Part shown: positions 1-64,000 of the stretch, piece by piece
Numbering within the stretch: the first letter of the stretch is position 1
How the letters are laid out: each line of letters begins with the position of its first letter
The notes under the pieces: generated by a model
Seen by the model: only the letters and a program-made list of their open reading frames with translations
Database searches by the model: none
What the model was told of the DNA's origin: nothing
Assembly (NCBI GenBank): GCA_032249395.1
Contig: JAVVFY010000003.1
Location: 32,001-96,000, forward strand
Origin: Candidatus Aenigmatarchaeota archaeon
Lineage (GTDB): Archaea > Aenigmatarchaeota > Aenigmatarchaeia > CG10238-14 > SpSt-28
Length of the DNA: 64,000 nt
Direction: 5' to 3'
Program-made: the position numbers and the translations under genes

Positions 1-3000
1 ATAGCAAGTATCATTTAACTCGATAAACCAAATTTGTCTTCCTGTTGTATAATTACAATCTGGGTCGAAATAGTAGGTGAATAGACCATCTGAACCTGTA
101 TATATTTCTATAGGATCTCCAAAGTTATTTCTGTCTTTTGTAATGTAAAGATACCCTTTAATTCCAAGATCTGTGGCATAAGTTCCTCCCTTTGACCAAT
201 CTAGTATGTAACCTTGCAATATTGCTGTTTCATATCCAGGTCTGTAAACACTAGAGCCATCTCCGCTTTGAATATAAACATCAGCCCATTCCTTATCTAC
301 AGTAAATGTTTGTTTTGAAGACTCGCTCTTCAATCTATTATCATAAACAAAAAGATTATCAGTAGCGTTGAATTTGAATGTATGAGTTCCTATATCTGAG
401 CAACTAAATGATGTAGTAAATACTAGCGCATCAGAGCCTTCACAGGGCGGAATACACGTCATTGACCCAATATATTCCCAATCACCTGTTCTATTAATCC
501 AGAGGCTAACGTTAACCAAACTTCCTAATTCTCCTGTTCTGTCTTCATCTTCAACATCAACTTTAAACTGCCAGAGATCTCCCCATCCATTTGTAAAGTT
601 TCCAGCAGTAACATAATAGCTATAAGTAGTCAATGTTGGCCTAGAAGCTAAATAAAATGCATTAGTTTGTTGAGTCGTTAAAGAGTCGTTGTAATATTGT
701 TTACTAGCATTTACACTAACATTCCAATATCCATAAATTAACTCGTAGTTAGAGTTCAAAGTTGAGTTCGTTATATTACAAGCATATGTACCATTGTTAA
801 AGTCTACTACACTACCAATAGACCTACATTCTCTGATGGTATCTCCTCTTTGTATGTAAAAGTTCGTTGTAGCACCTCTAACTCCACCACATTCGTCAGT
901 AACATTCGCCACTAATATCAAATAGTCTGCTGGTGTTGGGGACTTTATGTAAATCTTACCATCTTTTGGAGAAATATAATTAACGTTTAATGTATCTGTT
1001 ACGATTGTTATAGTAAATTCTGAGCTGTTTGTTGGTTTGTAGAAGGGATTGCTATCTAATACTCCAGCTTTCCATTTTTGAGGTCCTATTGCAAAAGAAC
1101 AATCTGGATTAAATTGAGTTAGGGATGTGTTTATATATCCTCCTGGTGAAATTGATGATGTTCCACTAATAGTAATATAATTGTAGAAATCTGTCGTTAC
1201 AAAAATTGCTGCTCCGGGAGAACCAATAGCATATTCTCCTTTATCTACATCGTATACTCTGACAGTAAGAGTTTGTATATTGTTTCCTGGTCGATAAACT
1301 GATGTGCTGTTTCCGACAACATGCTCTATTATCACATCGTCTTTTTTGTAGATTAAGGTTCCATTGTTTGTCTGATATACATTTTGTGGAAAGTCTTTAG
1401 TTTGATTTCCAAAAATGTCTTGATATTCGCTAACGTTGAACATAAATGCGTGTGGACCTACAGCAGATGGAGATCCTAAGACAGTAGGAGATGGTAGTCT
1501 CAACATAAAAGTAATAGTTTTATTTATTCCCCTATCGTATGCAGTCATATTAGATGGAAGTTGATACCATTCTCCATTATCAGTTCTATTTATCCAAAGC
1601 TTTACTTCAAGCAAATCATCGTCTTCGTCAGTAATGTTGACTCTAAATACCCAAAGTTCACCCCAGCCTCCATCTCCCACTCTCCCAAGAGAGTCATAAG
1701 AAATTGTATAGAAGTCTGTTGTTAGAATTGGCTTTGTTTCTATCCAGAAACCTTTTTTCCAAATTTCAAAAATCTCTAAAGTAGAATTGCTATTGTAGTA
1801 ACTTTTGCTTGCGTTAAATGTAACATTCCAACCTTTAGCTCTAAAGCCAGAAGTGTTTAAAGAGCAGGTGTAGTAACCATTTCCTAAATATTCTACAGGA
1901 TTACAATAGTTAACTATAGAACCCTGAGAAACGGAGAAATTGGCATTTGCATAAATTCCACCTTCAATCTCACAATCTGAAGTTATTCTTGCTGTTAGAT
2001 TAACGTTTTGACCATCTGGATAATCTCCTCTCAAATACTTTTCTCCTTTAGGTGAAATCACATCTAAAACCAAATCTCCATAGACTTCTACTGTATAGTT
2101 TTGAGTTGGAGTTGTATTTGTATAAGTTTCAAAGTAGCAAGCATCATTCTCTACTTTAGCAAACCATGCTTGTTTTCCTGTTGAGAATTGACAATCTGGA
2201 TTGAAATCTAAACTTGCATATCCACTAGAATTTGTTTGAGTGTAGTAAGGTTTGAAATTGGTTTGATCATAAGTAACATAGAATGTTAAGTTTGTGTTTG
2301 CTAATGGCAATGAATTTCTTGTTAAATCTAAAGCTCTAATAACAAAACTGACAGTGTTTCCTATGTTGCTATCAGATCTATTAACTTTTGCTCCATCTCC
2401 ACTAACAAGAGTTAGAGAAATTGAATTCTTTGTTATAGCTGGGCCAATTGAAATTTCGCTATCTGATGTGTTAACTCTGTTGAAAGTATCGTTTACCACA
2501 AAGTAGAAGCTTGCTATTCCTTGGTCTTCACAGGTGAAATCGTTAACTTCAATATAACAAACTCCTGGAGTACTTATGGTTTTTGAACCCTTGTGAGCCC
2601 AATTGTCATTTGTTTTTACATACAAACTACAAGTTACAGTATCGTTTTCCGGATCTTCAACATAAGCTGAATAATTGAATAAACTTCCCCAACCTGCTGC
2701 ATTTGGTGTAACATTCAAATTGCTGACAATTGGAGGCCTATTCTCTAACCAGAACCAATTAGCAAATGTTGTTGTGTTAGTGCTATAATAAGTTTTTGAA
2801 GCTTGTATTGTTATGTTCCAATATCCTTCTGCTTTTGATGTCGAATCCCAAGTGCAATTGTAGTTTCCATTATCTTCGTTTATTGGAGAACAACTTGAGG
2901 AATAGCTTCCGCTACTCAATGTTAGCACGTTTGAAACTTCACTTATATTTCCTGAATCTCTAACGCTTGAATTCAAATAGCAATCAGAATAAACATTCCA

Positions 3001-6000
3001 ACTTATGTTTATCTTATCTCCAACATTGAACGTTGAACCGTAAGTTGGCAAATTCAAATTAATGTTCAATTGACCTTTTATTATAAAGCTTGAGTCGCTC
3101 GAATTTGCATCAAAATAACATTGATTACTCGCTATACCAACTTTCCAAGATTGATAACCAACATTGTAGGAGCAATCTGGATTGAAATCATATTCTAGAT
3201 AACCAGAAGCATTAGCATATACAAGATGGCCTTCATCATAAATTCCTGTATCTCTTGTGAACCAGAAGTATCCTTTAACATTTTCTTGACTCAAATCTAA
3301 CCAAGCATTCTTGTCAACATCATAAACTCTAACAACAAACTTTCCATAATTATTGCCATATCTCAAAACTTCTGATGGTACTGATATTGAATAGAATGAA
3401 ACTGTATCTTTTGTTAGCGTAACTGTTATCGGAGATGTCTCATTTCTCAAGCCATATGAGTCGCTAACATTTAGCTTTAGCAAAATTGTTGAGTTTATCA
3501 AATATTCGCTACAATTGAATGAAGGATTAAACTCAAAGTAGCATGTTCCCGTACAATCGCTTGAACTCTTTGAATCAACATAAACCCAATTTACTCCATC
3601 GTATGATTTCCACAAGCTTATGTTTACTGGGTCGCTTGGGTCTGCATCTAAAACTAAAGCACTAACCAAAAAGTAACTTCCCCAACCACCAGAGTCTCTG
3701 TTTATTGAATATGAAGTTATAGCTGGCTTTCTTCTAACTTGGAAAGCATTTGATTTGTATGAATAAGTATCGTTGTAATACTGTTTGCTAACGTTCATGC
3801 TTATATCATACCAACCTATTAGACCAGAACTTGGGAATGAACAAGAATAAGTACCATTACCATAATCATTTACTGGAGAACAAGTTGAATGAATTGGTTC
3901 TATTGTAAATATTGTTGATGTTCCACTTACTCCAGAACTACAATCATCAGAAACATTCCCAACAATCAATATTGGATCTCCTTCTGCAATAACATTTCCA
4001 TTCGGTTGTAATATAGATGAAGTTAAGCTTCCGTAGATTACAACAGTGTAGTTTTGCGAGGCATTGCCAAAGTAATAGCTATCTCCATCAAAAGCTGCTC
4101 TCCAATTCTTTACTCCAACGGAATATCTACAGTCTGGGTCGAAGTTTAATGTAGCAAAGCCTGAAGATGTTGTTGTTCCGTATCTTATCCAACCTGAGTC
4201 TGAGCTAACGTTTATGTATGTTGTGTCAGAACCTTTATCTAATGGTAAATTCGTGAAAGCATCATACAATCTTGCTTCCAATATTGTTGTGTTTGTTCCA
4301 ACTCTACTAACCCAAGAATTGTTTCCTTGTGAATATACCCAATAAGTTCTTCTCTTCGTTACATTAAATGTTTGAATACTTGTTTGAGCTACTCCACCAT
4401 AATTATCGCTAGCGTTTATGAACCATTCATAACTTCCAATATCACTTCCTGAAGTGTAAGATTTTTGTAGAGTTACCGTTACATTTGTACAATTGTTACA
4501 AATTGTAGAAGCTGCTAAACTAAATGCTCCATCTGGCAACTTTCTTATCCATAAGCTAACGTTAACAATATCGTCTTCATCAGTAACATTAACTTTGAAT
4601 GTAAATGTTGAACCCCAAGGAGCCTCTGTTGGAGTTACTGATGGTGCTACTAAAACTGGTGGAACTTCATGGAAGAAAGCGTTTTGTTTAACTTTTGAAG
4701 CATTGTTGTACAAATCTCTAGAAGAATACATGAAAACTGAATACCAACCAGGAGGATTGTTTGAAATATTCCAAGTGCAAGTGTAATATCCGCTAACATA
4801 AGATGCAAAACAGTAATCTTCAAATGCTCCATGCTTTACTTTGTAGAAAACATTAGCATCATTTATTGGATTATTGCATTCATCATTAACTAATCCGCTT
4901 ATCGTCACGTTTTGATTTGATAAGTAAGCTTCTCCATTTGGCTGAGAAATCGTGTTGTTTAGCCATCCTTTAATGTTTACAGTTAATGTTAAAGTTGAGT
5001 TTGCATTTTTGTAACAAGCATCGTTTACTATTCCTGCTTTCCAATATTGTGTTCCAACGTTATAAGAACAATCAGGAGTAAAGACAGCCGAAAGATAGCC
5101 ATTATCTCCTGAAGCTTCCCATGCACTTCCATAATTTACTCCATCATAAGTAACCCATATCTTACCGCTAACATATCTATCTACAAATTGTTTATTGTCT
5201 CTATCGTAAACCTTTATTTTCAGAGTTACACCCTCGCTTCTATTAACCCAAGAGTTATTTCCTAAAGAGTTTGAATCGTAAACGAAATCAACATCGTCTT
5301 TATCTAAGTTAAAGCTTATTGGTGCCATATCAGTCGTGTTTCTTGGATCTGTTGCGTTGAACTTAAAGTAATATGTTCCTATATCGCTACAAGTAAAACC
5401 AGAATAATAAAATGTTAACTCTCTTTTGCTTCCACAATTGTAGCACATTTGAGATGAAATGTAATTCCAATTTACCCCATCTTTAGATAGCCATAAACTA
5501 ACGTTAACATCATCAGCATTGGCATCGCTTACATTGACTTTGAAAGTGTAGTTTTCTCCCCAACCCCAATCGTCCTCTGGAAAAACTGTTGCATCTTCTA
5601 AAACTGGAGGTTGCCAAACGTGAATTATTCTAAATACAGAAACATTTGTGAAGCTTGCGTCGTTATAATAAATAACATTAGAAGCGTTTACTCTAACATT
5701 ATACCATCCTTCTTTTGCTTCAGTAGCGTTGAAAGTACATGAATAAGTTCCATTGCCATAGTCTTGAACGTTATCACAATTATAAACATCACCAAAACCA
5801 ACGCTTATTGGTTCTATTGTTACTGTTGCTCCACTTATGTTTCTCAACTTACATTCATCTTGAACAAAGACGCTTATGTTTATGTAGAGTTGATTTTCTC
5901 TGTAGTAAGTAATTCCATTAGGATAAACAACAAATGGAACCAAATCTCCTATAATCGTTACATTGTATGCTTCGCTGGAAGCATCTTTGTAGCAAGCGTC

Positions 6001-8580
6001 AGCTTGAACATAAGCTACCCAATTTTGCCTTCCTGCATCATATCTGCAATCTGGGTTGAAATTGTATTCTACATATCCACTTGAATTTGTAGAGTTGCTT
6101 CCATCTGTTATAAATGCTGTTCCATTGAAAATGTTAAACCAAACTCTCGGATAGTATTGAACTCCTATTTGAGAGAATGCTGGAGAATTCTTATCTCTAT
6201 CTAAAACATAAATCATGAACTTTGTCGAATTATTTCCGTTTCTGTTAACATAACTTTCGTTTCCTAAAACATAGATTAGAGAAATGTCATCCTTTCTCAA
6301 AGTATGAGAAATGGCGCTTGTGTTTGAATATGTCTGTGGAATATCTGGCTCACTCGCATTAAACATGAAATATCTAATAGCTGCTTGCTGATAATCTGAA
6401 CAAGTGTAATCTCTAGTAAAGTTAACCAAAGTGTAACTTGGATTTTCTATAAATCTACAATCTGTTACTGACCATGGTCCATCTGAAGATGTAGACTCTA
6501 ATAAGCAAACGTTTACGCTAGCATAATGATTAACTATAACGCTGAAATTGTGAATTTCGCCCCAAGAACCATCGTTTGGATACTCAACTTTTGGATTGAT
6601 TAACTCTACTGGTTTTATAAGGAAGAAAGCGTTTTGTTTAAATGATGAAGCATTCAAATAGTATTGTTTTGAAGATTCCATTGATACATTGTACCAACCA
6701 CCAGATTTTCCTGTAGTATCAAACTCACAAACGTAAGTATTTGAAGTGTTTGTTATATAGCCTGAAGATGGACAATAATATTCGTTTGAACCAGAAGTTA
6801 GTTTGAATCTAATGCTTGCATCGCTTATTGGATTCCCACAATCATCATAAACTTCTCCAATCAAATAGATTTTTTCTCCAGCAGTATAGTTTCTATCTCC
6901 AGTTGGAGAGATTATACTGTTTGCTAAACTTCCAACTATTATAACATAGAATTCTTGTGAACTATTGCTCTCATAACAAGCACTACTAACATTAACCTTC
7001 CATTTTCTTAATCCAACTGAATAAGAGCAGCTAGGATTAAAGTTTATGAAGTAATGAGTTTCGTTTGAATAAACAATTTCTTGCTCCCAATTAACATCAT
7101 CTTTAGTTACGTAACCATAAACTTCGTCAGTTGAAATTTCAGTTGTGTAGTTTCCAAAGACTAAATTCTTTATTCTAACCGTCAAATTAACAGTATTTCC
7201 TATCACGCTATCGCTTCTGTTAACAACACTATTATTGCCAGAAGAATAATCTATGGAAATTGGAGTTTTTGTTATGTTGAAAGCTATTACCTGAGTTTCG
7301 TTTTTGAAGGTTGTTGGAGAAGTTGCATTGAATTTGGCATACCAGCTTCCTATATCGCTACAATAAAAGCTTTTCTGAGTAAAGAATTGATAGTTGTTAC
7401 AATTTACGCAAACGCTTGAATTTTCTAATTGCCAATTAGAATTTTCTCTTTTTAGCCATAAGTAAGTGTAAACAGGTTCTCCATCTTCACTTGTAACATA
7501 AACACTAAAGTTGAATGGATTTATTTGCCAGCTTCCTTTTGGATATGGAGAAACTTGAGGATTATCCAGCTTTATGTTTGACGCAACGAAAAATGCATTT
7601 TCTTTAAAGTAAGTTCCATTCCAGTATTTACCAGCTTCGCTTCCTTCAGCAAAAGCTATCATCGTAACGTTATACCAACCAAGAGGAGCATCTTGTGGAA
7701 TTGTCCATGTTGTATAAGTTAGTGGAGCAACTATAGTATAAACTGTGGAGCCGTGAGAAATTATATATTCTACTCCAAAAGATGCACTATCTGTTTTAAC
7801 TAAGCCACAATCATCTTTTATAATGCCATCAAACTCAACAACTTGTCCTCTAGTATAGTTTCTAGAGCCATTTGGATAAAGCATGTAAGAATTGCTTAAG
7901 TCTCCTATCAACCAAAATGGTATTATTGGTGTCACATTATCTTTGTAAGTTGAAGCTCCAAAAACTCCTCCTTTCCAATAGTTTTGCCCCAAGTAATAAT
8001 CTGAAACTTTACACCAACTATCAGAAGTATTTTGCATTGTTCTAACTACATAACCTGTTGAGTTTGCTGAGAGAGATGGAGAAATATCAAAAGTTTCGTT
8101 GCTTCCGTATTTTGATATAAATATTCTTGCTTTTCCTTCATCTACTTGACCGAGCTGCAAATAGTAAGGATAGGTTTGATTGTCGATATCAAAAACAAAC
8201 ATAGTGAATTCAAAAGGCATGCTTCTGTTAACAGTTGCATTTAATATTGGCTGTATTCCAAAAACGCTTATATCGTCCTTTTCAATCGTATAAGCATATC
8301 CTAAAATTTCTGATGAACCATCTGCATTAGTTGCATTGAATTTGAAACTCCAAGCTCCAATAGCGCTTCCATCATATTTGAATGAAAAGTTTAGTTGAGT
8401 CCATTGCAGACAATTGTAACAAACTTGAGAACCAATCAACGAATATTCACTTGCTCCCATTCTATGCCAAGCATAAACAATAACATCTCTTCCAAATCTA
8501 TCTCTCACATAAACTCCAAACTTATAATTCTCTCCCCAACCTCCAACATTTCTAACTTGATCGTCTATGTAGAGAGTAGC
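1..8580 (-). repeat. Tandem array of ~9 degenerate ~320-360 aa protein repeats inside the giant ORF (last copy cut by the window edge)
   Basis: G-x-W-G-like anchor recurs at ~8539, 7531, 6565, 5562, 4616, 3685, 2690, 1665 and 585 (spacing ~930-1080 nt). F-[NDT]-P-[DS]-C anchor recurs at ~7030, 6050, 5070, 4130, 3175, 2195, 1100 and 60. Confidence 0.85.
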
Positions 8581-11500
8581 ATTGGTTAATAGTGGCGAGT
8601 ATTTATAGATTTTTGATTTAACGAACAAGTTTTGAGTTTCATTGAAGAGTTTTCCAGTAGACCAAACATAAGCAATTTTCTCTATGCTAACATTTGAGTA
8701 AGGATTGGTGCTTGAATCTGCATAAGTATCTATGAAAATATTTCTCAAAGAATTAACAAAGTTTGTTGAATCGTTGCTGTCAATTGAATAATTGCTCCAA
8801 ACTTTTGATAAAGCTAATGAATGAGAATAATTTTGCCAGAATATTCTTTTGTTCAATAAATCATCTGCAATTGAAACCTTTGCCTCAGCGATTGTTAGAT
8901 TTTCATCTCCAAAACTATAGTTGATTAAAAATGCAATTTCTTTCATTTTTTCATATCTTGCGTTAATTGGTTTTGTAAACACGAATGGATAAGTTAAGCT
9001 ACAAGAGTTTCCATAACAAGAAATTGAAGTATCGTTAACAAAATAGCTTTCGCTTCTCGTATCCAAAATTCCTTCAGCAACCAAAACTTTCTTTCCTTCT
9101 AATGAACAATTCAAAGTGAAGTTTAAGTAAGAAGAAGAATATACACTCAAAGATGGTAAGCTCCAAGATATCTTTCTTGTTGATGGATTGAAAGTTCCGC
9201 CATTATAAACATTTAAAACGTCGCACTCTTCTGGAATGCTTAAATAAACGCTCCATCCAGAAGCTGTTGTATCGCCAATATTAGTTACTTTAAGGCTGTA
9301 ATTGTAAGCTCTGTTTAGTTGAGAAGATCTTACTTCTGGCCATGGATATTCATCTTGCTGTATTGCCTCTATATCGAATGATAGATGAGACTCTTGATTG
9401 TAAGAAGCTGTTGAAACTGTAAATGGATTTTCTTCTTCAAAGCTTTTTCCATCCCAACTAACATTAAACTTGAAGCTTCCAGTTTTCGAATAAATATTTG
9501 GTGCTTTTACTTGATAAGTTAGAACTGCATACTCATTTACATCAATGTCTCCAAGATTCCAAATTACCAAATTGTTTATCAAATCTACTGAAGAAGAAAG
9601 CAACTGAACGCTGCTCCCATAAACGTTTGTTTTAATGCTTGGATTTGCTGGAGTCCAACCACTTTCCAAAGTCTCAATTATTGTTGCACCAGAAGCTTTA
9701 GCACATCCTTTGTTGTGAACTACTAATCTACTTTCGAAAACTTTATCTGGTGAAACAAATGGAGGAGTTTCTCTTATGACTTCAAGAATTGCTATTGAAT
9801 TGCTTTCTTGAATTTGGAAAGTTGCTGTTTTTGTTTTTTGAGTTATGTGATTGTAATTAACAATTGCTTGAATGTTTGCCAACTCGCTTGTTGAATTGCT
9901 CGAAGTTAAAGTGAACTGAGCATAATACTTTCCGGGAGTTATTGCTTTAACAAGTTGATAAGATGGGGTGAATGTCCAGCCAGTTGGAACAGAAAGAGTT
10001 ACATTGTAATCTATTTCTTCGTTGAATGGATGATATATTTCTACAATGAATGGTTCGCTAGTGGAATTGCACATCCAATTGCTTCCTTTAGCATTAACAG
10101 TAACGTCTTTAATGGTTAATAATTCAACTCTAGTAGAAACGTTTGAATTGTAAACAAATGTTGCAATTATATTGTAATTTCCTTCACTCCAAGCTTGAGT
10201 ATCAATGTTTGAGAAGTTTGCTATGTAACTAGATTTTTGATTCAAAAGTAAAGGTGAGCTAGATGAATAAACAACATTACCATAAGCATCTGTTATGTTT
10301 AAGTAAAGCGTTCCAGAAATTTGTTGGTTGAATGAGTTTGAAAGAATTACAGAAATGTTCAAGTATCTATCTGTTTTTTCCAATCCTTTTACAGAAATGC
10401 CATTAACGTTTGTATCTACATCTTGAATCAAAACAGTTTCATTGTAGTAAGCAGAAAGCTTTAGGCCAGAAATGTTTACAGGATTGTCACCAATGTTTGT
10501 AATTCTTATTTTGCAATAGCCAGTTTCACTTGGCTGAATTTGTTTTTCTAATATTGGAATGAAGAGAGAAGATGGAGAAGTGAAGTAGAGAGAATGAGAA
10601 ACATCTAACCAATAAGTTCCGTTGTAAACCTCTATTCTAATTTTTCCATCTTGCAAGCTTGAGGAATAAGTGGAAATTGAAAGATTAGCTATTCTGTAAC
10701 TTCCAGCTTCACAAACAAAATTGAACTCTTTAGCTTCATTTGAATTGAGCAAATATGGCAATTCTTCTTGAGAAAAAGTTTCACTCATGAACTTATAAGT
10801 AAAAACATTTATCGTTAAGCTATCGTTTTCGGCGTTGCTTGAATTAACAAATATTATTATTTGGTTTGACGAATAGGTTGTTGGGTAAATGTTGAACCAA
10901 ATTGTTTTTAATTCTCCAACGCTAACATTTCCAACATATTTTGTTGTTGAATCTGCTTGCCACCCAGTTGGCAAAGTCAAATTAACATAAACATCATTCG
11001 CTACAGTACCGCTTGGTCCCAAAGTTCCAACTGTAACTCCAAGAGTGAAGTTTTTGTATTGGAAGGCTTCTTTTGGTTGTTTGATTTCTCCTATTTTTAT
11101 TTGAGGTTTACAACCAGAAGTATCTATTGAAATGTTGAAGTAGCTTGTTGTGTATGGCTTGTAATATGGCTCATCTGAAGCTATTTCAGCATACCAATAT
11201 TGATCTCCGCTAGAAAAGCTACAATCTGGAGTAAAGTAGAATTCTGCGTATCCAGAAGAGTTTGTTATGTTTGATCCTATAATTTTATCGTAAAGGCCAT
11301 TATACTTTATTCTAAATGTAACAGTTGCTGCCGGATTCAAATTGTAGGTTTGTGCATCTAAATCGTAAACTCTAACAACAAACTTAGCTGATTGAGCAGG
11401 AGAATATTTAGCAAAGCTATTGTTACCTTCTACATAGCTTATATTAACATCATCTTTTTCTACAGTTACATACAAAACTTGAGTAGTTTCTGCCCCATCC

Positions 11501-14500
11501 ATCTTAAACTGATAATACCAATTTCCTATGTCGTTTGCAGTAAAGTTTCTATACCAATACTTTGTTGAATTTATGCAATTGGAGCATTCATTCGGAGTTT
11601 GATTTATGCAAGTTGGGGCTTCACATTTGAATATTGGCGGCCATGTTTTTCCCATATACAAGCTAACGTTTAGAACGTTTTCTGAATCACCTGAAGAAGC
11701 TTTTACCGAAAAGTTCCAATTTGGATAACCCCAACCTTCAGATAGTGGATAAGCTTGTGGATTTTCCAATTTTTTGATTGGCAACAAGTAGAACAAGCCA
11801 GGATATAAAGCATTAACTGTTGAGTTGGGATAATGATAATCTTTACTTGCATACATTGTTGTGTTGTACCAGCCCATTGGAGTTAAAATATCAGTTTGCC
11901 AATCGCAAGTGTAAGCGTTAGCACCTACTTGATATACTGGCAAACATTCAAAGCTTTGAGTTGATTTATTAGCAAAGAATCTCACGTTTGTTGTTAATGC
12001 ATCTCCACAATCATCAGTAGTTGCTCCTAAAAAGCTTACTTTTTGTTCTTGTGTGAAGTTTGTCGTACCATCTGGCTTTTGGAAGTTTAAGATTATATCT
12101 CCTGTAACCAAGACTGAAAGATTGACAAAATTTTCTGTTGAATTATCAAAGTAACAAGCATGACCACTAACAACTGCCTTCCATTTCTGATATCCAACTT
12201 GATATTTTGGCGAGCATTTTGCTTGGAAGTAGTAATTAGCATAAGCTGATTCGTTTGTTGAATTAGTTGTTCCAGAATCGTAAATGTTTCCATCTAATGT
12301 TACGTAAAATGTTACTGGCAAGTTTGTTATTAGAGTGTTATTCTTATCTCTAACCCTCAAAGCAAGCAAAGTTGTTGTTTTTCCTCTTCTCGTTTCTGTA
12401 CCATTGCCAATAATATCTTCAAAGAATATTGTGTCTTTTGTTATTGTGAATGTTGTTGAAGTTGAGTTTGTTGTTCCTGCATTGTTTGTAGCGTTAAACT
12501 TAACGAAAACTGGAGAACCTATATCGCTACAATCGGCGTCAAACTCAAAAGTAAAGTTTATCCAATCTCCAGTATTTCCAGCACCTGGAGCAGGATAAAC
12601 ATCACAACCTACTAACCTCCAAGGCTCTGAACCAGTTTTGCTAAAGTATGAGCAAACTTGAACATCGTTTTCTGAATTTGTAACTCTAACGCTTACATTA
12701 AAAGTAAAGTTGAATCCCCAGCTTCCAGTGGAAGTTCCTGTTTCTTTTGAAATTACCAGTGGATTTTCCATTTCAATGGTTGCTGGTGGTAAGCCAACTA
12801 AAACATCATTGCAAGACATTACTTCAGTTGAATTTTCAGTTGAATTTGCTCTTATGCAAATTGTGTAAGTTCCTGCAGTATTTGCTGTAATGTTCCATTT
12901 TGCTTCTCTAATTCCGTTCAATTCTATAGTTCCAAGGTAATTGACGTCACTTAAATCACCAGTAGCATTTCTAATTTCTAAAACTCCTGGGCCAGTGTAA
13001 TTTATTACAGCAATAACATTGCTTGCGTTTCCTGGGCCAAAGTTTGTTATTGTTGAGCTTGCATTGAAAGGCTGATTTAAAAATGGATTGTTAGGAGAGA
13101 AGCTTGGTTGACTAACTGTTAAACTTGCTCCACATGCAATGAAAATATCATATGGTTCGTCTAAGAATGTGAATGTTCCGTTTGTTGGAATTGCTTGAAA
13201 TCTGAAAGTACCATTGGTCTGGAAAGTTACATTAATTGTGTAATTGTAAATTTTAGTTCCGTCAAGTCTTCCGAAGGGTGAACCAAAATTTATTCCTCCG
13301 TCCCAATTGATTTTTCTTGCATCATCTATTGTTGCTGTTGTTGGGAGGGATGACCAAGGATATTGAAATATTAAATCTTGCGGGTGCGTTACTGTAATGT
13401 TATATTTATTTTCTGTAATATTTGCATTTATCAATGGTAAGTTGCCTTTATTCCATGTTTGTAAAGATACATTGAAAATACCGCAACCTACAGTTGATGG
13501 AAAACCTGTTTTATAGCTTGTTGAAGTATCATTGTAAAGTCTTTGTGTTTTGATCCATGGACCTTCTACAACTAAAGGTATAACATCATCAGTAAACAAC
13601 CACATTGTTGGAGATTGAGCAGTGTAAGATCTTCCTATAGTTCTAATAAATATATGTTTTCCTCCTGGAGTAATATGAGGTATATTGCTAACATCTAAAT
13701 TGAAAGTAAGAGATACAAAACCATTATTTGATGGAACTGAAAACAATAAACCTCCTTTAAACCAAACGGTCCATCTTACAACCCATCCTTCATCGGGAGA
13801 ACCATATGGATAGCCTGGTGCTGGTGGGACACCAAGATCAGCTCCTGCTGAGCTTCTCCAAACAAAATTTTTCGGAGTTAAACCCGGTGGGAAATGTATT
13901 TCAACATCGTAGATATCGCTAAAAGTACCAGCTCCACCCCCACTTCCAAAAAGTCTAATTTCTACGCCAACATTTGTAGAATTTGCAGGAATTTTAGTGA
14001 TGTTTATTCCATATACAGTAGAACCTCCGGCTCTACCACTTCTTGCAGGGAAGAAAGCTAATTCCGGATCTGTTGTTATAGAGAAAGTTTGCCCAGTTAC
14101 AGGATCATTCCATACAACTTGAGCTATAAATTCCTCTGGAAATGTATCTCCACTACCAGGATATCTAACTAAAAACCATTGGCATTGTGAAGTTGAAATA
14201 TTGTAATTTAGCCATTTGACTTCTCCTTTTACAGGAGTTACGCTAGCTGCTGGTACTTGAAAATCTGATGCTGATAAAGTACGAGTAAAATCTGTTAGGT
14301 TATAAGTTATATTGTAGTCACCATAGTTACATACCGTAATATTGCGCCAAACCGTACCGCTACCAGCTGATTGAGTTACTGCAGTTGCATAAGAAGGTGT
14401 TACTGTTGTTAAAGTTAGTGGAGAGGGTTTAATTCCTAAAGACTCTACTTGGAATATTTTATCATGAACGATTTCTGGTTTGTTTGGAGATTTTATTCTA

Positions 14501-17500
14501 ATTCTTGCTATGTATTTTTTTGAAGCATCCACATCATCAGGAATTTTTACATGCCAAACAGTATCATTAAACGACCAATTACCAATTTGTGATGGTGGCG
14601 TACTCTTTACAAATACGCTTCTGTCAGCACCTTCAAGAATAAACCAATTCTGTTTATTTCCTTGTTCATCTAAAATTTCTAAAGATACATTGGCAATTAA
14701 GTCGTTTGTAGTGTTGTAATTTCCTATAGGCGCTACTACTAGCGCCCAATAACCACCAATAACTTTATCTTTTGCGTGGGTAGATACAACTATATCTCTT
14801 GCAAGATTGATATCATTACAATCTATAACTCTAATGTTCTGCTTATCTGTATCTTTTTGTGGTGCTGTTGGATGTAGAGGATGGAATATACGAAGCGTAT
14901 ATTCGCCGAGCTCTACATCATTAGTTATGTTTAAGAAATATGTTCCCCAAAAACATTTATCATTTACTCCTCCTCCTAATTGACAACCATCAGCATTTCC
15001 TAATTCAGTTCCTGAAATTGGAACATCATTAGCTATAAATCCGAGAGAAGGCATATCAGAGAATACTACATCATTTTTTCTTTTAACTTGTAACTTAAGA
15101 TTGCCTGCTGATGTTGGATCATCATCTGCATTATCAATTAGAGTAAAGTTTATTGTATAATTGTACCCTCTGCATAACGTTAAAGGATCGGCACGAAAAC
15201 TAGTTTGATTAAAGTAAAAATCCCAACCAAATAAGTAAAATCTTAAATCTTCTGCAAGTATAGTCCAGCTTCTGCTTTCCTTAAATGTTTCTCCATTGTT
15301 GTAATGCATTTCTACTGGACCAAGAAGGTAAATTCTTGGAAATAGTGGGGGTAAGTCAAAGGAGTAATTCAACAAAATTCTTTCTCCCTTTCTAATATTC
15401 GGTAAATTCCAAACTATTAAAATCTCTTCTGGATTCTTGATTATCACCCCATCACTTTTAATATTCAAAAATTCAGTAGGAACGCGCTCAATTACAGTTA
15501 AGTTGTAGGCATCTATCTTTGCTATTATATTCAAAGAAACAGTAGTTCTTGCTTCAACCCTTATTTTCGTAGGAAATTCATCTAAAAATGGCTCTTGCCT
15601 CAATATATCAAAGGGATAAAATTCTTTAACTTCGAAGTTTGTGGAGTATTCATTGCTTACGTTCAAACCTTCTTCAACACGTACATATACAGAGTAATTG
15701 CCTACTTCACTTACAGTATAATTAGCTACATAAGTCCCGTCAAATCTATTTAAAATTTCTGTAGGATTTATTATCGTTTTTTTACCAGAAGGATTAGTTA
15801 CTTCTATAAAAACTATAGCATTTGTAACAGCCTTACCTTCGGCATTTAAAGCGCCAACAACTATTCTAACAGTTTCCCCAGGAGAGAAAGTCCCTGCACC
15901 AACATATACAGTTCTTTTAAAGCCATTATTAGAAATTTCCAGTGCCTTTAAAGTATTTACATTTACTAAACCGACAGCAAAGCTAATTTCTTCTTCAACC
16001 ACTTCCTCTCCAGGATTCGGACTTACATAACTCAATTTAACTTTAAGCTTGTACAAACCTGGCCTAAATTCTCTTTCTGCATCTAACTCAACAACAAACT
16101 TTCCAGGACCAACTTGAGTATAATTAACTTCAGTTATATTTCCATCTGGATCTACAACAAAAGCTTGCAAAGTAGCATTTGGAAATATTTCGCCAGTATC
16201 TTCATAAATAGCTGAAATCTCAAACCTTATTTTTTCTCCAAGCTCATAATTGAACTTCTCTTGCTTAACTTTTGGTTTTACTTTTATGTGCTTCAAAACA
16301 TTGAAATCAAGAGTTTTGCTTGCATTTCCAAATTCACTTTCAGCAAAAATTTCTGCTGAATATTTACCATAAGCTTTTGGCAAAATTTCAAAAGTGAAAT
16401 TAAAGCTACCATTAACAAATTGCTCATCCTCAAAAACGACTTTACCTTTAACATCTTTAACTATAAGCTTAACTCTAGAATTAACCAAATTTCCATTGTA
16501 GTTAACATTTCCGTAAATTGAAACGACTTTCCAATCGCCTTTTCCTTTTGTGATATTTTTAACTGAATAAAATGCTTCGACTGATGGAACAAAACTTATT
16601 TTAGGTTGCGAATAGTTAGATACAACAAAATAAAAGCTTGTTTCATTTTTCAAGCCTAATGCTTCTATTATCAAATAATAAATTCCATCTTCGCTAAAGT
16701 TAGCAATTAGAGAAGAATTAAAGCTACCGTTAACAATTTCTATTTCTTTTGAAAGCAAGAGAGAAGAATTAAATTGCAAGCTTAAGTTTGCGGTAGCATT
16801 AACTTTTTCTCCATCAACAACAAGTTCTCCAAAAATGTTAATTGTTTCGTTTGAAGTGTAATTTGATTTATCAGTTAAAATTGTCAAGTATGTCTGATTA
16901 GTTTGAGTAATATTTTCACTTACGTTTTCAGAAGGAATTGTAGTTGTTGTTACAGAAGTTGTAGTAGTTATCTCTTCTTTTCTCTCAATTGTTATTTCAG
17001 CTTCACTTGGATTCAAATAATCTTTTTCACTTCCTTTGAAAACTGCTTTTACTTTTGATGCATTGATAAGATTAAAAGAAAATGTTGAAATTCCAGAATC
17101 ATCTGTAAAATTGCTACCGACAAAATTCCCATCAACATAAAATTCTATTTCTTTATTTGGAACAAAAGAACCATTATCGAGCAAAAGCTTAGCAGCTATT
17201 AAACCATTCTCAACTTTCAAATCTATTGAAGTGTTTGCAAAAACTTCAACTTTAATGCTTTCTTCAACAACATTAGAAACTCCAATAAATCTTCCCGTAA
17301 TATTACTCCAGTTTGTTGCTAAAAGAATTGCAGAAGCTAGAGCAATGAAAAGTAAAGAAGTAATTATTTGGGTTTGTCCCTTCAAACTTTTTTTCGATTT
17401 TAAATTTAGTAATGCAAAAAAGAAAAGAATTGCAAAAGAAATTGCAAATGGTAAGAAAATTAAGAAAGGTAAAGTTAAGTATGGCAAAAATTCTTCAATA

Positions 17501-17532
17501 AGACTTTGACTTTTTAGTTTAAACTTACTCAT
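1..17532 (-). CDS. Giant cell-surface/adhesin-like protein, >=5,844 aa, 3'-truncated by the window edge
   Basis: ATG at 17532 overlaps the end of the upstream gene and gives MSKFKLKSQSLIEEFLPYLTLPFLIF...KGQTQIITSLLFIALASAILL. The same frame reads as protein at every point I translated (e.g. 5640-5461 ...PPVLEDATVFPEDDWGWGENYTFKVNVSDANADDVNVSLW; 60-1 DCNYTTGRQIWFIELNDTCY). The ORF track lists no terminated ORF in this frame, consistent with no stop before base 1. Alternative TTG start at 17385 (MKGQTQII). Confidence 0.9.
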   Translation of the reverse strand, partial: MSKFKLKSQSLIEEFLPYLTLPFLIFLPFAISFAILFFFALLNLKSKKSLKGQTQIITSLLFIALASAILLATNWSNITGRFIGVSNVVEESIKVEVFANTSIDLKVENGLIAAKLLLDNGSFVPNKEIEFYVDGNFVGSNFTDDSGISTFSFNLINASKVKAVFKGSEKDYLNPSEAEITIERKEEITTTTSVTTTTIPSENVSENITQTNQTYLTILTDKSNYTSNETINIFGELVVDGEKVNATANLSLQFNSSLLLSKEIEIVNGSFNSSLIANFSEDGIYYLIIEALGLKNETSFYFVVSNYSQPKISFVPSVEAFYSVKNITKGKGDWKVVSIYGNVNYNGNLVNSRVKLIVKDVKGKVVFEDEQFVNGSFNFTFEILPKAYGKYSAEIFAESEFGNASKTLDFNVLKHIKVKPKVKQEKFNYELGEKIRFEISAIYEDTGEIFPNATLQAFVVDPDGNITEVNYTQVGPGKFVVELDAEREFRPGLYKLKVKLSYVSPNPGEEVVEEEISFAVGLVNVNTLKALEISNNGFKRTVYVGAGTFSPGETVRIVVGALNAEGKAVTNAIVFIEVTNPSGKKTIINPTEILNRFDGTYVANYTVSEVGNYSVYVRVEEGLNVSNEYSTNFEVKEFYPFDILRQEPFLDEFPTKIRVEARTTVSLNIIAKIDAYNLTVIERVPTEFLNIKSDGVIIKNPEEILIVWNLPNIRKGERILLNYSFDLPPLFPRIYLLGPVEMHYNNGETFKESRSWTILAEDLRFYLFGWDFYFNQTSFRADPLTLCRGYNYTINFTLIDNADDDPTSAGNLKLQVKRKNDVVFSDMPSLGFIANDVPISGTELGNADGCQLGGGVNDKCFWGTYFLNITNDVELGEYTLRIFHPLHPTAPQKDTDKQNIRVIDCNDINLARDIVVSTHAKDKVIGGYWALVVAPIGNYNTTNDLIANVSLEILDEQGNKQNWFILEGADRSVFVKSTPPSQIGNWSFNDTVWHVKIPDDVDASKKYIARIRIKSPNKPEIVHDKIFQVESLGIKPSPLTLTTVTPSYATAVTQSAGSGTVWRNITVCNYGDYNITYNLTDFTRTLSASDFQVPAASVTPVKGEVKWLNYNISTSQCQWFLVRYPGSGDTFPEEFIAQVVWNDPVTGQTFSITTDPELAFFPARSGRAGGSTVYGINITKIPANSTNVGVEIRLFGSGGGAGTFSDIYDVEIHFPPGLTPKNFVWRSSAGADLGVPPAPGYPYGSPDEGWVVRWTVWFKGGLLFSVPSNNGFVSLTFNLDVSNIPHITPGGKHIFIRTIGRSYTAQSPTMWLFTDDVIPLVVEGPWIKTQRLYNDTSTSYKTGFPSTVGCGIFNVSLQTWNKGNLPLINANITENKYNITVTHPQDLIFQYPWSSLPTTATIDDARKINWDGGINFGSPFGRLDGTKIYNYTINVTFQTNGTFRFQAIPTNGTFTFLDEPYDIFIACGASLTVSQPSFSPNNPFLNQPFNASSTITNFGPGNASNVIAVINYTGPGVLEIRNATGDLSDVNYLGTIELNGIREAKWNITANTAGTYTICIRANSTENSTEVMSCNDVLVGLPPATIEMENPLVISKETGTSTGSWGFNFTFNVSVRVTNSENDVQVCSYFSKTGSEPWRLVGCDVYPAPGAGNTGDWINFTFEFDADCSDIGSPVFVKFNATNNAGTTNSTSTTFTITKDTIFFEDIIGNGTETRRGKTTTLLALRVRDKNNTLITNLPVTFYVTLDGNIYDSGTTNSTNESAYANYYFQAKCSPKYQVGYQKWKAVVSGHACYFDNSTENFVNLSVLVTGDIILNFQKPDGTTNFTQEQKVSFLGATTDDCGDALTTNVRFFANKSTQSFECLPVYQVGANAYTCDWQTDILTPMGWYNTTMYASKDYHYPNSTVNALYPGLFYLLPIKKLENPQAYPLSEGWGYPNWNFSVKASSGDSENVLNVSLYMGKTWPPIFKCEAPTCINQTPNECSNCINSTKYWYRNFTANDIGNWYYQFKMDGAETTQVLYVTVEKDDVNISYVEGNNSFAKYSPAQSAKFVVRVYDLDAQTYNLNPAATVTFRIKYNGLYDKIIGSNITNSSGYAEFYFTPDCSFSSGDQYWYAEIASDEPYYKPYTTSYFNISIDTSGCKPQIKIGEIKQPKEAFQYKNFTLGVTVGTLGPSGTVANDVYVNLTLPTGWQADSTTKYVGNVSVGELKTIWFNIYPTTYSSNQIIIFVNSSNAENDSLTINVFTYKFMSETFSQEELPYLLNSNEAKEFNFVCEAGSYRIANLSISTYSSSLQDGKIRIEVYNGTYWLDVSHSLYFTSPSSLFIPILEKQIQPSETGYCKIRITNIGDNPVNISGLKLSAYYNETVLIQDVDTNVNGISVKGLEKTDRYLNISVILSNSFNQQISGTLYLNITDAYGNVVYSSSSPLLLNQKSSYIANFSNIDTQAWSEGNYNIIATFVYNSNVSTRVELLTIKDVTVNAKGSNWMCNSTSEPFIVEIYHPFNEEIDYNVTLSVPTGWTFTPSYQLVKAITPGKYYAQFTLTSSNSTSELANIQAIVNYNHITQKTKTATFQIQESNSIAILEVIRETPPFVSPDKVFESRLVVHNKGCAKASGATIIETLESGWTPANPSIKTNVYGSSVQLLSSSVDLINNLVIWNLGDIDVNEYAVLTYQVKAPNIYSKTGSFKFNVSWDGKSFEEENPFTVSTASYNQESHLSFDIEAIQQDEYPWPEVRSSQLNRAYNYSLKVTNIGDTTASGWSVYLSIPEECDVLNVYNGGTFNPSTRKISWSLPSLSVYSSSYLNFTLNCSLEGKKVLVAEGILDTRSESYFVNDTSISCYGNSCSLTYPFVFTKPINARYEKMKEIAFLINYSFGDENLTIAEAKVSIADDLLNKRIFWQNYSHSLALSKVWSNYSIDSNDSTNFVNSLRNIFIDTYADSSTNPYSNVSIEKIAYVWSTGKLFNETQNLFVKSKIYKYSPLLTNATLYIDDQVRNVGGWGENYKFGVYVRDRFGRDVIVYAWHRMGASEYSLIGSQVCYNCLQWTQLNFSFKYDGSAIGAWSFKFNATNADGSSEILGYAYTIEKDDISVFGIQPILNATVNRSMPFEFTMFVFDIDNQTYPYYLQLGQVDEGKARIFISKYGSNETFDISPSLSANSTGYVVRTMQNTSDSWCKVSDYYLGQNYWKGGVFGASTYKDNVTPIIPFWLIGDLSNSYMLYPNGSRNYTRGQVVEFDGIIKDDCGLVKTDSASFGVEYIISHGSTVYTIVAPLTYTTWTIPQDAPLGWYNVTMIAFAEGSEAGKYWNGTYFKENAFFVASNIKLDNPQVSPYPKGSWQINPFNFSVYVTSEDGEPVYTYLWLKRENSNWQLENSSVCVNCNNYQFFTQKSFYCSDIGSWYAKFNATSPTTFKNETQVIAFNITKTPISIDYSSGNNSVVNRSDSVIGNTVNLTVRIKNLVFGNYTTEISTDEVYGYVTKDDVNWEQEIVYSNETHYFINFNPSCSYSVGLRKWKVNVSSACYESNSSQEFYVIIVGSLANSIISPTGDRNYTAGEKIYLIGEVYDDCGNPISDASIRFKLTSGSNEYYCPSSGYITNTSNTYVCEFDTTGKSGGWYNVSMESSKQYYLNASSFKQNAFFLIKPVELINPKVEYPNDGSWGEIHNFSVIVNHYASVNVCLLESTSSDGPWSVTDCRFIENPSYTLVNFTRDYTCSDYQQAAIRYFMFNASEPDIPQTYSNTSAISHTLRKDDISLIYVLGNESYVNRNGNNSTKFMIYVLDRDKNSPAFSQIGVQYYPRVWFNIFNGTAFITDGSNSTNSSGYVEYNFNPDCRYDAGRQNWVAYVQADACYKDASSEAYNVTIIGDLVPFVVYPNGITYYRENQLYINISVFVQDECKLRNISGATVTIEPISVGFGDVYNCDNVQDYGNGTYSCTFNATEAKEGWYNVRVNASNVIYYNDASFTNVSVFRIIHVWQPPVLEDATVFPEDDWGWGENYTFKVNVSDANADDVNVSLWLSKDGVNWNYISSQMCYNCGSKRELTFYYSGFTCSDIGTYYFKFNATDPRNTTDMAPISFNLDKDDVDFVYDSNSLGNNSWVNRSEGVTLKIKVYDRDNKQFVDRYVSGKIWVTYDGVNYGSAWEASGDNGYLSAVFTPDCSYNVGTQYWKAGIVNDACYKNANSTLTLTVNIKGWLNNTISQPNGEAYLSNQNVTISGLVNDECNNPINDANVFYKVKHGAFEDYCFASYVSGYYTCTWNISNNPPGWYSVFMYSSRDLYNNASKVKQNAFFHEVPPVLVAPSVTPTEAPWGSTFTFKVNVTDEDDIVNVSLWIRKLPDGAFSLAASTICNNCTNVTVTLQKSYTSGSDIGSYEWFINASDNYGGVAQTSIQTFNVTKRRTYWVYSQGNNSWVSRVGTNTTILEARLYDAFTNLPLDKGSDTTYINVSSDSGWIRYGTTTSSGFATLNFDPDCRYSVGVKNWRAAFDGDSYYFGNASQNYTVVIYGSLTSSILQPNGNVIAEGDPILIVGNVSDDCSSGVSGTSTIFTIEPIHSTCSPVNDYGNGTYSCSFPSSGLIGWYDISMNVSKQYYNDTYSYKSNAFQVRRKPAITSYSINRDSGGWGSYFLVSALVLDADPSDPVNISLWKSYDGVNWVYVDSKSSSDCTGTCYFEFNPSFNCSEYLINSTILLKLNVSDSYGLRNETSPITVTLTKDTVSFYSISVPSEVLRYGNNYGKFVVRVYDVDKNAWLDLSQENVKGYFWFTRDTGIYDEGHLVYANASGYLEYDFNPDCSYNVGYQSWKVGIASNQCYFDANSSDSSFIIKGQLNINLNLPTYGSTFNVGDKINISWNVYSDCYLNSSVRDSGNISEVSNVLTLSSGSYSSSCSPINEDNGNYNCTWDSTSKAEGYWNITIQASKTYYSTNTTTFANWFWLENRPPIVSNLNVTPNAAGWGSLFNYSAYVEDPENDTVTCSLYVKTNDNWAHKGSKTISTPGVCYIEVNDFTCEDQGIASFYFVVNDTFNRVNTSDSEISIGPAITKNSISLTLVSGDGAKVNRSDSNIGNTVSFVIRALDLTRNSLPLANTNLTFYVTYDQTNFKPYYTQTNSSGYASLDFNPDCQFSTGKQAWFAKVENDACYFETYTNTTPTQNYTVEVYGDLVLDVISPKGEKYLRGDYPDGQNVNLTARITSDCEIEGGIYANANFSVSQGSIVNYCNPVEYLGNGYYTCSLNTSGFRAKGWNVTFNASKSYYNSNSTLEIFEIWKKGFWIETKPILTTDFYTISYDSLGRVGDGGWGELWVFRVNITDEDDDLLEVKLWINRTDNGEWYQLPSNMTAYDRGINKTITFMLRLPSPTVLGSPSAVGPHAFMFNVSEYQDIFGNQTKDFPQNVYQTNNGTLIYKKDDVIIEHVVGNSTSVYRPGNNIQTLTVRVYDVDKGEYAIGSPGAAIFVTTDFYNYITISGTSSISPGGYINTSLTQFNPDCSFAIGPQKWKAGVLDSNPFYKPTNSSEFTITIVTDTLNVNYISPKDGKIYIKSPTPADYLILVANVTDECGGVRGATTNFYIQRGDTIRECRSIGSVVDFNNGTYACNITNSTLNSNYELIYGYWNVSVNASKQYYNDSLTTQQTNAFYLASRPTLTTYSYYVTAGNFTNGWGDLWQFKVDVEDEDRTGELGSLVNVSLWINRTGDWEYIGSMTCIPPCEGSDALVFTTSFSCSDIGTHTFKFNATDNLFVYDNRLKSESSKQTFTVDKEWADVYIQSGDGSSVYRPGYETAILQGYILDWSKGGTYATDLGIKGYLYITKDRNNFGDPIEIYTGSDGLFTYYFDPDCNYTTGRQIWFIELNDTCY
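11110..12790 (-). repeat. Two further copies (one complete, one partial) of the same protein repeat
   Basis: GSWGF at ~12721 and EGWGY at ~11733, with KDD, VRVYD and FTPDC motifs like the main array. Confidence 0.75.
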
Positions 17533-18118
17533 AAGCTACTCTCACCTTTATCTCACTTTCTCCAAGTTTCGTTGATAAATCGCTTTTAACAGAAAACTCT
17601 AACTCGCAATAAGAGTTTACTTCGATTACATTGCAAACTTTTTCTAAGGCGTCTGTCGAAAATCCTTTCGGCAAATCGACAGATACTCGAACGTTTGTGG
17701 CATTAGCACTTCCTTCATTGCTAACAACAACTCTTAACAAGAAACTCTCTCCTCTTGTTATTCTGCTTTTATCGGTGCTTAATCTCAAAGAGATTTTTGG
17801 TTTTGCGATAATTTCTGTTGTTTGAGAAATTTGCGTAGCAGATGTCGAAACGTTTTCACTTGCTCCATTTTCTTCTGTGCTATTAGATTCATTCATTTGA
17901 GTAAGTTCAGAAGAAGTTGTATTCGACGAGTCGACAGATTGTTGTGAAGTTGAGTTTTCAGAAACCAAATTTGTCGAAGCTGACTGTTCACTCGAATTTT
18001 CATTTGTTGTCAAATTTAGTGAGCTGTTCATAGCTTCTTGAGCAATCGACAAGTAGAAAAAGAAAGAAAAGGCTAAGAAAATTGCCAATAAAGCTAGAAA
18101 TTGGGCTTTTCCCTTCAT
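17525..18118 (-). CDS. Secreted/membrane-anchored protein with S/T/N-rich linker and C-terminal Ig-like (CARDB/DUF11-like) domain
   Basis: MKGKAQ plus hydrophobic stretch, a low-complexity linker with many N-x-S/T sequons, and a beta-rich C-terminus (VVSNEGSANATNVRVSVDLPKGF). Its stop overlaps the giant ORF start, suggesting an operon. Confidence 0.75.
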   Translation of the reverse strand: MKGKAQFLALLAIFLAFSFFFYLSIAQEAMNSSLNLTTNENSSEQSASTNLVSENSTSQQSVDSSNTTSSELTQMNESNSTEENGASENVSTSATQISQTTEIIAKPKISLRLSTDKSRITRGESFLLRVVVSNEGSANATNVRVSVDLPKGFSTDALEKVCNVIEVNSYCELEFSVKSDLSTKLGESEIKVRVAYE

Positions 18119-18273
18119 TTTTAACTCCTATTGCTTAACACTAATGATAAGCAGAGTTGTTTGTCGACCCATATATAATTTTTTTAACAACCTGTCGAGA
18201 GTGAAAATCGACAGTTCGACACCTCGACAAAAAAGAAGAATAGCTTTTATTTTTAGAATAAAAGAAAGAATAT
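18119..18273. promoter_or_regulatory. Divergent promoter region between the surface-protein operon and the wHTH gene
   Basis: TATA-like ATATATAATT (18171-18180) and minus-strand SD AGGAG (18125-18129) for the leftward operon. TTTTATT at ~18245 lies ~25 nt upstream of ATG 18274. Five TCGAC motifs fall in this interval. Confidence 0.5.
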
Positions 18274-18675
18274 ATGCTTAAAGAGATTTTTGGTTTGAAA
18301 AAAGAAAACAAAGATGAAAAAATTGATGAGATGATTAAGTTAATTGATTCTCAGCTCTCTATGATTTCTATGGAAATTGAGAAGTTGAAGAATTTGGGTT
18401 CTAAAATTGAGAATATTGAGAAAAAAATAGCAATTTTAGAAGAGCTTATTAAAGAACAAGGAGTCGAAATAAAGCCAAAACCGGTTAGTGAGAAAACAAA
18501 AGAAGCAATAAAGACTTTGTTGAAGAGATATGGAAGCTTAAATGCCTGGCAGGTTGCCAAATTATTAAACATGTCTAGAACAAGATGCGCAGAATATCTT
18601 AAGCAAATGGAAGAAGAGGGGATTTTAGTCTCTCAATGGAAGAGTCGAAAAAAGTACTATTCGATTCGACAGTAA
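18274..18675 (+). CDS. Coiled-coil plus C-terminal winged-helix DNA-binding protein
   Basis: Heptad-rich N-half. C-terminal LNAWQVAKLLNMSRTRCAEYLKQMEEEGILVSQWKSRKKYY is a typical wHTH with wing. Confidence 0.8.
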   Translation: MLKEIFGLKKENKDEKIDEMIKLIDSQLSMISMEIEKLKNLGSKIENIEKKIAILEELIKEQGVEIKPKPVSEKTKEAIKTLLKRYGSLNAWQVAKLLNMSRTRCAEYLKQMEEEGILVSQWKSRKKYYSIRQ

Positions 18676-19243
18676 AATTTTTCGATGAAGTTTTTATTCG
18701 ACAGATCGACTTTATCCTCTCTATAGATTGTTCCCCTATGAAGTTTGTTTATTTTCAAGAATTTCGACAGTTTAACAAGCTTTATTTTTTGAGTAGTCTG
18801 AAGAAAGTAAGAGGAATTCTGAGTTGTCGAAAATCCGACAGTTATAATAGCTAGTTAGTTTTATTATTTTTTCTGTCGAAGTAGTTGTCGAGATGCTGTT
18901 GGGAGAGAATTGAACAAAAAATGCATTATTGAAGGTGCATTCATCTCAATCTGTCGACAAAAATCGACTGTTTTTCTGAAATTCTCTACTTACTAGAGAT
19001 AAAAATCTGAAGAGAGAAAAAATTTTGAGAGTTGAAGTATTTATCTTTAGCATTTTTAATTTTATTTCTAACTATCTAATCAACTCGACACTTATTTAGA
19101 AATTTTGGGCTTTAGCCTAAGTAAGCCTAAAATGCCAAGAAAAACCTCAAGATCATAATTTTTGGCCCCTGAGGACAAAAATCATCACAGACCTTTTTAT
19201 CCTCTTAGCATAAGATTTCAAATTTTTAAGTATCTCTAGTTCA

Positions 19244-19320
19244 AAATGCTCCACTTGGATCACTTCATACTTCTTAAATTTTAAAAATCAACGCAGATAA
19301 ATTGTCTAAGTGGAACATTT
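19244..19320. repeat. Imperfect inverted repeat (ORB/mini-ORB-like) flanking an AT-rich spacer
   Basis: AAATGCTCCACTTGGAT (19244-19260) versus the reverse complement of 19304-19320, AAATGTTCCACTTAGAC: 14/17 identical, with a 43-nt AT-rich spacer. Confidence 0.45.
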
Positions 19321-19787
19321 CAAGACTCTTCTAGCTCCAATAATGTTAAAGACAAAATCTTTTTATCTATCAACAACTCCTAATTTTTTATGTTCTCTTT
19401 CTTGTCAATCAAGCACTTTCTCGTATGCTACATAGGGAAAAAACTTTATATATGAATCTTTATCCATGATTGCGAAACTCCTTATTTGAAGATATTTTTT
19501 TGCAGAGATTGCTTTAAATAATTATCAATAGTTCTAATAAAAGAGATAAATTTAGCACAGTATCCTGTGTACCAGAAAAATTTTACATATACCCTTTTAC
19601 AATGCTGAGGGATTTTTAATTCCTCCAACTTCATTCTAATTATAAGTTAGAGATATAAATGCTCGTTTGAATATACTAAATTGTGGAAACTGCTCCCCCA
19701 GAAAGCCCACTATGTCAATGTTGCTATATCCTCACTAAAAAAGATGAGGAAAAGGTAGAGAATTTAAGTAGAAGTGGAATCAGGAGT

Positions 19788-19860
19788 GGGCGGGTAGCTT
19801 AGTGGCTGGAGCGCTCGGCTGATAACCGAGAGGTCGTGGGTTCGAATCCCACCCCGCCCA
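19788..19860 (+). tRNA. tRNA-Ile(GAU)
   Basis: Acceptor GGGCGGG/CCCGCCC, anticodon arm CTCGG-CTGATAA-CCGAG, T arm GTGGG-TTCGAAT-CCCAC; CCA not encoded. Confidence 0.95.
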
Positions 19861-20030
19861 TCTTTACTATTTTTGACTCAGAACCGTACTTAATATTATT
19901 ATTAATTAATCGCAAATGAGGGAAAAATTAACTATCTTTATTATTTGTTTACATTCTATTCTTATTTTTACCCTTTCCACTCTTTAAAAAATTAAAGAAG
20001 AAGTTTTTAATTAAAACGAGAATAATTTAG

Positions 20031-20627
20031 ATGAAAGGCAAGTTTATAGTTTTTGAAGGTATTGACGGCGCCGGCCTAACAACACAAGCAGAGTTGTTGG
20101 AAAAATATCTAAAAGAAAAAAAATATGAAGTTGTTCTAACAAAAGAACCAACAAACAGCTTAATTGGAGGTATAATAAGAGCTGCTTTGAAAAAAGAATG
20201 GTTAACATCAAACAGAACATTGCAACTATTATTCTCTGCTGATAGATCCCATCATATTGAAAAAGAAATAATTCCAGCTTTAGAAAGCGGAAAAATAGTT
20301 ATTTGTGATAGGTATTTCATTTCAACAATTGCTTATGGAATGATAGAGGTAGAAAAAGATTGGTTAAAATCTCTTAACTCAAAGTTTTTGTTGCCAGATA
20401 TTATTTTCATAATCGACGTTCCAGTAGAAGTTTCAATAGAAAGGATAAAAGCGAGCAGATTTGGATTCGAGCTTTTTGAAGAAAAGAAAAAACTTGAAAA
20501 GATAAGAAACAATTTTCTTGAGCTTTCAAAAGAATACAAAAATTGCTTTGTGATTAATGGAAACAGAAGTATAGAGGATGTTCATAAGGAAATTGTTAAA
20601 ATTGTAGAAGAAAAACTAAAGCTCTAA
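20031..20627 (+). CDS. tmk: Thymidylate kinase
   Basis: FIVFEGIDGAGLTTQ P-loop, TKEP, LLFSADR and ICDRY motifs. Confidence 0.93.
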   Translation: MKGKFIVFEGIDGAGLTTQAELLEKYLKEKKYEVVLTKEPTNSLIGGIIRAALKKEWLTSNRTLQLLFSADRSHHIEKEIIPALESGKIVICDRYFISTIAYGMIEVEKDWLKSLNSKFLLPDIIFIIDVPVEVSIERIKASRFGFELFEEKKKLEKIRNNFLELSKEYKNCFVINGNRSIEDVHKEIVKIVEEKLKL

Positions 20628-21683
20628 TTCGGCCAATCTTTTCAAAGCCTCTACTTTTTCTTTTCTTTCAATTTCTGCTTTCTCTAAAATTTCTTTTAAT
20701 GTTCTTATGCTTTCATCATAAGTCTTTCTATCAACAGGGTAAGGTATTCTGTCTTTCCCACCGTGTGCAAATGTGTATTTAACTGGATCTATCCAGCTTG
20801 CCTCCTTTCCATAAACTAGCTTTGCTATTAAAGCTAGGGCTCTAACAGTTTTTGGACCAACTCCTTCAAAGGCGACAAGTTCTTCATAATTTTTTGGATC
20901 AAATTCATGCAAATCCAAAAGTTTCTGATAAACCTTTATATCGAAAGTGTGTTCTACCGGCATTTTGAGAAACTTATATAGGCTATGAGGAGAAGAAAAA
21001 TATTTCTTGAATTTTCTAACATCCTCTTTAACAATATCAACGCTCGCTTTTCTCGCTTCTTCGCTTTCTTTAGCAACCATATTTAAAACTTTCTCTTCCT
21101 TAAAGCCAACTATTGCTGAATGAGGTTCCACAACAAAAGAATTTAATGAGAAAGAAAGCCAATGATATCTTCTTGCCAATTTATTTTCAACATTCATTCC
21201 TTGTTGAACTACTGCCCATTTCCCATCTTCTGTTACAAAAAATGAATGATGATAAATTTGATAACCAGCCTGAATTAAGGAATTATCAACCTTTGCTACC
21301 ATTCTGCTTGCATACTTTAATTCTTCAATTTTTCTCGTAGATAGTCTAAATTCCTCCCCAATTTTTTCTATTTCCTCTGGAGTCTTTTTAGAGGATGAAC
21401 CCTTACCTCCTAAAACTTTAACACCAACATTTTCTTTGTTTAATCCTTCTTTTAGTGCACCAGTCAGAGTTGTTGTTGTTCCTGAGCTATGAAAATCCAT
21501 ACCTACACAACAAGACAATGCCTGAAACCAAAAAGGATTAGATATTCTTTTTAAAAATTCATCAACGCCGTATTCTTCAATTATTATTTTAACTATCGAT
21601 GTCGAAAGCTTAGTCATTCTTTTGAACAACCAAGCTGGTACACTTCCATAGTGTAATGGTAGTTCGGCAATTCCCACTCTCAT
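20616..21683 (-). CDS. DUF763-family protein
   Basis: AELPLHYG, PFWFQAL..GMDFHSSGTTT, SRMVAKVDN, WAVVQQGMN, ARRYHW, HhH-like GVGPKTVRALAL, FAHGGKD. Confidence 0.85.
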   Translation of the reverse strand: MRVGIAELPLHYGSVPAWLFKRMTKLSTSIVKIIIEEYGVDEFLKRISNPFWFQALSCCVGMDFHSSGTTTTLTGALKEGLNKENVGVKVLGGKGSSSKKTPEEIEKIGEEFRLSTRKIEELKYASRMVAKVDNSLIQAGYQIYHHSFFVTEDGKWAVVQQGMNVENKLARRYHWLSFSLNSFVVEPHSAIVGFKEEKVLNMVAKESEEARKASVDIVKEDVRKFKKYFSSPHSLYKFLKMPVEHTFDIKVYQKLLDLHEFDPKNYEELVAFEGVGPKTVRALALIAKLVYGKEASWIDPVKYTFAHGGKDRIPYPVDRKTYDESIRTLKEILEKAEIERKEKVEALKRLAELEL

Positions 21684-21688
21684 AGGAA

Positions 21689-22576
21689 TTACTTTGTAAG
21701 ACGTTTTTTAAACTCTCTTTCAGCCTCTTTTATACATTTTATTACTTCTTTTTTAATTTCCTTCCTTAATTTTTCTTTCAACTTAACAATCCTTGACAAA
21801 TTTTTTCTTTTCTGGACTTTCAATATTAACTTAATCATCTTAATTTTCTCTTCATGTTTCGTGTATTTAAGCAACTTTCTGGCAATAGAAATCACTTCAT
21901 CTTGTCTCTCTAAATATACGATCCAGCGCTTGCATGGTTCCTTATGAAGTCTAAAAATTGGATGATATCCATCTTTTTTAAGTCTCTCGTATATGCCTCT
22001 TAATATGTGCCTGTCCTTTGTGATTATAGAGAGTCTTATATTGATACTATTCTCGCCTCTTTTCCTTATAAACCAACAGCCATCAGCATCTATATATCCA
22101 GCAAGGAATGCATAAAAAAATTCGCCTTGTGGAAGTTTTACTGGTTTTTCTAATATAAATTCAAACGAAGAATCTAAGTAAGCTTTAAGGTTCCAATCAA
22201 ACTTTGGAGTAATCTTTCTTTTTCTGGGTGTCTTACTGCAGTGACCATACTTACTGAAGAGTTTACAAAAAAGATGAACCATAGAAGGATGAGTAGTTGA
22301 CAAAGAACATATTATCTTATTGTGCGACTTCACTACATAAAGGTCCCCCGAGCGAAAACCGATTAAGTAATATTTCTCTATTTCATTTCCTGAGAAAGGA
22401 GATGTTGGATATTCACTATTTGCTTCTGACAAAGTTCTACGAGAGAGGCTGTATTCAATCATTCTCCGTCTTATAGTTTCTTTACCAACTCCAATTATTT
22501 TAGCTATTTGAGATAAACTTAGCTTTTCTTTATAATACATTCTCTTTATTTCTTTTATAGGAAATTCTTTTTCCAT
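21689..22576 (-). CDS. Free-standing LAGLIDADG endonuclease-like protein with N-terminal HTH
   Basis: Two LAGLIDADG-like helices, YLIGFRSGDL and FLAGYIDADG; N-terminal YYKEKLSLSQIAKIIGVGKETIRRRM HTH. Confidence 0.8.
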   Translation of the reverse strand: MEKEFPIKEIKRMYYKEKLSLSQIAKIIGVGKETIRRRMIEYSLSRRTLSEANSEYPTSPFSGNEIEKYYLIGFRSGDLYVVKSHNKIICSLSTTHPSMVHLFCKLFSKYGHCSKTPRKRKITPKFDWNLKAYLDSSFEFILEKPVKLPQGEFFYAFLAGYIDADGCWFIRKRGENSINIRLSIITKDRHILRGIYERLKKDGYHPIFRLHKEPCKRWIVYLERQDEVISIARKLLKYTKHEEKIKMIKLILKVQKRKNLSRIVKLKEKLRKEIKKEVIKCIKEAEREFKKRLTK

Positions 22577-22779
22577 TTTATTCTAGCTATTAATGCGGCT
22601 TCTTTTAAGTTTCTTCTTTTTATACCAAACTTTTTTAAATAATATCTCACTCCAGCAGGAGACATTCCTACTAATTTAGCAATCTCGGTAGTGCTTTTCT
22701 TTTTTCTCCAATAAAGGTTATATAGCTTTGCTTTTTCCAAGACTTTTTTGTTTCTACTATTTATTTTTTTATCACTCAT
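22555..22779 (-). CDS. Small HTH protein resembling the N-terminal HTH of the downstream LAGLIDADG ORF
   Basis: LYWRKKKSTTEIAKLVGMSPAGVRYYLKKFGIKRR; overlaps the next ORF by 22 nt. Confidence 0.65.
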   Translation of the reverse strand: MSDKKINSRNKKVLEKAKLYNLYWRKKKSTTEIAKLVGMSPAGVRYYLKKFGIKRRNLKEAALIARIKWKKNFL

Positions 22780-22994
22780 ATAGTGTATTATATTATGTAT
22801 ATAAATATTTTTCTTTTTATAAATATATAAATTTAAATATATAAATTATTATTGCAAATTTTAGAGGAATAGCAAAAATTTGCCTTTTAATAAACCTCTT
22901 CCAAAAACCACACTATTGTTATGTAAATATCCAGTAACGTCCTCATTTTTTACTGCAGCTTTCCATAAAAATCTTTAGGAAAATAATTAGATAT

Positions 22995-23067
22995 GCGCCA
23001 GTCGTCTAGCCTGGTAGGACACGAGCTTCCCAAGCTCGGAGCCCGGGTTCAAATCCCGGCTGGCGCA
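22995..23067 (+). tRNA. tRNA-Gly(CCC)
   Basis: Acceptor GCGCCAG/CTGGCGC, anticodon arm CGAGC-TTCCCAA-GCTCG, T loop TTCAAAT. Confidence 0.95.
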
Positions 23068-23161
23068 AGGATTTTAAAATGTAACTTAATTTTTAAAATT
23101 TAATGTCTTAGAATTTTGGTTGTATTTAATAAAAACATTAAAAACATCACTATTTAATTAA

Positions 23162-23446
23162 TTATAATTCTCTGTGTTTTTTTCTAACGCTTTTCCCTGG
23201 CTGAGCTATTCCCCTGAATCTAGCGCAGCTTGGGCAAACATAATATTTTCTTTTAAATGTATGCAAGTATCTCGGATCAATTTGTTTCCTCAAAGTTGGG
23301 TCGTTTATGAAAAAACCTTTAGTAACTATAAAAGCTTTGTATCTAGGCAATCTTCTTCCACAAAAAGAGCATTCAACTACAGTTTCGCTTCCTCTCGCAT
23401 GTGTATGTTCATATTTTCTCTTGTAAGGTGCTTCACTTATTGGCAT
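23162..23446 (-). CDS. rps26e: Ribosomal protein eS26 (S26e)-like
   Basis: RG...VECSFCGRRLPRYKAF...YVCPSCARFRGI matches the eS26 zinc-finger pattern (CxxCG..VPRDKA...YCVSCA..xGI); small and basic. Confidence 0.75.
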   Translation of the reverse strand: MPISEAPYKRKYEHTHARGSETVVECSFCGRRLPRYKAFIVTKGFFINDPTLRKQIDPRYLHTFKRKYYVCPSCARFRGIAQPGKSVRKKHREL

Positions 23447-23579
23447 AATTCTTAATGATTTTAATGTTTAAATCTTTGAAGTAGATAGCCTCTTTAAACT
23501 TTAAGTGATAGAACGTGATGTTAACTTCTACAAAACAACTTGTAGTAAGCAATTTTTAATTAATTTTTGAAGTGAAAAT

Positions 23580-24605
23580 ATGGGGGTTCAGATTGGAACG
23601 ATAATTCCTAGAAGAGAAATAGAATTAGAAAGCCTAGCTGGTAAAAAAATCGCTATTGATGCCTACAATGCTCTATTTCAATTTTTAAGTATAATAAGAG
23701 ATAAGATGACTGGAGAACCTTTGAAAGACAGCAAAGGTAGAATAACATCTCATTTATCAGGTCTGTTCTACCGAACTATAAATTTAATAGAAGCTGGAAT
23801 TAAGCCAATTTATGTTTTTGATGGAAAACCGCCTGAATTCAAAAAAGCCACTCTCGAGAAAAGAGAGGAAATGAAAAAAGAAGCTGAAGAAAAGATGAAA
23901 GAAGCTTTGGAAAAAGGAGAAGAGGCAATAAAATATGCCCAAGCAACAGCAAGAGTTACGGAGGAAATAGTTAACGATGCAAAAAAGCTTTTACAACTAA
24001 TGGGAGTTCCAATAGTTCAGGCTCCAAGTGAAGGCGAAATGCAAGCCGCATACATTGCAAAAAAAGGAGACGCTTATGCTTCTGCTTCTCAAGATTATGA
24101 TTCTTTGCTTGTTGGTTCCCCAAGATTAATAAGAAATCTGAACATTACTGGTAAAAGAAAATTGCCAAATAAAGAAGTTTATGTTGATATAAAGCCTGAG
24201 CTAATAGAATTAGAAGAGGTTTTGAAGACTTTAGAAATAAATAGGGAGCAACTAATAATAATAGGTATTTTGGTTGGGACTGACTATAATCCGGAAGGAA
24301 TAGAGGGTATTGGACCAAAAAAAGCTTTAAAGCTCGTTAAAGAAAAAAAGACTTTGGAAAATGTTTTGAAAGAAGTTGAGTGGAAGTTTGACGTCAAAGC
24401 AGAAGATATCTACAACTTTTTCCTGAATCCTCCCGTTACCGATAGTTATAAGCTTGAGTGGAAAACGCCAGACGAAGATGGAATAATAAAATTCATGGTC
24501 GAAGAACACGATTTTTCTGAGGAAAGGATAAGAAATGGAATAGAAAAGTTAAAGCAAGCATTTTCTAAATCTCAACAAAAAAGCTTGGGAAACTGGCTTA
24601 GATAA
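23580..24605 (+). CDS. fen: Flap endonuclease 1
   Basis: MGV start, [48 protein letters not shown] and C-terminal PIP box QKSLGNWL. Confidence 0.97.
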
Positions 24606-24718
24606 TCTTAGATAATCAAATTTTGTAGGAAATTTCCTTTAGTTTTTTAACTATTTTATGAGTCTGAGTGAAACTCTAGTAAATATTAGTGTTATTAAAC
24701 CTGTTGTCATTTTGTACA

Positions 24719-25702
24719 TCAAGATTTTATCCTTTCAACTACTTTATAATTTCCGTTTTCAAGCTTATAATGAAGTATATAATCATTAGAAATCTTCCCA
24801 AATAAAGGAGTGTAAATCCACTTTTTAATATTTCTTAAAGTTGGATTTTTTAAATAATACTCGATTGCTCTTGTATGTTGAGCACCGTAAATAACTAATA
24901 AGTAGTTTTTAGACTTTTGTAGCTCGGATAATCTTTCTAACCTTTCAGAAGCTATCACATTTCTATAATCAAACACCCCATAGCCAACAATATCCTCTAT
25001 TCCATAATTAAAAAGTGATTTGCTATCGATCAAATTAGCAGAATATCTACCATTATAGCTACCAAAAAATAAAGGAAAGAAAAGTTGCGAAAGGAGAAAA
25101 ACGATAAACCTTCTTCTTTTCAACTTTTTTCTAAAAAAGTAAAAATAAAGTGCTAGCGAAACAGGATAAGATAAATACATAAAACTGTCTACAGCAAAAA
25201 ATACATCATCGTTATCAAATGTATTAGGATCGACAACATATATTTCTTTGCTTAGCTCTGCGCATAATTTTACTACATTGCTATAAAAATATGAAGATTG
25301 ATAGTAAATGTCACTCTCTAACACTTTATCTATATAATATTCTAAAACGACAGCATCCGCTTCTTTTATTACTTTATAAAGAAACTCTTTATAGTATCTA
25401 AAATATTTTTCATTATGAGCAACACCAACAATTTTATATTTTACTCCATTTACTTCCAAGTCTAAAATTTCAAAAAGAGATGGCAAATCTGACCAATCTC
25501 CCCTTCTTTCAACCCACTTCTCAAACTCTCTTTCGAATCTTTCCCTATTAGGATTTTCTGTAAGCTCTTTTCCAACTTCTGAAGCTAAAATTGGAACAAA
25601 GGGAATGGACAAAGAGATTAATTCGAAAGCAGATTTCGAATTCTCGCTGATAAATTTAATAAATTCTTTTATAAACAGTCTTCCACTTAACTTTTCACGC
25701 AT
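24719..25702 (-). CDS. TraB/PrgY/GumN-like membrane protein
   Basis: IVGVAH, DAVVLE, DYRN and VIYGAQH resemble TraB-family motifs; two central hydrophobic segments. Confidence 0.5.
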   Translation of the reverse strand: MREKLSGRLFIKEFIKFISENSKSAFELISLSIPFVPILASEVGKELTENPNRERFEREFEKWVERRGDWSDLPSLFEILDLEVNGVKYKIVGVAHNEKYFRYYKEFLYKVIKEADAVVLEYYIDKVLESDIYYQSSYFYSNVVKLCAELSKEIYVVDPNTFDNDDVFFAVDSFMYLSYPVSLALYFYFFRKKLKRRRFIVFLLSQLFFPLFFGSYNGRYSANLIDSKSLFNYGIEDIVGYGVFDYRNVIASERLERLSELQKSKNYLLVIYGAQHTRAIEYYLKNPTLRNIKKWIYTPLFGKISNDYILHYKLENGNYKVVERIKS

Positions 25703-25876
25703 TATAATTTAGATTAAAAACAAAAATAAAAAAATTAATACCCTTAAGCTCTTTTTCTTGACAGTATTTGTAAATTAGTACATAAACGTATCATTCATGA
25801 CGTTACCATATTGTTTACAGAATCGAACAGTTTTCATAAATCCTACTTTGATTTATAACTAAATCAAGTTGAATTT

Positions 25877-25950
25877 TGGGCCTGGCGGGATTCGAACCCG
25901 CGACCAACCGGTTAAGAGCCGGCTGCTCTACCTGGCTGAGCTACAGGCCC
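25877..25950 (-). tRNA. tRNA-Lys(CUU)
   Basis: Reverse complement GGGCCTGTAGCTCAGCCAGGTAGAGCAGCCGG-CTCTTAA-CCGGTTGGTCGCGGGTTCGAATCCCGCCAGGCCCA. Confidence 0.95.
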
Positions 25951-25986
25951 GAGATAATTTTTTTCTACTAAACATTAAAATTTTAT

Positions 25987-26355
25987 ATGAAAAAAGAAAT
26001 AGAAGCTTTTTTAGAATTAAAAAATTTGGTAGAAAAAATGAATTCTGAAATTTCTTGCGTTATTGTTGAAGGTAGAAAAGATAAAGAAGCTTTAGAGAGA
26101 ATTGGTTATAAAGGTAGGATAATATATGCTAATAAATTCGAGATGGCTAATGGAATGGTTGTTATATTGACTGATTTCGACAAAGAGGGAAAAGAAATAG
26201 CAAAAAGAATAACAATAAGTATTGGAGAAAAGAATATTGATAAGTTTTTCAGAAATGAATTCAAAAAAATTTTGAAATCTATTGGCAGAGACGATATTCA
26301 ATCGATAATCAATCTTTGCAAAAAGTATGAAAAAATGTCCGATCAAAACTTATAA
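25987..26355 (+). CDS. Small Toprim-domain protein
   Basis: VIVEGRKD and ILTDFDKEG Toprim motifs. Confidence 0.85.
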   Translation: MKKEIEAFLELKNLVEKMNSEISCVIVEGRKDKEALERIGYKGRIIYANKFEMANGMVVILTDFDKEGKEIAKRITISIGEKNIDKFFRNEFKKILKSIGRDDIQSIINLCKKYEKMSDQNL

Positions 26356-26969
26356 GCAACTAAACCTTTTGTCTCTTCAACTTTTACAATTTTACTAAAA
26401 CCAGCTAATAAAAGCCTTCTTGCTATTCCCTTAATAAAATTCTTACCAGAAAGTTTCCCTGGTTCCCCAGTATAATGGAATATCTTTCCACCTTTCTTCA
26501 AAACTCTGAAAAGTTGATTGTAAAACTCTTGAGAATAAAGTTCCGGTGCTAAGGAAAATCTCGGAGGATCATGAATTATAAAATTAAAACTTTCACTCTC
26601 AAAGCTTCTAACAACTTCAAATGCATCACCAATTATCAATTCTATTTTTGGATTTTCAAAAAGCTCTCTAGAAAATTCATTTTGCTTAGCAATTTTTATC
26701 ACATTCTCATCTTTTTCAATAGTCACAACTTTCTCGACGCTTTTCTTCCTAGCCGCTAAAATTGCTGTATAACCTAAACCAGTGCAAATATCTAAAATCT
26801 TGCCATAAATTTTACCTAAAGATTTTATTTTTAGTTCAGTATCGGTTTTTGGATCCACATCTTTAATTCTATGCATGTGAATTCCAGAAATTTCTAATGT
26901 TGGCCAAGTTGACGTTGGGATTAGTTTGTAAAATTTATTCGTTTTCTTATCAAAGAGCTTAACTCCCAT
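26343..26969 (-). CDS. SAM-dependent methyltransferase (archaeal COG2521-like)
   Basis: PTLEISGIHMH, ILDICTGLGYTA, IIHDPPRF. Confidence 0.85.
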   Translation of the reverse strand: MGVKLFDKKTNKFYKLIPTSTWPTLEISGIHMHRIKDVDPKTDTELKIKSLGKIYGKILDICTGLGYTAILAARKKSVEKVVTIEKDENVIKIAKQNEFSRELFENPKIELIIGDAFEVVRSFESESFNFIIHDPPRFSLAPELYSQEFYNQLFRVLKKGGKIFHYTGEPGKLSGKNFIKGIARRLLLAGFSKIVKVEETKGLVAYKF

Positions 26970-27099
26970 AAAAAACTTTGTTAAAAGAAAAAATAAGAAA
27001 AGTGAAATTATTGAATGGAACTATATTTTCTAAAAGCACGTAAAAATAAAAATATTTATAAAAATGGTTAAAATCAACCATAAAATGGAGGAAAAAGAC

Positions 27100-27237
27100 A
27101 GCACGCGAAGAGGGTTGATTTTGATTTTTGTGTTATAGTAAAAGAGAGGAATTAGGAGAAAGAATTTTGAAGAATTGAAAAAGAAAAAAGATAAACTTGT
27201 TAAAGATATTCTGATAGATGGAATAGAAATAATTTAA
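27100..27237 (+). pseudogene. Possible degraded minimal nucleotidyltransferase (MNT-type) remnant
   Basis: Fragments in different frames: STRRG, DFDFCVIVKE (DxD) and FEELKKKKDKLVKDILIDGIEII*; interrupted by stops and frameshifts. Confidence 0.3.
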
Positions 27238-27239
27238 GT

Positions 27240-27881
27240 TCAAAACTTCTCTTCTTCAATTTTTCTAAAGCTATACTTATATGCCAAAAAGAAAACCATT
27301 ATCATAGCAACTAATACCAAACCAAACTTAACATCTATTGGGCTAACTGTTGTTGTTATGGGTAATGGCACAATTTTAGAACTACCAACATTAAGGACTG
27401 ATGGTGCATAAAAGTTTATAACTCCACTACCAACTAAAGTAAAGGGATACACTCCACTTGTCACATTACAAGGAATTGAGGCAACTATTGCTATTGTTTT
27501 TGTTTCGTTAACATCTATGCTTATTTTTTCTGGATATCTTATCCATTTTGCTGCTTCTCCTATGACGCTCAAGCTAATATCTCCTTTTGTCCCTCCTATG
27601 TTACTTACAGAAGCAAATATAATATTGTCATTGCATGCTTTAACATCATAAATTTCTTTAATGTTAATAACTGGTACTTCTTTTTTAGTCAAACAAACTC
27701 CATACTTGCAACCATAAGGACAATAATCTAAAATTCTATAACCAACGCTTCCGTCTGATTCTCTCACTTTTACAATCACATAATTTCCTTCGCAAGTTTT
27801 TTCGATAATTTGAAAGCTATTCGCTAAAGCTACTTCAAACATTAGCAACGCTATCGCAATTAACAAAATTTTTTTGTTCAT
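27240..27881 (-). CDS. Secreted, C-terminally anchored protein with Cys-rich motif and Ig-like domain
   Basis: Signal peptide, CPYGCKYGVC, beta-rich middle, C-terminal TM helix with charged tail. Confidence 0.7.
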   Translation of the reverse strand: MNKKILLIAIALLMFEVALANSFQIIEKTCEGNYVIVKVRESDGSVGYRILDYCPYGCKYGVCLTKKEVPVINIKEIYDVKACNDNIIFASVSNIGGTKGDISLSVIGEAAKWIRYPEKISIDVNETKTIAIVASIPCNVTSGVYPFTLVGSGVINFYAPSVLNVGSSKIVPLPITTTVSPIDVKFGLVLVAMIMVFFLAYKYSFRKIEEEKF

Positions 27882-27928
27882 GATTAATTATTGAAGCGAA
27901 AAGCTTAAATATCTTTACTAACTAGTGA

Positions 27929-29131
27929 CTAAGGAGTAAACCATTCTATTTCATAATATTTGTGTTCTGAACCAGGCAATTCTATTCTATTAGCCAAATA
28001 ATATGTTACGCTTGTTTCCCTATCGTTTATAGCAATTAGCAATCTTAGTCCAAGCTCGTCAGCTCTATCCAAAGCGCTAGCAAGCATCTTCCCGCTTAAA
28101 CTTTCATCTTCATTAAGAGAAATTATTAGAAAAGAAGGATCGTCTTTTTTTGGTTTCTCAACTTGATTCCCAGCTTTTCTGTGCCACGCAACAAAATCTA
28201 TCGGAGTTCTCTCTTTTAAATAGTCTTCCTTCTTCATTCCTGGAATTGCCATTATAAAAGTTTTTCTCACGCTATGAGCTACTCTAATTGCTCTTGACCA
28301 TTCGCTCATTGGCATGCTAATTTCTTTTGGAAACACGTGAATGACATGCTTAGAATGTTGCCATTCTTTTTTTGTTCCAACCGGCTTTGCTCCGGGAAAA
28401 TAAATTCTAAAATGAGTTCCAAATTTAAAACCAGTTTTCAAAATAAAACCTTTATCTCTCCAATCCTCGTAAACTTCTAGCATTCTAGATGCAAAAGGTA
28501 TCCTTTGTTCAACTTCTTTTAGTACCTCTTCGAAGCTCATTTTTTTGTTAGAAGATACATCTATCACTTCTACTCCCTTTTTTGAAAGATATAAAGTTTC
28601 AATAGCATCCAAAGTTAAACAATTCCCTCTTTCAATATTCTTATAAACACCCCATTGACCAAACCAGTAATCCTCAAAAAATTTTCTTGCTTCTCTTCCA
28701 AAAGCTAAAGAATAACATTCTTCTCTCATGAAAAATATCTGAAAATTTATTTGAAGGGAAATTTTATTTGAAGGATATTTTTTGATTGGACTCTTCCCAA
28801 AGTTTTTCATTGTAATCCTTTCAGGAAATGTTATAAAAAGTCCTCTATCTTTCCAATCTCTAAACACATTATACCTAACAAAGAAATGGTTAGAATAAAA
28901 TCTTTGAAAAATAGTTGAAAGAGAAACTTCCTTATTACCTTCAAAAACGCTAGCCTTTCTTATGTTAGCAAGGTAAAAAACTTCTATGGGATGTAAGTAG
29001 ATTTTATTTCCTTTCACCTCTCCAATAAAACTTTCCTCTAGTTCTTTGTTTTGAGAAAATGCTTTACCATCTTCAAAATAAATCCTTATCTCCTCTCTCT
29101 CAAACTTCATTTTATATCCCTTAATACGCAA
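27929..29131 (-). CDS. endA: tRNA-splicing endonuclease, three-unit (epsilon2/ARMAN-2-like) type
   Basis: ~400 aa; LHPIEVFYL, VYEDWRDKGFILKTGFKFGTHFRIYFPG, HSKHVIHV, RAIRVAHSVRKTF, C-terminal YYEIEWFTP, and ARMAN-specific-loop-like WFGQWGVYK. True start may be the second Met (29110). Confidence 0.9.
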   Translation of the reverse strand: MRIKGYKMKFEREEIRIYFEDGKAFSQNKELEESFIGEVKGNKIYLHPIEVFYLANIRKASVFEGNKEVSLSTIFQRFYSNHFFVRYNVFRDWKDRGLFITFPERITMKNFGKSPIKKYPSNKISLQINFQIFFMREECYSLAFGREARKFFEDYWFGQWGVYKNIERGNCLTLDAIETLYLSKKGVEVIDVSSNKKMSFEEVLKEVEQRIPFASRMLEVYEDWRDKGFILKTGFKFGTHFRIYFPGAKPVGTKKEWQHSKHVIHVFPKEISMPMSEWSRAIRVAHSVRKTFIMAIPGMKKEDYLKERTPIDFVAWHRKAGNQVEKPKKDDPSFLIISLNEDESLSGKMLASALDRADELGLRLLIAINDRETSVTYYLANRIELPGSEHKYYEIEWFTP

Positions 29132-29529
29132 TCTATTGGCATATCTATCATAATTTTACACAAAAGATCTATTGTTTGATTTAAAGTGGGGTTTTTTATT
29201 TCTCTAGAACCTTTTAAGCTCTCTATTTTTAAATAGTCTTCATTAGATTGATTTTCTACTAGATATACTTTATAGTTTATTGTTAAGTTATCTAGATAAG
29301 ACCTTATTTCACTATTTGGAGAAGTGTAGTTTAAATAAATTATAGTATAGCCTTGAGATATTGCCAAAATTCTTTGGTTTTCACTGAGAAAAGAAATTTT
29401 CCTTTCCTTAGGTAGTTCTTGATCTTTATTAGTTGGGGTATAATATCCTTGTATAAATGCATATGCAAAGCTAGATAGAACCATCACAAATATAAGTAAA
29501 TATCCTATTGTTTTCTTATCAACTTTCAT
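29107..29529 (-). CDS. Hypothetical N-terminally membrane-anchored protein
   Basis: N-terminal hydrophobic helix; C-terminal LC...PIDC. Confidence 0.7.
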   Translation of the reverse strand: MKVDKKTIGYLLIFVMVLSSFAYAFIQGYYTPTNKDQELPKERKISFLSENQRILAISQGYTIIYLNYTSPNSEIRSYLDNLTINYKVYLVENQSNEDYLKIESLKGSREIKNPTLNQTIDLLCKIMIDMPIDCVLRDIK

Positions 29530-29578
29530 AAAAGACTCTTTTTCAACAAAATTAAAAATTATAACTTCATCAATTTAT

Positions 29579-30520
29579 ATGGTATTAGAAAGTTTAGTTT
29601 CTATAAAAGAAGGAATAAGAAATCCTTGGAAAGTCTTCTACCTTTCTTCAGTAGTTTCTTTAGTTTCTTTTGTAATTTCTTTCATCATATTCAAGCAAGA
29701 TGTTGGGTTATATGCAGTAATACTAACTACATTGGGATTAACTCCATTCATGACAAAGCTAAATATTTATGAAGCAAAGAAAAGTGAAGTCAAAAGAAGT
29801 ATGGACATTGAAAATATGCTGTTTTACTACGCAAAAGATAAGGGTTCTATATTAAAATTAGCTATAATATCATTCTTACCATTTTTAATAGCAGCCTTTA
29901 TTCTAAATAATCTACAAAGCTTAATAATTTTGATATCTCTATACATTGGAATTTTCTTAATTTTTTCTCTAATTTTCTTCTCAATTTACAAAGAGATTAT
30001 AATTTCTTTTGTTGCAATTTTTGCTGGAATGGTTTTGACTTTTTCAATTCTTTACTTGCTATTGCCAGCGGAAATTGCAGAAAAAACTTTTAAAACACAA
30101 ATAGAAGAAATAAAGGCAATAAGAGGTTATTTTTCGTTTGGAGGAACCTTTCAGACAATATTCATTAACAACGTGGGTGTTTTATTTTTATCTTTTGTTT
30201 TTTCTTTCGTTTATGGATCTGGTGCAATACTAATACTTGCTTGGAATGCATCCATACTTGCGACAGCAGCAAGTATGATGACTAAAAGCTTAGGAGGAAG
30301 TTACACGCTCCCTATAGCTTTAGCATCATATTTACCGCATGGCAGTCTAGAAATTGTTGCCTATTTTCTTGCTGCTATGGCTGGAGGAATTATTTCTTAT
30401 CACTTAATGAAAGAGAAGGGAATAAAAACAGTTTTAGAAGATTGTTTATTCTTGCTTTCTCTTGGAGTTTTGTTCGTATTGTTAGGAGCTATAGTAGAAA
30501 CGGCTGCAATTTTAGGTTAG
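29579..30520 (+). CDS. Stage II sporulation protein M (DUF95)-like polytopic membrane protein
   Basis: IFINN, ILAWNAS, LPHGSLEIVAY, GAIVE motifs and multiple TM helices. Confidence 0.8.
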   Translation: MVLESLVSIKEGIRNPWKVFYLSSVVSLVSFVISFIIFKQDVGLYAVILTTLGLTPFMTKLNIYEAKKSEVKRSMDIENMLFYYAKDKGSILKLAIISFLPFLIAAFILNNLQSLIILISLYIGIFLIFSLIFFSIYKEIIISFVAIFAGMVLTFSILYLLLPAEIAEKTFKTQIEEIKAIRGYFSFGGTFQTIFINNVGVLFLSFVFSFVYGSGAILILAWNASILATAASMMTKSLGGSYTLPIALASYLPHGSLEIVAYFLAAMAGGIISYHLMKEKGIKTVLEDCLFLLSLGVLFVLLGAIVETAAILG

Positions 30521-33333
30521 ATTGAAAAATAAATAGCCGGCTTGAAAGGTTCTGCTTTTTTTGCTTTTTCTAATCCACTCCTTTCTTCAAAAGTAATTAT
30601 TATCTTTGCTCCAGCCTCTTTCTCCAAAATTTCCCTTGCCTCTTCTAAAAGCTTAACTTCTTCTTTCCTTGATAGAATTTTTAATGATTCCCTTTCTCTT
30701 TCAATCTTCTTATAGAACTTCGCAACCATTTCTTTTTCTTCTGGCCCAAAATTTTCTAGTAAGCTCTTTAATTCAACCTTTTCTCCTCTCACGATTTTTC
30801 TAACCAAATCAAATTTCCATTTGGCAGCAATTATTATATCTACTTCTTTTGGAGCTCCTCCAGCCAATTTCTTTACTTGCTTTATGTCTTCTATTAAAGA
30901 TTTTATGTATTCTTCACCTAAAATTGCTTTCTCATCAACTCTTTTAAACCTTGGTAAACCTTCTTGAAATACAAACTTCTTTCCACCGAGCATTCTCCAA
31001 AACTCCTCAGACAAATGTGGAATTAGAGGAGAAACCAATATTACAAATTTCTTTAAAACATCTTTCATTATCTTTCCGTTACCGTTTTTAATATCCCCTA
31101 CCCTTTTAAAATACCACTCTAAATCGTTTAAAAATTCGAAAAATAAAAGTTGAGTAGACGTTCTAAACTTAAGATTTTCGTAGGCGTTTATAACGTCTTT
31201 ACCTATTTTATTTATTTTGGCCAACAAAAATCTATCAACATTTCTATTTTTCTTAGATTTCATTCTTTTCAACGACTTAATGAGAGAAAATAAAAAATTC
31301 AGCCTCTCTAAAAATACCTTAACATTTTCTCCTCTCCAATCAGCGTCGCTTAATCCTTCAGCTGAAGAGATTATATTTATTCTTGTTAAATCGCTCCCGA
31401 ATTCCTCTAACAAACGAAATAGAGGAATTATGTTTCCTTTGCTTTTGCTCATTTTTTCTCCCGCAATATTAACAAAACCATTTACAGCTATTGCTTTAGG
31501 CCAATATTTTTTATTCCAAATTGCAGTATGATGAAAAAGATAAAATGTTAAATGATTCTGAACTAAATCTTTTGCGGATGACCTTAAATCTACAGGATAA
31601 AAGTATTCAAACTCTTCCCTCATCTTTTTCAAAAGACTTTCTTTAATTCCATATCTCTTAGCTATTTTATTACAATTACCTTTTCCTAAGAATATGAAAT
31701 CGAAGACTTCGTCACTCAATTTATCTGCTGGTATATTTTTCAAATGATGGAAAATTGTATAGAAAGCCATGTATATGGTTGAATCGCTTAAAGTTTCAAT
31801 AATCCATTCTTTATCCCATGGTAACTTTGTTCCTAATCCTGTTTTTCGGGCGCAAGCTTTGTTTTCTAACCAATCAACAGTATTTATAAATTGTTGTCTT
31901 ATTTCTTCTGGATAAAACTTCATCATATTTATGCATTCTTTAACTTTTTTCTTCCATTCCTCATCAGAAAATTTTAAGAACCATTGATTCTCTAGTATCT
32001 TTACGTGACATCTTGTATTACATCTACAAACCACTAAACCTGTGGTTTCCCAAATAAAATCTAAAGCATTAATCGCTTTTAATAATTCAACGGTTTTCTC
32101 TTTTGCTTCTCTAACTGGTAAGTCTTTAAATTTGTCTACAATCATCTTTCCTTTGTGAAACTCTCTCTTGTAAACTTCTTGAGTAGCCAATTCTAATTTT
32201 TCGAATTGCTCTTGATTTTCTATATTATAAGCTTTACAAGCTTCTTCGGCCGGAATACCCTTGTAATCTTCCAGTTCTATTATCTTCTTTGGTTTAATTT
32301 TCTCTATGTTTAATTCTTTTCCAATTTCACTCTTTTTCAAATCTTCTAAAGCAATAAAATCGTAAGGAGCATGAGCAGGCACAGACATAACAATCCCTGT
32401 ACCAAATTCTAAATCTATAAATTTCGCAGGCAATATTGGTACTTTCTCTCTTGTTACAGGATTTTCTGTTAGTTTACCAACCAAAGAGCTTGAGTTTATT
32501 TTTTCTAATTCTTCAACGCTTCTTAACTGATCTCTTAATTTTTCTACAGTCTTTTTGCTAACTATCCACTTTTCTCCATTTACTTTTGCTAATACATATT
32601 CTTCATTAGGTTTAATCCAAATGTTTGTAACACCGAAAATAGTTTCTGGTCTTAAAGTAGCACATGGTAAAATTTCCCCGCTATCTAGCCTGAATTTTAT
32701 TACGTAAAACTGAATCGGACTTTCCCCTTCTCCTTTCAACCTATCATGATCCCCAGTTGGGCTTTGGCAATGTGGGCACCATATTACCGGATGAGTTCCT
32801 TGAACAACATAGCCTTTCTTTCTTAAAGTATTATATTGCCATTCAATGAATTTGTTGTAATGAGGAGTAATAGCAGTTATGAATGTTCTTCTCCAATCTA
32901 TACTCATTCCGCATCTTCTCAAGTCTTCTATCCATCTATTCATCCAGTATTTAGCAACAAATTCTGGTCCTTTCTCAACAAAATTTTTTATATCTTCGTC
33001 GCTTGCCCCAAAAAGTTTAAAAGTTTCTATTTGCGTTTCGTCATTTTGTTTAATTCTCTCTATAACACCCAATATAGGCTCTCCTGTGGCATGAAAGCCT
33101 TGAGGAAAAAGAACGTTAAAGCCTTGTAGTCTTTTGAATCTTGCAAAAGAATCAGCCCTAAAAAAAGAAAATGTATGACCAATATGAGGTGCCCCATTTA
33201 CGTAGGGATATGGAAATGTTACGAAAAACTTTTTTCTTTTATTATCAACATTTGCTTCGAAAACTTTTGTTTTTTCCCATTTTTTTTGCCATTTCTCTTC
33301 TATTTTTTTGATTTCTTCAAAAGTCAAATTCAT
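30517..33333 (-). CDS. leuS: Leucyl-tRNA synthetase (archaeal type)
   Basis: FPYPYVNGAPHIGH, ATLRPET, GTGIVMSVPAHAPYD, KMSKSKGN. Confidence 0.97.
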   Translation of the reverse strand: MNLTFEEIKKIEEKWQKKWEKTKVFEANVDNKRKKFFVTFPYPYVNGAPHIGHTFSFFRADSFARFKRLQGFNVLFPQGFHATGEPILGVIERIKQNDETQIETFKLFGASDEDIKNFVEKGPEFVAKYWMNRWIEDLRRCGMSIDWRRTFITAITPHYNKFIEWQYNTLRKKGYVVQGTHPVIWCPHCQSPTGDHDRLKGEGESPIQFYVIKFRLDSGEILPCATLRPETIFGVTNIWIKPNEEYVLAKVNGEKWIVSKKTVEKLRDQLRSVEELEKINSSSLVGKLTENPVTREKVPILPAKFIDLEFGTGIVMSVPAHAPYDFIALEDLKKSEIGKELNIEKIKPKKIIELEDYKGIPAEEACKAYNIENQEQFEKLELATQEVYKREFHKGKMIVDKFKDLPVREAKEKTVELLKAINALDFIWETTGLVVCRCNTRCHVKILENQWFLKFSDEEWKKKVKECINMMKFYPEEIRQQFINTVDWLENKACARKTGLGTKLPWDKEWIIETLSDSTIYMAFYTIFHHLKNIPADKLSDEVFDFIFLGKGNCNKIAKRYGIKESLLKKMREEFEYFYPVDLRSSAKDLVQNHLTFYLFHHTAIWNKKYWPKAIAVNGFVNIAGEKMSKSKGNIIPLFRLLEEFGSDLTRINIISSAEGLSDADWRGENVKVFLERLNFLFSLIKSLKRMKSKKNRNVDRFLLAKINKIGKDVINAYENLKFRTSTQLLFFEFLNDLEWYFKRVGDIKNGNGKIMKDVLKKFVILVSPLIPHLSEEFWRMLGGKKFVFQEGLPRFKRVDEKAILGEEYIKSLIEDIKQVKKLAGGAPKEVDIIIAAKWKFDLVRKIVRGEKVELKSLLENFGPEEKEMVAKFYKKIERERESLKILSRKEEVKLLEEAREILEKEAGAKIIITFEERSGLEKAKKAEPFKPAIYFSI

Positions 33334-33465
33334 TAGATAAATTTTAATTGCAAGTTTAAAACTTTATTTCCTACTTTCTATTCGGAAATAGATCTTCAAA
33401 AATTTATTAATTTTGAAAGTAAGATTAAAAAAGATAAAACTAGAAAATATCTAAATGTTTTCTGA

Positions 33466-33487
33466 TGCCGCTCTATCCAACTTGAGC
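33466..33487 (+). other. tRNA 5' leader antisense to the D-arm of the same tRNA
   Basis: TGCCGCTCTATCCAACTTGAGC (33466-33487) pairs with GCTCAGCTTGGATAGAGCGGCA (33506-33527): 20 Watson-Crick pairs, 1 G-U and 1 mismatch. Confidence 0.85.
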
Positions 33488-33597
33488 CCCCGTAAATTGG
33501 GGAAAGCTCAGCTTGGATAGAGCGGCACCCTTCTATCGAGAAGGTTTGACAAAAGGATGAAAGGTGACGGTCGCGGGTTCAAATCCCGCCGGGGGCG
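33486..33597 (+). tRNA. tRNA-Arg(UCU) with two introns (11 nt at 8/9: 33494-33504; 26 nt at 37/38: 33536-33561)
   Basis: Acceptor GCCCCCG/CGGGGGC with discriminator G; D arm GCTC-AGCTTGGATA-GAGC with A20 (Arg identity); anticodon arm GCACC-CTTCTA|A-GGTGA; T arm GCGGG-TTCAAAT-CCCGC. Two insertions must be removed to obtain a cloverleaf. Confidence 0.8.
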
Positions 33598-33748
33598 CTC
33601 CTGGAAAACGTTCATCGCCCAACCACCTCATTTAAATAACCTTCACTCATTTTCGCCTATGAGAGTTGAAGAAGAAAAATTCAAGAAAATTGTTGAGAAA
33701 AGGCTAGAGAAAATAAACAATGATTCAAGCATAAATCAAAATATTTGG

Positions 33749-34174
33749 TTAATATTCATTATCTTTACTCATTTCTTCTAATTCTTCATCTAAAATTTTT
33801 AAAAGTTCTTGTAGGTTCATGTCTTTCCTAAGTTTACTATACTTCGATAATGATAATGCCTCTTTCATACTAATTAATGAGCTTAACTCGCGAATCTGTC
33901 TATCCAGATTGGACATTAAAATAACTTCTTTAAAACCTTCTGATAATTCTTCACTTAAAGGGAAGCGTTCTCGAAATTTCTCGTATACAAGGGGAGGAAA
34001 ATTATAATTATAATTTTCACGAAGATACTTATAAGCTCCATTCTCACTGTAGGCTATTGAGAAAACGTCCTTAAGAGTAATATAGGGTATCTTCCAATAT
34101 TCTATTAAATCTTTTATAATAGAGATTGCTCTAGTTGTATATAATTCCATAAGAAACTTTTTAAATTCGTCCAT
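33749..34174 (-). CDS. Hypothetical protein
   Basis: 141-aa ORF with ordinary composition and no recognisable motif. Confidence 0.55.
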   Translation of the reverse strand: MDEFKKFLMELYTTRAISIIKDLIEYWKIPYITLKDVFSIAYSENGAYKYLRENYNYNFPPLVYEKFRERFPLSEELSEGFKEVILMSNLDRQIRELSSLISMKEALSLSKYSKLRKDMNLQELLKILDEELEEMSKDNEY

Positions 34175-34384
34175 ATCTATTATTATTTTATTATTTTATA
34201 ATGTTATTTAAATTAGTAACACTAACATAAAGCAACACTATTCTGTCTATAAGGATAAAAGCTGGGGTCACTTTTCCAATTTCATAATACTAACTTTTAT
34301 CCTCTAAATTTTAGTATCTTTGGAATTTGTTGCAACTTAACAAAAATTCTATATTTTAAATACTTTTCCAATCCAACTGCTATT

Positions 34385-34639
34385 GTGGTAGAGAAAATAT
34401 TAATAGGAGAACTCACTCATTACTACCAAAAAATTGGAGTTGCAGTAGTTGAGTTTCAAGAAAGACTTTCCAAAGGAGATAGAATAGAAATGGAAGGGAA
34501 AAACAACAAAATTGACGCAGACAGCAACCTCAATGCAACTAAATTATGTTGATATAGATGTTGCAGAAGAGGTCAATCAATAGGACTGAAAGTAGCGGAA
34601 AGAGTGGGGGCTAAAGTTTACAAAATTGTAGAATGGTAA
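34385..34639 (+). pseudogene. Frameshifted 'translation elongation factor-like'/U32 C-terminal beta-barrel small protein
   Basis: GTG start gives VEKILIGELTHYYQKIGVAVVEFQERLSKGDRIEMEGK. After a shift it continues TQTATSMQLNYVDIDVAE, and after a second shift GQSIGLKVAERVGAKVYKIVEW*. The unshifted frame hits TGA. Confidence 0.7.
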
Positions 34640-34895
34640 AGCTAAAAAACGAATAGTAAAGTTTTTAAATACTCTATACAATAAATATAATGCAAACGGC
34701 CCCAAGAAAGTGTACATTTAATTCTAAAATTTTAAATATTGATTACTTGGGGCCATAAGGGATGATCCTAAAAAACTTCCAACGAGTGGGGACCTAAACG
34801 AAGTAGATGTTTGCGATTTATGTGGTAATGAAACAGAAGATTATTCAATCGTAGATGGGTTAGTTGTCTGTGAAAGCTGTAAAGAAAACTTCGAA

Positions 34896-35207
34896 ATGAA
34901 AGTAGAAGAAGAGTATACTTCAGATATTTGTGCTTTATGTGGGTGGCCTATAAATAAACCAATAACAAAAAAAGAGGCAGCAAAACTTATTAGTGGTATT
35001 ATTGATTGGTTAAATAACAATAAGAGTCTTACAAAAAATTTAGAGAAAAAAATAGAAAAATTTGGTAAAGGAGAATTGTACATTTGTAGATACGATTTCT
35101 TCTACCTAATTAAAGACATTATCGAATGCGAAAATGAAGAAATAGCCAAGAAGTTTGAGAACGAACTAGCTTCAAAGTACGAGTTCTACGGAGGAATAAT
35201 AAGTTAA
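34896..35207 (+). CDS. Small Cys-containing (zinc-finger-like) hypothetical protein; true 5' end uncertain
   Basis: CALCGWPI...ICRYDF. The frame is open upstream to 34743 and encodes additional CDLC and CESC motifs. Confidence 0.65.
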   Translation: MKVEEEYTSDICALCGWPINKPITKKEAAKLISGIIDWLNNNKSLTKNLEKKIEKFGKGELYICRYDFFYLIKDIIECENEEIAKKFENELASKYEFYGGIIS

Positions 35208-35240
35208 TATTTCTAACAAACTAACAAAAAATTATCTAAT

Positions 35241-35314
35241 GCCCTGGTAGCTCAGCATGGTAGAGCACCTCACTGGTAATGAGGGGGTCGCGGGTTCGAA
35301 TCCCGCCCAGGGCT
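35241..35314 (+). tRNA. tRNA-Thr(GGU)
   Basis: Acceptor GCCCTGG/CCAGGGC, anticodon arm CCTCA-CTGGTAA-TGAGG, T loop TTCGAAT. Confidence 0.95.
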
Positions 35315-35413
35315 TTTAAATATTTTTTAAGACTATAGCTATTTTGAAAAACTTAAAAGCTCGAAAGGCTTAAAAATAAATGTGTGGAAATTATATAACA
35401 TCGAGGTGTCATT

Positions 35414-35659
35414 GTGAAGAAAGAAATAGATGTTTCTAAGCATGAATTAGTACCAAAACACGAAATAGTTAGCGAAAAGGAAAAAGAAGAACTAATAAAG
35501 AAGTATGGAAGTATAAAGAATTTTCCTAGAATTTTGTCGACAGATCCTCAAGTAAAATTATTAAATGCAAAACCAGGAGATGTTATAAAAATAAGAAGGT
35601 ATAATGATGTAACGGGAGAATCAATATACTATAGAGTAGTTGTAGAGGTGAAAGAATAA
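35414..35659 (+). CDS. rpoH: RNA polymerase subunit Rpo5 (H)
   Basis: HELVPKHEI, FPRILSTDP, GDVIKIRR, YYRVV; GAGGTG SD and GTG start. Confidence 0.95.
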   Translation: MKKEIDVSKHELVPKHEIVSEKEKEELIKKYGSIKNFPRILSTDPQVKLLNAKPGDVIKIRRYNDVTGESIYYRVVVEVKE

Positions 35660-37149
35660 TGGAAAATGTTTTCACAATTCTAATGAAGTCCTATCTTAGA
35701 GAAAAAGGACTAGTAAATTTTCAAATAGAGTCCTTTAATGAGTTCGTCGAAAAAAGGCTACCAAAATTAATAAAGAGTATTGGAAAAATAAAGCCAGAAC
35801 TTCCTGAAATTGGGGAGTTAGAAATAAAGCTTGGTAAATTTGAGCTTGGGGAGCCAAGAGTTAAAGAAGCTGATGGCTCTATAAGAAAGATATATCCAAT
35901 GGAAGCGAGAATAAGGAATTTGACATATTCAGCACCAATGTACGTTGAAATGACCCAAGTATTAAATGGAATAGAAAGTAAACCAACAATGGTTGAAATA
36001 GGCGATCTACCAATAATGGTGAAATCTAAATTTTGCCCTTTATCGAGAATGAGTAGAAAAGAGCTTATAGAAATAGGAGAAGATCCTGATGATCCAGGAG
36101 GATATTTTATCATAAATGGTACGGAAAGAATTCTAATGCTTGTAGAAGAAATAGCAACTGACAGAATTATAGTAGAAAAAACTAAAGATTCTTCTGTTCC
36201 ACAAATAGCAAGAATACATTCTGAAAGGGAAGGATTTGTACAAAAACACTTAATAGAAAGAAAAAGAACTGGAGAAATTTATATAACATTTGCTAACATT
36301 CGTAGGATTCCTATAGTAATAATACTAAAGGCTTTAGGATTAGAAAAGGACAAAGAAATCTTAGAAGCCATATCTTTAGATGAAAGAATTCAAGAGTCAT
36401 TTTTAATTAACATTTTAGAATTTCCGATAAAAAATGGAGAAGAGGCTATAGATGAATTGGGTAAATACCTTAGGATTCCTCAAAAATCTATGAGAAAAAA
36501 ACAAGCAATAAGAATGATAGATAAGTATTTGCTACCTCATATTGGACAGGAGCCGGAAAATAGACTAGCCAAAGCTATGTTTATAGCCAAAGCTATAGAA
36601 AAAATTTTAAAACTTCACTTGGGCGAAATAGAAGAAGATGATGTAGATCACTATGCAAATAAGAGAATTAAAATGGCTGGAGACTTGTTGGAATTGCTCT
36701 TAAGGTCTATACTTTTGGGAAAATGGGGATTAATAGTTAGAATGAACTACAATTATCAAAAACTTGTAAAAAGAGGAAAATTGCCTCCCTTGCAAGCTGT
36801 AGTAGAAAACGCAATATTAACTAACCAAATAGTTTCAGCTATGGCCGTTGGAAGTTGGATAGGTGGAAGAACTGGGGTAACTCAGAGGCTTGAAAGAAGT
36901 AGTTGGAACAAAACTATAACTCATATGAGAAATATTGTCTCACCACTTTCTTCTACCCAAGAACATTTCGAAGCAAGAGAACTTCACCCTACTCATTTTG
37001 GTAAACTATGCGTAACTCAAACGCCAGAAGGAGCAAATATTGGTTTGAGAAAGTATCTTGCTATTAGTGCGACGATAACTCCTAAGATAGACAAAAAAGA
37101 TATAACTCCAATACTAGAGTTACTAGATTCTGTAAAGGTGAAAAAATGA
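35659..37149 (+). CDS. rpoB2: RNA polymerase subunit Rpo2N (B'')
   Basis: QIESFNEF, PMEARIRNLTYSAP, DPGGYFIINGTER, DHYANKR, RELHPTHFG, TPEGANIGL. Confidence 0.95.
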   Translation: MENVFTILMKSYLREKGLVNFQIESFNEFVEKRLPKLIKSIGKIKPELPEIGELEIKLGKFELGEPRVKEADGSIRKIYPMEARIRNLTYSAPMYVEMTQVLNGIESKPTMVEIGDLPIMVKSKFCPLSRMSRKELIEIGEDPDDPGGYFIINGTERILMLVEEIATDRIIVEKTKDSSVPQIARIHSEREGFVQKHLIERKRTGEIYITFANIRRIPIVIILKALGLEKDKEILEAISLDERIQESFLINILEFPIKNGEEAIDELGKYLRIPQKSMRKKQAIRMIDKYLLPHIGQEPENRLAKAMFIAKAIEKILKLHLGEIEEDDVDHYANKRIKMAGDLLELLLRSILLGKWGLIVRMNYNYQKLVKRGKLPPLQAVVENAILTNQIVSAMAVGSWIGGRTGVTQRLERSSWNKTITHMRNIVSPLSSTQEHFEARELHPTHFGKLCVTQTPEGANIGLRKYLAISATITPKIDKKDITPILELLDSVKVKK

Positions 37150-40100
37150 CAAGGGCTAGCGTTTTTCTAGATGGTGAATATTTGGGTGAAATTGAAAACC
37201 CTAAAGAATTCGTAGAAAGCGTTAGAAAAATGAGAAGGGAGGGAAAAATACCACCATTTGTTAATATTGCATACCATGCTCACTTAAATGAAGTAAGAAT
37301 TTTAACTTCGCCAGGAAGAGTAGTTAGACCTCTGATAGTTGTAGAAAATGGAGTTCCAAAATTAACAAAAGATATATTAGAAAAAGTGAGAAGGGGTGAA
37401 TTGAGTTTTTCTGATCTAGTGAAAAATGGAATTATTGAGTATTTGGATGCGGAAGAGGAGGAAAATGCTTATATTGCAATAAGACCTGAAGAAGTAACCA
37501 AAGAACACACACATTTAGAAATAGATCCTGCAGTAATTCTTGGTTTTTCCGCCCAATTTGTTCCTTATCCAGAATTTAATAGGGGAGATAGAGTTAATTA
37601 TGGAGCTAAAATGGGGGATCAATCTATAGGTATATTTGCGGCAAACTTTCTTAATAGAGTTGACAGCAAATCAAGCGTATTAGTTTACCCGCAAAAGCCG
37701 CTAGTACAGACATACATACATAAAATTCTAGACTATACAGAAAACTATCCCCATGGTGTTAATGTTGTAATAGCAGTAGCCACTTATGAAGGATACAATA
37801 TTGAAGATGCTATCGTTTTAAATAAGTCTTCGGTAGAAAGAGGTATGTTTTGGAGCTATATGTATAGAACTTATGAGACGGAAGAAAAAAGATATCTTGG
37901 TGGTCAAGAAGATATAATTGGAATACCACAACCAGGAATAAGAGGTTATGGTGGTGAGGAGGAATACAAACACCTTCCAGAAGATGGGATAGTAAATCCA
38001 GAAACCGAAGTACATTCAGATCAAGTTCTTATAGGAAAAACTTCTCCTCTAAGATTCTTAGGCAAAGCCGATATATTTTTAGCAGGAATGGAAAACTTAA
38101 GAGAAACGTCTGTAAGAGTAAGGCATGGTGATAAAGGAATAGTTGATAGAGTTTATTTAACTCAAACAACCGATGGTACAAAATTAGTTAAAGTTGTTGT
38201 TAGAGACTTGAAAAAACCAGAAATAGGCGATAAATTTGCTTCTAGACATGGACAAAAAGGAGTAATAGGGTTAGTGGTTCCTCATGAAGACATGCCATTT
38301 ACAGAAAGTGGTATTGTTCCTGATATTATTTTCAATCCTCATGGACTGCCATCTAGAATGACAGTTGGTCAACTTCTAGAAATTTTAGCAGGAAAAGTAG
38401 CGGCAATATCTGGAAGATACATAGATGCCCCAGCTTTTAATCCTACCAATGAAGAAGAGTTGAAAAACGTTCTGAAGAAATTAGGATTTGAAGAAAGTGG
38501 GAAAGAGATAATGTATGATGGCAAAACGGGAAGAAAATTCGAAGCTAAGATTTTCATAGGCTGTTCTTTCTATATGAAGTTGGATCACCTAGTTTCAAAT
38601 AAACTACAATCAAGAGCAAGAGGTCCTGTAACTTTATTAACGAAACAACCAACAGAAGGTAGAAGCAAAGAAGGTGGTTTAAGATTGGGTGAAATGGAAA
38701 AGGATTGTTTATTGGCTCATGGTGCTGTGCTAACTTTAAAAGAAAGATTCGATTCAGATAGAATTATTCTACCTGTTTGTAAGAAATGTGGAATGGTAGC
38801 TGTTCACGAAAAACCAAAAAACAGATATTTCTGTCCTGTATGCAAAGATGATGCAGAAATAACAAATGTTGAGATGACTCACGCTTTCAAATTACTATTG
38901 GATGAACTAAAGAGCTTGCTAATATATCCTAAGTTGGTTATTAACGATGAAGGAAAGATAAGCAAAATAGAATTCAGTATTCTAGATCCTGATACTATAA
39001 GAAAGATGGCGTTCGCTGATATAACTAAAATTGATATCTACGATGAAGAAGGATACCCTATAGAAGGAGGTGTTATGGATCCTAGATTAGGAACAGTAGA
39101 ACCTGGAATAAGATGTAGGGTTTGTGGAGGAAATGTTGGAGAGTGTCTAGGTCATTTTGGTAAAGTAGAACTTGTAAAACCTGTTATTCATCCTCACTAT
39201 GTCAAGTTTTTGCATTTTGTATTAAAAATAACATGTAGAAAATGCGGAAAACTTTTGATAGATGAGGAGACAAAAAAGAAAGGTAAGATATCGTGGAAAG
39301 AAATAGAGAAACTTGCGTTGAAAAAATGCCCATATTGTAATACTCAACAAAAAGAAATTAAATTAATTAAGCCATACATATTTATAGAAGGTAACAAAGT
39401 ATTAAATCAGGAGGAGATTAGAGAGAGGCTAGAGAAAATACCAAATGAGGACCTGAAGATACTTAATCTTAAAATAAGACCTGAATGGTTGATTCTAACA
39501 GTACTTCCAATACCTCCAGTAACTATAAGACCATCCATAACATTAGAAACTGGAGAAAGAAGCGAAGATGACTTAACCCATAAGCTGGTAGAGATAGTAA
39601 GAATTAACGACAGGCTTAGAGAAAATTTGGAGTTGGGAGCACCACAATTCTTATTGAACGATTTATGGGAGCTTCTACAATATCATGTAGCAACTTATTT
39701 TGATAATGAATTGTCTGGAGTTCCGCCAGCGAGACATAGATCTGGTAGGGTTTTAAAAACTCTAAGCCAAAGATTGAAAACGAAAGAAGGAAGATTTAGA
39801 GGAAACCTACTTGGAAAGAGAGTTAACTTCTGTGCAAGAACAGTTATTTCCCCCGACCCTAAAATTAAAATAAATGAAGTTGGTGTTCCACAAATAATAG
39901 CTAAAGATATAACAATTCCTATAAGAGTAGATGAGAGAAATATAGAAGAGTGTAGAAAACTTGTTTTGAACGGTCCTAATTGTTGGCCTGGTGCAAACTA
40001 CGTTATTAGACCTGATGGAAAGAGAAAAAGAATCTTAGAAACAAACAAAGAGGAAATAGCAAAAGAACTTGATGTTGGTTATATAGTTGAAAGACATTTA

Positions 40101-41435
40101 ATGGACGGAGATATTGTTATTTTTAACAGACAGCCAAGCCTGCATAGAATGAGCATGATGGCTCATAGAGTAAGAGTAATGCCATACCTAACTTTTAGAT
40201 TAAATGTAGCTGTCTGTCCGCCATACAATGCCGACTTTGATGGAGATGAGATGAACTTACATGTTCCACAAACAGAAGAAGCCAGAAGTGAAATAGATAT
40301 CCTTGCTTCGGTGGAAAAAAACATAAGAAGCCCGAGATACTCTGCTCCCATAATAGGACCAATAAGGGATGGGATAACTGGTCTATACTTGTTAACTAAA
40401 GACGGTAACAAGCTTAGCAGAAGAGATGCAATTAGATTGATAAGAAGCGTAGATACTGATGTAGAAATTCCGGAAAAGGATGAATTCACCGGTAAGGAAG
40501 TCTTTAGTATTCTACTACCTAAAGATTTCTCTATCGAATACAAAGGAAAAACAGGAATTGTAAAAATAGAAAATGGTAAACTTATAAAAGGTGAATTAGA
40601 AAAAAACGGAATAAGCGCGGACGGAGGAAAAATAATAGACAAAATAGAAAAATATTATGGAAGAGTGTTCGCTAGCGAATTCATTTATAAAATTCAGCTT
40701 TTAGGGATTAACTATCTGGACATGAAAGGATTTTCTCTTGGGATTACGGATTTGAGTATAGAAAAAAGAGTAAAAGAGGAGATACAGAAGATTATAGAAC
40801 AAACAGAAAGCGATATTAATAAAATGATTGAAAAATTCAACAAAGGAGAGCTAATTCCTATGATAGGGAGAACTACCGAGGAAACTTTAGAAAATATGAT
40901 AAAAGAAAGAATAGCTATGTGTTTGAATGAAAGCATGAGTGTATTAGAAAGAGGAATTAAAGAATCTCCAGCTTTAGATATGGTAAAATGCGGTGCTAGA
41001 GGAAGTTTAGTAAATCTCTTACAAATAGTTGGGTTAATTGGTCAGGAAATGATAATGGGCGAAAGAATAGAAAAAGGATATTATAAGAGGACTTTTCCTC
41101 ATTTTAAGATGAATGATATAAGTCCGGCATCCAAAGGTTTTGTTGCGCATGCTTTTAAAGATGGTTTAAACGTATTTGAATTCTACTTCGATAATATGAA
41201 CTCCAGAGAAAGTCTTATGGATAAAAGTTTAAAAACAAGGCACTCTGGTTATATGGAGAGAAGATTAGTCGGCGCTCTTCAAGATTTAAAAATCGCATAC
41301 GACGGAACAATAAGAGACGCCGCAAATAGAATAATTCAATTCGTTCCATTCGAGGATGGTCTAGACCCATCGAAAATTACTAGAGAAGGAATAAATGTTA
41401 GAGAAATAGCAAGGAGGATCTTCAATGCTTCCTAA
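37146..41435 (+). CDS. Fused RNA polymerase subunit Rpo2C-Rpo1N (B'-A')
   Basis: The first ~600 aa carry B' motifs ([31 protein letters not shown]). The remainder carries A' motifs ([38 protein letters not shown]). There is no stop and no in-frame Met at the junction (~38940). Confidence 0.93.
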
Positions 41436-42561
41436 AAAGATTTTAGAAGAGGTGGAAAAGGTCTCTAAAGAACTAAAACTTAATGAAGAAGATAAAAATA
41501 AATTGATAAAAGAAGTGGAAAAAGAATACCTTAATATGATGGCCGAACCTGGTGAAGCTGTAGGTATTTTGGCTGCTCAAAGTATTTCTGAACCAGCTAC
41601 TCAACTTACCATGAGAACTTATCACCTTGCTGGAGCTGCAGGAGTTAAGATTACATTTGGTTTACCAAGACTGATAGAGATATTCGATGCAAAAAGAAAC
41701 ATAGAAACCCCGATGATGACGATATATTTGAAAAAAGAATTTAACACTAAGGAAGAGGCGGAAAAAGTGGCATTTAAAATAGTTGAGAAGAGAGTTATAG
41801 ACCTATCTAGTTATATATCAATGGATATAGGAGAAACTTCCATTATTGTAGAACCTTCTGACAAAAGAAAAGCGGAAAAGATAGAAACGGCAATAAAAGA
41901 ATATTTAGGTAAGAAAGCAGAAGTAAGCACTAAAGAAGGCAAAATAATTGTTCGAGTCAAAGAGAAGGAAGTAAGTCTTTCAGATTTACAAAAAATAAAA
42001 GAAGATATCTGCAATATCGTTGTAGAGGGTATTCCTGGAGTAACAGCAGTAATAGTTAAAAAAGAAGGAGACGAATGGATTTTGCAAACTGTTGGATCAA
42101 ATCTAAAAGAAGTATTGAAACTCCCCGAAGTAAATGAACATAAAACGATATCTAACGACATTTTTGAGGTTTATGAAATTTTTGGAATTGAAGCAGCTAG
42201 AAATGTCATAATAAAAGAAGCTTACAAGACTATGCAAGAACAAGGATTAGATACAGATATAAGATATTTGCTGCTTTTGGCAGATGTGATGATATGGAGT
42301 GGAGAAATAAGCTCTATAGGAAGATATGGTGTGGCTGGTGCTAAGTTTTCGGTACTTTCAAGAGCTGCGTTTGAAGAAACAATAAAACATCTAATTAGAG
42401 CATCGATAAGAAATGAAGTTGATGAATTTAAAGGTTTGTTCGAAAATGTTATGATAGGTCAACCGGCACCAGTAGGTACTGGTATGTTTGAGCTATTAGT
42501 TAGAGGGGGAGAAGAAAATGAAAGTGGAGGAGATGGTGAAAAAAGCATTAAAGGAGAATAG
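41425..42561 (+). CDS. rpoA2: RNA polymerase subunit Rpo1C (A'')
   Basis: [58 protein letters not shown]. Confidence 0.95.
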
Positions 42562-42772
42562 AATAATCTTCGGTTATAGAGAATCATTAAAATACATAAG
42601 GAATAACACTCCAGAAGTCGTCATAATTGCTAAAAATGCGCCAGAGAAAATAAGAAAAGTTATACTAAATAGTAATGTTAAGTTTATCATTTTTGAAGGG
42701 AGCAGCAAAGAGTTGGGCACTATTTGTGGCAGGCCACATCCTATAACGACAATAGTAATAAGGGGAAATTGA
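42518..42772 (+). CDS. rpl30e: Ribosomal protein eL30
   Basis: [30 protein letters not shown]; canonical position after rpoA''. Confidence 0.9.
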
Positions 42773-42773
42773 A

Positions 42774-43187
42774 ATGAAGATAACTTTTGATACAGAAACA
42801 ATTAAAACCATTAATCTATTTGAAACTATTAACAAAGCTAGTGTTAAAGATTGCATAATTATGGATGATAGAATATACTTCTTAATAGATGAGGGAGAAT
42901 CAAAAAAAATAAAAGAAAATGGCAATTTAGTAAGAAACCTGGAAAAGATGCTAAAAAAGAAAATAATAATTTTTGAATATTCCAAAGACTTATCGACATT
43001 TCTAAAAAACTCAATAAAGGGTGTTCGTGAAATAAAAATAAGAAATGAAAAAGAAGAGAAAATAGTGGAAATAAGTGTTGATAACTATCTAAAAAGTATA
43101 GTAATAGGTAAGGATGGTAAAAACATAAAAGCTTTAAGACAAATTTTGAAAAGAAACTATAACATAGATAATTTGGTGATAAGGTAA
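42774..43187 (+). CDS. nusA: Archaeal NusA-like KH protein
   Basis: [25 protein letters not shown] motif; synteny. Confidence 0.9.
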
Positions 43188-43609
43188 TGCCTGGAGAATT
43201 TGCTGGTAGAAAATTAAAGCAAAGAAGAAAAAAGTTCAGATGGTCTAGCGAAGCATATAAAAGAAGAGTTTTGCAGCTATGGAAAAAAGATCCGCTAGAG
43301 GGAGCTCCCATGGCTAGAGGAATAGTTATAGAAAAGAGAGCTGTAGAGCAAAGAAAACCGGCTTCCGGTTTAACGAAATGTGTTAGGGTCCAATTGATTA
43401 AAAACAACATACAAGTTACTGCCCATGTTCCAGGAGTTGGAGCAATTGATAAGATTAGTGAACACGATGAAGTATTAATAGAAAAAGTTGGTGGAGGCCA
43501 AGGAGGATCAAAAGGTAGTATGGTAGGTATAAAATATAGAGTTATTGCTGTTAATGGAGTCGCTCTAAGTGAAATCCTCAAAGGTAAAAAACAGAAACCT
43601 GCTAGGTAG
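43187..43609 (+). CDS. rps12: Ribosomal protein uS12 (divergent)
   Basis: [38 protein letters not shown]; synteny. Confidence 0.95.
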
Positions 43610-43614
43610 ATTTT

Positions 43615-44217
43615 ATGAGTGAGGAGATAAAACTGTTTGGCAAATGGTCTTTCGACGTTAAAATTTTAGATAAAGGACTTGAAAGATATATTAATTTAAC
43701 TCCAAAAATAGTTCCAAAATCGTGTGGTAGATATGCTAAACAACAATTTCATAAATCAAAAATGAATATTGTTGAAAGACTTATTACCCATTTAATGGTT
43801 CCAGGCCATAAAGGTAAAAAACATGTTTTAACTTCTGGAAGAGTTGTTGGAAGATGGCAAACAACCTATAAAATTGTGGAAAAAGCGTTTGATAAAATAT
43901 ACGAAATTACAAAGAAAAATCCTTTAGAGATTTTTGTTAGAGCTATAGAAAACGCTGCTATTAGAGAAGAAATTGCTGCTTATCAAGTTGGTGGAATAAT
44001 AGTTAGAAAAGCTGTAGTTACCTCTCCTCAAAGAAGAGTTGATTTAGCTCTAAGGCATATAGCGCAAGCGGCATATAGGAAGGCTTTTGGAAAAAAAGCA
44101 AATATGGTTGATGCGTTAGTTGAAGAAATTATTGGCGCTTATGAAAATAATCCAACAAAAAGTGAAGCTATAAGAGAAAAAGAGAGAATAGAAAAAGAAG
44201 CAGAGGGAGCAAGATAG
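43615..44217 (+). CDS. rps7: Ribosomal protein uS7
   Basis: KLFGKW, NIVERL, NPLEIFVRAIENAA, SPQRRVDLALR. Confidence 0.95.
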   Translation: MSEEIKLFGKWSFDVKILDKGLERYINLTPKIVPKSCGRYAKQQFHKSKMNIVERLITHLMVPGHKGKKHVLTSGRVVGRWQTTYKIVEKAFDKIYEITKKNPLEIFVRAIENAAIREEIAAYQVGGIIVRKAVVTSPQRRVDLALRHIAQAAYRKAFGKKANMVDALVEEIIGAYENNPTKSEAIREKERIEKEAEGAR

Positions 44218-44250
44218 ATTTGATTATTTTTAAGAAAGGGGTGGATATTT

Positions 44251-47200
44251 ATGACTATGAAAAAAGAGATGATTGAAAGAATCAAAGAATGTATGAAGCA
44301 TCCGGAGAGAATAAGAAACGTTGCTACTAGTTCTCACGTTCACCATGGAAAATGTGTAAGTGGCGATACATTGATATTCCTAGAAGATAAAACCCTAACT
44401 GCAAAAGAACTTTTTGAGATAGCAAAAAAAGACGGCGTACTTTTAAAGAAGGATTTAGAGGAAATTTATAAACTTGCAGAACCTATAAGTGTACTAACCT
44501 ATAAGGACGGAGTAATTTCAAGAGGATTAATAACTCATGCATGGAAGATTAAGAATTTTGATAAATTGATAGAAGTTGAAACAAACGATGGGAGGAGAAT
44601 TAAAGTTACGCCAGAACATAAATTTTTGATTTTTAAGAACGGAAAAATATATGAAAAAGAGGCGAGAGATTTAAACAGGGGAGAGATTTTAGTTTTACCA
44701 AATGTTATTCCTTCAAAATCTATAGACCTAAAAGAGATTAAAACTTACTTTCTAAAGAAATTATCCGAAGATTATTCTTTTCTGGCTTACGTTAGCGATA
44801 ATTTAAAGAAAAAACTCCACAAGATTGTCATAGAGTATGGAAGAATGAAAATTCACAAAGAAATAAAAAGCAAAATAAAGCCTCTTTCCTTTTATCATGG
44901 TGTGTGGGGAGGCAGATACAGAATTTCCGACTTAATAAAGTTGGCAGAGAAATTCCAAGTTGATTTATCAGAAGTTTACGATAACATCGAATTCATTTCC
45001 TATAGAAAAGGAATAAAAAGATACGGTTCGAGAACCTCTATCAAATTAAAACTTCCTAAAAATGAAAAAGAATTTATTGAGTTCTTCTATTTACTTGGTC
45101 TTTTGTTTGGAGACGGAAGTGTAAATTTAACGTTTGATAACAATAATCCAAAACTTTTAGAAAAGGTTGTTAAAATCTGTAGAGAAATTCTTGGAACATC
45201 TCCAGTACTTAAAAAGTATAAAAATAAGTGTCCACGAGTTTATTTGAATGGCGGATTTACATTAAAGTTTTTCCTCAATAAAGTGTTTGATTATCCGTTG
45301 AAGTCAAAAGCCAAAAATCTCAGAATTCCTTGTATTTTATTCAATTTGCCACTTCATTTCATTTCAAGTTTCATAAGAGGATACTTTGATACAGATGGTT
45401 CTGTGCATCAAACCGTCTACCTTTCTTCGGCAAGTAGAGAAGTATTAGAAGGCATAAAACTTTTGCTATTAAGGTTTGGATGTCACTCTTATATAAGAGA
45501 GAAAATTGCAAGTATTAAAGATAGAAAATATAGAGAATTTGTATTACACATTTCTGGAAGGATTGACCTCGAAAGATTTATTCATTTTATAGGTTTTGGA
45601 GTAGATTACAAACAAAAAAAGCTTGAAAGGCTCCACTTGAATGCTTCTTTTAGCAAAGTTTTTGATACAATTAAAATAGAGCTACCATTCATAAAGATGG
45701 TTGAAAATCAAATAGCTCTTTTACCTGTGGTTAATGTTAGAGAAGTTTATGGTGAGGATTTTGTTTATGATTTTACAGTTGAAGAAACACATAACTTCCT
45801 TGCAAATGGCTTCTTCATTCATAATACAACTCTAACTGACAACCTAATGGCTGGGGCCGGAATGCTAGCAGAAGAGATGGCTGGTAAAGTGATGTATACC
45901 TGGTTTGATCCGGAGGAAAGAAAGAGACAATTGACTGTTTATGGAGCAAACGTTAGCATGGTACACGAATATGAAGGTCAAGACTATTTGATAAATTTGC
46001 TAGATACTCCTGGTCACGTAGATTTTGGTGGCGACGTTACAAAAGCTATGAGAGCTGCAGATGGAACAATAGTTTTAGTAGATGCAGTAGAAGGAGTAAT
46101 GCCACAAACCGAAACTGTATTTAGACAGGCTTTAAGAGAGTATGTTAAACCAGTATTATTTATTAATAAAACTGACAGACTGATAAAGGAATTAAAGTTA
46201 ACTCCAGAACAAATGATGGAAAGATTTGAAAGAATAATAAAGGATGTTAATGGATTGATTGACAAATATTGTCCACCAGAATTCAAAGGAAAATGGTATG
46301 TTAGTGTAAAAGATGGTAGCGTAGCTATTGGTAGTGCTTTCAAAAGATGGGCAATTTCTATTCCTTATTTACAAAAAAGCGGAGTAACTTTGAAAGAAGT
46401 TATTCAACTAACATTAGAAGGAAAAGAAGAAGAATTAGCTAAAAAGGCTCCTTTACATCAAGTTGTTTTGGATATGATTATTAGACATCTTCCTTCTCCT
46501 GTAGAAGCACAAAAATATAGAATTCCAAAAATTTGGAAAGGAGATATCGAAAGCGAAATTGGAAAACAGATGTTAAATTGTGATTCGAATGGAAGATTAG
46601 CCGCAATAGTAACTAAAATGATCCCAGACGAGCATGTAGGTTTTGTTGCTACAGCAAGAATATTTTCTGGTAAAATATTCAAAGGAAAAGAAATATATCT
46701 GGTAAACTCCAAAAAGAAAGAAAAAGTTCAACAGGTAGCAGTTTTCAAAGGAATAAACAGAGTTCCTGTGGATGAAGTTACCGCTGGGAACGTAGTAGCT
46801 ATTGTAGGAATACCCGAAGCTTTTACTGGAGAAACGATTTGTGATGTAGATTATACGATAGAACCATTCGCAGAAATAAAACACATTTTCGAACCAGTTG
46901 TTACAAAATCCATAGAGCCTAAAAATCCTATGGATTTACCAAAACTTGTTGATGCATTGAGAAAAATTGGAAAAGAAGATCCCACGCTAATCGTTAAGAT
47001 TAATCAGGAAACTGGAGAATATCTTGTTTCTGGCTTAGGTGAATTACACCTAGAAATTAAAGTAGAACACAAGTTGAAAGATATGGGAATCGATGTTGAG
47101 TTGTCTCCACCAATAGTAGTTTATAGAGAAACAATTCTTAAACCTTCCCCAATGGTAGAAGGAAAATCCCCAAATAAACACAACAAACTCTATTTCATTG

Positions 47201-47931
47201 TTGAACCATTAGAAGATGGTGTTTATGAAGCCATGAGAGCTGGAGAGATACCAAGCACGATTGAAGTAAAGAAGAAGAATTTGGAACTATTTCAAAAATT
47301 AGAAAAAGCTGGTATGAAAGGGGAAGATGCGAGAAACGTATTGCTTATTTACAATAAAAATGTTTTCATCGATCAAACAAAAGGAGTACAGTTCTTGTTA
47401 GAGGCAATTGAAATGATTAAAGAGGCGTTTAAAGAAGTTATGGATGATGGTCCATTAGCAAGAGAACCTTGCATGAAGCTTAAAGTAAAATTGGTAGATG
47501 CTGAATTACATGAAGATCCTGTACACAGAGGCCCTGGTCAGATAATGCCGGCTGTAAGGTACGCTATAAGACAAGCTATGTTGTTAGCAGGTGCCTTGCT
47601 ATATGAACCTAAACAAATCTTGAGAATAGATATTCCGAATGAGAATATGGGAATTGTAGTGAGGGAAATAGAAAATAGAAGAGGTAGCATTCTAGAAATG
47701 AAAGAAGAAGGAGAAACAATGACAATAATGGCAAAGATACCCGTTTCCGAGTTGTTTGGATTTGATGCAAAACTTAAATCTTTAACTAGCGGTAGGGGAT
47801 TTTATAGTCTTGTTGACATAGTTTTTGAAAAGTTACCAGACGAACTAAGAGAACAGACAATAAAATCAATAAGAAAAAGGAAAGGTCTGCCTGAAGAGAT
47901 CCCTAAAGCTGAAGCTGAGCCGGTCTCTTAG
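44251..47931 (+). CDS. fusA: Elongation factor 2 precursor containing an intein (mature ~735 aa)
   Basis: HHGK|intein|TTLTDNL, INLLDTPGHVDFGGDV, NKTD, GLGELHLE, diphthamide loop HEDPVHRGPGQ. Confidence 0.96.
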   Translation: MTMKKEMIERIKECMKHPERIRNVATSSHVHHGKCVSGDTLIFLEDKTLTAKELFEIAKKDGVLLKKDLEEIYKLAEPISVLTYKDGVISRGLITHAWKIKNFDKLIEVETNDGRRIKVTPEHKFLIFKNGKIYEKEARDLNRGEILVLPNVIPSKSIDLKEIKTYFLKKLSEDYSFLAYVSDNLKKKLHKIVIEYGRMKIHKEIKSKIKPLSFYHGVWGGRYRISDLIKLAEKFQVDLSEVYDNIEFISYRKGIKRYGSRTSIKLKLPKNEKEFIEFFYLLGLLFGDGSVNLTFDNNNPKLLEKVVKICREILGTSPVLKKYKNKCPRVYLNGGFTLKFFLNKVFDYPLKSKAKNLRIPCILFNLPLHFISSFIRGYFDTDGSVHQTVYLSSASREVLEGIKLLLLRFGCHSYIREKIASIKDRKYREFVLHISGRIDLERFIHFIGFGVDYKQKKLERLHLNASFSKVFDTIKIELPFIKMVENQIALLPVVNVREVYGEDFVYDFTVEETHNFLANGFFIHNTTLTDNLMAGAGMLAEEMAGKVMYTWFDPEERKRQLTVYGANVSMVHEYEGQDYLINLLDTPGHVDFGGDVTKAMRAADGTIVLVDAVEGVMPQTETVFRQALREYVKPVLFINKTDRLIKELKLTPEQMMERFERIIKDVNGLIDKYCPPEFKGKWYVSVKDGSVAIGSAFKRWAISIPYLQKSGVTLKEVIQLTLEGKEEELAKKAPLHQVVLDMIIRHLPSPVEAQKYRIPKIWKGDIESEIGKQMLNCDSNGRLAAIVTKMIPDEHVGFVATARIFSGKIFKGKEIYLVNSKKKEKVQQVAVFKGINRVPVDEVTAGNVVAIVGIPEAFTGETICDVDYTIEPFAEIKHIFEPVVTKSIEPKNPMDLPKLVDALRKIGKEDPTLIVKINQETGEYLVSGLGELHLEIKVEHKLKDMGIDVELSPPIVVYRETILKPSPMVEGKSPNKHNKLYFIVEPLEDGVYEAMRAGEIPSTIEVKKKNLELFQKLEKAGMKGEDARNVLLIYNKNVFIDQTKGVQFLLEAIEMIKEAFKEVMDDGPLAREPCMKLKVKLVDAELHEDPVHRGPGQIMPAVRYAIRQAMLLAGALLYEPKQILRIDIPNENMGIVVREIENRRGSILEMKEEGETMTIMAKIPVSELFGFDAKLKSLTSGRGFYSLVDIVFEKLPDELREQTIKSIRKRKGLPEEIPKAEAEPVS
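44353..45825 (+). mobile_element. Intein (491 aa) with LAGLIDADG homing endonuclease inserted in the EF-2 P-loop
   Basis: Begins CVSGDT; block B VTPEHKF; endonuclease motifs LLGLLFGDGS and FIRGYFDTDGS; ends VYDFTVEETHNFLANGFFIHN followed by Thr(+1). Confidence 0.95.
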
Positions 47932-47989
47932 ATTTTTAAATGGTTAAGTTAAGTATTTAAATTATAAAATTACAAATTTAAAAGGAGGG

Positions 47990-49267
47990 ATGAAGATGGC
48001 AAAGCCTCACATGAACATTGTAGTAATTGGTCATGTAGATCATGGTAAGTCAACAATAATTGGAAGATTGCTATATGAAAGCGGGGCCGTTAGAGAAGAA
48101 GAAATGAGAAAACTGCAAGAATTGGCAAAGGAATTTAAGATAGAGGGTGGTGAATTTGCTTATATCGTAGATAGAGAGAAAGAAGAGAGAATGAGAGGAA
48201 TGACAATTGATATCATGCATAGACCTTTCGAAACTCAAAAATATTTCTTTACTGTTATTGATGCTCCGGGACATAGAGACTTTGTTAAGAACATGATTAC
48301 TGGAGCATCCCAAGCAGATGCAGCAATACTAGTTGTTTCTGCTAGACCTGGGGAAGGTGTTCAAGAACAAACTAAAGAGCATGCGTTTTTAGCAAAAGTT
48401 CTAGGCATTAACCAATTGATTGTAGCTATTTCTAAAATGGACCTTGCAGAATACAAAAAAGAAGTATATGAAAAATTAAAAGAAGAGACAAGCAAGCTTC
48501 TAAGAAGCATTGGATATAATGTTGATAAGATACATTTCGTTCCCGTTGCCGCACAATTCGGAGAAAATATCATAAAAAGAAGCGATAAAATGCCATGGTA
48601 TAATGGGCCTACTTTAGTAGAGGCTTTAGATACTTTGCAAGTGCCTCCAAGACCTGTTGACAAACCGTTAAGAATACCGATACAAGATGTTTATTCTATT
48701 ACTGGAGTAGGAACAGTCCCTGTAGGAAAAGTTGAAAGTGGTGTTTTAAAAGTTAATGATGTTGTTGTTTTCGAACCAAGTGGAGTTAAAGGAGAAGTTA
48801 AGTCTATTGAGATGCACCATCAATCAATACCACAAGCAATGCCAGGAGATAATATTGGATTTAATGTTAGAGGAGTGAGCAAAACAGATATTAGAAGAGG
48901 AGATGTAGCTGGTCATCCGAATAATCCACCAACTGTTGCTAAAGAATTTACAGCTCAAATTGTAGTATTACAACATCCAACTGTAATAGCTCCTGGTTAT
49001 ACTCCTGTATTACACATACATACTGCAACAGTTGCAGTTAGATTTGAAGAATTAATCGCAAAAATAGATCCAAGAACAGGCAATGTTATACAAGAAAAAC
49101 CTGAATTTTTGAAAACGGGAGATGTAGCAAAAGTTAGATTAGTACCAGTAAGGCCTACTGTTATAGAAAAGCAATCAGAATTTCCAGCTTTAGGAAAGTT
49201 TGCTATAAGAGATATGGGAATCACTGTTGCTGCAGGAATAGTATTGGATGTAGTTAAGGCCAAGTAG
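47990..49267 (+). CDS. tuf: Elongation factor 1-alpha
   Basis: [59 protein letters not shown]. Confidence 0.97.
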
Positions 49268-49353
49268 ATTTCTTATTTTCAACTTTTGCATTTTTATTTT
49301 GAATATTTTATAATTTTATATAAAGTCTATCGTATTATTACAATGGTGAAAAT

Positions 49354-49677
49354 ATGCAAGTAGCACGAATAAAGTTGGTTGGAAGAAATCCAAAAAAGCT
49401 AGATGAAATAGCTAGAGAAATAATCGAAATAGCTAAAAAATTTGGAGTTGAGTATAGAGGGCCTATTCCTTTACCAACAAAAATACTAAGAATAACCACT
49501 TTAAAAACTCCATGCGGAGATGGGACGGGTCATGGAAATGCTACATACGATAAATTTGAGATGAGAATACACAAGAGAATAGTAGACGTGCAAGCAGATG
49601 AGAGAACACTAAAACAAATATTAAGAGTTGGTATTCCTCAAGATATTCATGTTGAGATAAAGTTGATAAATCGTTAA
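49354..49677 (+). CDS. rps10: Ribosomal protein uS10
   Basis: GPIPLPTK, KTPCGDG, MRIHKR. Confidence 0.95.
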   Translation: MQVARIKLVGRNPKKLDEIAREIIEIAKKFGVEYRGPIPLPTKILRITTLKTPCGDGTGHGNATYDKFEMRIHKRIVDVQADERTLKQILRVGIPQDIHVEIKLINR

Positions 49678-49709
49678 ATCATTTTATTTTTCTACTTCAA
49701 AACTTAATA

Positions 49710-50309
49710 ATGAAAACATTTATAAAATTTTTTGAAAATGATGAGAAAGAATTTGAAAAAAATTATAAACATTCTGGGTTGACTATAACTGTTTCTGGGT
49801 TGACTTGCTCTGGTAAAACAACTGGCGCGAGGGCAATAGCAGAGTATTTTGGACTAGAATATCATTCTTCAGGTTCAATATTCAGAGAAATTGCAAAGAG
49901 AAAAGGGATACCGCTAGAAGAATTCGTAAAAATAAGAAGCAATGAAATTGACATAGAAGCGGATAGACAAACGTTAAAATTGGCGATAATTGGTAACGTT
50001 GTTTTAGATGGTAGATTAACAGGTTGGGTTGCTGGAAGATGGGCTAATGTTAAGGTATTTTATGATGTCCCATTTGAAATAAGAGTAAAGAGATATGCAG
50101 AAAGAGAAGGAGTTGATGTTAATACGGCAATAAAAAGTGTTAAGGAAATTGATGAAGCTAACGAGAAAAAGTACAAAAGTTTGTATGGTATTGATTTATC
50201 TGACTTATCTATTTATGATATAATTATTGATAACAGCAATTGGAGTTTAGAGGAATCTAAGAAAAAATCTATTGAAATTATAGAAAAGTTTTTGGAGAAA
50301 AGAAAATGA
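49710..50309 (+). CDS. cmk: Cytidylate kinase (archaeal type)
   Basis: ITVSGLTCSGKTT, SSGSIFREIA, VLDGRLTGW, YGIDLSDLSIYDIIID. Confidence 0.88.
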   Translation: MKTFIKFFENDEKEFEKNYKHSGLTITVSGLTCSGKTTGARAIAEYFGLEYHSSGSIFREIAKRKGIPLEEFVKIRSNEIDIEADRQTLKLAIIGNVVLDGRLTGWVAGRWANVKVFYDVPFEIRVKRYAEREGVDVNTAIKSVKEIDEANEKKYKSLYGIDLSDLSIYDIIIDNSNWSLEESKKKSIEIIEKFLEKRK

Positions 50310-51247
50310 AGGTAATACCAATAGCTTTTGATTCTTTTGGAGTAAGAAGTATGGCAACTTTTGTTAAAACTAAAGACGTAAACATTCTAATTGATGGTGC
50401 CGCAGCTTTAGGACCTAACAGATATGGATTAAAACCAACAAATGAAGAGTTTAAAGCGCTAGAAATATGTAAAGATATAATAGTAGAAATTGGAAAAATT
50501 GCCGATATATTAATAGTAACTCATTTCCATTACGACCACCATCCTTACCCATGGGATGAGAATCTATACTCAATATACAAGAACAAAATCATTCTTGCAA
50601 AAGATATTAGCAAAGACATAAATCTCTCGGGAAGGATTAGAGGCAAAATATTTGAAAGTAAAGTTAAAGAAAATTCAAAATTGGAATATGTGGATGGCCG
50701 AAGCTTCGAATTTGGTAACACTATTATTTCATTTTCAAAAGCTGTTTGGCATGGCGATGTAGGAAGCAAAGTGGGAAAAGTTATAATGGTTTATATCGAA
50801 GAAGGCAAGGATTCTTTTTTGTTTGGTAGCGATGCTCAAAGTCTAGCTGATAAAGATGCTCTAGAATTTGTTAAAGAAAAAAATCCGAATTTTTTGATAG
50901 TTGATGGTTATCCAACAATCTTTGTTGGATGGGAAATACAAGAAAAAAATTTTCTAAAAGCTAAAGAAAATTTAAAAGAAGCAATTAGAGAGATCGATGC
51001 TAAAAAAATTATTTTAGACCATCATATAGTTAGAGATTTGCATTATAAGGAAAAAATGAAAGATGTTTATGAACTTGGAGAGCAATTAAAAAAAGAAATA
51101 TTAACAGCTGCAGAATTCCTTAAATTAGATAATTTTTTTCTAGAAGTCTGGAGAAAAGAAATTAAGGAAGGTAAGAGAAAAATAGAAGTAGATAAATATT
51201 TTGAAGAATTAAAAAACAAAATAAGAAAAGAAATAGAAACAGCCTAA
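50306..51247 (+). CDS. Metallo-beta-lactamase-fold hydrolase (UPF0282-like)
   Basis: FDSFGVRSMAT, THFHYDHH, WHG, SDAQ, LDHHIVRD. Confidence 0.85.
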   Translation: MKVIPIAFDSFGVRSMATFVKTKDVNILIDGAAALGPNRYGLKPTNEEFKALEICKDIIVEIGKIADILIVTHFHYDHHPYPWDENLYSIYKNKIILAKDISKDINLSGRIRGKIFESKVKENSKLEYVDGRSFEFGNTIISFSKAVWHGDVGSKVGKVIMVYIEEGKDSFLFGSDAQSLADKDALEFVKEKNPNFLIVDGYPTIFVGWEIQEKNFLKAKENLKEAIREIDAKKIILDHHIVRDLHYKEKMKDVYELGEQLKKEILTAAEFLKLDNFFLEVWRKEIKEGKRKIEVDKYFEELKNKIRKEIETA

Positions 51248-51366
51248 AAACCTTAAGATCTATTCCTTACTCTTTTTCTTCTTTCCTCCACATCCACGTG
51301 CCACATTTACTCACCATTTTTATTTTTCTTTATAAAAATTTAGTTAATCGATTTTTATAGTTTTTA

Positions 51367-52035
51367 ATGATAGATGAGAGTAATATAGAACAAGTAATGA
51401 AAACTATAGAAAAATTTATTAAAGAAAAAACAATGATTAAGAAGTTTGTAGAAGAAAAATTTAATCCATTTCAAATACTTGTTGCCACTATACTTAGCGC
51501 GAGAACAAAAGATGAACTAAGCGAGAAAATATCTAGAAAGATTTTTGAAAAAGTTAAAGAACCTAAAGATTTATTAAAGTTTAGTGAAGATGAACTAGCA
51601 AAAGAAATTTACCCAGTTGGCTTTTATAGAATTAAAGCTAAAAATCTTTTAAAACTTGCAAAAATTATTATAGAAAAGTATAACGGTAAAGTTCCAGAAA
51701 AAATGGAAGGGCTTCTAGAGTTGCCTGGAGTAGGAAGAAAAACTGCAAACATAGTGCTTTCATATGTTTTTAACAAACCGGCTATAGCAGTTGATACTCA
51801 TGTACATAGAATATTTAATAGATGGAATTTTGTGAAAACAAAAAATCCTGAAGAAACTGAAACTGAATTAAGAAAAAAATTGCCAAAAAAACTCTGGAAA
51901 AAAGTCAATAATTTACTTGTTAATTTTGGAAAAACTATATGTAAGCCAATTAAACCGCTATGCAACAAATGTCCGATAAATAGAATTTGTCCCTATCCTC
52001 AAAAAGTAAAAATAAGATTTGTTCATGAAAAATAA
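51367..52035 (+). CDS. nth: Endonuclease III
   Basis: LVATILSA, Hh[19 protein letters not shown]-x6-C-x2-C-x5-C Fe-S motif. Confidence 0.95.
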
Positions 52036-52043
52036 TTAGTTTT

Positions 52044-54491
52044 ATGAGAGAGAAGATTTTTCTTATTGACGTTGATTATGATGTAGAAAATGATAAAGGA
52101 ATCATTTTTCTATTTGGAAAAAATAAAGAAGGCAAAAGAGTTTTGGTAAGAAAAGAGTTTTATACTTATTTCTTTGCAATGCCAAAAAAAGGAAAAGAAG
52201 AAATACTAAAGCAAAAAATTGAAAATTTGAAAAATCTGCCAACAAGAATCCTTTCTGTTGATATAGTCTCAAAAAACTGGATGGGGGAAGAAAGAAAATT
52301 AATAAAAATAACTATACAAAACCCAAGAAAATTAAAAGATGTTAGAGATGCAATAAAAGAATGGGAAGAGGTTGAAGAAACATACGAATACAATATTTCA
52401 TTTTATAAGAGGTTTTTAATGGATTATAGAATAAAACCTTGTAGCTGGATAGAAGTAGAAGGAGAAAAAGTAGAAAATAAGTTTGATGTTGATACGACAA
52501 TAGAAGCGAAGGAAATAAGACAATTAGAAGATTATGATGAACCAACACTTAAAGTTATTGCAATAGATACTGAATGGGTCGAAGTTGAAAATAAAGAAAA
52601 ACTTATAATGATAAGTATTGCTTCGGAAAATTTGAGAAAAGTCCTAGCTTTATCAGACTGGCAACAAAAACAAGATTTCGTTGAAAGCTGTGCAAGCGAG
52701 GAAAAATTAATTAGGAGATTTATAGATATAATAAAAGAAGAAAAGCCAGATATAATAGTAACTTACAATGGGGATGGATTCGATTTCTTAAAATTGAGAG
52801 AAAAGGCAAAACAACTTAAAATAAAGTTTAGTTTTGGAATAGATAATAAGGAACTCGAATTTGTCAGAAGAGGAAGAGTTTCCGCCGCAAGATGTTTTGG
52901 TGTTGTTCACATAGATGAGTATGTTTTTATTGATAAGATACTTTCTGCTAGCTTAAAAAGTGAAGTTCTAACTTTAGATGAAGTTGCAAGCGAGTTAATT
53001 GGAGAGGGTAAAAAAGACCTAGAATACAAACAAATGGTTGAATTTTGGAGGGAAAGAAAAGAACTAAATAAAATAGCAGAGTATAGCATGTGGGATGCTA
53101 ATTTAACTTATTTGTTAAGTAAGATATTATTGCCTCAAATATTTTCTATTTCTAAACTAACTGGAGAGATTCCTTTTGATGCTTCTAGATATAGTTACTC
53201 TCAACTTGTTGAAGCTTATTTGATGAGAAAGGCTGTTGAAGATAATGTACTAATACCAAACTCTCCGAAGAGTGAAGAAAGAGAAGTTAGAATGATTGAA
53301 CTACCATATAAAGGTGCTATAGTAGTTGAACCGAAGAAAGGAATCCATGAAAATATTGCAGTGATGGATTTCAAATCGCTTTATCCAACTATTATAGTAT
53401 CTCACTCGATTTCTCCAGAATTGTTAAATTGTAATCATGAAGAATGCAAAGAAAAAAATAGCGTGCCGGAAACAAAAAATCACTTCTGTATAAAGAAGGT
53501 TGGATTTATCCCAAAACATTTAAAATTCTTGATTGATAGAAGAAAAGAACTAAAAGAAAAGATGAAAAAAGTTCCTAAGGATTCTCCGGAATATAAAATT
53601 TTAGATAACGAGCAATATGCAACAAAAATAATTAGCAATGCTATGTATGGATATTTTGGTTTTGTTGGAGCAAGATGGTATAAGAGAGAGTGTGGAGAGG
53701 CAACTGCAGCGTGGGGAAGATTTTATATTAGAAAAATAATGCAAATGGCTGAAAGTTTCGGATTTGAAATCATTTATGGAGATACTGATAGCATATTTGT
53801 TAGAAAGGAAGGTCTGTACTTAAAAGAATTGGAAGAAGAAGCTAAAAGTTTTGTAGAAAAGGTTAATGAAGAGCTGCCTGGAATAATAGAGTTAGAGTTT
53901 AGAGGAGTTTATATAAGAGGAATTTTTGTTGCAAGAGAAAAAGGCGAAACTGGAGCTAAGAAAAGATACGCATTATTGGATATTAACGGAAATCTTGAAA
54001 TAAGAGGTTTCGAAACAGTAAGAAGAGATTGGTGCAAATTAGCAAAGGAAACACAAAGGAAAGTTTTGGAGATTATTCTAAAAGAGAAGAATCCGGAAAA
54101 AGCAATTAAATTTGTTAATGATACTATAAAAAGAATTAAGGAAGGAAAAGTTGATATCGAAGAATTAACCATATACGAACAAATAACTAAACCTTTAAGT
54201 CAGTATGAACAAATTGGTCCACATGTTAAAGCGGCTATGAAAGCAATAGAAAGAGGAAGAATTATTACTGAAGGATCAATAATAGCTTTTGTGATAACAA
54301 AAGGTATTGGAAGTATTTCTGATAGAGCAATGCCCGTAGAATTCGTTACAGAAAAAGATTATGATCCCGAGTATTACATACAGCATCAAATACTACCAGC
54401 TGCTCTGAGGGTGCTTAAAGCTTTAGGATACACTGAACAAGATGTATTGAAACATAAAACAGTTGGATTGGAAGCATGGTTTAAAAAATAA
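52044..54491 (+). CDS. polB: Family B DNA polymerase
   Basis: ExoI DTE, ExoII YNGDGFDF, DFKSLYPTII, KIISNAMYGY, YGDTDS, KKRYA, C-terminal PIP-like GLEAWF. Confidence 0.96.
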   Translation: MREKIFLIDVDYDVENDKGIIFLFGKNKEGKRVLVRKEFYTYFFAMPKKGKEEILKQKIENLKNLPTRILSVDIVSKNWMGEERKLIKITIQNPRKLKDVRDAIKEWEEVEETYEYNISFYKRFLMDYRIKPCSWIEVEGEKVENKFDVDTTIEAKEIRQLEDYDEPTLKVIAIDTEWVEVENKEKLIMISIASENLRKVLALSDWQQKQDFVESCASEEKLIRRFIDIIKEEKPDIIVTYNGDGFDFLKLREKAKQLKIKFSFGIDNKELEFVRRGRVSAARCFGVVHIDEYVFIDKILSASLKSEVLTLDEVASELIGEGKKDLEYKQMVEFWRERKELNKIAEYSMWDANLTYLLSKILLPQIFSISKLTGEIPFDASRYSYSQLVEAYLMRKAVEDNVLIPNSPKSEEREVRMIELPYKGAIVVEPKKGIHENIAVMDFKSLYPTIIVSHSISPELLNCNHEECKEKNSVPETKNHFCIKKVGFIPKHLKFLIDRRKELKEKMKKVPKDSPEYKILDNEQYATKIISNAMYGYFGFVGARWYKRECGEATAAWGRFYIRKIMQMAESFGFEIIYGDTDSIFVRKEGLYLKELEEEAKSFVEKVNEELPGIIELEFRGVYIRGIFVAREKGETGAKKRYALLDINGNLEIRGFETVRRDWCKLAKETQRKVLEIILKEKNPEKAIKFVNDTIKRIKEGKVDIEELTIYEQITKPLSQYEQIGPHVKAAMKAIERGRIITEGSIIAFVITKGIGSISDRAMPVEFVTEKDYDPEYYIQHQILPAALRVLKALGYTEQDVLKHKTVGLEAWFKK

Positions 54492-54496
54492 AAAAA

Positions 54497-55912
54497 TTAG
54501 TAGGTTTTTCCAACCAATGTTAATTTATCTGTATTCTGCTTACAAACTATGCAAAAGCCGATTTTTCTTTCATCATACAAAAATCCTATTGGCTCTATAG
54601 AAGGTCCTACTTCCTTAATCTTATCAAAACATTCTTTACTTCCACACCAGTTAACTTTTGCAACATTTCCTTTTTCTATCCATTCTTTGACGCTTTCAAT
54701 ACTATCAAAATACTTTATCTTTTGCTGATATAGTATCTCTACTTTCCTATACAAACTTTTTGGTATCTCTTCTTTCAACAAAACACTTACAACTTTCTCA
54801 ATTTCTTGTTTATTAACTTCCATTCTTTCCTTAGTATCTCTTCTATAAACAGTATATATGCCTTTTTCGACTTCTTTTTCTCCAATTTCTATCCTTATAG
54901 GAACTCCTTTAATATCCCAAATATTAAACTTTTCTCCAGGAGTCTTCTCACTTTTATCTATAAAAGTTACAACTCCGAAACTTTCAAGCCTTTTCTTCAA
55001 CTCTTCTGCTTCTTCTAAATAGTACTTACCTTCTTTTGGAATCGTAATTATAACTACTTGAATAGGAGCTATTTTTGGTGGTAATACTAATCCTCTTTCA
55101 TCACCATGTAAAGAAAAAGCTGCTACTAAAAACCTTGCCCCATTTCCAGTACAAACTTGCCAAACATATTGCTTATTTCCTTCTTCATCAACGTAAAACA
55201 AATCAAACTTTTTTGCATAAGCTTGACCTAAATTATTTACACTTCCATTCTCTAACAACCTACCATTTGGTAAAATCACGTAAAATTCATAAGCAGACTC
55301 TGCTCCAGGAAATATTTCATACTTAGGTTTTTCTACGCATATTGGCGGAATATTTAAAACTTCCTTCCATATGTACTCATAAATTTTTCTGTGTTTTTCC
55401 ATTTCTTCGTTTGCTTCTTCTTTTGTTTTATGAGCTGTATGGATTTCGTGCCAAAATGTGATTTCTCTGTCTCTTATCATTGTGTGTGTCGTCTTTCCTT
55501 CGTTTCTAAATGAGGAAACAGTTTGATAAACTCTTATTGGTAGTTTTCCTTCCATTATCCAATATTTAAAAATGGGATACATTGCTGGTTCGCCTGTAGG
55601 TCTTAGGATCGCATTCTCTCCTTCGACATAAAAAGCATCGGTTTTAAATCCTTCGAACCACTCTTCATTTATTCTCGCAAACTCTAACGGAACGAACAAA
55701 GGAAAGTAAACCTGTTGTATTCCATTCTCTTCAAAAATTTTATCCCAAATTTCTGTTAATCTCTTCATTATTTTAAAACCATATGGCAACCAAACAAAAG
55801 TTCCCTTTACCGGATACCTTCTGTCTGCAATTTCGGCTAACTGAAGCAAAGAATTATACCATTCTATAAAATTATCTTTTGAAGGAAGTCTCTCCGGCTT
55901 GATTTCCTCCAT
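54497..55912 (-). CDS. proS: Prolyl-tRNA synthetase (archaeal/eukaryotic type)
   Basis: RYPVKG, LRPTGE, FRNE, NLGQAYAKKF, GLVLPPKIAPIQVV, KGVPIRIEIG, C-terminal Zn module ending GKTY. Confidence 0.93.
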   Translation of the reverse strand: MEEIKPERLPSKDNFIEWYNSLLQLAEIADRRYPVKGTFVWLPYGFKIMKRLTEIWDKIFEENGIQQVYFPLFVPLEFARINEEWFEGFKTDAFYVEGENAILRPTGEPAMYPIFKYWIMEGKLPIRVYQTVSSFRNEGKTTHTMIRDREITFWHEIHTAHKTKEEANEEMEKHRKIYEYIWKEVLNIPPICVEKPKYEIFPGAESAYEFYVILPNGRLLENGSVNNLGQAYAKKFDLFYVDEEGNKQYVWQVCTGNGARFLVAAFSLHGDERGLVLPPKIAPIQVVIITIPKEGKYYLEEAEELKKRLESFGVVTFIDKSEKTPGEKFNIWDIKGVPIRIEIGEKEVEKGIYTVYRRDTKERMEVNKQEIEKVVSVLLKEEIPKSLYRKVEILYQQKIKYFDSIESVKEWIEKGNVAKVNWCGSKECFDKIKEVGPSIEPIGFLYDERKIGFCIVCKQNTDKLTLVGKTY

Positions 55913-55974
55913 TAAATTTATTTAACATTAATATTTAAACCGAAAGTTCTTATTTTTTATTATCAATTTAAAAG

Positions 55975-57030
55975 ATGGAATTGAATAACCTTTGGTATGT
56001 TATAAGTTTTTTTGGAGAGGTAGCTTATTGGATGGGTTTTGCATCAGCTTTTATTATTATATATCCATTTCTAGAAAAAAGAAGCAAAAGAAAACAAAGA
56101 TGGATACTTTATTATTTATTGCCTGCTATTGTTCTTTCGTCTTTGTCTTCTTTTTTCCTAAAGTTAATATTTAAAATTCCAAGAATATGTGAAGGACTAG
56201 AATATTGTCCTGAAACATACTCATTCCCTTCTGGCCATTCTACAGTAGCATTCTCTTTATTTACTATATCTTTGCTACATTTTAAAGATATAAAGATTTA
56301 TTTGCCTTTATTTTTTCTAGCAATACTAGTTAGTTACTCAAGACTTGCTCTAAAAGTTCATACTTTAAGCGATGTAGTTGGGGGAGCTTTAGTTGGAATT
56401 TTAGTTTCTTCTTTTTGGTATTATTTCTTTAGAAGAATCGAAAATAGAAAGAATGGAGCTAGTTTTTACTTCAGAAAACTAATTCACCTATTAGGAATTG
56501 CGGTAATTTTCTTGAGATTAACAGTAGAAACAAAATACATCTCTCCTCTATTGTTTTCTCTAACTTTATTATTTTTCGTTTCGGAATTGCTTAGATTAAG
56601 AAAAATGAAACTCCCTATATTCTACGAAATATCAGAATTTTGCAAGAAAAAAGAAGAAAGAGGATTTTTGGTACAACCATTATTTTTCGCTCTTTCCCTA
56701 TTCATTTTACTACACTTCCCTTTAGATTTCTTTATAGTTGGTAGTGTGCCACTAGTTATAGGTGATGGTTTAGCAGGATTAATTGGTTATAGATTTGGTT
56801 CTCATAAACTTTTCTACAATAAGAATAAATCTATAGAGGGAAGCATAGCATTCTTTATCTCAACACTTATTAGCTTTCTTCTATTTTTTGATGTTAAAAT
56901 TTCTTTTATATTGGCGCTATTTTCAACGATACTGGAAATCATTATAAAAAAATATGAAAACCTTATATTGCCATTTGGTTGTGTTTTGTTTTATTTTGTT
57001 TTGTCAAAAACAATAATAAATATTTTCTAG
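55975..57030 (+). CDS. PAP2-family phosphatase fused to a CTP-dependent dolichol/phytol-kinase-like domain
   Basis: N-half: KLIFKIPR, SFPSGHS, SRLALKVHTLSDV. C-half: RKLIH, GDGLAGLIGYRFG, NKNKSIEGS, ENLILP. Confidence 0.8.
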   Translation: MELNNLWYVISFFGEVAYWMGFASAFIIIYPFLEKRSKRKQRWILYYLLPAIVLSSLSSFFLKLIFKIPRICEGLEYCPETYSFPSGHSTVAFSLFTISLLHFKDIKIYLPLFFLAILVSYSRLALKVHTLSDVVGGALVGILVSSFWYYFFRRIENRKNGASFYFRKLIHLLGIAVIFLRLTVETKYISPLLFSLTLLFFVSELLRLRKMKLPIFYEISEFCKKKEERGFLVQPLFFALSLFILLHFPLDFFIVGSVPLVIGDGLAGLIGYRFGSHKLFYNKNKSIEGSIAFFISTLISFLLFFDVKISFILALFSTILEIIIKKYENLILPFGCVLFYFVLSKTIINIF

Positions 57031-57043
57031 GTAAGAAAGATTA

Positions 57044-58318
57044 ATGAGAATTTATTCCAACCAACTAAAGGAGAATGAAGGCAAAAAGGTTTTATTAAAA
57101 GGTTGGGTTCACGATTTTAGGCTTATTGGCAAATTAAATTTCATAATATTGAGAGATTATGGTGGATTAGCTCAAATAGTTTTGAAAGAAGAAAAATTTA
57201 AAGAGATAGCTAAAAGTTTGCATTTAGAAGATGTAATAGAGGTTGAAGGAACAGTAAAAAAATCTAGATCAGAGAAATTTGAGTTTGAGGTTGAAGCAGA
57301 AAGAATAAACATAATAAATAGATCTGAGCCTCAATTACCTTTAGACCCAAGAGAAGTAACAAAAACTAATTTGGAAACAAGGCTAGACTGGAGATTTCTA
57401 TATTTCAGAACTCAAGAAGGAAGAGCAATTTTTAAGATCCAAACTGAAATATTAAAATCCTTTAGGGAACATTTCTTGAAAAAGGGATTTATAGAAATGC
57501 AGCCTCCTATAATAATTGCCTCAGCTAGTGAAGGTGGTGCTGAGCTTTTTGAATTACCGTACTTCGAGAAAAAAGCATATCTTGCCCAGTCTCCTCAATT
57601 ATACAAGCAAATGGGTGCTATATCATTCGAAAAGGTTTTCATGATAGTTCCAGTTTTTAGAGCAGAAAAGTTCGATCAACCAACCCACTTGAATGAAATA
57701 AGACAAATGGATATAGAAATGGCTTTTGCTGATGATGAAGCAGTGATAAAAGAGTTGGAAGAAGTTTTCGTTTATATTTTAAAAAGTGTTAAAGAAAATT
57801 GCAAAGAGGAACTTAAAATTTTAAATCAAGAGCTTAAAATTCCTGAATTGCCATTAAAAAGAGTGAAATATGAAGAGGCAATAGATGCTCTTAGAAAAAT
57901 GGGAGAAAAAATAGAGTTTGGAGAAGATTTTTCTAAGTCGCAAGAAAAGAAACTAGCTGAAGTTTTTGGAGAAGCCTTTATACTAAAAGATTGGCCGGAA
58001 GAGCTAAAGCCATTTTATGCTATGCCAAAAGAAGATAACCCTAAAATAGTTAAGGCTTTTGATTTAATATATAAAGGTTTGGAAATATCCTCTGGAACGC
58101 AAAGAATACATTTATCGAATGTTTTAGAAGAAAGAATAAGAAAAAAAGGATTGAACCCTAAAGATTTCGAGTATTACATAAACGCTTTTAAGTATGGTGC
58201 TCCTCCGCATGCTGGCTGGAGCATTGGATTAGAAAGATTAACGATGAAAATTTGTGGTAAAGAAAACATACAAGAAGTAACTATGTTCCCAAGAACAAGA
58301 ACTAGAATATATCCATGA
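57044..58318 (+). CDS. aspS: Aspartyl-tRNA synthetase (archaeal, probably non-discriminating)
   Basis: GWVH, FIILRD, SEGGAELF, LAQSPQLYKQ, FRAE, EISSGTQR, PPHAGWSIGLERL, MFPR. Confidence 0.93.
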   Translation: MRIYSNQLKENEGKKVLLKGWVHDFRLIGKLNFIILRDYGGLAQIVLKEEKFKEIAKSLHLEDVIEVEGTVKKSRSEKFEFEVEAERINIINRSEPQLPLDPREVTKTNLETRLDWRFLYFRTQEGRAIFKIQTEILKSFREHFLKKGFIEMQPPIIIASASEGGAELFELPYFEKKAYLAQSPQLYKQMGAISFEKVFMIVPVFRAEKFDQPTHLNEIRQMDIEMAFADDEAVIKELEEVFVYILKSVKENCKEELKILNQELKIPELPLKRVKYEEAIDALRKMGEKIEFGEDFSKSQEKKLAEVFGEAFILKDWPEELKPFYAMPKEDNPKIVKAFDLIYKGLEISSGTQRIHLSNVLEERIRKKGLNPKDFEYYINAFKYGAPPHAGWSIGLERLTMKICGKENIQEVTMFPRTRTRIYP

Positions 58319-58333
58319 AATTAAATTTTAATA

Positions 58334-59101
58334 ATGATTGAGAAAAATGGAAAATTTGTTAGAATTTTGGAATGCGATAAACTATTTGTTGTTGGAGATA
58401 TTCATGGTGATTTAGAGGTTTTTGAAAAAATAAAAAATGTTTTTAAGAAAGAATTAGAGAAAGATTCAAAAGTATGTTTAGTTTTCCTTGGAGATTATGC
58501 CGATAGAGGAGACTTTGGCTTAGAAGTTATAGAAGGATTAAAAGAGTTAATAAGAGAATATAGGGAAAATGTAATAGCGTTAAAAGGGAATCATGAAGAT
58601 TATGATGATGAAGGTAACCCAAACTTTAGACCTTGTGATTTAAAGTATGAAGTGGTTAGTAAAAGAGGGGTTTGGTATGATTACTTTAAAGAGCAACTAC
58701 AACCATTCTTCAATTCTTTGTTTATTGCAGCAAAATACAATTCCTTTTTGTTTGTTCATGGTGGTATATCATCTAAAATAAAAAGTGAAGAAAGCTTAGC
58801 ATATCCTGATAAAAAAATTGAAGAAGATGTACTATGGAGCGATCCTTTTGAAGGTTATGGAGAATATCCTAATCCAAGAGGTGCTGGAGTTTTATTTGGA
58901 AAAGATATTACAGATAAGGTTTTGAATTCCTTATCAGTTGATAAATTAATAAGAAGCCATCAACCTCAAAAGGCAATGGATGGTATTTATGAGGAGCATG
59001 ATGGCAAAGTTTTAACAATTAATTCAACTCGCGTTTATGGTGGTAAGCCTATAATTTTAGAAATCTCCAATGATAAAATAAAAGCTAAACGTATTTTATG
59101 A
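58334..59101 (+). CDS. PPP-family Ser/Thr protein phosphatase
   Basis: GDIHG, GDYADRG, GNHE, HGG, LWSDP, RGAG, RSHQ. Confidence 0.9.
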   Translation: MIEKNGKFVRILECDKLFVVGDIHGDLEVFEKIKNVFKKELEKDSKVCLVFLGDYADRGDFGLEVIEGLKELIREYRENVIALKGNHEDYDDEGNPNFRPCDLKYEVVSKRGVWYDYFKEQLQPFFNSLFIAAKYNSFLFVHGGISSKIKSEESLAYPDKKIEEDVLWSDPFEGYGEYPNPRGAGVLFGKDITDKVLNSLSVDKLIRSHQPQKAMDGIYEEHDGKVLTINSTRVYGGKPIILEISNDKIKAKRIL

Positions 59102-59360
59102 ATCCTACCCTTTCAAATTCTTCTAATATTGGCTTAAGTCCTCTAATAACATCTTCAGCATTCATTTGAAGCTCTTCTGATAAAATTCTAGCAATTTCTG
59201 AAACGCTTCTCCTTCCATCACACAACTTTAAAATTTCAAAAGCCCATTTCTCTATTCTCCAATATTGCTCTCCATCAAAAGTTGCATATAGGCTTCCGAT
59301 ATGTTCAATTATTTTCAAATTTTCGGCTTTCTTAGGTCTTTTCAATGCCCATTCTTCCAT
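59085..59360 (-). CDS. PqqD-like winged-helix protein
   Basis: AFEILKLCDGRRSVSEIA...LEEFERVGFI. Confidence 0.7.
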   Translation of the reverse strand: MEEWALKRPKKAENLKIIEHIGSLYATFDGEQYWRIEKWAFEILKLCDGRRSVSEIARILSEELQMNAEDVIRGLKPILEEFERVGFIKYV

Positions 59361-59432
59361 CTTAGATTTTAGAAACTAGCAATATATAGCAATTTTTAAA
59401 ACGAAAGCTATTTAAAAAAACAATATTATTTT

Positions 59433-60611
59433 ATGAGTCTAAAATCAATTTCCACTTTTCTAGCAAGCGTTTTATTAATTGGCTTTACTATTGCTAGTGG
59501 AATAATAGTTTATTATTTTTTAACAAATTTACCAAAAGTTCAAACTACAGAAATTTCTAGCCAAGCTTCTAAAGTATTAAGCTGTGCAGGAGATACTTTT
59601 GATGTTAAAGTAAGAAATTGCAATTTATTGAATGGATTAGTATTATGGCTACCAATGGATGAAGGCAGTGGAACAATAACTTATGATTATTCTGGTTATG
59701 GAAACAATGGAACATTATATAATGGTACTAACATATGTTCTAATCCACCTACTTCTGGTTGTCCAACTTGGGTTGATGGAAAGATTGGAAAAGCTTTGAG
59801 TTTTGATGGTAGCGATGATTATGTAACCATAGGTAATGTTGGTTCTGGAGTTACAAGTGGTAGTAGTAATGATATAGGTAGTTTATTGGGTAATGGTCCA
59901 TTTACTGTTACTTTATGGTATAAACCAATTTCTAATCCAGGATCTAGTGATTGGGATTTTTTACTTGATCAAAGAGCTGACATTAATTGGGGGGATGGTT
60001 TTTATATCCTAAATGATGGTAGACTTTCAAATAAAATACTATTTGGTGTTGCTGATTCGACATCAAGTGAAAAGACAGTAAATAGCAATACTCAATTACA
60101 GGTAAACAATTGGTATCATATTGTTGCTTTGTATGATGGAAGTGCGATAAGAATCTATGTAAATGGTAACTTCGAAAACTCTGTATCTCAAACAACGAGA
60201 AGAAGTAACACAGTAGGAGCAGTCATAGGTTCTAGATATTCTAAGGATCAAAAATATGTTAACGGTATTATAGACGAGGTCCACATTTACAACAGAGCTT
60301 TAAGCGAAGATGAAATTAAACAATTGTATTACAATGGCTTAACGAACAAATTCAACATAACTATTGGATTGTTGAATTTTGGATATGCAGATTTGGGTAA
60401 AAGCTTTAATGCTATTGTTTATTTAAAAAATGGAACAATTTTACAATTACCTCTAGTTTTAAACAGAGATTTAACTAAAGGAAGCTATTTAGAAAAAACT
60501 TTAACAATAGATGGCTATTATCCGAGCTATGGATTAGTTGATAAAATAATGGTTTGTAGCAATGATTGCCAAGGGGTTTGTAGTGAAATAAAAATAAACA
60601 ATCAATGTTAA
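59433..60611 (+). CDS. Type IV pilin-like protein (class III signal) carrying a LamG/concanavalin-like domain
   Basis: MSLKS|ISTFLASVLLIGFTIA; LVLWLPMDEGSG..YDYSGYGNNGT, GKALSFDG, WYHIV, GIIDEVHIYNRALS. Confidence 0.85.
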   Translation: MSLKSISTFLASVLLIGFTIASGIIVYYFLTNLPKVQTTEISSQASKVLSCAGDTFDVKVRNCNLLNGLVLWLPMDEGSGTITYDYSGYGNNGTLYNGTNICSNPPTSGCPTWVDGKIGKALSFDGSDDYVTIGNVGSGVTSGSSNDIGSLLGNGPFTVTLWYKPISNPGSSDWDFLLDQRADINWGDGFYILNDGRLSNKILFGVADSTSSEKTVNSNTQLQVNNWYHIVALYDGSAIRIYVNGNFENSVSQTTRRSNTVGAVIGSRYSKDQKYVNGIIDEVHIYNRALSEDEIKQLYYNGLTNKFNITIGLLNFGYADLGKSFNAIVYLKNGTILQLPLVLNRDLTKGSYLEKTLTIDGYYPSYGLVDKIMVCSNDCQGVCSEIKINNQC

Positions 60612-60617
60612 AATCTT

Positions 60618-60782
60618 TTACACTCTAATTCTCGTTCTTCTCCATCTTTTAGGATGAGTAATTATTCTTCTTGTTCTTGCCCTTTTCAATCCAAACTTTC
60701 TTATGCTAGCCCATATTGGTGCTCTTCTTATCTTTGCTATTGCAGCAAGCTTTATTTTCTTAGTTATATGCTCTATAGACAA
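60618..60782 (-). CDS. rpl39e: Ribosomal protein eL39 (54 aa, below the ORF-track cutoff)
   Basis: TTG start after AGGAGG; (M)SIEHITKKIKLAAIAKIRRAPIWASIRKFGLKRARTRRIITHPKRWRRTRIRV has the eL39 pattern KK.KLA...P.W....K...HP.RWRR. Confidence 0.8.
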   Translation of the reverse strand: MSIEHITKKIKLAAIAKIRRAPIWASIRKFGLKRARTRRIITHPKRWRRTRIRV

Positions 60783-61535
60783 TTACAACAACCTCCTTAA
60801 TTCTTTTGATTTTTCTATTGCTAAATCTAAAGCATTTTCTATATCTTTAAAACTAAAAGTTCCTATTCCTTGCTTTTGTATAGCGCAAATCCTATCATCA
60901 TCTCTAATTCCAATAACAAGTCTAGCATCAATTACATCTTCCTCTTCTTTACTTAAATCTACAAGCAGGCTATTGTTATATTTTCCAATAGTTACACTAA
61001 CTGGCTTGTAAATTACAGGCAATTTAGAAACAAACTCTCCTCTTATTATTTTTCCGTTTTCTATTTTTGGGATTTGAGTATGAAGCAAAGCTTTTATAGA
61101 TGCAAGCATAGAAGCATCCATAATGTTGCCTCTCATATCAAATATAGCTATGTCAACATAAACAATCCAAACTTTTCCTTCTTCTATAAATAGTTTATCA
61201 AGTTCTATTGCTTGAGATTCTCTAATTATTCTATCTACGATCCTAGCTAACTCTATTGCATCTTCTCCTGGAGGTCCGGGTTCTATTTCTGGAGAAGATA
61301 ATGGAGTAAATTCTGCATTAACTATCAATATTCCTTCATTAGGAGAATCTGGAAATGGTTCCCCTAAATCCAGTTTTACTCCAGCATAAACTTTTGTTCC
61401 TCCAAGATTAACAAAAGCTGAACCTTCTGCTTTAGAAGCTACAGAATGTTTTATTTCTATAGGTCTGTAATCTTTAAAACCCCTTCCATCAATCCTTTTA
61501 CCTTGGTTTAAATACTCTTTAACAAATTCTTCCAT
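60783..61535 (-). CDS. rrp42: Exosome subunit Rrp42
   Basis: RIDGRGFKDYR, AEGSAFVNLGGT, EPFPDSPNEG, EPGPPGEDAIELARIVDRIIRES. Confidence 0.95.
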   Translation of the reverse strand: MEEFVKEYLNQGKRIDGRGFKDYRPIEIKHSVASKAEGSAFVNLGGTKVYAGVKLDLGEPFPDSPNEGILIVNAEFTPLSSPEIEPGPPGEDAIELARIVDRIIRESQAIELDKLFIEEGKVWIVYVDIAIFDMRGNIMDASMLASIKALLHTQIPKIENGKIIRGEFVSKLPVIYKPVSVTIGKYNNSLLVDLSKEEEDVIDARLVIGIRDDDRICAIQKQGIGTFSFKDIENALDLAIEKSKELRRLL

Positions 61536-62264
61536 TCACTCTTCCTCCCTTTCTGTTTTGAATTTATCGAGCAATGTCTTTTTTTGTAATTCATATATTT
61601 TTTTACAAACTTCTTCAGCTTTCTTCAAAAGTTCCAAAACTTCCTCTTTAGTTAACCTTCCGTCCATTTGTAAAAGAGTTATTAAACCTTTAGAGGGCAT
61701 CATAGCAACAGCCATATCTGATTCTGAATAGTTATCTTCTTTACCATTCAAATCAACTATTAAAGTATTATCAACTTTTCCCACAGAACAAGCAGCAACT
61801 AAATCTTTCATTGGTATGCCAGCAGAAGCTAAAGCCAAAGACGCCGCATTTATAGCTGTTACTCTTGTGCTACCATCGGCTTGAACAATATTTTCATAAA
61901 CATCCACGACTGCCTTTGGAAAATCTTCAATAAAAATTGCTGCAGTCAAAGCTTCCTTTGTAACTTTTGAAATCTCTATGCTTCTTCTATCTGGAGCCGG
62001 ATTTTTTCTTTCATCGACAGAAAAGGGAGACATAGAATAAATCACTCTAACCAAACCGACGTCACTTTCTTGCAAGAACTTTGGGAATAGTGCCCTAGGC
62101 CCATAAACAGCAACTATAGCTTCTGTATTTCCAAAGCTAACTCTGGCGGAGCCATCAGCATTAGAAATTTCCCCTACTGACATTTTTATTTCTCTAACTT
62201 CTTCTGGCAATCTACCATCAATTCTTCTGCCATTAACTATAAGCTTAACATCTGATTTTTTCAT
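61536..62264 (-). CDS. rrp41: Exosome subunit Rrp41
   Basis: RIDGRLPEEVR, AVYGPR, PFSVDERK, QADGSTR, DLNGKEDNYSESD. Confidence 0.95.
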   Translation of the reverse strand: MKKSDVKLIVNGRRIDGRLPEEVREIKMSVGEISNADGSARVSFGNTEAIVAVYGPRALFPKFLQESDVGLVRVIYSMSPFSVDERKNPAPDRRSIEISKVTKEALTAAIFIEDFPKAVVDVYENIVQADGSTRVTAINAASLALASAGIPMKDLVAACSVGKVDNTLIVDLNGKEDNYSESDMAVAMMPSKGLITLLQMDGRLTKEEVLELLKKAEEVCKKIYELQKKTLLDKFKTEREEE

Positions 62265-62921
62265 TTAACCACCCAACATTTTTGCTATTTTTTCAGTTAA
62301 TCCAACTGTATGAGCTTCTTTTTCGATTGTCAAAATAGCCTCAATGGCCTTTTCTTTATTCCCTCCTTTTATCCAAATTACTCCATTCTGACCAACATAA
62401 ATTTCGGAACCAGTTTTTTTCTTAATCATTTCTATCATGCTTCCTCCCTTCCCTATAACTCTAGCAACTTTGTAAGGAGTAATTTTTATAGTTATCCCAC
62501 CAAAAAGTTTTCTTGCTAGCATGTCTTTCATGCTAACTTGAATTATTTTATTTTTCGTTACTTTTGTTATTTTACAAAATATTACATCATCAATATCATA
62601 AAACCTGCTTAAATCAACTCTTCTAACATCAACAAACTCTTCAACCGCTTCACCTAATGGTAAGAATGCTCTATAAGGAGAATTTATATCAACCCACCAT
62701 CCAGAAACTTCTATTTCTTCTATTCTTCCTATAATCCTATCTCCAACCTTAGGAAAATACTTGCCTGCCAACGGGACTACAGCTATTTCTTCTTCGCTAA
62801 TTTTAAGTACACCTAACACTTTTGAAAATACTTTTTCCCCTTCAACATAACAATTAACGATCTTTCTCCCTTTCCTCTCTCCAATGTACGTTCCAGGTAA
62901 AACAATTTCTCTTTGAGTCAT
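62265..62921 (-). CDS. rrp4: Exosome RNA-binding subunit Rrp4
   Basis: IVLPG, YFPKVGD, S1 domain, KH VIGKGGSMI, VGQNGVIW. Confidence 0.95.
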   Translation of the reverse strand: MTQREIVLPGTYIGERKGRKIVNCYVEGEKVFSKVLGVLKISEEEIAVVPLAGKYFPKVGDRIIGRIEEIEVSGWWVDINSPYRAFLPLGEAVEEFVDVRRVDLSRFYDIDDVIFCKITKVTKNKIIQVSMKDMLARKLFGGITIKITPYKVARVIGKGGSMIEMIKKKTGSEIYVGQNGVIWIKGGNKEKAIEAILTIEKEAHTVGLTEKIAKMLGG

Positions 62922-63625
62922 ACTTCCACCTTCTTCAGAACTTTAGATTCAAAATTTCCTTTTGTTATTTCGGCAATCTTTCTAAAGAATTCATCTTGAA
63001 CACCGCTAAATATTTCAATTTGTACTTGCAAACTTCCGTCTCCCAAATACTCTTCGCTTTTTACCTCCCCCGCCTTAGTTATTACACTATAAACTTTTCC
63101 AGAATATTCAGCAGGAATTTTTAATTGCAGAAGAACTCTCTCAAATTTTATTGGTAATATAGGTTTTATAGCCTTAAGAACTCTCTCTAATTGAATTTCC
63201 GCATCAAGAAAAGGATCAATATTTACACCAGCCATCTCCATAGCATTGAGAATTCTTTGAGGAGGATGTGGTGTATTTGTTTGGGGATTTATTGCCCTCT
63301 TTGAAATTAAATTTGCTATTTGATTTTTCTTTTCTTCTATCAACTCTCTCTTTTGCTCGGTTGTTAAAGAAAACTCTCCTTTCTTTATTATCTCTTCCGC
63401 TATTTTGAATACATCAGTAGTTCCAAAAGTCTTTTGTAAATCTTCCTCTCTTGCAGCTTCTCCTCTTCTTGCATCTTTGTATATAGCAGGATAAGCTAAT
63501 ACTTCTTGTATATTTATGTTTGCGCCTTTTTTCATCTCAAAAGCTTTTCTTGGATCTACTAAAATCTCAAAATTCATCCCTTTAGATTTTAACCTTGCAA
63601 CTACAGCCTTATCAACACTAATCAT
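62918..63625 (-). CDS. sdo1: Ribosome maturation protein SBDS/Sdo1
   Basis: FEILVDP, IYKDARRG, FGTTD, INPQTNTPHPPQRI. Confidence 0.95.
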   Translation of the reverse strand: MISVDKAVVARLKSKGMNFEILVDPRKAFEMKKGANINIQEVLAYPAIYKDARRGEAAREEDLQKTFGTTDVFKIAEEIIKKGEFSLTTEQKRELIEEKKNQIANLISKRAINPQTNTPHPPQRILNAMEMAGVNIDPFLDAEIQLERVLKAIKPILPIKFERVLLQLKIPAEYSGKVYSVITKAGEVKSEEYLGDGSLQVQIEIFSGVQDEFFRKIAEITKGNFESKVLKKVEV

Positions 63626-63631
63626 AAGAAT

Positions 63632-64000
63632 TCACTTTAGTATCTTTTTTATGTCATCTTCCCCTAAAATGGTAAACTTTTTGTTTTCAATAACTGCTAT
63701 ATCAATCTTCTTTCCTTCTTTTATCTTTTCTGTTTTTTCAAGTACGTCTATTGCTAATTTTATAGCATCTTTCTTTGTTATGTTTGGGTTCCATTCTTCT
63801 CTAAATATTTTCATCGCAGTCTGCGCCCCTCTTCCAATAGCATAGGCATACCATTCAAAAAGCATGCCAGATGGGTCTGCTTCTATTAAATGAGTTCCTG
63901 TATGATCCTCTCCTCCAAAAATTATTGTAACTCCATAAGGTCTCAAGCCACCATATTGGGTCAAAAGTTGCATTCTATTTCCAACTTCCTTTGCTAAAGT
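63632..64000 (-). CDS. psmA: Proteasome alpha subunit (5'-truncated by the window edge)
   Basis: TQYGGLRPYGV, EADPSG, AIGRG; canonical psmA-SBDS-rrp4-rrp41-rrp42 order. Confidence 0.92.
   Translation of the reverse strand, partial: TLAKEVGNRMQLLTQYGGLRPYGVTIIFGGEDHTGTHLIEADPSGMLFEWYAYAIGRGAQTAMKIFREEWNPNITKKDAIKLAIDVLEKTEKIKEGKKIDIAVIENKKFTILGEDDIKKILK

Follow-up and report, generated by a model that had tools for sequence, protein, structure and literature searches.

A SPEARE-class giant protein of an Aenigmatarchaeota archaeon ends in a transmembrane helix and a HerA-type ATPase

DPANN archaea need physical contact with host cells. The described proteins closest to the one reported here are the giant SPEARE proteins of DPANN archaea. 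Members include NAR1_1133 of Ca. Nanohaloarchaeum antarcticus (5,998 aa), an 8,553-aa protein of Ca. Nanopetramus SG9, and SVXNc_0300 of Ca. Nanohalococcus occultus, which at 9,409 aa has been termed the largest protein in cultivated archaea (PMC6642349; PMC10266531). Hamm et al. 2019 (PMC6642349) report peptides of the Nha-C SPEARE, suggest that this protein is cut close to its TM helix, note similar cytoplasmic domains in Aenigmarchaeota, and describe at least one laminin-G domain for the class and, for the type protein, serine-protease and toxin-like regions. Reva et al. 2023 (PMC10266531) report the same layout in nanohaloarchaeal giants and dispute the protease and nuclease calls, and the laminin-G/protease/toxin feature may therefore not define the class. 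Judged by titles and the opening lines of abstracts among the papers listed for Aenigmarchaeota, this was the only one apparently concerned with giant surface proteins, and our literature search found no paper connecting DUF87 with DPANN.

Two other systems bear on the locus. Halomucin of Haloquadratum walsbyi is described as a secreted protective protein of 9,159 aa (PMC1544339, PMC4378361). The Ced system of crenarchaeal DNA exchange is reported to act between two archaeal cells in contact and to import DNA; its component CedD, which combines a HerA/VirB4/CedB-like ATPase with a TM segment and an N-terminal domain, is reported to be essential for that import (PMC11868833).

The window, by which we mean the whole 64,000-nt stretch of DNA analysed (G000:C3:32001-96000), belongs to a metagenome bin of 25 contigs that is 89.5% complete. 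Archaeal marker genes in the window, an ATPase end 99% identical to a Candidatus Aenigmatarchaeota sequence, and matches to the DNA in hot-spring metagenomes all support the initial annotation's view that the source is a small-genome DPANN archaeon. Runs X5-X18 contain 0.26-0.42 of the sampled words; only X5 was aligned, and the others indicate nothing firm about habitat.

A single gene of 11,434 codons

The minus-strand frame that the initial annotation described as open from the ATG at 17532 to base 1 proved to be so, with zero stops in 5,844 codons, and traced along the contig it continues to a stop at C3:15228-15230. The whole open reading frame (C3:15228..49532, minus strand) encodes 11,434 aa and 1.27 MDa, so that the size first proposed, at least 5,844 aa, holds as a minimum but represents only about half of the gene. 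Its absence from the list of open reading frames has a mechanical cause, the listing program dropping frames that run off the window end. Extension beyond the window also reached the C-terminus, which consists of a TM helix and an ATPase. The two parts of the gene are:

1..17532, minus strand: window part, the first 5,844 of 11,434 codons, beginning at the ATG, open at the 3' end and translated without a stop
C3:15228-32000 (= L004:3228-20000), minus strand: off-window part, the other 5,590 codons and the stop, left of the window

Given the 7.6% of codons expected to be stops from the frame's own base composition, 11,434 stop-free codons would arise by chance with a probability of ~1e-395, and the remaining five frames over the same 34.3 kb contain 660 to 1,088 stops, their longest open run being 133 codons; chance is thus excluded. 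An assembly artefact has to be weighed separately, as the protein contains 21 near-full tandem copies of a superrepeat of three domains and ~325 aa, assembly errors arise easily in repeats, and the source is a 25-contig metagenome bin. We nevertheless consider it extremely improbable that the repeats were misassembled, that the contig is collapsed or chimeric, or that the gene is a pseudogene in decay. The superrepeat copies are only 27-35% identical to one another, too divergent for collapse; four relatives carry the same array in open frames of 10,144-14,236 aa; and a decaying gene is at odds with 11,434 codons free of any stop. Run X4, a hot-spring metagenome from a separate study, yields the same sequence, covering 30/30 bins of the giant gene with 24/25 aligned pieces at least 99% alike, one substitution, and no insertion or deletion. 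One real gene encodes the 11,434-aa protein.

Run X5, from a related strain, differs where it covers the gene by frame-keeping changes only (losses of 3+2+1 nt and a skip of 33 nt), apart from a 169-nt skip at 13218-13388 in which the frame is not established; 3/30 bins are uncovered, and the coverage hole at ~13.4-15.8 kb may reflect strain divergence and does not argue that the sequence is absent. Contigs from RNA libraries cover 30/30 bins (X19) and 25/30 bins (X20), which is not proof of transcription. Two RNA-library runs differ from the assembly in one stretch:

16575..16908, minus strand: strain-variable stretch, 332 nt skipped and 8 other letters present

The net change of 324 nt, or 108 codons, is in frame and equals approximately one beta-sandwich domain. 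The genes of relatives are collinear with this one, and the protein from genome G152 aligns with it at 56% identity over 11,410 aa. The array is orthologous between genera, but strains differ in it by entire units and individual domains.

A sequon-rich ectodomain of beta-sandwich domains

Ahead of the C-terminal TM helix lies an ectodomain of ~10,970 aa, with roughly 100 Ig/FN3/macroglobulin-like beta-sandwich domains. The features at its N-terminal side and the repeat blocks within the window are:

17525..18118, minus strand: upstream 197-aa gene for a signal or TM segment, a linker rich in S/T/N and a NEW3/CARDB-like domain (Pfam NPCBM_assoc, 8.4e-8)
17407..17463, minus strand: hydrophobic segment 1 (aa 24-42), from a hydropathy scan; absent from the predicted N-termini of relatives examined
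17317..17373, minus strand: hydrophobic segment 2 (aa 54-72), a conserved signal or anchor, followed by a conserved N-I-T-G-R-F stretch
15628..15900, minus strand: MG2/filamin/YtkA-like beta-sandwich domain (aa 545-635; Pfam MG2 8.1e-10, Filamin 3.6e-8)
11029..12963, minus strand: superrepeat block 1 (aa 1524-2168), from phmmer and HMM mapping
1..9045, minus strand: main superrepeat array as far as it lies in the window (aa 2830-5844); it runs on outside the window to aa ~9258

GGTGA stands 9 nt ahead of the ATG at 17532, which itself overlaps the stop of the 197-aa gene (ATGAGTAA); a TTG occurs at codon 49, and the predicted N-termini of relatives in G157 and G134 begin at the equivalent of aa ~50. 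As no clear signal-peptidase site is visible, the N-terminus may be retained in the membrane, which would make the chain a loop and not a free-ended tether.

Structure was predicted in segments, for a repeat unit and for the ATPase module. The AF2 model of the unit at aa 3825-4150 (pLDDT 85.9) is all-beta, with three beta-sandwiches, and its Foldseek and VIA matches are strings of macroglobulin domains, extender repeats of adhesins and strings of Ig/FN3 domains, along with the archaeal S-layer protein 7ptp in the Foldseek list. Pfam matches in the ectodomain are to MG2, Filamin and NPCBM_assoc. The bulk of the chain is built much like the Ig-like stalk first envisaged; outside the window, the chain ends in a TM helix and an ATPase, accompanied by a partner gene. 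Pfam searches at E<=0.01 with four pieces spanning the whole protein found no lectin, laminin-G, peptidase or toxin family, and neither Pfam nor PDB sequence searches of the non-repeat regions detected another catalytic domain in the ectodomain. The PDB sequence searches gave no match for aa 74-1510 and aa 2170-2831 and two matches for aa 9260-11041, both at chance level. An Atlas look-alike search with aa 641-1510 returned scores of 0.88 at most, with CARDB, DUF11 and NEW3 as weak leads.

The chain has the composition initially noted, with its many sequons, aromatic residues and paired cysteines. The window part contains 239 N-x-S/T sequons (4.09 per 100 aa), with 2.1% W, 6.3% Y and 1.56% C, compared to 0.59 sequons per 100 aa, 1.0% W, 4.0% Y and 0.86% C in 413 other crude open reading frames of at least 200 aa from the genome. 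The 486 sequons of the ectodomain represent a 2.7-fold enrichment over 200 shuffles (177 +/- 11, maximum 205). All of them precede the TM helix, the 368-aa cytoplasmic tail has zero, and the last 434 aa of the protein hold 1 sequon and no Cys. Cysteines at unit positions 92 and 105 occur together in 79/96 units, are both missing from 17/96, and never occur singly, although the units are mutually related and p-values for this co-variation are overstated. From these patterns, the giant protein is probably glycosylated and sugar-coated, and we infer that its ectodomain is partly disulfide-clamped.

Such sequon density, extreme as it is, would also suit a mainly protective or structural layer, akin to halomucin or an S-layer accessory, in which the ATPase would serve assembly, anchoring or turnover. 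Halomucin itself, as described, sets a precedent for a protective protein of this scale, the S-layer protein 7ptp is among the Foldseek matches, the Pfam and PDB sequence searches revealed no recognisable lectin or adhesin tip domain, and the genome encodes several other large sequon-rich surface proteins (1,950, 1,458 and 1,417 aa). We nonetheless regard such a coat as unlikely. A covalent link to a conserved motor ATPase, with a partner conserved across DPANN phyla, is foreign to S-layer and mucin-like proteins; the ectodomain, at 45-56% identity, evolves much more quickly than the ATPase, at 79-86%, as expected of a partner-recognition surface; and the family occurs mainly in DPANN lineages that depend on a host.

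The ATPase module, its neighbours and its family

The C-terminal TM helix spans aa ~11042-11066 and forms a long helix in the structure model. The cytoplasmic part behind it (aa ~11067-11434) matches Pfam DUF87 (4.6e-12; 46.9 against a cut-off of 23.2 bits) and HerA_C (2.1e-8), with a weak match to TrwB_AAD_bind (0.007). The best fold for the modelled module (pLDDT 90.6) is Sulfolobus HerA, 4d2i (Foldseek 1.5e-12; Z 26.1, rmsd 2.8 over 250 residues), followed by DndH-C (Z 24.4), VirB4 (23.5), TrwB (18.6), FtsK (17.4), TcpA (17.2) and EccC/EssC (~16-17). Walker A residues G91, T93, G94, G96 and K97 and Walker B residues D220 and E221 are invariant across 29 sequences, and RExRKxG-type motifs are also present. 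With Walker A and B, DUF87 above its cut-off, and fold matches to ring translocases, the domain belongs to the FtsK-HerA superfamily of P-loop ATPases, and by analogy with its relatives we infer that it assembles into a ring. A coiled-coil tail of ~70 aa follows, modelled as helices at module residues 336-361, 367-381 and 385-403.

Two closer identities were rejected. Scores for HerA orthologues are far too low (NCBIfam HerA_Thermprot 32.2 vs 800 bits, helicase_HerA 20 vs 970), a TM helix precedes the ATPase, and the adjacent genes encode a coiled-coil protein and ParA, leaving only the superfamily fold in common. CedD identity fails in the same way (NF053655, 36.9 bits vs a cut-off of 600), the likeness being one of layout, a TM segment with a HerA-clade ATPase.

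Downstream of the giant gene lies the gene for a coiled-coil protein of 536 aa and then one for a ParA/MinD ATPase. The coiled-coil partner gene was found by tblastn in 77/80 related loci; among the 45 best-scoring loci it follows the ATPase end closely and in the same orientation, except in L046 and L080, where its start comes ~1.8 kb and ~4.5 kb later. No Pfam family matches the partner protein above cut-off, and its PDB relatives are generic coiled coils only. None of 240 family proteins matched the partner HMM at E<=1e-5 as an ATPase-partner fusion (with the bias filter off, one spurious hit had an E of 1.6). Judging by the gene order, the cytoplasmic module may bind the partner.

On the other side of the giant gene, homologues of the 197-aa gene are located immediately upstream in 4/8 relatives tested; the search of 80 related loci gave one weak match that is not meaningful, the 6-kb flanks falling short of the giant genes' 5' ends. 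Beyond it is a divergent gene:

18274..18675, plus strand: 133-aa protein with a coiled coil and a winged helix (Pfam HTH_24 4.1e-6, TrmB 5.6e-5)

By its predicted domains this gene is a candidate operon regulator, and small divergent HTH genes of similar kind are present in L099 and L100.

For the nanohaloarchaeal giants, Reva et al. 2023 (PMC10266531) propose a secretion straw, that is, type IV secretion-like injection of effectors into the host with the ATPase as a VirB4/TraG-type motor. The domain order here equals that described for SVXNc_0300, and the fold matches to VirB4, TrwB, TcpA and EccC/EssC, together with the weak TrwB_AAD_bind match, point in this direction. HerA, however, ranks above VirB4 in both the fold searches and the family scans, the downstream genes are not of the VirB4/TraG kind, and the VirB4 N-terminal domain PF03135 has no match in the protein's own genome, which is 89.5% complete. 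In addition, no polytopic channel protein (CedA/VirB6-like) or pilin is seen in the operon, and no lumen is apparent in a chain of Ig-like domains. We thus find a secretion straw improbable for this protein.

The family is large. At E<=1e-30, 373 cluster representatives match; 128 matches of 3,074-9,783 aa carry the names DUF87 or DUF853 and come from Aenigmatarchaeota, Micrarchaeota, Nanoarchaeota, Woesearchaeota, Pacearchaeota, Parvarchaeota and Nanohaloarchaea; species genomes contain at least 595 family loci. The module is present in only 159/371 genomes of the phylum (49/98 high-quality ones), so the DPANN lifestyle does not require it. Open frames of related Aenigmatarchaeota reach 14,526 aa, and among those listed at least 14 exceed 10,000 aa.

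A proposed host-contact machine and its relation to known systems

The giant protein is a member of the published SPEARE class, an assignment made by layout and by Nanohaloarchaea homologues. It is a multi-thousand-residue, mostly extracytoplasmic protein with tandem Ig-like domains, a single TM segment near the C-terminus and a cytoplasmic end, and, as in the description by Reva et al. 2023, it carries a coiled coil C-terminal to the ATPase. In ATPase homology it is 59% identical to the 7,378-aa Nanohaloarchaea protein P0170, and 61% and 54% identical to the Nanohalarchaeota loci L041 and L083. Laminin-G, serine-protease and toxin-like regions were not detected by Pfam over the whole protein.

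Because a TM helix, a conserved cytoplasmic HerA-type ATPase and a co-operonic coiled-coil partner come together, the giant protein is a membrane-coupled machine and not just a passive stalk; host attachment by it is plausible. The reading that we favour, and hold to be rather probable, is a SPEARE-type surface protein in which a glycosylated host tether, a ring ATPase and the partner would together move a macromolecule across the symbiont membrane. The extended ectodomain would form a glycosylated, partly disulfide-clamped tether of a few hundred nm (~100 domains at ~4 nm each) that would reach and bind the host cell. A ring of ATPases at the inner membrane face would bundle several chains, and ring and coiled-coil partner might couple host contact to the ATP-driven passage of a macromolecule, be it DNA or protein, through the symbiont's membrane. 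Such a machine would have its nearest analogues in CedB and CedD, the membrane-anchored HerA-clade DNA importers of Sulfolobales. Several results speak against this reading: the ectodomain searches revealed no host-binding or catalytic domain, the operon shows no CedA/VirB6-like channel gene, PF03135 has no match in the 89.5%-complete genome, the CedD score is far below its cut-off, many genomes of the phylum lack the module, and the N-terminus may stay membrane-bound.

A bolder reading, which we note separately and consider doubtful, takes the family core (TM helix, HerA-clade ring ATPase with coiled-coil tail, and partner) for a new contact-dependent import machine. The giant glycoprotein, which evolves fast, would capture a particular host cell from a distance of hundreds of nm, and six TM-ATPase modules in a ring would draw DNA of the host or some other polymer into a symbiont poor in nucleotides. 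An adhesin and a translocase would then be fused in one polypeptide, for which we know of no counterpart described in bacteria.

At 4.6% of a 0.75-Mb assembly, the gene is the large investment for a reduced genome that the initial annotation saw in it, and must pay its way. To the SPEARE picture, the family adds that Aenigmatarchaeota, from hot springs and elsewhere, commonly have versions of more than 10,000 aa, and relatives, not the protein described here, hold the largest size, above that of cultivated archaea. Its invariant part is the TM-ATPase module with a partner gene of no known family, and not the adhesin, which draws attention to the cytoplasmic side. The ectodomain of the present protein repeats, in a stable array, a unit of three domains with paired cysteines.

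Among known systems, halomucin resembles the giant protein, by its description, as an archaeal glycoprotein-like chain of giant size that is secreted or at the surface, and it once counted as the "largest archaeal protein"; it is secreted, however, and the abstracts of PMC1544339 and PMC4378361 describe no TM-ATPase module. HerA of Sulfolobus solfataricus (4d2i) is the top structural match and shares the DUF87 (HerA central) domain, Walker A/B and RExRKxG-type motifs. Unlike HerA, the giant protein lacks the HAS-barrel N-terminal domain, whose place is taken by an ectodomain of 11,000 aa with a TM helix, its gene has no NurA neighbour, and equivalog scores are 20-32 bits against 800-970. CedB and CedD share the order of a TM segment followed by a cytoplasmic HerA-clade ATPase, CedD being the best NCBIfam match (1.8e-9), whereas here the operon has no CedA/CedE-like polytopic partner and the outer part is a giant adhesin-like chain in place of a short N-terminal domain. 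From the SPEARE proteins, the present one differs in its length (11,434 aa against 9,409 aa, the largest published size compared), in the ~325-aa superrepeat around which its ectodomain is organised, in having no laminin-G, serine-protease, toxin-like or WD40 domain detected by Pfam, in downstream coiled-coil and ParA/MinD genes instead of a VirB4/TraG ATPase, and in a hot-spring rather than hypersaline habitat. With them it has in common, as far as their published descriptions go, an N-terminal signal, a tandem Ig-like ectodomain, one TM segment, a P-loop ATPase and a coiled-coil end, all in the same order and in a DPANN organism with a genome of ~1 Mb or smaller.

Extent and integrity of the giant frame

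The giant gene, which encodes a SPEARE-type surface protein, appears in an ORF list of the window (open ends allowed) as a minus-strand frame at 1..17532 that begins with ATG and specifies 5,844 aa with its 3' end open, and it was "hidden" solely because an ORF lister without open ends leaves out frames that leave the window. Consistent with the initial annotation, no stop occurs in its translation from the ATG at 17532 to base 1. The size given there, at least 5,844 aa, holds as a lower bound; the gene ends outside the window, which spans C3:32001-96000, and following the frame along contig C3 gave a full extent of C3:15228..49532 (-), 11,434 aa, with the stop at C3:15228-15230. This extension, suggested as a way to the C-terminus and a TM anchor or catalytic domain, located a stop, a TM helix and an ATPase module. 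The expected stop rate from the ORF's own base composition is 7.6% of codons, putting the chance of such a frame at ~1e-395, and the remaining five frames over the gene hold 660-1,088 stops, with a longest open run of 133 codons. The unmodified protein is computed at 1.27 MDa (pI 4.8). As had been supposed, the gene is a large share of a small genome, at 4.56% of an assembly of 752,806 bases in 25 contigs that is rated 89.5% complete.

An assembly artefact would be a very unlikely explanation for so long a frame, and stops or frameshifts splitting it into several genes had been considered. The first 10 kb is matched by at least 20 public runs, which come from 16 studies and almost all bear a hot-spring metagenome label; three of these runs may be the source sample. 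Four runs were aligned on window 1-18200 and their cover scored in 30 bins. X4, a DNA run from a different study, covers 30/30 bins, with 24 of its 25 pieces at least 99% alike, and differs over this stretch by one substitution, with no insertion or deletion. X5, a related strain, leaves 3 of the 30 bins without cover and, where covered, has only frame-keeping changes (3+2+1 nt omitted and a 33-nt skip); the intervening sequence of its 169-nt skip at 13218-13388 is "not known", so the frame there is not established. RNA-library contigs 90-99% alike cover 30/30 bins (X19) and 25/30 (X20), and since DNA can occur in RNA libraries, this cover is a hint, and no proof, that the giant gene is expressed. 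Both RNA runs carry a variant at window 16575-16908, in the N-terminal region, with 332 nt skipped and 8 letters inserted; the net 324 nt equals 108 codons, about one beta-sandwich domain, and the variant is a domain-scale length polymorphism between strains. Taken together, these data confirm and extend the observation of the initial annotation, and its interpretation is supported in part.

Translation may begin at either of two candidate codons: ATG 17532, with GGTGA 9 nt ahead of it and an overlap with the upstream gene's stop, or TTG at codon 49. Hydropathy gives two hydrophobic segments, at aa 24-42 (putative) and aa 54-72. In the relatives G157 and G134, the predicted N-terminus opens with a single segment, the counterpart of aa 54-72, and an N-I-T-G-R-F stretch following the matching segment is common to all three proteins. 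If the N-terminal anchor is uncleaved, both ends of the protein lie in the membrane.

Architecture and evolution of the ectodomain

Pfam matches in the ectodomain all belong to beta-sandwich families (MG2, Filamin, YtkA, NPCBM_assoc/NEW3, Big_1, Big_3_3, Big_7), and a ~325-aa, three-domain superrepeat occurs in 21 near-full copies:

aa ~1524-2168 of the giant protein, first block of the superrepeat
aa ~2830-9258 of the giant protein, main array of the superrepeat

Eighteen copies share 27-35% identity with the first copy, with G10, W14, P47, Y106 and W167 invariant. The AlphaFold2 model of the unit, for which those 18 repeat rows were the input alignment, is all-beta with three sandwiches (mean pLDDT 85.9, pTM 0.65). 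Foldseek matched it at E 1e-6 to 1e-8 to macroglobulin-domain strings of alpha-2-macroglobulin and complement, an adhesin extender repeat (6xi3), Ig strings and an archaeal S-layer protein, and VIA-align placed FN3, Ig and PKD domains on its middle domain at Z ~10 (rmsd 2.1-2.7 over ~95-100 residues). The three-sandwich model and these fold matches agree with the Ig-like build that had been proposed for the long chain. At ~108 aa each, the ~10,970-aa ectodomain would hold ~100 domains. An Ig or FN3 domain is roughly 4 nm long, from which we infer an extended ectodomain of ~0.4 um.

The richness in N-x-S/T sequons noted initially is borne out: the ectodomain has 486 (4.43 per 100 aa) vs 177 +/- 11 (maximum 205) over 200 shuffles. 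The genome's remaining ORFs have 0.59 per 100 aa, and further large ORFs with signal-like N-termini are likewise rich, a distribution that would fit N-glycosylation of surface proteins. The paired cysteines are likewise supported by co-variation, and they occupy fixed columns of the unit. Over 96 near-full units drawn from five genomes, HMM positions 92 and 105 both carry Cys in 79, both lack it in 17 and never have it singly; Cys at 198 and 201 co-occur (26 both, 62 neither); and Cys at position 5 is never found without position 68, although p-values for this pairing overstate because the units are mutually related. Such co-occurrence is the pattern predicted of disulfide pairs.

Four relatives read whole have 17, 19, 20 and 22 near-full copies of the superrepeat vs 21 here, indicating that copy number varies by whole units. 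The relative G152 is collinear with the giant protein at 56% identity over 11,410 aa, and G157 is 45% identical over 7,659 aa; given the collinear alignments and common superrepeat, the array is old and orthologous. ATPase module identities are 79% (G152) and 86% (G157); the ectodomain changes more quickly than the motor.

About 5 kb past the operon of the giant gene is a second large surface protein:

L005:4383-10235 (-) = C3:4383-10235, 1,950 aa, signal-like N-terminus, three NEW3 and two MG2 domains, 4.1 sequons per 100 aa, ATPase module absent

The C-terminal module, its operon and its family

The giant protein ends in a 405-aa module, with a hydrophobic helix at aa ~11042-11066 and a Walker A motif, GGTGSGKT, beginning at aa 11120; the final 434 aa contain 1 sequon and no Cys. 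Pfam matches are DUF87 (HerA central; 4.6e-12, above cut-off) and HerA_C (2.1e-8). Equivalog identity with CedD or HerA was rejected, as the NCBIfam scores (1.8e-9 and 3.7e-8) fall far under the cut-offs. With 28 homologues as alignment, the module was modelled as a long TM helix, a RecA-like core and three C-terminal helices (module residues 336-403; pTM 0.86), so that the advised prediction in segments yielded models for both unit and module, the latter at pLDDT 90.6. Foldseek ranked Sulfolobus HerA 4d2i first (1.5e-12), followed by SIR2-HerA, TcpA, FtsK and EssC.

Table. VIA-align matches of the module against 48,161 chains (structure, Z)
HerA 4d2i, 26.1
DndH-C, 24.4
VirB4 4ag5, 23.5
TrwB, 18.6
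FtsK, 17.4

The module belongs to the HerA clade of the FtsK-HerA superfamily and is an orthologue of neither HerA nor CedD, and probably not of VirB4. As Walker A residues G91, T93, G94, G96 and K97 and Walker B residues D220 and E221 are invariant in 29/29 sequences, it looks catalytically competent.

Two more DUF87-type ATPase genes, with open frames of 873 aa and 493 aa, are found in the genome; the 493-aa protein (106 bits for DUF87) may be an ordinary HerA:

G000:C2:44364-44969 (-), DUF87-type ATPase gene
G000:C7:596-1192 (-), DUF87-type ATPase gene

Among 238 family proteins, 100 extend at least 100 aa beyond the ATPase core, and several of the longest tails (P0083, P0095, P0102, P0105, others) share a ...K-N-D-(F/I)-A-x-W... 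end behind a charged linker, predicted to be a sub-family tail domain that the giant protein lacks.

Overlapping the giant gene's ATG is the stop of a co-oriented gene whose 197-aa product has a signal or TM segment, an S/T/N-rich linker and a NEW3 domain; homologues lie immediately upstream in the 5' regions of 4/8 relatives. A winged-helix domain opens the upstream gene of G006 and G060, and in G077 and G334 (giant-gene 5' ends L094 and L097) a wHTH-TM start is in frame with the giant protein, an arrangement that would give a surface-protein operon a DNA-binding domain at the cytoplasmic side. A divergent coiled-coil gene is a candidate regulator of the NEW3/giant-gene operon.

window 18274-18675 (+), 133-aa coiled-coil and winged-helix (HTH_24/TrmB-like) gene, divergent from the operon
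L099:1241-1648 (-), ~130-aa coiled-coil and winged-helix gene, relative
L100:809-1198 (-), ~130-aa coiled-coil and winged-helix gene, relative
L099:1821-2771 (+) and L100:1401-2321 (+), small upstream NEW3 gene opening with a winged-helix DNA-binding domain, then TM
L004:856-1617 = C3:12856-13617 (-), 253-aa ParA/MinD ATPase, after the partner gene

Downstream, the GTG start of the partner gene overlaps the giant gene's stop; its product is a highly charged, coiled-coil protein of 536 aa. By tblastn over 80 related loci, the partner was found in 77, among them Micrarchaeota, Nanohalarchaeota and other DPANN, and in the best-scoring 45 it lies on the same strand shortly past the ATPase end, except in L046 and L080, where its start is shifted ~1.8 kb and ~4.5 kb further on. 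ParA is present in 15/80, mostly close relatives (opposite strand in L083), and the next 128-aa ORF in 3/80. Alignment of 23 partner proteins revealed SHOCT-like I-S-x-x-x-Y-x-E-x-K near both ends and a conserved E-S-I-G-E-L-R-S core; no Pfam family scored above cut-off, nor did PDB searches give relatives other than generic coiled coils.

Elsewhere in the window, we observed the following, the first being an in-frame RpoB'-RpoA' fusion with separate RpoB'' (496 aa) and RpoA'' (378 aa) ORFs on either side:

37146-41435 (+), 1,429-aa ORF, Rpb2 domains 4-7 then Rpb1 domains 1-5
44251-47931 (+), elongation factor 2 gene, 1,226 aa, with an inserted intein that bears a LAGLIDADG endonuclease domain (Pfam Intein_splicing 1.9e-28, LAGLIDADG_3 7.7e-19)
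21689-22576 (-), free-standing LAGLIDADG ORF, 295 aa

Searching with the module retrieved 1,384 cluster representatives at E<=1e-3, of which 373 reach E<=1e-30; in the best 150 matches it occupies the C-terminal end of proteins as long as 7,665 aa. Matches among proteins of 3,074-9,783 aa number 128, called DUF87 or DUF853 proteins where named, from Aenigmat-, Micr-, Nano-, Woese-, Pace- and Parvarchaeota, Nanohaloarchaea and one Hadarchaeales where the organism is named, with highly varied ectodomain Pfam sets (NEW3, laminin-G-type, beta-helix, VCBS, subtilase, others). Species genomes hold at least 595 module loci (best 99% identity, Candidatus Aenigmatarchaeota). Within the phylum it occurs in 159/371 genomes, 49/98 high-quality genomes and 76/170 genera, and it is single-copy in the giant gene's own genome. 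Among the matches listed (71 more stand outside that list), module-bearing open frames measure 14,526, 14,236, 13,519, 13,462, 13,434, 13,314, 13,242 (truncated at a contig end), 11,607, about 11,435 (the giant gene itself), 11,428, 11,262, 11,249, 10,206 and 10,147 aa, making the giant gene large but no record.

A possible role and known systems

Strings of sandwich domains serve as tethers in bacterial adhesins. On this basis and that of the SPEARE proposal, the best reading of the sequon-dense chain of ~100 sandwiches is a long tether or adhesin toward another cell, to which we lean by a modest measure. A protective envelope protein is a rather unlikely rival reading of the chain, whose unit resembles an S-layer protein as well as an adhesin repeat. 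The TM helix, the HerA-clade ATPase and the coiled-coil partner are the family's invariant elements. The ring ATPases HerA, FtsK, TrwB, VirB4, EssC and CedB/CedD move DNA or proteins, and a TM helix directly ahead of the ATPase is common to the giant protein, coupling proteins and CedB/CedD. From these ring-forming relatives and the coupling-protein-like layout, we propose that the cytoplasmic modules ring up under the membrane, where the ring might bundle several giant chains and, with the partner, couple host contact to ATP-driven transport. Transport by the ATPase is a tentative and rather doubtful suggestion, and import of host DNA in particular seems quite improbable. Several results count against the tether and transport reading: the giant protein showed no binding or catalytic tip domain, the operon no channel protein and the 89.5%-complete genome no VirB4 N-terminal domain, and only about half of the phylum carries the module.

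For nanohaloarchaeal giants, Reva et al. 2023 (PMC10266531) proposed a T4SS-like "straw", and such a secretion device is a rather unlikely rival to a tether here; their re-annotation describes a signal peptide, ~75 Ig-like domains, a TM helix, a VirB4/TraG-like ATPase and a coiled coil, and ranks SVXNc_0300 (9,409 aa) above every other protein of cultivated archaea in size. Halomucin is 9,159 aa long (PMC1544339, PMC4378361). Saccharolobus CedD, essential for DNA import, combines a TM segment, an N-terminal domain and a HerA/VirB4/CedB-like ATPase (PMC11868833). SPEARE proteins of Nanohaloarchaeota, of up to 8,553 aa, were named by Hamm et al. 2019 (PMC6642349), who placed most of each protein outside the cytoplasm, with a TM helix close to its C-terminus and a cytoplasmic part that is conserved, detected Nha-C SPEARE peptides, and reported that Woese-, Aenigm- and Micrarchaeota and Altiarchaeales have similar cytoplasmic sequences. 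Among the open-access papers whose titles and abstract openings were surveyed for giants of >10,000 aa or a SPEARE-type protein in Aenigmatarchaeota, Reva et al. 2023 alone appears to concern giant surface proteins. The giant gene is a very large new member of the known SPEARE class.

Follow-up and report, generated by a model that had tools for sequence, protein, structure and literature searches.

Organization of the locus

The window, i.e. the whole 64,000-nt stretch of DNA analysed, comes from a tiny symbiotic archaeon of the DPANN group. It harbours a small gene in divergent orientation to an operon which encodes a secreted protein of 197 aa together with a giant surface protein. The small gene encodes a protein with a coiled coil followed by a winged helix, named here CC-wHTH. 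Copies of the hexamer TGTCGA, in both orientations, form a field which encloses the gene and extends into the operon. The features are as follows:

1..17532, minus strand: 5' part of the giant surface-protein ORF, more than 5,844 aa inside the window
17525..18118, minus strand: first gene of the operon, 197-aa secreted protein with signal peptide, Ser/Thr-rich linker and NEW3/DUF11-type beta-sandwich
17653..19090, no strand: hexamer field, 20 exact TGTCGA/TCGACA and 27 GTCGA cores in both orientations
18119..18273, no strand: predicted divergent promoter region with five sites (18162, 18193, 18208, 18216, 18224)
18134..18151, minus strand: element of the predicted operon leader, conserved in the alignment (plus strand cttaacactaatgataag)
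18170..18179, minus strand: predicted operon TATA box (minus strand AAAAAAA-TTATATAT), read from sequence and alignment, with a putative promoter role
18245..18256, plus strand: predicted TATA-like box of the CC-wHTH gene (CTTTTATTTTTA), read from the sequence, approximately 24 nt ahead of the ATG
18274..18675, plus strand: CC-wHTH gene, 133 aa, N-terminal coiled coil and C-terminal winged helix
18676..19090, no strand: 3' part of the field, non-coding, 8 exact hexamers

The giant ORF and the stop of the 197-aa gene overlap by 8 nt. The giant gene has a length of 34 kb, which is about 4.6% of the genome, and its ORF is orthologous to giant ORFs adjoining the CC-wHTH gene in relatives. Also next to the module, the window contains tmk, DUF763 and LAGLIDADG genes. 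Assembled contigs of a metatranscriptome run (X20), which stem from a relative with 90-95% identity, cover the 5' part of the giant gene, the 197-aa gene and the CC-wHTH gene, and none lies on 18678-19645; such contigs cannot show transcription, transcription starts or absence.

The hexamer field

The hexamer was described in the initial annotation as packed at this locus and rare elsewhere. The genome-wide density scan supports this: 20 of the 165 exact TGTCGA/TCGACA hexamers in the scanned contigs (752,806 bp) fall into positions 17654-19090, and the best 1.5-kb stretch at the locus contains 19 of them, while the runner-up anywhere in the genome contains 4. The originally proposed number of about 24 motifs has to be lowered to 20 when exact hexamers are counted. 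The whole 64-kb window contains 32 hexamers as compared to 11.6 +/- 3.4 in 100 dinucleotide-preserving shuffles of the window, none of which reached 32. The 5-mer core GTCGA accumulates as well, with 27 copies in 17654-19090 out of 50 across the window, and 0.72 expected in the field from the rest of the genome. The extended form CTGTCGA has 10 of its 28 genomic copies in the field, and the consensus of the extended site is W-W-Y-TGTCGA-W.

All arrangements of sites noted previously were found in the sequence at the given positions: the inverted pairs CTGTCGA-16 nt-TCGACAG (17653-17682) and CTGTCGA-9 nt-TCGACAG (18192-18214), the TCGACA triplet with a period of 8 bp (18208, 18216, 18224) and the palindrome TGTCGACA (18952-18959). 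Matched inverted pairs are a minority and most sites of the field lie outside of them. When we looked for a fixed spacing or helical phasing of the field sites, no spacing dominated; distances of 2 (the palindrome), 8, 12 and 15 bp recur, and also 94 bp, the latter between homologous positions within the gene. An interpretation as restriction sites or as a compositional island was discarded, since the motif is asymmetric and is conserved together with the gene across lineages of 26-56% GC.

It was also proposed that the motif is written into the codons of both flanking genes. This holds true for the left side, where the 197-aa gene contains 6 sites, which occupy all three reading frames and make use of rare codons (TCG accounts for 7 of 35 Ser codons in this gene vs 5.6% genome-wide), but not for the right side, where the region 18676-19090 is non-coding. 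The nine sites across 18666-19090 comprise the eight non-coding ones and TCGACA at 18666-18671 within the last codons of the CC-wHTH gene, whose end, ATT CGA CAG TAA, spells one site. In this gene CGA makes up 2 of 5 Arg codons vs 2.7% genome-wide. A 72-aa ORF at 18636-18854 was rejected as a gene, since it has no family match and nothing in it is conserved except the hexamers. A promoter within the 3' part of the field was rejected as well, since the TATA-like run ahead of 18874 is not kept in the congeners. Two congeners retain the sites of this 3' part despite divergence of the intervening sequence; the site at 17843 is absent from one related strain. Because sites are kept while their flanks diverge, and because the coding sites occur in all three frames at rare codons, selection on the sites acts at the level of DNA.

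Predicted promoters

Promoters and transcription start sites were assigned from sequence only. The predicted TATA box of the operon is framed by two hexamers, with TCGACA (18162-18167) located 3-4 nt after it and TCGACAG (18193-18199) before it, and the ATATAT and GTCGA cores at this box are invariant in all four rows of the genus-level alignment. On the other side, 16 nt separate the end of the TCGACA triplet from the predicted TATA-like box of the CC-wHTH gene.

A similar arrangement was found in related loci. By eye, 15 loci were inspected; in 12 of them an operon-side TATA-like box has TGTCGA at a distance of 2-6 nt, and in the other three (L036, L040, L044) the TATA-adjacent site is missing or weak. 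A strict pattern detected a TATA-adjacent TGTCGA on the operon side in 16 of 27 loci; among the 11 misses are three in which the scan fell outside the true intergenic region. At the regulator side, 10 of the 27 loci have a site immediately after the TATA-like box of CC-wHTH, 17-54 nt before the ATG.

The CC-wHTH protein

The CC-wHTH protein contains a heptad coiled coil (approximately residues 17-61), a linker and a winged helix (71-131) with the recognition helix SRTRCxEY and the wing RKKYY. Pfam HTH_24 matches it with 26.7 bits (cut-off 21.9), and the AF2 model (overall pLDDT 87.9) consists of a long helix (2-61) and a canonical wHTH with helices 71-86, 91-98 and 102-114 and strands 118-123 and 126-131, all at pLDDT >90. 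In a Foldseek search with this model, the nearest solved folds were MarR/ArsR-type regulators, on top AdcR (5jls), CadC (1u2w) and YusO (1s3j), with E-values of about 5e-4. Pfam, AF2 and Foldseek agree on a winged-helix fold with its recognition helix and beta-hairpin wing.

The protein could not be placed in a named family. It scores below the cut-offs for MarR and TrmB and for the ArsR models of NCBIfam, and searches of NCBIfam, PDB sequences and the ESM Atlas returned generic wHTH proteins and no named family. The TrmB family was excluded, because PF01978 gave 23.4 bits (cut-off 25.6), the coiled coil comes first, which is the reversed order, and the C-terminal domain is missing. Lrp/AsnC was excluded too: similarity to Lrp chains (2l4a, 2p5v) is limited to the HTH part, a RAM domain is missing, and the wHTH is found at the C-terminus. 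A full-text literature search retrieved no paper on the family, and within the reach of that search the description of the locus as an undescribed DNA-protein module is justified.

In the heptads, the a/d positions 24-59 carry hydrophobic residues in 29-31 of 31 homologues, and S101, R102, R104, E107, Y108, K126, K127 and Y129 of the recognition helix and wing are invariant in all 31 sequences. We count it as support for CC-wHTH as the reader of the hexamer that this invariant recognition helix and wing accompany an invariant hexamer.

Conservation in Aenigmatarchaeota

Full-length homologues of CC-wHTH were found in 35 of 61 relatives, and searching 301 genomes of the phylum with the CC-wHTH profile gave matches in 118 at E<=1e-12. 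CC-wHTH represents a so far uncharacterised, Aenigmatarchaeota-wide family. One check suggested at the outset was whether homologous loci carry similar motif fields. Most of them do: 26 of 32 loci are enriched for the same hexamer at P<1e-3 when judged against a first-order Markov expectation; of the six others, three are borderline (2-4e-3) and three lack any enrichment. The CC-wHTH gene is located head-to-head with the orthologous giant ORF or with its N-terminal part in 27 of 32 loci (15/19 and 12/13 in two sets); since the loci are related by descent, such counts are not independent. The downstream neighbours of the CC-wHTH gene vary from locus to locus, and the giant-gene side alone is syntenic. 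A giant orthologue was found in 3 of 3 module genomes (G015, G042, G057) and in 0 of 12 other genomes searched, although the co-absence of regulator and giant gene from metagenome-assembled genomes may reflect a single assembly gap, as the two genes usually adjoin. The pattern TCGACA-N0-30-TCGACA, applied to the 61 relatives, did not discriminate in the GC-richer genomes, and its recurrent match TCGACAATTAATCGACA was dismissed as a module site because it is located in 23S rRNA.

A second wHTH is present at the head of the first protein of the operon in 14 of 28 loci. Its occurrence goes along with another motif, TGTACA, which was detected in 11 of the 14 loci with the second wHTH vs 1 of the 14 loci without it, while TGTCGA is present in all 28.

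A natural relocation is found in G015 (genus g2), where the CC-wHTH homologue is in a different context and without sites. This genome contains 49 hexamers, and their only cluster, three TCGACA within 112 bp, lies in the 160-bp gap that immediately precedes the giant orthologue (a 9,184-aa frame, 35% identical over 1,231 aa), 42 kb away from the regulator gene. In this one genus the regulator gene has changed its place, and the motif has stayed with the giant gene.

Possible functions of the field

Three functions of the field were considered in the initial annotation: a cooperative operator, an iteron-type replication origin with its own initiator, and a centromere-like partition site. Our data support the first one, on account of the conserved protein-motif pair tied to a divergent promoter, the TATA-adjacent site and the motif that follows the giant gene. 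That the field is a chromosomal replication origin with iteron- or ORB-like repeats, and CC-wHTH its dedicated initiator or origin-binding protein, appears very improbable to us. It is true that a dense short-repeat array in both orientations, unique in the genome, lies here beside a long non-coding stretch and a DNA-binding gene, and that there is no convincing ORB-like repeat family within +/-1.5 kb of the orc1/cdc6 gene of this genome. However, orc1/cdc6 is located on contig C1 (105590-106438) and not beside the module; in G006 it is 305 kb off (C1:353566 vs the module at 48545), and G053 and G042 have it on other contigs. There is also no turn of the GC skew at the module. The minimum in the window is at about 32-34 kb and not at 18 kb, and in the congeneric contig G006:C1 (481 kb) the cumulative minimum is at about 200 kb, 150 kb away from the module at 48.5 kb, with a skew of -0.13/-0.14 on both sides, bearing in mind that raw GC skew is confounded by gene orientation. 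Searches of Pfam, NCBIfam, PDB sequences and folds related CC-wHTH neither to Orc1 nor to Cdt1/WhiP or Rep, and the protein has a single wHTH instead of a tandem. Synteny restricted to the giant-gene side, sites abutting TATA-like boxes and, in G015, sites that stay at the giant promoter with the protein gene elsewhere also argue against an origin. A centromere-like site to which CC-wHTH would bind as AspA does was suggested by the many short sites, partly within genes, around a small wHTH protein, by AspA of pNOB8 (5k5q) at rank 34 of the fold matches, and by the location of the genus g2 homologue near ParA/MinD-like genes. We consider it highly doubtful and not supported, because the gene maps of the window and of the 27 module loci revealed no ParA/SegA-type ATPase adjoining the module. 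In addition, the fold match to AspA is generic (TM 0.42), the field is promoter-anchored, in G015 the motif has stayed with the giant gene, and the TGTCGACA pairs near the ParA-like gene of that genome are coding (V-L-S-T, I-V-D-T).

Two further explanations accept a role of the sites in control of the giant gene. In bacteria giant adhesin genes are often phase-variable, and the inverted TGTCGA pairs, which flank the promoter region (17653/17676 and 18193/18208), might be recombination sites of an invertible promoter switch. This is hardly credible, since most sites are not in matched inverted pairs, there is no recombinase gene nearby (the LAGLIDADG ORF at 21689-22576 is of the homing-endonuclease type), and no strand-changing joint was listed among the contigs of four runs, although contigs can miss rare forms. 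Alternatively, the field could be a real cis-regulatory array of the giant operon which is read by another factor, a paralogous small wHTH or some other protein, so that the CC-wHTH gene would be merely a co-regulated neighbour. The genome has three more homologues of the second wHTH (C3:3102-3299, C3:437-697 and C5:42830-42997), the sites in G015 are far from the CC-wHTH gene, and the binding of CC-wHTH to TGTCGA is presumptive. Nevertheless, we regard another reader as quite unlikely: apart from CC-wHTH, no DNA-binding gene is shared by all 28 module loci, the second wHTH goes with the different motif TGTACA, sites follow the TATA-like box of CC-wHTH itself in 10 of 27 loci, and the recognition helix is invariant and so is the motif.

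A model for control of the giant-protein operon

Based on these observations, CC-wHTH is likely to be a sequence-specific, autoregulated and probably repressing transcription factor, and the giant-protein operon would be controlled by its multi-site operator field. The data indicate that CC-wHTH and TGTCGA, which it is presumed to bind, constitute a conserved unit which switches the neighbouring giant surface-protein gene on and off. In this model we infer CC-wHTH as the binder, the sign of regulation, the oligomerisation and any looping or spreading. CC-wHTH may self-associate via its N-terminal coiled coil, as predicted from its sequence, and its C-terminal winged-helix domains, each on a flexible linker, may bind single TGTCGA hexamers. 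Binding of single hexamers by linker-held heads would account for the occurrence of sites in either orientation and with many different spacings. An occupied site beside the TATA box would place the 197-aa gene and the giant gene under the control of CC-wHTH, most likely by repression, i.e. by blocking recruitment of RNA polymerase. Cooperative binding at further sites located upstream, in the first 0.6 kb transcribed and behind the regulator's own gene could stabilise this control. CC-wHTH may also regulate its own gene, and the sites after its own TATA-like box are as expected for autoregulation.

An ordinary repressor does not need about 20 sites over 1.4 kb, and therefore something beyond simple occlusion is probably at work. 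It is tempting to speculate, although we think this unlikely, that CC-wHTH builds via its coiled coil a locus-specific looped or spread complex on the about 20 hexamers, which takes in the regulator gene, the two promoters and 0.6 kb at the start of the operon. The complex would then be a dedicated, possibly bistable silencer which decides cell by cell on a 34-kb gene. In many relatives it would be joined by the second winged helix, which would be membrane-tethered at the N-terminus of the giant protein or of a partner and would feed the state of the cell surface back to the same promoter.

Comparison with known regulators

With the MarR/ArsR repressors AdcR, CadC and YusO, CC-wHTH shares the wHTH fold, the small size, the location divergent from an autoregulated target operon and operator sites overlapping both promoters, the last two as predicted here. 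It differs from them in the putative dimerisation element, which is a single 60-residue N-terminal coiled-coil helix instead of the helical bundle of MarR or the alpha1/alpha5 interface of ArsR, in having no evident ligand or metal site, and in the operator, which is made up of about 20 single hexamers, variably spaced and extending into coding DNA, instead of one or two palindromes. The archaeal repressors MDR1, LrpA, Phr and, at some promoters, TrmB act at sites between the TATA box and the start site, where they prevent recruitment of RNA polymerase. Similarly, a site is found immediately downstream of the TATA-like box of the operon and, in other lineages, of the regulator's own box, but CC-wHTH belongs to a different family and has many additional distal and intragenic sites.

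AspA of pNOB8 (5k5q) and the chromatin-like TrmBL2 and Lrs14 family are small archaeal wHTH proteins which coat DNA or spread on it from specific sites, and could serve as a model for the 1.4-kb field. However, AspA starts at one palindromic centromere and works with ParB and ParA, in contrast to the discrete, locus-specific and promoter-anchored sites of CC-wHTH, and TrmBL2 and Lrs14 act genome-wide, while the CC-wHTH field is confined to one locus. In terms of the target, CC-wHTH resembles bacterial MgrA, a small winged-helix regulator gating giant surface proteins that are costly or change adhesion if expressed at the wrong time. MgrA is a bacterial, global regulator encoded elsewhere, and we claim no homology past the wHTH fold. 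We know of no motif field in the MgrA system. The controlled gene resembles those for SPEARE-type surface proteins of DPANN archaea, which are giant, membrane-anchored, repeat-rich and extracellular. To our knowledge, neither a regulator nor an operator was described for SPEARE-type genes.

Significance of the locus

Among the genes of DPANN archaea, those for giant surface proteins are the most conspicuous and the most costly; the proteins are thought to mediate the contact to host cells. DPANN archaea carry very few regulators. In our literature search we found nothing in print on the control of their giant surface proteins. The locus described here offers a testable handle, with a soluble protein of 133 aa, whose production is expected to be easy, a 6-bp motif, defined promoter fragments and natural variation over more than 25 genomes, including one lineage in which regulator and target are separated. 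The predicted operator sites, which are maintained in coding sequence at the cost of rare codons, are a clear overlap of selection at the DNA level and at the protein level. Last but not least, if it is true that the array forms a higher-order repressive complex, this would be a rare case of locus-specific silencing in archaea.

Motif density and gene content of the locus

The window spans 32001-96000 of contig C3. The source genome comprises 752,806 bp in 25 contigs with approximately 32% GC; the source names of near homologues assign it to Candidatus Aenigmatarchaeota, and the sequencing runs containing the window DNA are hot-spring metagenomes. The hexamer TGTCGA (TCGACA on the other strand) is present 32 times in the window when both strands are counted, versus 11.6 +/- 3.4 times in dinucleotide-preserving shuffles, none of which (0/100) reached 32. 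Twenty of the 32 copies lie within 17654-19090. Genome-wide we found 165 hexamers, and the richest 1.5-kb stretch, with 19 copies, is this locus, while the maximum elsewhere is four. This confirms the exceptional density proposed in the initial annotation, and all motif arrangements described there were recovered at their stated coordinates. Instead of its estimate of about 24 copies, there are 20 exact hexamers, or 27 copies if the 5-mer core GTCGA is counted. When k-mer counts in 17601-19150 were compared without preselection to those in the remaining genome, GTCGA (27 observed vs 0.72 expected), TCGACA (20 vs 0.30) and CTGTCGA (10 of 28 genome copies) ranked at the top. The site logo, based on 166 sites from 15 loci, is W-W-Y-TGTCGA-W; no dominant spacing between hexamers was found. 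The features of the locus and its surroundings are:

From 17532 past the window start, minus strand: giant ORF, >5,844 aa, with MG2 and filamin-type domains
17525-18118, minus strand: 197-aa gene with signal peptide, Ser/Thr-rich linker and NEW3/DUF11-type domain
Divergent gap of 155 bp between the 197-aa gene and the 133-aa gene
18274-18675, opposite direction to the 197-aa gene: 133-aa gene (CC-wHTH)
19787-19862: tRNA-Ile, then thymidylate kinase, DUF763 gene and LAGLIDADG ORF
20616-21683, minus strand: DUF763 gene (437 bits), adjoining the LAGLIDADG-type ORF
21689-22576, minus strand: free-standing LAGLIDADG-type ORF with an N-terminal, sigma-70 region-4-like HTH

The start of the giant ORF overlaps the stop of the 197-aa gene by 8 nt, and the two form one operon. 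In the 1.1 kb behind the 133-aa gene there is no supported gene. The hexamers are distributed over the 197-aa gene (six), the divergent gap (five), the final codons of the 133-aa gene (one) and the downstream non-coding DNA (eight).

Outside the window, the only other motif cluster of this genome is at C12:417-538, in non-coding DNA at a contig end. It has four hexamers in 120 bp, with a TATA-like run followed by TTGTCGACATAAATCGACAG, and may represent a second target promoter that the assembly has severed from its gene.

Conservation of the sites and selection at the DNA level

The hexamers of the 3’ non-coding field and of the divergent gap are kept in two to three congeners, in which the intervening sequence has diverged. 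Sites within the 197-aa gene occupy all three frames and use TCG for Ser (7/35 in the gene vs 5.6% genome-wide). The C-terminal Arg-Gln of CC-wHTH is written CGA CAG, CGA accounting for 2.7% of Arg codons genome-wide, and in other lineages Leu-Ser-Arg of the recognition helix is written (C/T)TG TCG AGA. Some sites vary: a related strain differs at 17843, and the relative G002 has TGTCTA in place of one site in the 197-aa gene.

A winged-helix protein with a conserved coiled coil

In Pfam, only HTH_24 exceeds its cut-off with CC-wHTH (26.7 vs 21.9 bits); TrmB and the other models score below theirs, and the NCBIfam search yielded nothing above cut-offs. The AlphaFold2 model, for which 31 homologues served as input, has a pLDDT of 87.9 and consists of a single helix (2-61) joined by a linker of low confidence to a canonical winged helix (71-131). 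Since heptad positions a (24, 31, 38, 45, 52, 59) and d (35, 41, 48, 55) are hydrophobic in 29-31 of the 31 homologues, we consider the N-terminal helix a conserved coiled coil. Invariant residues are S101, R102, R104, E107 and Y108 in the recognition helix and K126, K127 and Y129 in the wing. Foldseek returned only generic MarR/ArsR-type regulators (AdcR, CadC, YusO; E about 5e-4), with AspA at rank 34. A search of a large protein database yielded 54 relatives. Those bearing a name are either annotated 'winged helix-turn-helix domain-containing protein' and come from Aenigmatarchaeota, or have generic regulator labels.

Module conservation in Aenigmatarchaeota

Homologues of CC-wHTH were detected in 35 of 61 relatives. 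Of 301 sampled genomes of the phylum, 118 have a profile match at E<=1e-12. We compared 32 loci, namely the window, 18 others and 13 from further families. Within 1.6 kb around the gene, hexamers exceed the first-order Markov expectation at P<1e-3 in 26 of the 32 and at 2-4e-3 in three more; enrichment is absent in L039, L047 and L048. In 27/32 loci (15/19 and 12/13) the gene stands head-to-head with a giant ORF or its contig-cut N-terminal part, often with a gene for 130-420 aa in between. The exceptions are L046, where the contig ends past the small gene, L039 and L047 from genus g2 (G015 and G012), L048 and L096. The giants are homologous to one another across their first 1,500 residues, and the neighbours on the other side of the CC-wHTH gene vary by lineage. 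The layout is also shared by an additional locus in a 56%-GC region of the genome G057.

In genus g2 the homologue is 38% identical and has an unchanged recognition helix. It stands at the end of another gene cluster, which also encodes two ParA/MinD-like ATPases, secreted proteins and several large coiled-coil proteins of 633-1,045 aa, and no hexamers were found around it. Paired TGTCGACA sequences at a distance of 7 kb correspond to codons of a ParA/MinD-like gene. G015 has 49 hexamers, and their sole cluster, three TCGACA within 112 bp (C1:57884-57996), occupies the 160-bp gap immediately before a 9,184-aa open frame which is 35% identical to the giant of the window over 1,231 residues. TATA-like runs precede two of these three hexamers. 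Because this cluster lies upstream of the giant orthologue, the motif tracks the promoter of the giant gene and not the regulator gene.

When residues 1-1,500 of the giant were used as query, orthologues were found in G015, G042 (11,249-aa frame) and G057 (9,076-aa frame), all three having the module, and in 0/12 other genomes searched. Eight of the latter lack a profile match (G027, G019, G033, G045, G009, G028, G036, G040), and four have only wHTH-level or different-context matches (G039, G031, G055, G302). This co-absence is weak evidence, since the two genes are neighbours in most cases and genes of giant size assemble poorly.

Predicted promoters

The operon strand of the window reads AAAAAAA-TTATATAT-GGG-TCGACA, followed about 45 nt on by AGGAG and then ATG; a further TCGACAG immediately precedes the A-run. 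All four aligned genus-level rows share the ATATAT and GTCGA cores without change. By eye, the operon-side hexamer is 2-6 nt from a TATA-like box at 12/15 loci; a strict pattern found it at 16/27, the gene start being mis-set in 3 of the 11 misses. At 10/27 loci the TATA-like box of the CC-wHTH gene has a hexamer immediately behind it, 17-54 nt before the ATG; the genus of the window has instead three phased TCGACA copies 16 nt upstream of this box. All these promoters are predicted from sequence. Archaeal repressors are known to act from such TATA-adjacent positions by blocking polymerase recruitment.

The predicted leader of the operon contains at 18134-18151 (minus strand) the imperfect inverted repeat cttaacactaatgataag, located downstream of the predicted TATA box and ahead of the Shine-Dalgarno sequence and near-invariant in four genomes of the genus. 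It is a candidate second operator or RNA hairpin.

A second winged helix

A different winged helix (signature HPEGLT..SLA...G.HRHT..KYV, recognition helix HRHT..KY) is present at 14/28 module loci and in G057. It is found at the start of the giant ORF (L033, L034, L037, L041, L101, L102) or of the first operon gene (L042, L043, L093-L095, L098, L100, L103), and also in L107 of G057, presumably on the cytoplasmic side of the membrane anchor. The operon of the window is without it, and small homologues are encoded elsewhere in the same genome. TGTACA or TTGTACAA palindromes are near the operon start at 11/14 loci with this domain vs 1/14 without, while TGTCGA is present at 28/28. We assign TGTACA to the second domain because of this co-occurrence, which leaves CC-wHTH as the sole candidate binder common to all TGTCGA fields.

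In L107 (G057:C2, 56% GC), His-Arg-His-Thr in the recognition helix of the second winged helix is written CAT CGA CAC ACC and contains TCGACA, a parallel to the Leu-Ser-Arg codons of the CC-wHTH gene.

Possible functions of the field

The initial annotation also considered a replication origin or a centromere-like site. The single Orc1/Cdc6 gene is on contig C1; its counterparts in relatives are 305 kb away from the module or on different contigs, which argues against an origin. Likewise, no initiator-family similarity of CC-wHTH was found by Pfam, NCBIfam, and PDB sequence and fold searches. On G006:C1, a rebuilt 481-kb contig of a relative, the module is the unique densest locus (7/56 hexamers, at 48.5 kb). 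The skew does not switch there (-0.13/-0.14 on either side) and reaches its cumulative minimum at about 200 kb. The window has its minimum at about 32-34 kb. The skew is moderate evidence, as raw skew is confounded by gene orientation. Against a centromere stands that in the window and the 27 module loci compared no ParA-type gene adjoins the module.

The cumulative curve of G006:C1 is V-shaped, and the low point at about 200-205 kb is a possible replication origin of the genus. The 348-aa frame of Orc1/Cdc6 (C1:105590-106438) matches TIGR02928 only over 1-302 of 366 and Pfam Cdc6_C not at all; its C-terminal winged helix has either diverged strongly or been truncated. The 1.5 kb on either side of the gene showed no ORB-like repeats. 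The palindrome TGTCGACA at 35535-35542 codes for Leu-Ser-Thr-Asp inside a small gene, and its closeness to the skew minimum of the window is probably a coincidence.

We favour a repressor function. As a coiled-coil oligomer, CC-wHTH would present at least two flexibly linked winged helices, each reading single hexamers. It would occupy the TATA-adjacent site at the operon and, in most lineages, the corresponding site at its own promoter, stabilised by cooperative contacts with surrounding sites. The very costly operon would be repressed until released by some signal; as CC-wHTH lacks a sensor domain, a partner or titration may bring about the release. Simple occlusion does not explain about 20 sites extending into coding and downstream DNA. 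This motivates the idea of a looped or spread nucleoprotein complex silencing the giant gene, which we nevertheless regard as rather unlikely.

In the portions of the literature available to us, no description of the CC-wHTH family, a TGTCGA operator or giant-gene regulation in DPANN archaea was found. The closest verifiable functional analogue is the ArlRS-MgrA cascade, which represses the giant proteins Ebh, SraP and SasG in Staphylococcus aureus (PMC6548404).

The system would belong among the familiar autoregulated winged-helix regulators paired with their operators; its operator field and its target are what is unusual.

Follow-up and report, generated by a model that had tools for sequence, protein, structure and literature searches.

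A tRNA-Arg(UCU) gene of a hot-spring archaeon with an intron at position 8/9 and an antisense 5′ leader predicted to supply its splice helix

Results

A doubly interrupted tRNA-Arg(UCU) gene

In a window of 64,000 nucleotides (the whole stretch of DNA that was analysed, from genome G000), we identified a tRNA-Arg(UCU) gene that appears to be functional and to carry two introns removed by protein enzymes. As judged from the DNA letters and from folding models, the splicing of the first intron, at position 8/9, most likely depends on a transcribed 5′ leader that is antisense to the D arm. The gene spans window positions 33486-33597 on the plus strand, with G1 at 33486, U8 at 33493 and A9 at 33505 in tRNA numbering. 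Exon 1 (33486-33493, plus strand; G1-U8) is predicted to contribute G1-C2 to an outer helix and C3-C6 to a 4-bp central helix with the intron, and it ends in G7-U8, directly before the 5′ cut. The GGGG of intron 1 (AAATTGGGGAA, 11 nt, 33494-33504, plus strand) would pair with C3-C6, and its last two A residues would form with A9 a 3-nt bulge that contains the 3′ cut; these are the 11 extra nucleotides between the acceptor stem and the D arm to which a first-pass annotation of this DNA had pointed. Exon 2 (33505-33535, plus strand; A9-A37) comprises the D arm, the 5′ strand of the anticodon stem and the anticodon UCU, its nt 10-29 being the predicted partner of the leader in the precursor. It is followed by intron 2 at the canonical position 37/38 (26 nt, 33536-33561, plus strand), which has a conserved UUUGA...GAUGA motif and a boundary that is ambiguous within an A run, and by exon 3 (33562-33597, plus strand; A38-G73), with the 3′ anticodon stem, the variable loop, the T arm, the 3′ acceptor strand and the discriminator G. 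CCA is not encoded at its end (33597).

When 33494-33504 and 33536-33561 were removed in silico, ARAGORN run with no intron search called a canonical tRNA-Arg(tct) of 76 nt with a regular cloverleaf, and the intron-less orthologues at loci L022 and L027, from other genera, show the same sequence pattern, fixing the mature sequence. The Arg(UCU) orthologues, including these two, share a conserved G27.A43 mismatch that tops the anticodon stem (33531/33566 region). The interrupted gene was reported neither by ARAGORN in default mode nor by Rfam at the gathering score, as the first-pass annotation had anticipated for tRNA finders; Infernal gave a partial match only (model positions 9-63, 26.1 bits) and ARAGORN with introns allowed miscalled the gene as Ser(cga).

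The canonical intron (33536-33561; L010-L019 and L280) follows the pattern AGAAGG-UUUGA, 3-9 nt, (R)GAUGA in at least 11 orthologues from several families. By its sequence it looks like a D′/C′ K-loop whose guide would pair with nt 31-36. In this pairing U34 lies opposite the fifth base upstream of UUGA, a position that points, as a prediction, to an intron-guided 2′-O-methylation of the wobble base. Genes for fibrillarin and Nop5 are encoded in the genome. In other genera, three Arg(UCU) genes (L018, L024 and L281) carry an additional insertion of another kind within the region of the anticodon stem, indicating that this tRNA was interrupted repeatedly in the order.

The antisense leader and the predicted splice motif

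The leader (33466-33485, plus strand) is antisense to tRNA nt 12-29 and would form, together with G1-C2, the outer helix (h) of the splice motif; its proximal 9-10 nt alone are conserved across species. A repeat finder returned 33466-33487 and 33506-33527 as an inverted repeat of 22 nt, 91% complementary and 18 nt apart. Duplex folding of the leader plus G1-C2 against nt 10-29 gave 20 Watson-Crick pairs, with nt 15 in a U.G pair and nt 16 in a C x C mismatch, reproducing the counts that the first-pass annotation had given for its 22-position pairing (20 Watson-Crick, one GU, one mismatch).

In the minimum free energy (MFE) fold of leader and gene, the long helix is followed by the CCCC/GGGG pairing of C3-C6 with the intron and by a 3-nt AAA bulge made of two intron bases and A9. 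If one strand is cut after the second base of the bulge and the opposite strand two bases beyond the central helix, exactly 33494-33504 is removed. The 3′ bulge can thus be written AA|A9 and the 5′ site, G7-U8|N in the loop, is of the relaxed form; removal restores U8-A9. The 8/9 intron of EndA type described earlier is therefore borne out, with one correction to its geometry, in that the MFE fold adds a G7.U pair and leaves a loop of 5 nt instead of 4 nt. This geometry matches the relaxed bulge-helix-bulge (BHB) called hBH or bulge-helix-loop (BHL), as it is defined in the relevant passages of PMC6379350 and PMC3239211. A central helix and a 3-nt bulge that yields the exact mature junction, as expected of an EndA intron, were both found at the 8/9 site, and the flanking helix, for which at least 2 contiguous pairs are expected, is predicted to comprise 21 pairs in G000 and between 9 and 18 in five relatives.

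The leader-versus-body duplex of this gene (-32.6 kcal/mol) stands apart from those of the other tRNA genes of G000, the next best of the 44 genes having -12.7 and the median being -6.9 kcal/mol. No other leader-guided intron was found among these 44 genes or in the partial Infernal matches of the congeneric genomes G002 and G004. Two tRNA-Pro(tgg) copies of G000 (C2:48314-48387 and C2:50607-50681) have an identical 70-nt upstream sequence. That the hairpin might be the terminator of the upstream gene was considered and dropped, the upstream gene being divergent.

Copy number, codon usage and integrity of the locus

The G000 assembly comprises 752,806 bp in 25 contigs, with 31.9% G+C and a completeness of 89.5%. 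The first-pass annotation had raised the question whether this is the only Arg(UCU) gene, and in the 89.5%-complete assembly no second one was found by ARAGORN, by Infernal or by a regular-expression scan for T arms, which over the genome left no unassigned tRNA-like 3′ halves. One ARAGORN match on contig C11, an apparent Arg(UCU) gene with a 625-nt 'intron', was discarded as spurious, as it lies in GC-rich sequence that is not a tRNA. Of the 8366 arginine codons in open reading frames with 200 or more codons, 6485 (78%) are AGA. The 8/9-intron gene is also the sole Arg(UCU)-type match in G002 and in G004.

It had also been asked whether the arrangement could be an assembly artefact. Positions 33257-33804 are reproduced without any difference by a 548-nt contig that a separate study's DNA run yielded, and two other species carry diverged versions of this design. 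The exons are intact and nearly identical to those of the intron-less orthologues. We conclude that this is a real, doubly interrupted tRNA-Arg(UCU) gene and that it is probably essential. The runs that contain the stretch are hot-spring metagenomes; the contigs of three RNA runs (X18-X20) cover the flanking protein genes only, outside 33440-33680.

Splicing enzymes encoded in the genome

A protein of 400 aa encoded at window positions 27929-29131 on the minus strand is a three-unit (epsilon-type) tRNA splicing endonuclease by its Pfam domains (PF01974 and PF02778), and it matches PDB 4fz2_A (395 aa) over its full length (E 3e-89). We take 4fz2 to be the epsilon2 three-unit endonuclease of ARMAN-2. 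On the strength of this homology, the 400-aa EndA is likely, as a prediction, to be the enzyme for the relaxed motif. The genome also encodes RtcB (573 bits) and an archaeal RNase P RNA, so that a host endonuclease predicted to act on relaxed motifs and a ligase, as an EndA intron demands, are found together in the epsilon-type EndA homologue and RtcB. PMC3239211 shows that, in vitro, a 13-nt intron at 59/60 with an hBH/BHL motif is cleaved by the epsilon2 EndA of ARMAN-2. A second EndA ORF, alpha-like and with both Pfam domains, lies on contig 2 (L031:1474-2145, minus strand).

Gain, decay and loss within the genus

The aminoacyl-tRNA-synthetase-like gene upstream of the locus is syntenic in all nine species of the genus. 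Three of the nine have the 8/9 intron, namely G000 (11 nt), G002 (13 nt) and G004 (13 nt), and in each of them it is accompanied by an antisense leader. In G005 (locus L003), which is closest to G000 by the flanking gene (90% identity), the loss of the 8/9 intron is exact; of the antisense leader the distal 9-10 nt survive there, and the 14 nt adjoining G1 are unpaired (-3.1 kcal/mol). From its sequence, G005 looks like a snapshot of intron loss. In the other five species, the upstream DNA is A/T-rich and without complementarity. When a 30-nt leader was folded against the body, the 19 intron-less relatives among 22 loci gave duplexes of -2.3 to -15.6 kcal/mol, with the exception of G005 at -25.5 kcal/mol. 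The antisense leader is absent from the intron-less orthologues and represented in G005 by a decayed remnant only.

In the flanking-gene tree, which is built from one gene and midpoint-rooted with no outgroup, the three intron-bearing species fall into one clade of five with G005 and G001. One gain followed by two losses fits this history of the 8/9 intron, as far as a single-gene tree without an outgroup can be read.

Conservation and covariation across the order

The genomes of the order were searched with the pattern CCCNGT, 8-20 nt, GGGRAAGCTYAG, which matches 10 of 118; together with G000, whose gap is below the minimum of the pattern, at least 11 of the 118 have an 8/9 intron ending in GGGRAA. 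Eight of these, beyond the three species of the genus, belong to another family. Three of the four central-helix pairs are fixed by the search pattern, and the fourth, which was left free, is kept in 11 of 11 genomes as C:G (six times), G:C (four times) or A:U (once). The 3′ bulge reads AA|A9 in all 11. In pattern scans of wider contig collections, one of the matches listed was genuine (L233, a gene of the G004 type), the others being chance bacterial matches.

Six genes combine this D arm with an 8/9 intron: those of G000, G002, G004, G069, G103 and G107. The anticodon loop identifies five of them as Arg(UCU); the anticodon of G069 could not be assigned. In each of the six, the leader is complementary to nt 10-19 of the tRNA, in a register that runs on into C2:G10 and G1:C11, with bulges of 0-3 nt, and the helix counts 21 pairs in G000, 18 in G002, about 13 in G004, 9 in G069, 12 in G103 and 12 in G107. 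At nt 16 the pair is G:C in G002 and G004, A:U in G069, G103 and G107 and mismatched in G000; C16 in the D arm thus goes with a leader G and U16 with a leader A, which makes one compensatory change. The search for covarying leader and D-arm pairs that had been proposed for related genomes was in this way rewarded. That the outer helix offers a single compensatory pair follows from the exon side, which is almost invariant. As the species are kin, the six genes may represent just two or three independent lineages.

RNAalifold on a MAFFT alignment of the six sequences recovered the central helix and missed the outer helix, since indels in the leader shift the register; the outer helix was therefore scored across genes by duplex folding of each sequence, mapped to tRNA numbering. 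The duplex of the proximal 14 nt ranges from -8.4 to -18.0 kcal/mol in the intron-bearing genes and from -0.7 to -10.3 kcal/mol in 21 distinct intron-less genes (other tRNAs with the same D arm included), the value of G103 and G107 (-8.4) overlapping the top of the intron-less range (-10.3).

Introns at 8/9 in genes with other leaders

The remaining five 8/9-intron genes, four of tRNA-Asn and one Thr-like, are without a D-arm antisense leader, so that such a leader is one solution and not the only one. The tRNA-Asn(GUU) genes (L276-L279, in G045, G055, G087 and G088) have an intron of 13-14 nt at 8/9. ARAGORN calls are unreliable for 8/9-intron genes with further introns; after removal of the insert, tRNA-Asn(gtt) was called for three of these four genes of genus g15, the fourth (L278) not being called, and the gene of G055 becomes a plain 75-nt tRNA-Asn. 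Their leader duplexes with the D arm have only -5.0 to -5.3 kcal/mol. The leaders share a conserved GC-rich heptamer, perfectly complementary to the 3′ acceptor strand and paired with it in the predicted fold, in which exon 1 and the intron form a 6-bp hairpin. To judge by its sequence, the heptamer is like a decoy or a duplicated copy of exon 1.

The Thr(CGU)-like gene (L275, in G080), which ARAGORN calls Thr(cgt) after removal of the insert, has a 16-nt intron at 8/9; A6 pairs with U in its central helix, and its leader shows no complementarity. Read by eye, its intron can form a small inner helix.

Dependence of the predicted fold on the length of the leader

We folded the precursor and the spliced RNA with leaders of increasing length, in a series of MFE predictions in which kinetics and proteins are not included. 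The splice motif, that is the central helix together with C2:G10 and G1:C11, is the MFE structure only with at least 8-12 nt of leader, and it is absent without a leader. The earlier proposal that the leader supplies the splice helix therefore stands as far as the predicted fold of this gene goes, and does not extend to every 8/9 intron, given the four tRNA-Asn and the Thr-like genes.

With the 8/9 intron removed, the acceptor stem is the MFE structure at every leader length in G004, G069 and G107, a clean switch. In G000 and G002 it is favoured only with a leader of at most 10 nt at 37 °C or at most 14 nt at 65 °C. Spliced RNA that carries all 20 nt of the leader still has the hairpin as its MFE structure, at -48.4 versus about -35 kcal/mol at 37 °C and at -20.3 versus -14.8 kcal/mol at 70 °C. 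This implies either that the real leader is shorter than the complement or that refolding needs a helper or trimming.

Two A/T-rich TATA-like candidates lie in 33428-33457 on the plus strand, the distal of which would give a leader of about 20 nt and the proximal one of about 7 nt, shorter than the 8-12 nt that the predicted fold requires. A Gibbs motif sampler run on the A/T-rich upstream regions of 42 tRNA genes settled on no positioned TATA/BRE.

Discussion

From the geometry of the motif, its conservation and covariation and the enzymes encoded, we infer a transcribed leader and the following order of steps. During transcription, the leader and G1-C2 would pair with the D arm from nt 10 on, and C3-C6 with the GGGG of the intron. 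The resulting hairpin would present an hBH, composed of the outer helix, the 3-nt AA|A bulge and the 4-bp helix, with the 5′ cut two bases into the loop, and an EndA of the epsilon type would cut after U8 and before A9. The helix of leader and D arm would keep the 8-nt exon 1 in place while RtcB joins the exons. Once the intron is gone, C3-C6 would be freed and the acceptor and D stems could form, upon which RNase P would remove the leader. Splicing is expected to precede 5′ maturation, because RNase P would destroy the leader helix.

An explanation that we regard as unlikely has the 8/9 intron spliced and the leader dispensable: this inverted D-arm copy would be a scar left behind when the intron arose, and a broad-specificity EndA would need nothing beyond a 4-bp helix, an AA|A bulge and the stack of 2 bp that G1-C2 form with G10-C11. 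The five 8/9 introns without a D-arm antisense leader agree with it, but the Asn genes have another conserved GC-rich leader element, and the Thr-like intron is longer (16 nt) with a possible inner helix. G004 has lost the distal half of the complement and kept the intron, as a dispensable leader would allow; the proximal 9-10 nt, on the other hand, stand in exact register with G1 in six of six genes from two families. The distal remnant that G005 retains with no intron can be read in the same sense, yet it is the proximal part that decayed there after the intron was lost. That the full-length hairpin would hinder refolding of the spliced RNA also speaks for a scar, whereas the compensatory exchange of G:C for A:U at nt 16, and a predicted fold that does not present the motif when the leader is taken away, speak for a leader that is used.

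Still less probable, in our judgement, is that the hairpin mainly serves another end, for instance to keep RNase P from cleaving too early, to shield the precursor or to regulate the supply of tRNA-Arg(UCU), the fit to the splice site being secondary. A helix of about 18-21 bp in G000 and G002 far exceeds what the flank of a BHB requires, and the hairpin is stable after splicing in silico, both of which would suit such a role; however, among 28 distinct genes of this D-arm type, the hairpin occurs only with the 8/9 intron, the remnant of G005 being the exception, and the short versions of 9 to about 13 bp (G004, G069, G103 and G107) hold the register. We consider it very improbable that the locus is a decaying pseudogene or an artefact of assembly or inverted duplication, tRNA-Arg(UCU) being then supplied by a copy that lies in the 10% of the genome missing from the assembly. 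The completeness of 89.5% and the rejection of the gene by standard finders would favour this, but the independent DNA run matches 33257-33804 exactly, the exons are intact and near-identical to intron-less orthologues, the design is kept in three species of the genus and in three genomes of another family, the same gene is the sole Arg(UCU)-type match in G002 and G004, and most arginine codons are AGA. Among the readings in which the leader does take part in splicing, there is a real possibility, which we put forward tentatively, that it is an obligatory cis splicing guide and a one-way switch, which would form co-transcriptionally, unfold both D arm and acceptor strand, tether the 8-nt exon and be outcompeted by the cloverleaf once the intron is gone. 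If the leader is such a guide, the order of splicing, refolding and RNase P cleavage would be hard-wired, and the arrangement would be a cis counterpart of the leader pairing of split tRNAs and a living intermediate, in which pairing of a flank with an exon lets introns colonise positions without a native helix.

Non-canonical introns with relaxed motifs are well described in archaea, an intron at 3/4 being named an 'extreme case' in the passage of PMC4090602 that treats it, and BHB motifs in the acceptor stem are mentioned in PMC6379350. Among the closest systems is the pre-tRNA-Cys(GCA) of ARMAN-2 (Ca. Micrarchaeum acidiphilum), which, as presented in the relevant part of PMC3239211, likewise has a very short intron with no inner helix, a single 3-nt bulge, a 4-bp helix and a loop, in a DPANN host with a three-unit EndA. 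In that 59/60 intron the tRNA's own T stem serves as the outer helix, according to the same account, whereas here the leader pairs with the D arm, which must unfold. The 8/9 site has no native stem, so that the helix would come from the pairing of the 5′ leader with the D arm.

The primary paper on the 3/4 introns of the Thermoproteales is reportedly that of Sugahara in 2008. These introns, compared here through their description in PMC4090602 only, are also near the 5′ end, and by BHB geometry nucleotides upstream of G1 must participate in their splicing; unlike them, the present intron is at position 8/9 and belongs to a hot-spring DPANN lineage. In the split and tri-split tRNAs of Nanoarchaeum equitans and Caldivirga maquilingensis, a GC-rich leader pairs with the trailer of the other half and so builds the BHB, as summarised in the sections of PMC4090602 and PMC4033280 devoted to them. 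As in those tRNAs, a GC-rich leader outside the mature tRNA would here create the EndA site and hold the exons for ligation. Measured against the same summaries, the pairing differs in being in cis, within one transcript, and in joining the leader to an exon instead of another flank; the leader would form the outer and not the inner helix, stay on exon 1 and still need RNase P. The gene itself is neither split nor permuted, since its first two exons are contiguous, the 11 nt between them being too few to hold a promoter, the leader finds its partner in cis, in exon 2, and the order of the exons is collinear.

In archaeal pre-rRNA, the BHB lies inside a long helix of inverted repeats that flank the 16S and 23S sequences, and the product is circularised or released. 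To the extent that PMC6379350 and PMC7714728 mention these processing stems with BHB, they resemble the present case in that a long helix built from flanks presents a BHB to the same endonuclease, and differ from it in that both arms are flanks there, one arm being here in the mature RNA.

The first-pass annotation knew of no description of such an arrangement. The use of flanks near the 5′ end had been anticipated, both for the 3/4 introns and in tRNAscan-SE 2.0, which, by the paragraph of PMC8450103 on this step, adds 60 nt of flank to candidates and so finds introns near the ends. For an 8/9 intron, or for a cis leader antisense to the D arm that makes an outer helix of 9-21 bp, no description was found in the literature searched, whose supplements may list 8/9 introns.

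On the current view, introns of archaeal tRNAs are maintained only at sites where the tRNA around them is able to fold into the BHB signal. Here, sequence external to the mature tRNA seems to provide the helix, and the D arm has to unfold in exchange. As the sole gene found for a tRNA that reads 78% of the arginine codons is invisible to ARAGORN and Rfam, the tRNA sets of DPANN archaea may be undercounted. If the dependence on the leader is confirmed, more positions of the tRNA would be open to introns, RNA folding would set the order of 5′ maturation and splicing, and a mechanistic link would be drawn between cis introns and split tRNAs; the genus would then offer a natural series of gain and loss, from the long helix through the short helix to the loss of the intron with a decaying leader.

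Follow-up and report, generated by a model that had tools for sequence, protein, structure and literature searches.

An in-frame fusion of the genes for RNA polymerase subunits B' and A' in Aenigmatarchaeota

In archaea, the genes for RNA polymerase subunits B' and A' are normally kept apart. We analyzed a window of 64,000 nucleotides (nt; G+C content, ∼33%) from the genome of a tiny hot-spring archaeon of the phylum Aenigmatarchaeota (assembly GCA_032249395.1, contig JAVVFY010000003.1, positions 32,001 to 96,000), in which a cluster of RNA polymerase genes lies on the forward strand. The first gene of the cluster is rpoH (Rpo5; 35414 to 35659, 81 amino acids [aa]), recognized by the Pfam model PF01191 RNA_pol_Rpb5_C (E value of 4.9e-25). 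It is followed by rpoB'', a separate gene for the N-terminal half of Rpo2 (35659 to 37149, 496 aa), which scored 536.4 bits against the NCBIfam model for subunit B'' (NF007175; cutoff, 355) and spans positions 14 to 502 of the full-length B profile NF006335. The next open reading frame (ORF; 37146 to 41435) begins with an ATG located just downstream of a GGTGA motif, overlaps the TGA stop of rpoB'' by 4 nt (ATGA), and runs for 1,429 codons plus a stop without interruption. AT-rich DNA abounds in stop triplets, so an open frame of this length is not credible by chance in a window of such base composition. The separate gene rpoA'' (Rpo1C; 41425 to 42561, 378 aa) overlaps this ORF by 11 nt, and its ATG is preceded by AGGAGG; its product matched PF04998 (E value of 7.2e-48) and scored 406.1 bits with the NCBIfam model TIGR02389, just under the cutoff of 420.65.

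The long ORF contains two subunit sequences in tandem, and both halves scored above NCBIfam equivalog cutoffs. Residues 1 to 601 (37146 to 38948) form a B' moiety with Rpb2 domains 4 to 7, including the C-terminal zinc ribbon of the clamp (PF04566, PF04567, PF00562, and PF04560); the complete RpoB' profile TIGR03670 (rpoB_arch) matched residues 6 to 601 with 883.3 bits (cutoff, 811), covering profile positions 1 to 597 of 599. Residues 604 to 1429 and the stop codon (38955 to 41435) form an A' moiety with, in order, Rpb1 domains 1 to 4 and the start of domain 5 (PF04997, PF00623, PF04983, PF05000, and PF04998). There, the complete RpoA' profile NF006336 matched residues 603 to 1427 with 1121 bits (cutoff, 819; profile positions 7 to 879 of 883), and the A' model TIGR02390 matched residues 604 to 1413 with 1090.2 bits (cutoff, 1042.55). 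Rpb2 domain 6 (PF00562) occupies residues 136 to 508 of the chain, and Rpb1 domain 2 (PF00623) occupies residues 890 to 1055, with the motif NADFDGD inside, which we take to be the defining catalytic aspartate motif of archaeal subunit A'. These two domains hold the two double-psi barrels. In the source genome, a metagenome bin like the other genomes compared here, PF00623 and PF00562 each had one match, so the fused gene is the sole copy in this 752,806-bp bin, although a second copy on missing DNA is possible since the bin is 89.5% complete. An earlier sequence-only reading had described a frame that passes from B' into A' through NDEG without a stop, a three-piece B''/B'A'/A'' architecture, and both catalytic domains on one chain; our annotation agrees on each point. 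Together, these results suggest, with a probability of roughly 0.85, that the core enzyme has three large pieces (B'', B'-A', and A'') rather than four and that B'-A' is a single 1,429-residue polypeptide encoded by an inherited in-frame gene fusion.

At the junction, the codons AAC GAT GAA GGA (38943 to 38954, forward strand; N600, D601, E602, and G603) lie in one frame with the preceding ATT (I599, 38940 to 38942) and the following AAG (K604). This linker reads N/D-D/E-E-G in all six aligned sequences of the genus, and the nearest gap column of the alignment is ∼100 columns away. In the split sister L111, the position of G603 would be taken by the Met that initiates A', and the 8 residues found in the window between the conserved P-K-x-x-x and I-E-F compare with 3 plus 5 in the split relatives L101 and L107. 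The junction was open in the genomes of all nine species of the genus, with uninterrupted frames of 1,430 to 1,449 aa and 77 to 87% protein identity over the junction query. In comparisons with five congeners, pS was 0.70 to 0.77 (saturated) and pN was 0.08 to 0.13 over the whole fused gene, with values of 0.65 to 0.92 and 0.08 to 0.14, respectively, for the junction ±30 codons. By this codon comparison, the fused frame, linker included, is under purifying selection. Furthermore, three other DNA studies yielded contigs that span the junction without a gap and with 0 to 1 substitutions (X3, whole stretch; X4, 38768 to 39189; X6, 38663 to 39160), and contig X15 from an RNA library (38829 to 38990) bridges it, also free of gaps, with four letters differing along its length. 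Of these letters, three were placed; each sits at a third codon position, and the two within linker codons are synonymous. Such a library may contain DNA and by itself shows the presence of the sequence, neither its transcription nor its translation. The uninterrupted junction is thus borne out in samples other than the source.

An AlphaFold model of residues 401 to 900 was of moderate quality (mean pLDDT, 65.4; pTM, 0.61; 145 residues below 50). The junction forms a short turn in it, leading from strand 193-199 to strand 205-212 (model numbering) within a block with a pLDDT of 84 to 91. The top Foldseek match of the model was 3qqc_A (TM score of 0.76, normalized to target length; 370 columns; 48% identity), and phmmer gave a single alignment of the junction to 3QQC chain A that runs through the join (E value of 1.7e-50). 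According to Martinez-Rucobo et al. 2011 (PMC3094117), this chain is an engineered Pyrococcus furiosus RNA polymerase clamp, "rClamp," in which residues 1053 to 1115 of B are connected via a short linker to residues 3 to 318 of A', and which folded and bound Spt4/5; that evidence concerns folding and Spt4/5 binding, not transcription. The same termini are joined in the same order as a single chain, but rClamp, as described there, is an isolated domain construct with an A'' piece and artificial Gly/Ala/Ser linkers and not a natural full-length subunit. The model and the engineered protein together suggest that, within the clamp, B' ends in a strand lying next to the one with which A' begins. 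A turn of four residues (N-D-E-G) would then suffice to connect them, and the fused enzyme should function normally.

The sequence-only reading had also raised the possibility that the fusion marks the lineage of "this reduced archaeon." This holds at the level of the genus (9/9 species) but not across the phylum: of 371 Aenigmatarchaeota genomes searched, 346 gave a match, and 63 of these have an open junction, so the fusion is not special to this organism. Whole genera are fused (g1, 9/9; g2, 7/7), other genera mix fused and split states, and close species can have opposite states (for example, L043/L108 and L035/L135). On unrooted trees, which do not give the direction of change, the B'/A' junction changed state at least 13 to 16 times, and a single clade of fused forms, i.e., one origin, was rejected. 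Fused forms were present in at least 120 database clusters, under names that are simply "subunit A'" or "subunit B." The other large-subunit boundaries vary too, since B''/B' is split or whole and A'/A'' is fused in at least one Aenigmatarchaeota genome (L140). In 12 loci of other Aenigmatarchaeota, an unsplit B is fused to A' (frames of 1,916 to 1,941 aa). Recurrence was confirmed within the phylum but does not extend to DPANN as a whole: among the Nanoarchaeota genomes sampled, 146 gave a match and none of these had an open junction, and in many of them a single stop separates B' from A' within a shared frame.

Several candidates from outside the phylum were rejected. Long open-frame lengths in Nanoarchaeota reflected frames that pass through stops, and 11 of the 11 loci fetched were split. 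Among the best 80 tblastn loci, the apparent fusions labelled Woesearchaeota, Nanoarchaeota, and Parvarchaeota all had a stop at the junction, and the "Micrarchaeota" locus L056 belongs to a genome that the survey of the phylum places within Aenigmatarchaeota, as the coordinates of G374 agree with those of G067. A search of 1.84 billion cluster representatives returned P0008 as the sole close fused representative, probably because relatives are collapsed at 50% identity, and is unsuited to counting fusions. Another protein, P0147 (2,214 aa), combines a whole Rpb2 with a whole Rpb1; its source was not found in the genome-contig and viral-contig collections.

In the 17 split relatives examined, B' ends in YPK-x-x-x-x-E-E-stop, and its stop overlaps the ATG of A' or lies within a few nucleotides of it (as ATGA, TAATG, or a stop with ATG immediately after it), except in L151 and L114, where the gap is ∼20 to >40 nt. 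With stop and start this close, one small mutation would suffice to fuse the genes: an indel of 1 to 2 nt or a stop-to-sense change would merge the two frames and leave the length of the connection unchanged. Different fused clades carry different linkers, some of which retain the old Met (K-E-D-K-M-S-V-D and D-E-N-L-M-K-V-G). For the gene in the window, the exact fusing mutation is not recoverable, as the event is older than the genus and synonymous sites are saturated; what remains is that G603 matches the old Met in position.

Through the fusion, B' and A', the catalytic pieces that form the clamp, would be made 1:1 and assembled in cis. The effect of the fusion is probably close to neutral or slightly beneficial, and this would account for the many flips of state in the phylum. 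Any benefit is conjecture; frequent state changes are as compatible with neutrality as with advantage. A repeatedly selected, convergent adaptation rather than a neutral flip, for instance one that fixes the B':A' ratio at 1:1 and allows cotranslational clamp assembly with minimal chaperone or regulatory capacity, seems to us a possibility but a rather doubtful one. It would fit the number of state changes, the unrelated linkers of the fused clades, and the retention of the fusion through saturating divergence in whole genera. Assembly of archaeal RNA polymerase is moreover sensitive to stoichiometry, as reported for Methanococcus (PMC13556214). The complete lack of fusions in the 146 Nanoarchaeota genomes despite many single-stop frames also speaks for selection, since it indicates that opportunity alone does not yield fusion. 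However, close species have opposite states without visible cost, the direction of change is not fixed because the trees are unrooted, and the overlapping stop and start of split forms may already give near-equal synthesis by translational coupling. More speculative still is the proposal that the boundaries of the large RNA polymerase genes, with all three junctions varying, are unusually fluid in Aenigmatarchaeota, that repeated B'-A' fusion reflects convergent selection for clamp pieces made in cis, and that single-stop lineages are intermediates with some read-through fused protein. If true, the phylum would be a series of natural experiments on cutting and joining a multisubunit polymerase.

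We consider it improbable that the fused gene yields two proteins, through an endoprotease that cuts the linker or an internal start within the ORF, and thus an enzyme with separate B' and A'. The old A' Met is still in frame in some fused lineages (L034, L039, and L063), and some members of the genus have TTG and GTG codons close to the junction, yet no in-frame ATG, GTG, or TTG is kept at one position near the junction across the six genus sequences. The window's junction also lacks the GGAGG and GGTGA motifs found upstream of the retained A'' and B' starts; this observation is limited to the window, as a general loss of Shine-Dalgarno motifs at fused junctions was dropped because the Glu and Gly codons are purine rich in both states. 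In the model, a four-residue turn packed between two strands would make a poor protease site. For the bacterial counterparts, the beta-beta' fusions, the literature reports fused genes, and these yield one chain. Least probable by far, and already contradicted, is an assembly or sequencing artifact, in which a missed base or chimeric join masks a stop or frameshift that separates two ordinary genes: the source genome is a metagenome bin of 25 contigs and a single-base indel is the whole difference between states in close split relatives, but the nine separately assembled species share the open junction, no indel occurs in the contigs of the three DNA studies and the RNA library, the linker is conserved as protein while synonymous sites are saturated, and fused forms recur in the 63 genomes and the database clusters.

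The comparison with the bacterial beta-beta' fusions of Helicobacter and Wolbachia drawn in the sequence-only reading is apt. As stated in PMC7483510 (citing Lane & Darst 2010 and Zakharova et al.), rpoB and rpoC are fused in Helicobacteraceae and Wolbachia, and the fused and overlapping forms seen here match the pattern given there. In both cases, the C terminus of the second-largest subunit is joined to the N terminus of the largest, the pair being adjacent in relatives. In contrast to the bacterial cases, the fusion described here belongs to another domain of life and another enzyme type, joins only the C-terminal half of B to the N-terminal two-thirds of A with B'' and A'' separate, and has a patchy distribution inside a single phylum instead of being fixed in a family. 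The ORF scored far below the cutoffs of the bacterial fused-subunit models (NF007172, 345.9 versus 5372 bits; NF011417, 343.3 versus 4632 bits); by analogy, it would work like the bacterial fusions without being a member of their family. The whole-B-A' chains of other Aenigmatarchaeota (about 1,910 to 1,940 aa) are fused at the same junction in the same phylum but leave two large pieces, B-A' being one of them, whereas the window keeps the B''/B' split. Variation between A and A'/A'' and between B and B''/B' likewise reflects differing cut sites in large-subunit genes, and Da Cunha et al. 2017 (PMC5484517) describe A-type and A'A''-type archaea and a secondary A'-A'' fusion in Pacearchaeota. 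Those junctions lie inside one ancestral subunit, whereas B'-A' joins two different subunits. A full-text literature search turned up no account of B'-A' or B-A' being fused in archaea; most subscription journals lie outside its coverage, and prior print is possible.

Beta-beta' fusions are textbook oddities of a few bacteria, and the gene described here is a natural archaeal counterpart in an enzyme type related to eukaryotic polymerase II (Pol II). The C terminus of B and the N terminus of A can thus be covalently linked in the archaeal/Pol II-type lineage too, which offers structural biologists a naturally tethered clamp. PMC5484517 treats splits and fusions of RNA polymerase genes as rare events, and hence as usable characters for deep phylogeny, a view contradicted by the at least 13 to 16 changes in one phylum. 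Pipelines built on marker genes may mishandle the fused proteins if they assume RpoB and RpoA to be separate. Finally, pairs of fused and split sister species are a clean system for asking if assembly or stoichiometry depends on tethering.

The archaeal RNA polymerase cluster occupies the + strand from 35.4 to 42.6 kb of the window, whose G+C content is ~30-36%. It consists of rpoH (35414..35659, 81 aa), rpoB'' (35659..37149, 496 aa), an ORF in which B' runs in frame into A' (37146..41435, 1429 aa), and rpoA'' (41425..42561, 378 aa). Translation of the whole 1429-aa frame revealed no internal stop. Against NCBIfam, the complete B' profile TIGR03670 matched residues 6-601 (883.3 bits versus a cutoff of 811) and the complete A' profile NF006336 matched residues 603-1427 (1121 bits versus 819), the A' model TIGR02390 also being passed (1090.2 bits versus 1042.55). 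In Pfam, Rpb2 domains 4 to 7 were followed directly by Rpb1 domains 1 to 5. The linker N-D-E-G (N600-G603) is encoded in phase, within the codons ATT AAC GAT GAA GGA AAG at 38940-38957. The description of the B'-A' fusion in the sequence-only reading was exact. The two boundaries that are kept resemble normal gene pairs with translational coupling: B'' and B' overlap as ATGA, GGTGA lying just upstream, and A' and A'' overlap by 11 nt, with AGGAGG upstream. Inspection of the fused B'/A' junction in the window revealed no GGTGA- or AGGAGG-like motif.

The source genome comprises 25 contigs totalling 752,806 bp, at a completeness of 89.5%. All nine species-level genomes of the genus, the window's included, carried the junction within a single unbroken frame of 1430-1449 aa, with 77-87% protein identity to the junction query. 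The stretch was also present in public runs labelled hot springs metagenome, and contigs of three studies not flagged as a possible source covered the junction gap-free and with 0-1 substitutions. Among the contigs spanning it, X3 covered the whole 1,101 bases of the queried stretch, X4 positions 38768-39189, X6 positions 38663-39160, and X15, from an RNA library, positions 38829-38990. X15 differed from the window by 4 letters over its length, without a gap; the three differences listed by place all fell on third codon positions, and the two in linker codons (38948 and 38954) were synonymous. These contigs, X15 among them, are proof of neither transcription nor translation. No indel at the junction was present in the contigs (as distinct from reads) of the three DNA studies and the one RNA library. 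Compared with five congeners, the fused gene showed a saturated pS of 0.70-0.77 and a pN of only 0.08-0.13. Gaps in the alignment of six genus sequences were confined to columns 199, 314, 709-711, and 1090, and the linker read N/D-D/E-E-G in all six. Furthermore, PF00623 (the active-site domain) and PF00562 each had a single match in the genome, inside the fused ORF. Given the same frame across the genus, the bridging contigs, the purifying pattern, and the sole copy, an assembly artefact or a decaying gene is very unlikely. The B'-A' fusion is real and conserved, and it is probably functional.

Using a query of 400 residues with the junction at its centre, we surveyed 371 genomes of the phylum and obtained a match in 346. 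The junction was open (full-span match, zero stops) in 63 of the 346, and the full-span match contained at least one stop in 39, B' and A' then sharing a frame with a stop between them. Five partial-span matches contained stops, and the query aligned as two separate pieces in the remaining matched genomes. Within the window's family, fusion was found in 9/9 genomes of the window's own genus, in 7/7, 1/1, and 0/2 genomes of three others. Several genera were mixed, such as g15, in which two genomes (G033 and G126) were fused and nine others split. By script, we also classed 134 loci as fused (52), interrupted by an in-frame stop (44), or in another frame (38), although these loci were not drawn at random, since 80 of them are the best-scoring matches of a similarity search, which favour fused and same-frame forms. 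The set was extended by 40 loci from the survey tables, nearly all split relatives, with L138-L140 picked for unusual frame lengths, and by 13 loci from the window's family and same-frame cases. B was split, as in the window, in 40 of the 52 fused loci and unsplit in 12, yielding B-A' chains of ~1,916-1,941 aa.

As a control, a second DPANN phylum was sampled around a genome labelled Nanoarchaeota (151 genomes, 146 with a match). None of the 146 matched genomes had an open junction, and all 15 full-span matches contained stops. Eleven control genomes with suspiciously long frames were rejected as fusions, stops being present at the junction in 11/11, as were best-scoring loci bearing the labels Woesearchaeota, Nanoarchaeota, or Parvarchaeota, which were same frame but stopped. 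In the Nanoarchaeota- and Woesearchaeota-labelled loci L071-L100 and L154-L164, B' and A' very often lay in one frame with a single stop or a few codons between them; tblastn and frame-length figures read through that stop and so mimic a fusion. Across the DPANN genomes surveyed, the fusion recurred in Aenigmatarchaeota but was never open in the Nanoarchaeota sample. The suggestion that it might be a lineage marker of this reduced archaeon held at about the level of the genus and failed beyond it, where genera are mixed and changes recurrent.

A word-indexed search of protein databases yielded 1,300 proteins. The top 120 all span the junction, and those of them that have a name are designated simply "subunit A'" or "subunit B". 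Some labels disagreed with sequence placement, namely those of two fused loci titled Heimdallarchaeota (L036) and Nanohaloarchaea (L083) and of a 73%-identical protein titled Woesearchaeota (P0017). Another locus, L056, is titled Micrarchaeota, yet its genome fell within Aenigmatarchaeota in the phylum survey (G374 coordinates = G067).

Trees were built from concatenated B' and A' with 10 residues removed on each side of the junction, leaving out truncated or broken loci (L022, L041, L054, L059, L073, L079, L090, L092, L097, L122, and L139) and duplicates (L149 and L150). The FastTree tree (121 rows) required a minimum of 16 changes of state, 14 when branches below 95 were collapsed and 8 when only support-100 branches were kept; the corresponding numbers for a quick IQ-TREE tree (LG+G4; 83 rows, the window's order plus six outgroups) were 14, 13, and 7. 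Constraining the order's 37 fused rows to one clade, a group defined by the fusion trait but after a tree had been seen, cost 1,680 log-likelihood units (p-AU 2e-6). The window's genus formed a fully supported all-fused clade, whose sister was L111, a split locus of the same family, in the IQ-TREE tree (SH-aLRT 97), and a pair made up of fused L037 and split L105 in the FastTree tree. As the trees are unrooted, gains and losses are indistinguishable in them. However, the linkers of other fused clades (K-D-N-T-V-E, N-E-E-E-R-T-V-D, K-E-D-K-M-S-V-D, D-E-N-L-M-K-V-G, and D-K-D-L-G-K-I-V-G) are unrelated, which argues for several independent gains. Altogether, the B'-A' fusion is recurrent within Aenigmatarchaeota. 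Unsplit B was found in 23 of the 134 classed loci, in two separate clades. One locus, L140 (G228:C18:3000-13000), encodes on its minus strand an unsplit B of 1102 aa, a single in-frame stop, and then fused A' and A'' (1188 aa), so that all three large-subunit junctions vary within the phylum.

The split relatives point to a short mutational route. In the 17 listed, B' ends in YPK-x-x-x-x-E-E-stop, with a stop that either shares bases with the A' ATG (as ATGA or TAATG) or sits a few bases from it, except in L151 and L114, where the gap is ~20 to over 40 nt. The last B' codons carry a GAGG or GGTGA motif, and in same-frame forms the ATG follows the stop directly or after a few codons. Since stop and start overlap or abut, one stop-to-sense change or an indel of 1-2 nt would merge the two frames. 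The former A' Met is still in frame in some fused lineages. The spacing from P-K-x-x-x to I-E-F is 8 residues in the window and 3+5 in split L101 and L107, an equality implying a join without gain or loss of length. Gly603 aligns with the initiator Met of A' in the split sister L111 and may mark the place of the former A' start, an assignment that stays inferential because the fusion event predates the genus.

An AlphaFold2 model of residues 401-900, based on an alignment of 36 fused sequences, was moderate overall (mean pLDDT 65.4, pTM 0.61) and confident at the junction (block means 87, 84, and 91 across model residues 191-220), which it predicts as a strand (193-199), a short turn, and a strand (205-212). 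In a Foldseek search of the PDB, this model matched best an engineered clamp, 3qqc_A (48% identity in an alignment of 370 columns, E 1.8e-30, target-length-normalised TM 0.76); archaeal Rpo1N chains and Pol II Rpb1 ranked next. 3QQC is a recombinant Pyrococcus furiosus clamp (Martinez-Rucobo et al. 2011, PMC3094117) combining B 1053-1115, A' 3-318, and A'' 334-371, with short linkers of Gly, Ala, and Ser between the pieces; this protein was soluble and bound Spt4/5, and its fold was judged correct. With phmmer, window residues 544-680 matched the 3QQC chain as a single stretch across the join (E 1.7e-50), the construct's S-E-G-G-K standing opposite the natural N-D-E-G-K. The window spans with 4 residues what in Pyrococcus comprises 3 residues beyond the aligned part of B and 7 ahead of the aligned part of A'. 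Since 3QQC folds with the same termini joined, a join of few residues between the B C terminus and the A' N terminus appears compatible with the native clamp, by analogy with an experiment on a domain construct.

The closest natural parallel is the fusion of rpoB and rpoC in Helicobacteraceae and Wolbachia (PMC7483510), which follows the same logic, although in NCBIfam the window's protein falls outside the bacterial fused beta/beta' families. Among archaea, Da Cunha et al. 2017 (PMC5484517) described A versus A'A'' forms, with a secondary fusion in Pacearchaeota, and rated such split and fusion events rare; no mention of a B-A' join was found there. No published description of an archaeal B'-A' fusion was found in the full-text literature searched, a scope outside which most subscription journals fall.

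Other unusual proteins were met. P0147 (2214 aa), a singleton cluster from one Logan contig of 18,722 bp, carries in a single chain a whole Rpb2-like part (Pfam domains 1-7, residues 23-1065) and then a whole Rpb1-like part (domains 1-5, to residue 2162). Over the junction it shares 35% identity with the window, and its best solved relatives are archaeal Rpo2, Rpo1N, and Pol II Rpb1; no relative was found in the genome-contig or viral-contig collections searched. P0236 (1665 aa, 10 contigs, named RPB2 by one source) resembles P0147 but ends inside Rpb1 domain 2. In P0130 (1025 aa), a B' that is complete (Pfam domains 4-7) extends to residue 595, and the ~430 residues after it contain no RNA polymerase domain, the only other Pfam match being a weak HTH_23 below the cutoff; P0130 could represent a fusion of a different kind or an error of gene calling. 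In the window itself, the elongation factor 2 gene (44251..47931, + strand) encodes 1226 aa, a length due to an intein that interrupts the GTPase domain and contains a LAGLIDADG homing-endonuclease domain (Intein_splicing, residues 44-525; LAGLIDADG_3, 371-448; GTP_EFTU resuming at 526).

In Methanococcus, RNA polymerase assembles stepwise, from an Rpo3/11/10/12 platform to which Rpo2 and then Rpo1 with Rpo5/6 are added, and assembly is sensitive to subunit imbalance (PMC13556214). A B'-A' chain would fix the 1:1 ratio of both pieces and turn the clamp contact between B' and A' intramolecular. Sister species differ in fusion state, which fits near-neutrality of the fusion, whereas its retention through whole genera, together with its absence from the sampled same-frame Nanoarchaeota, hints at a lineage-specific tolerance or benefit.
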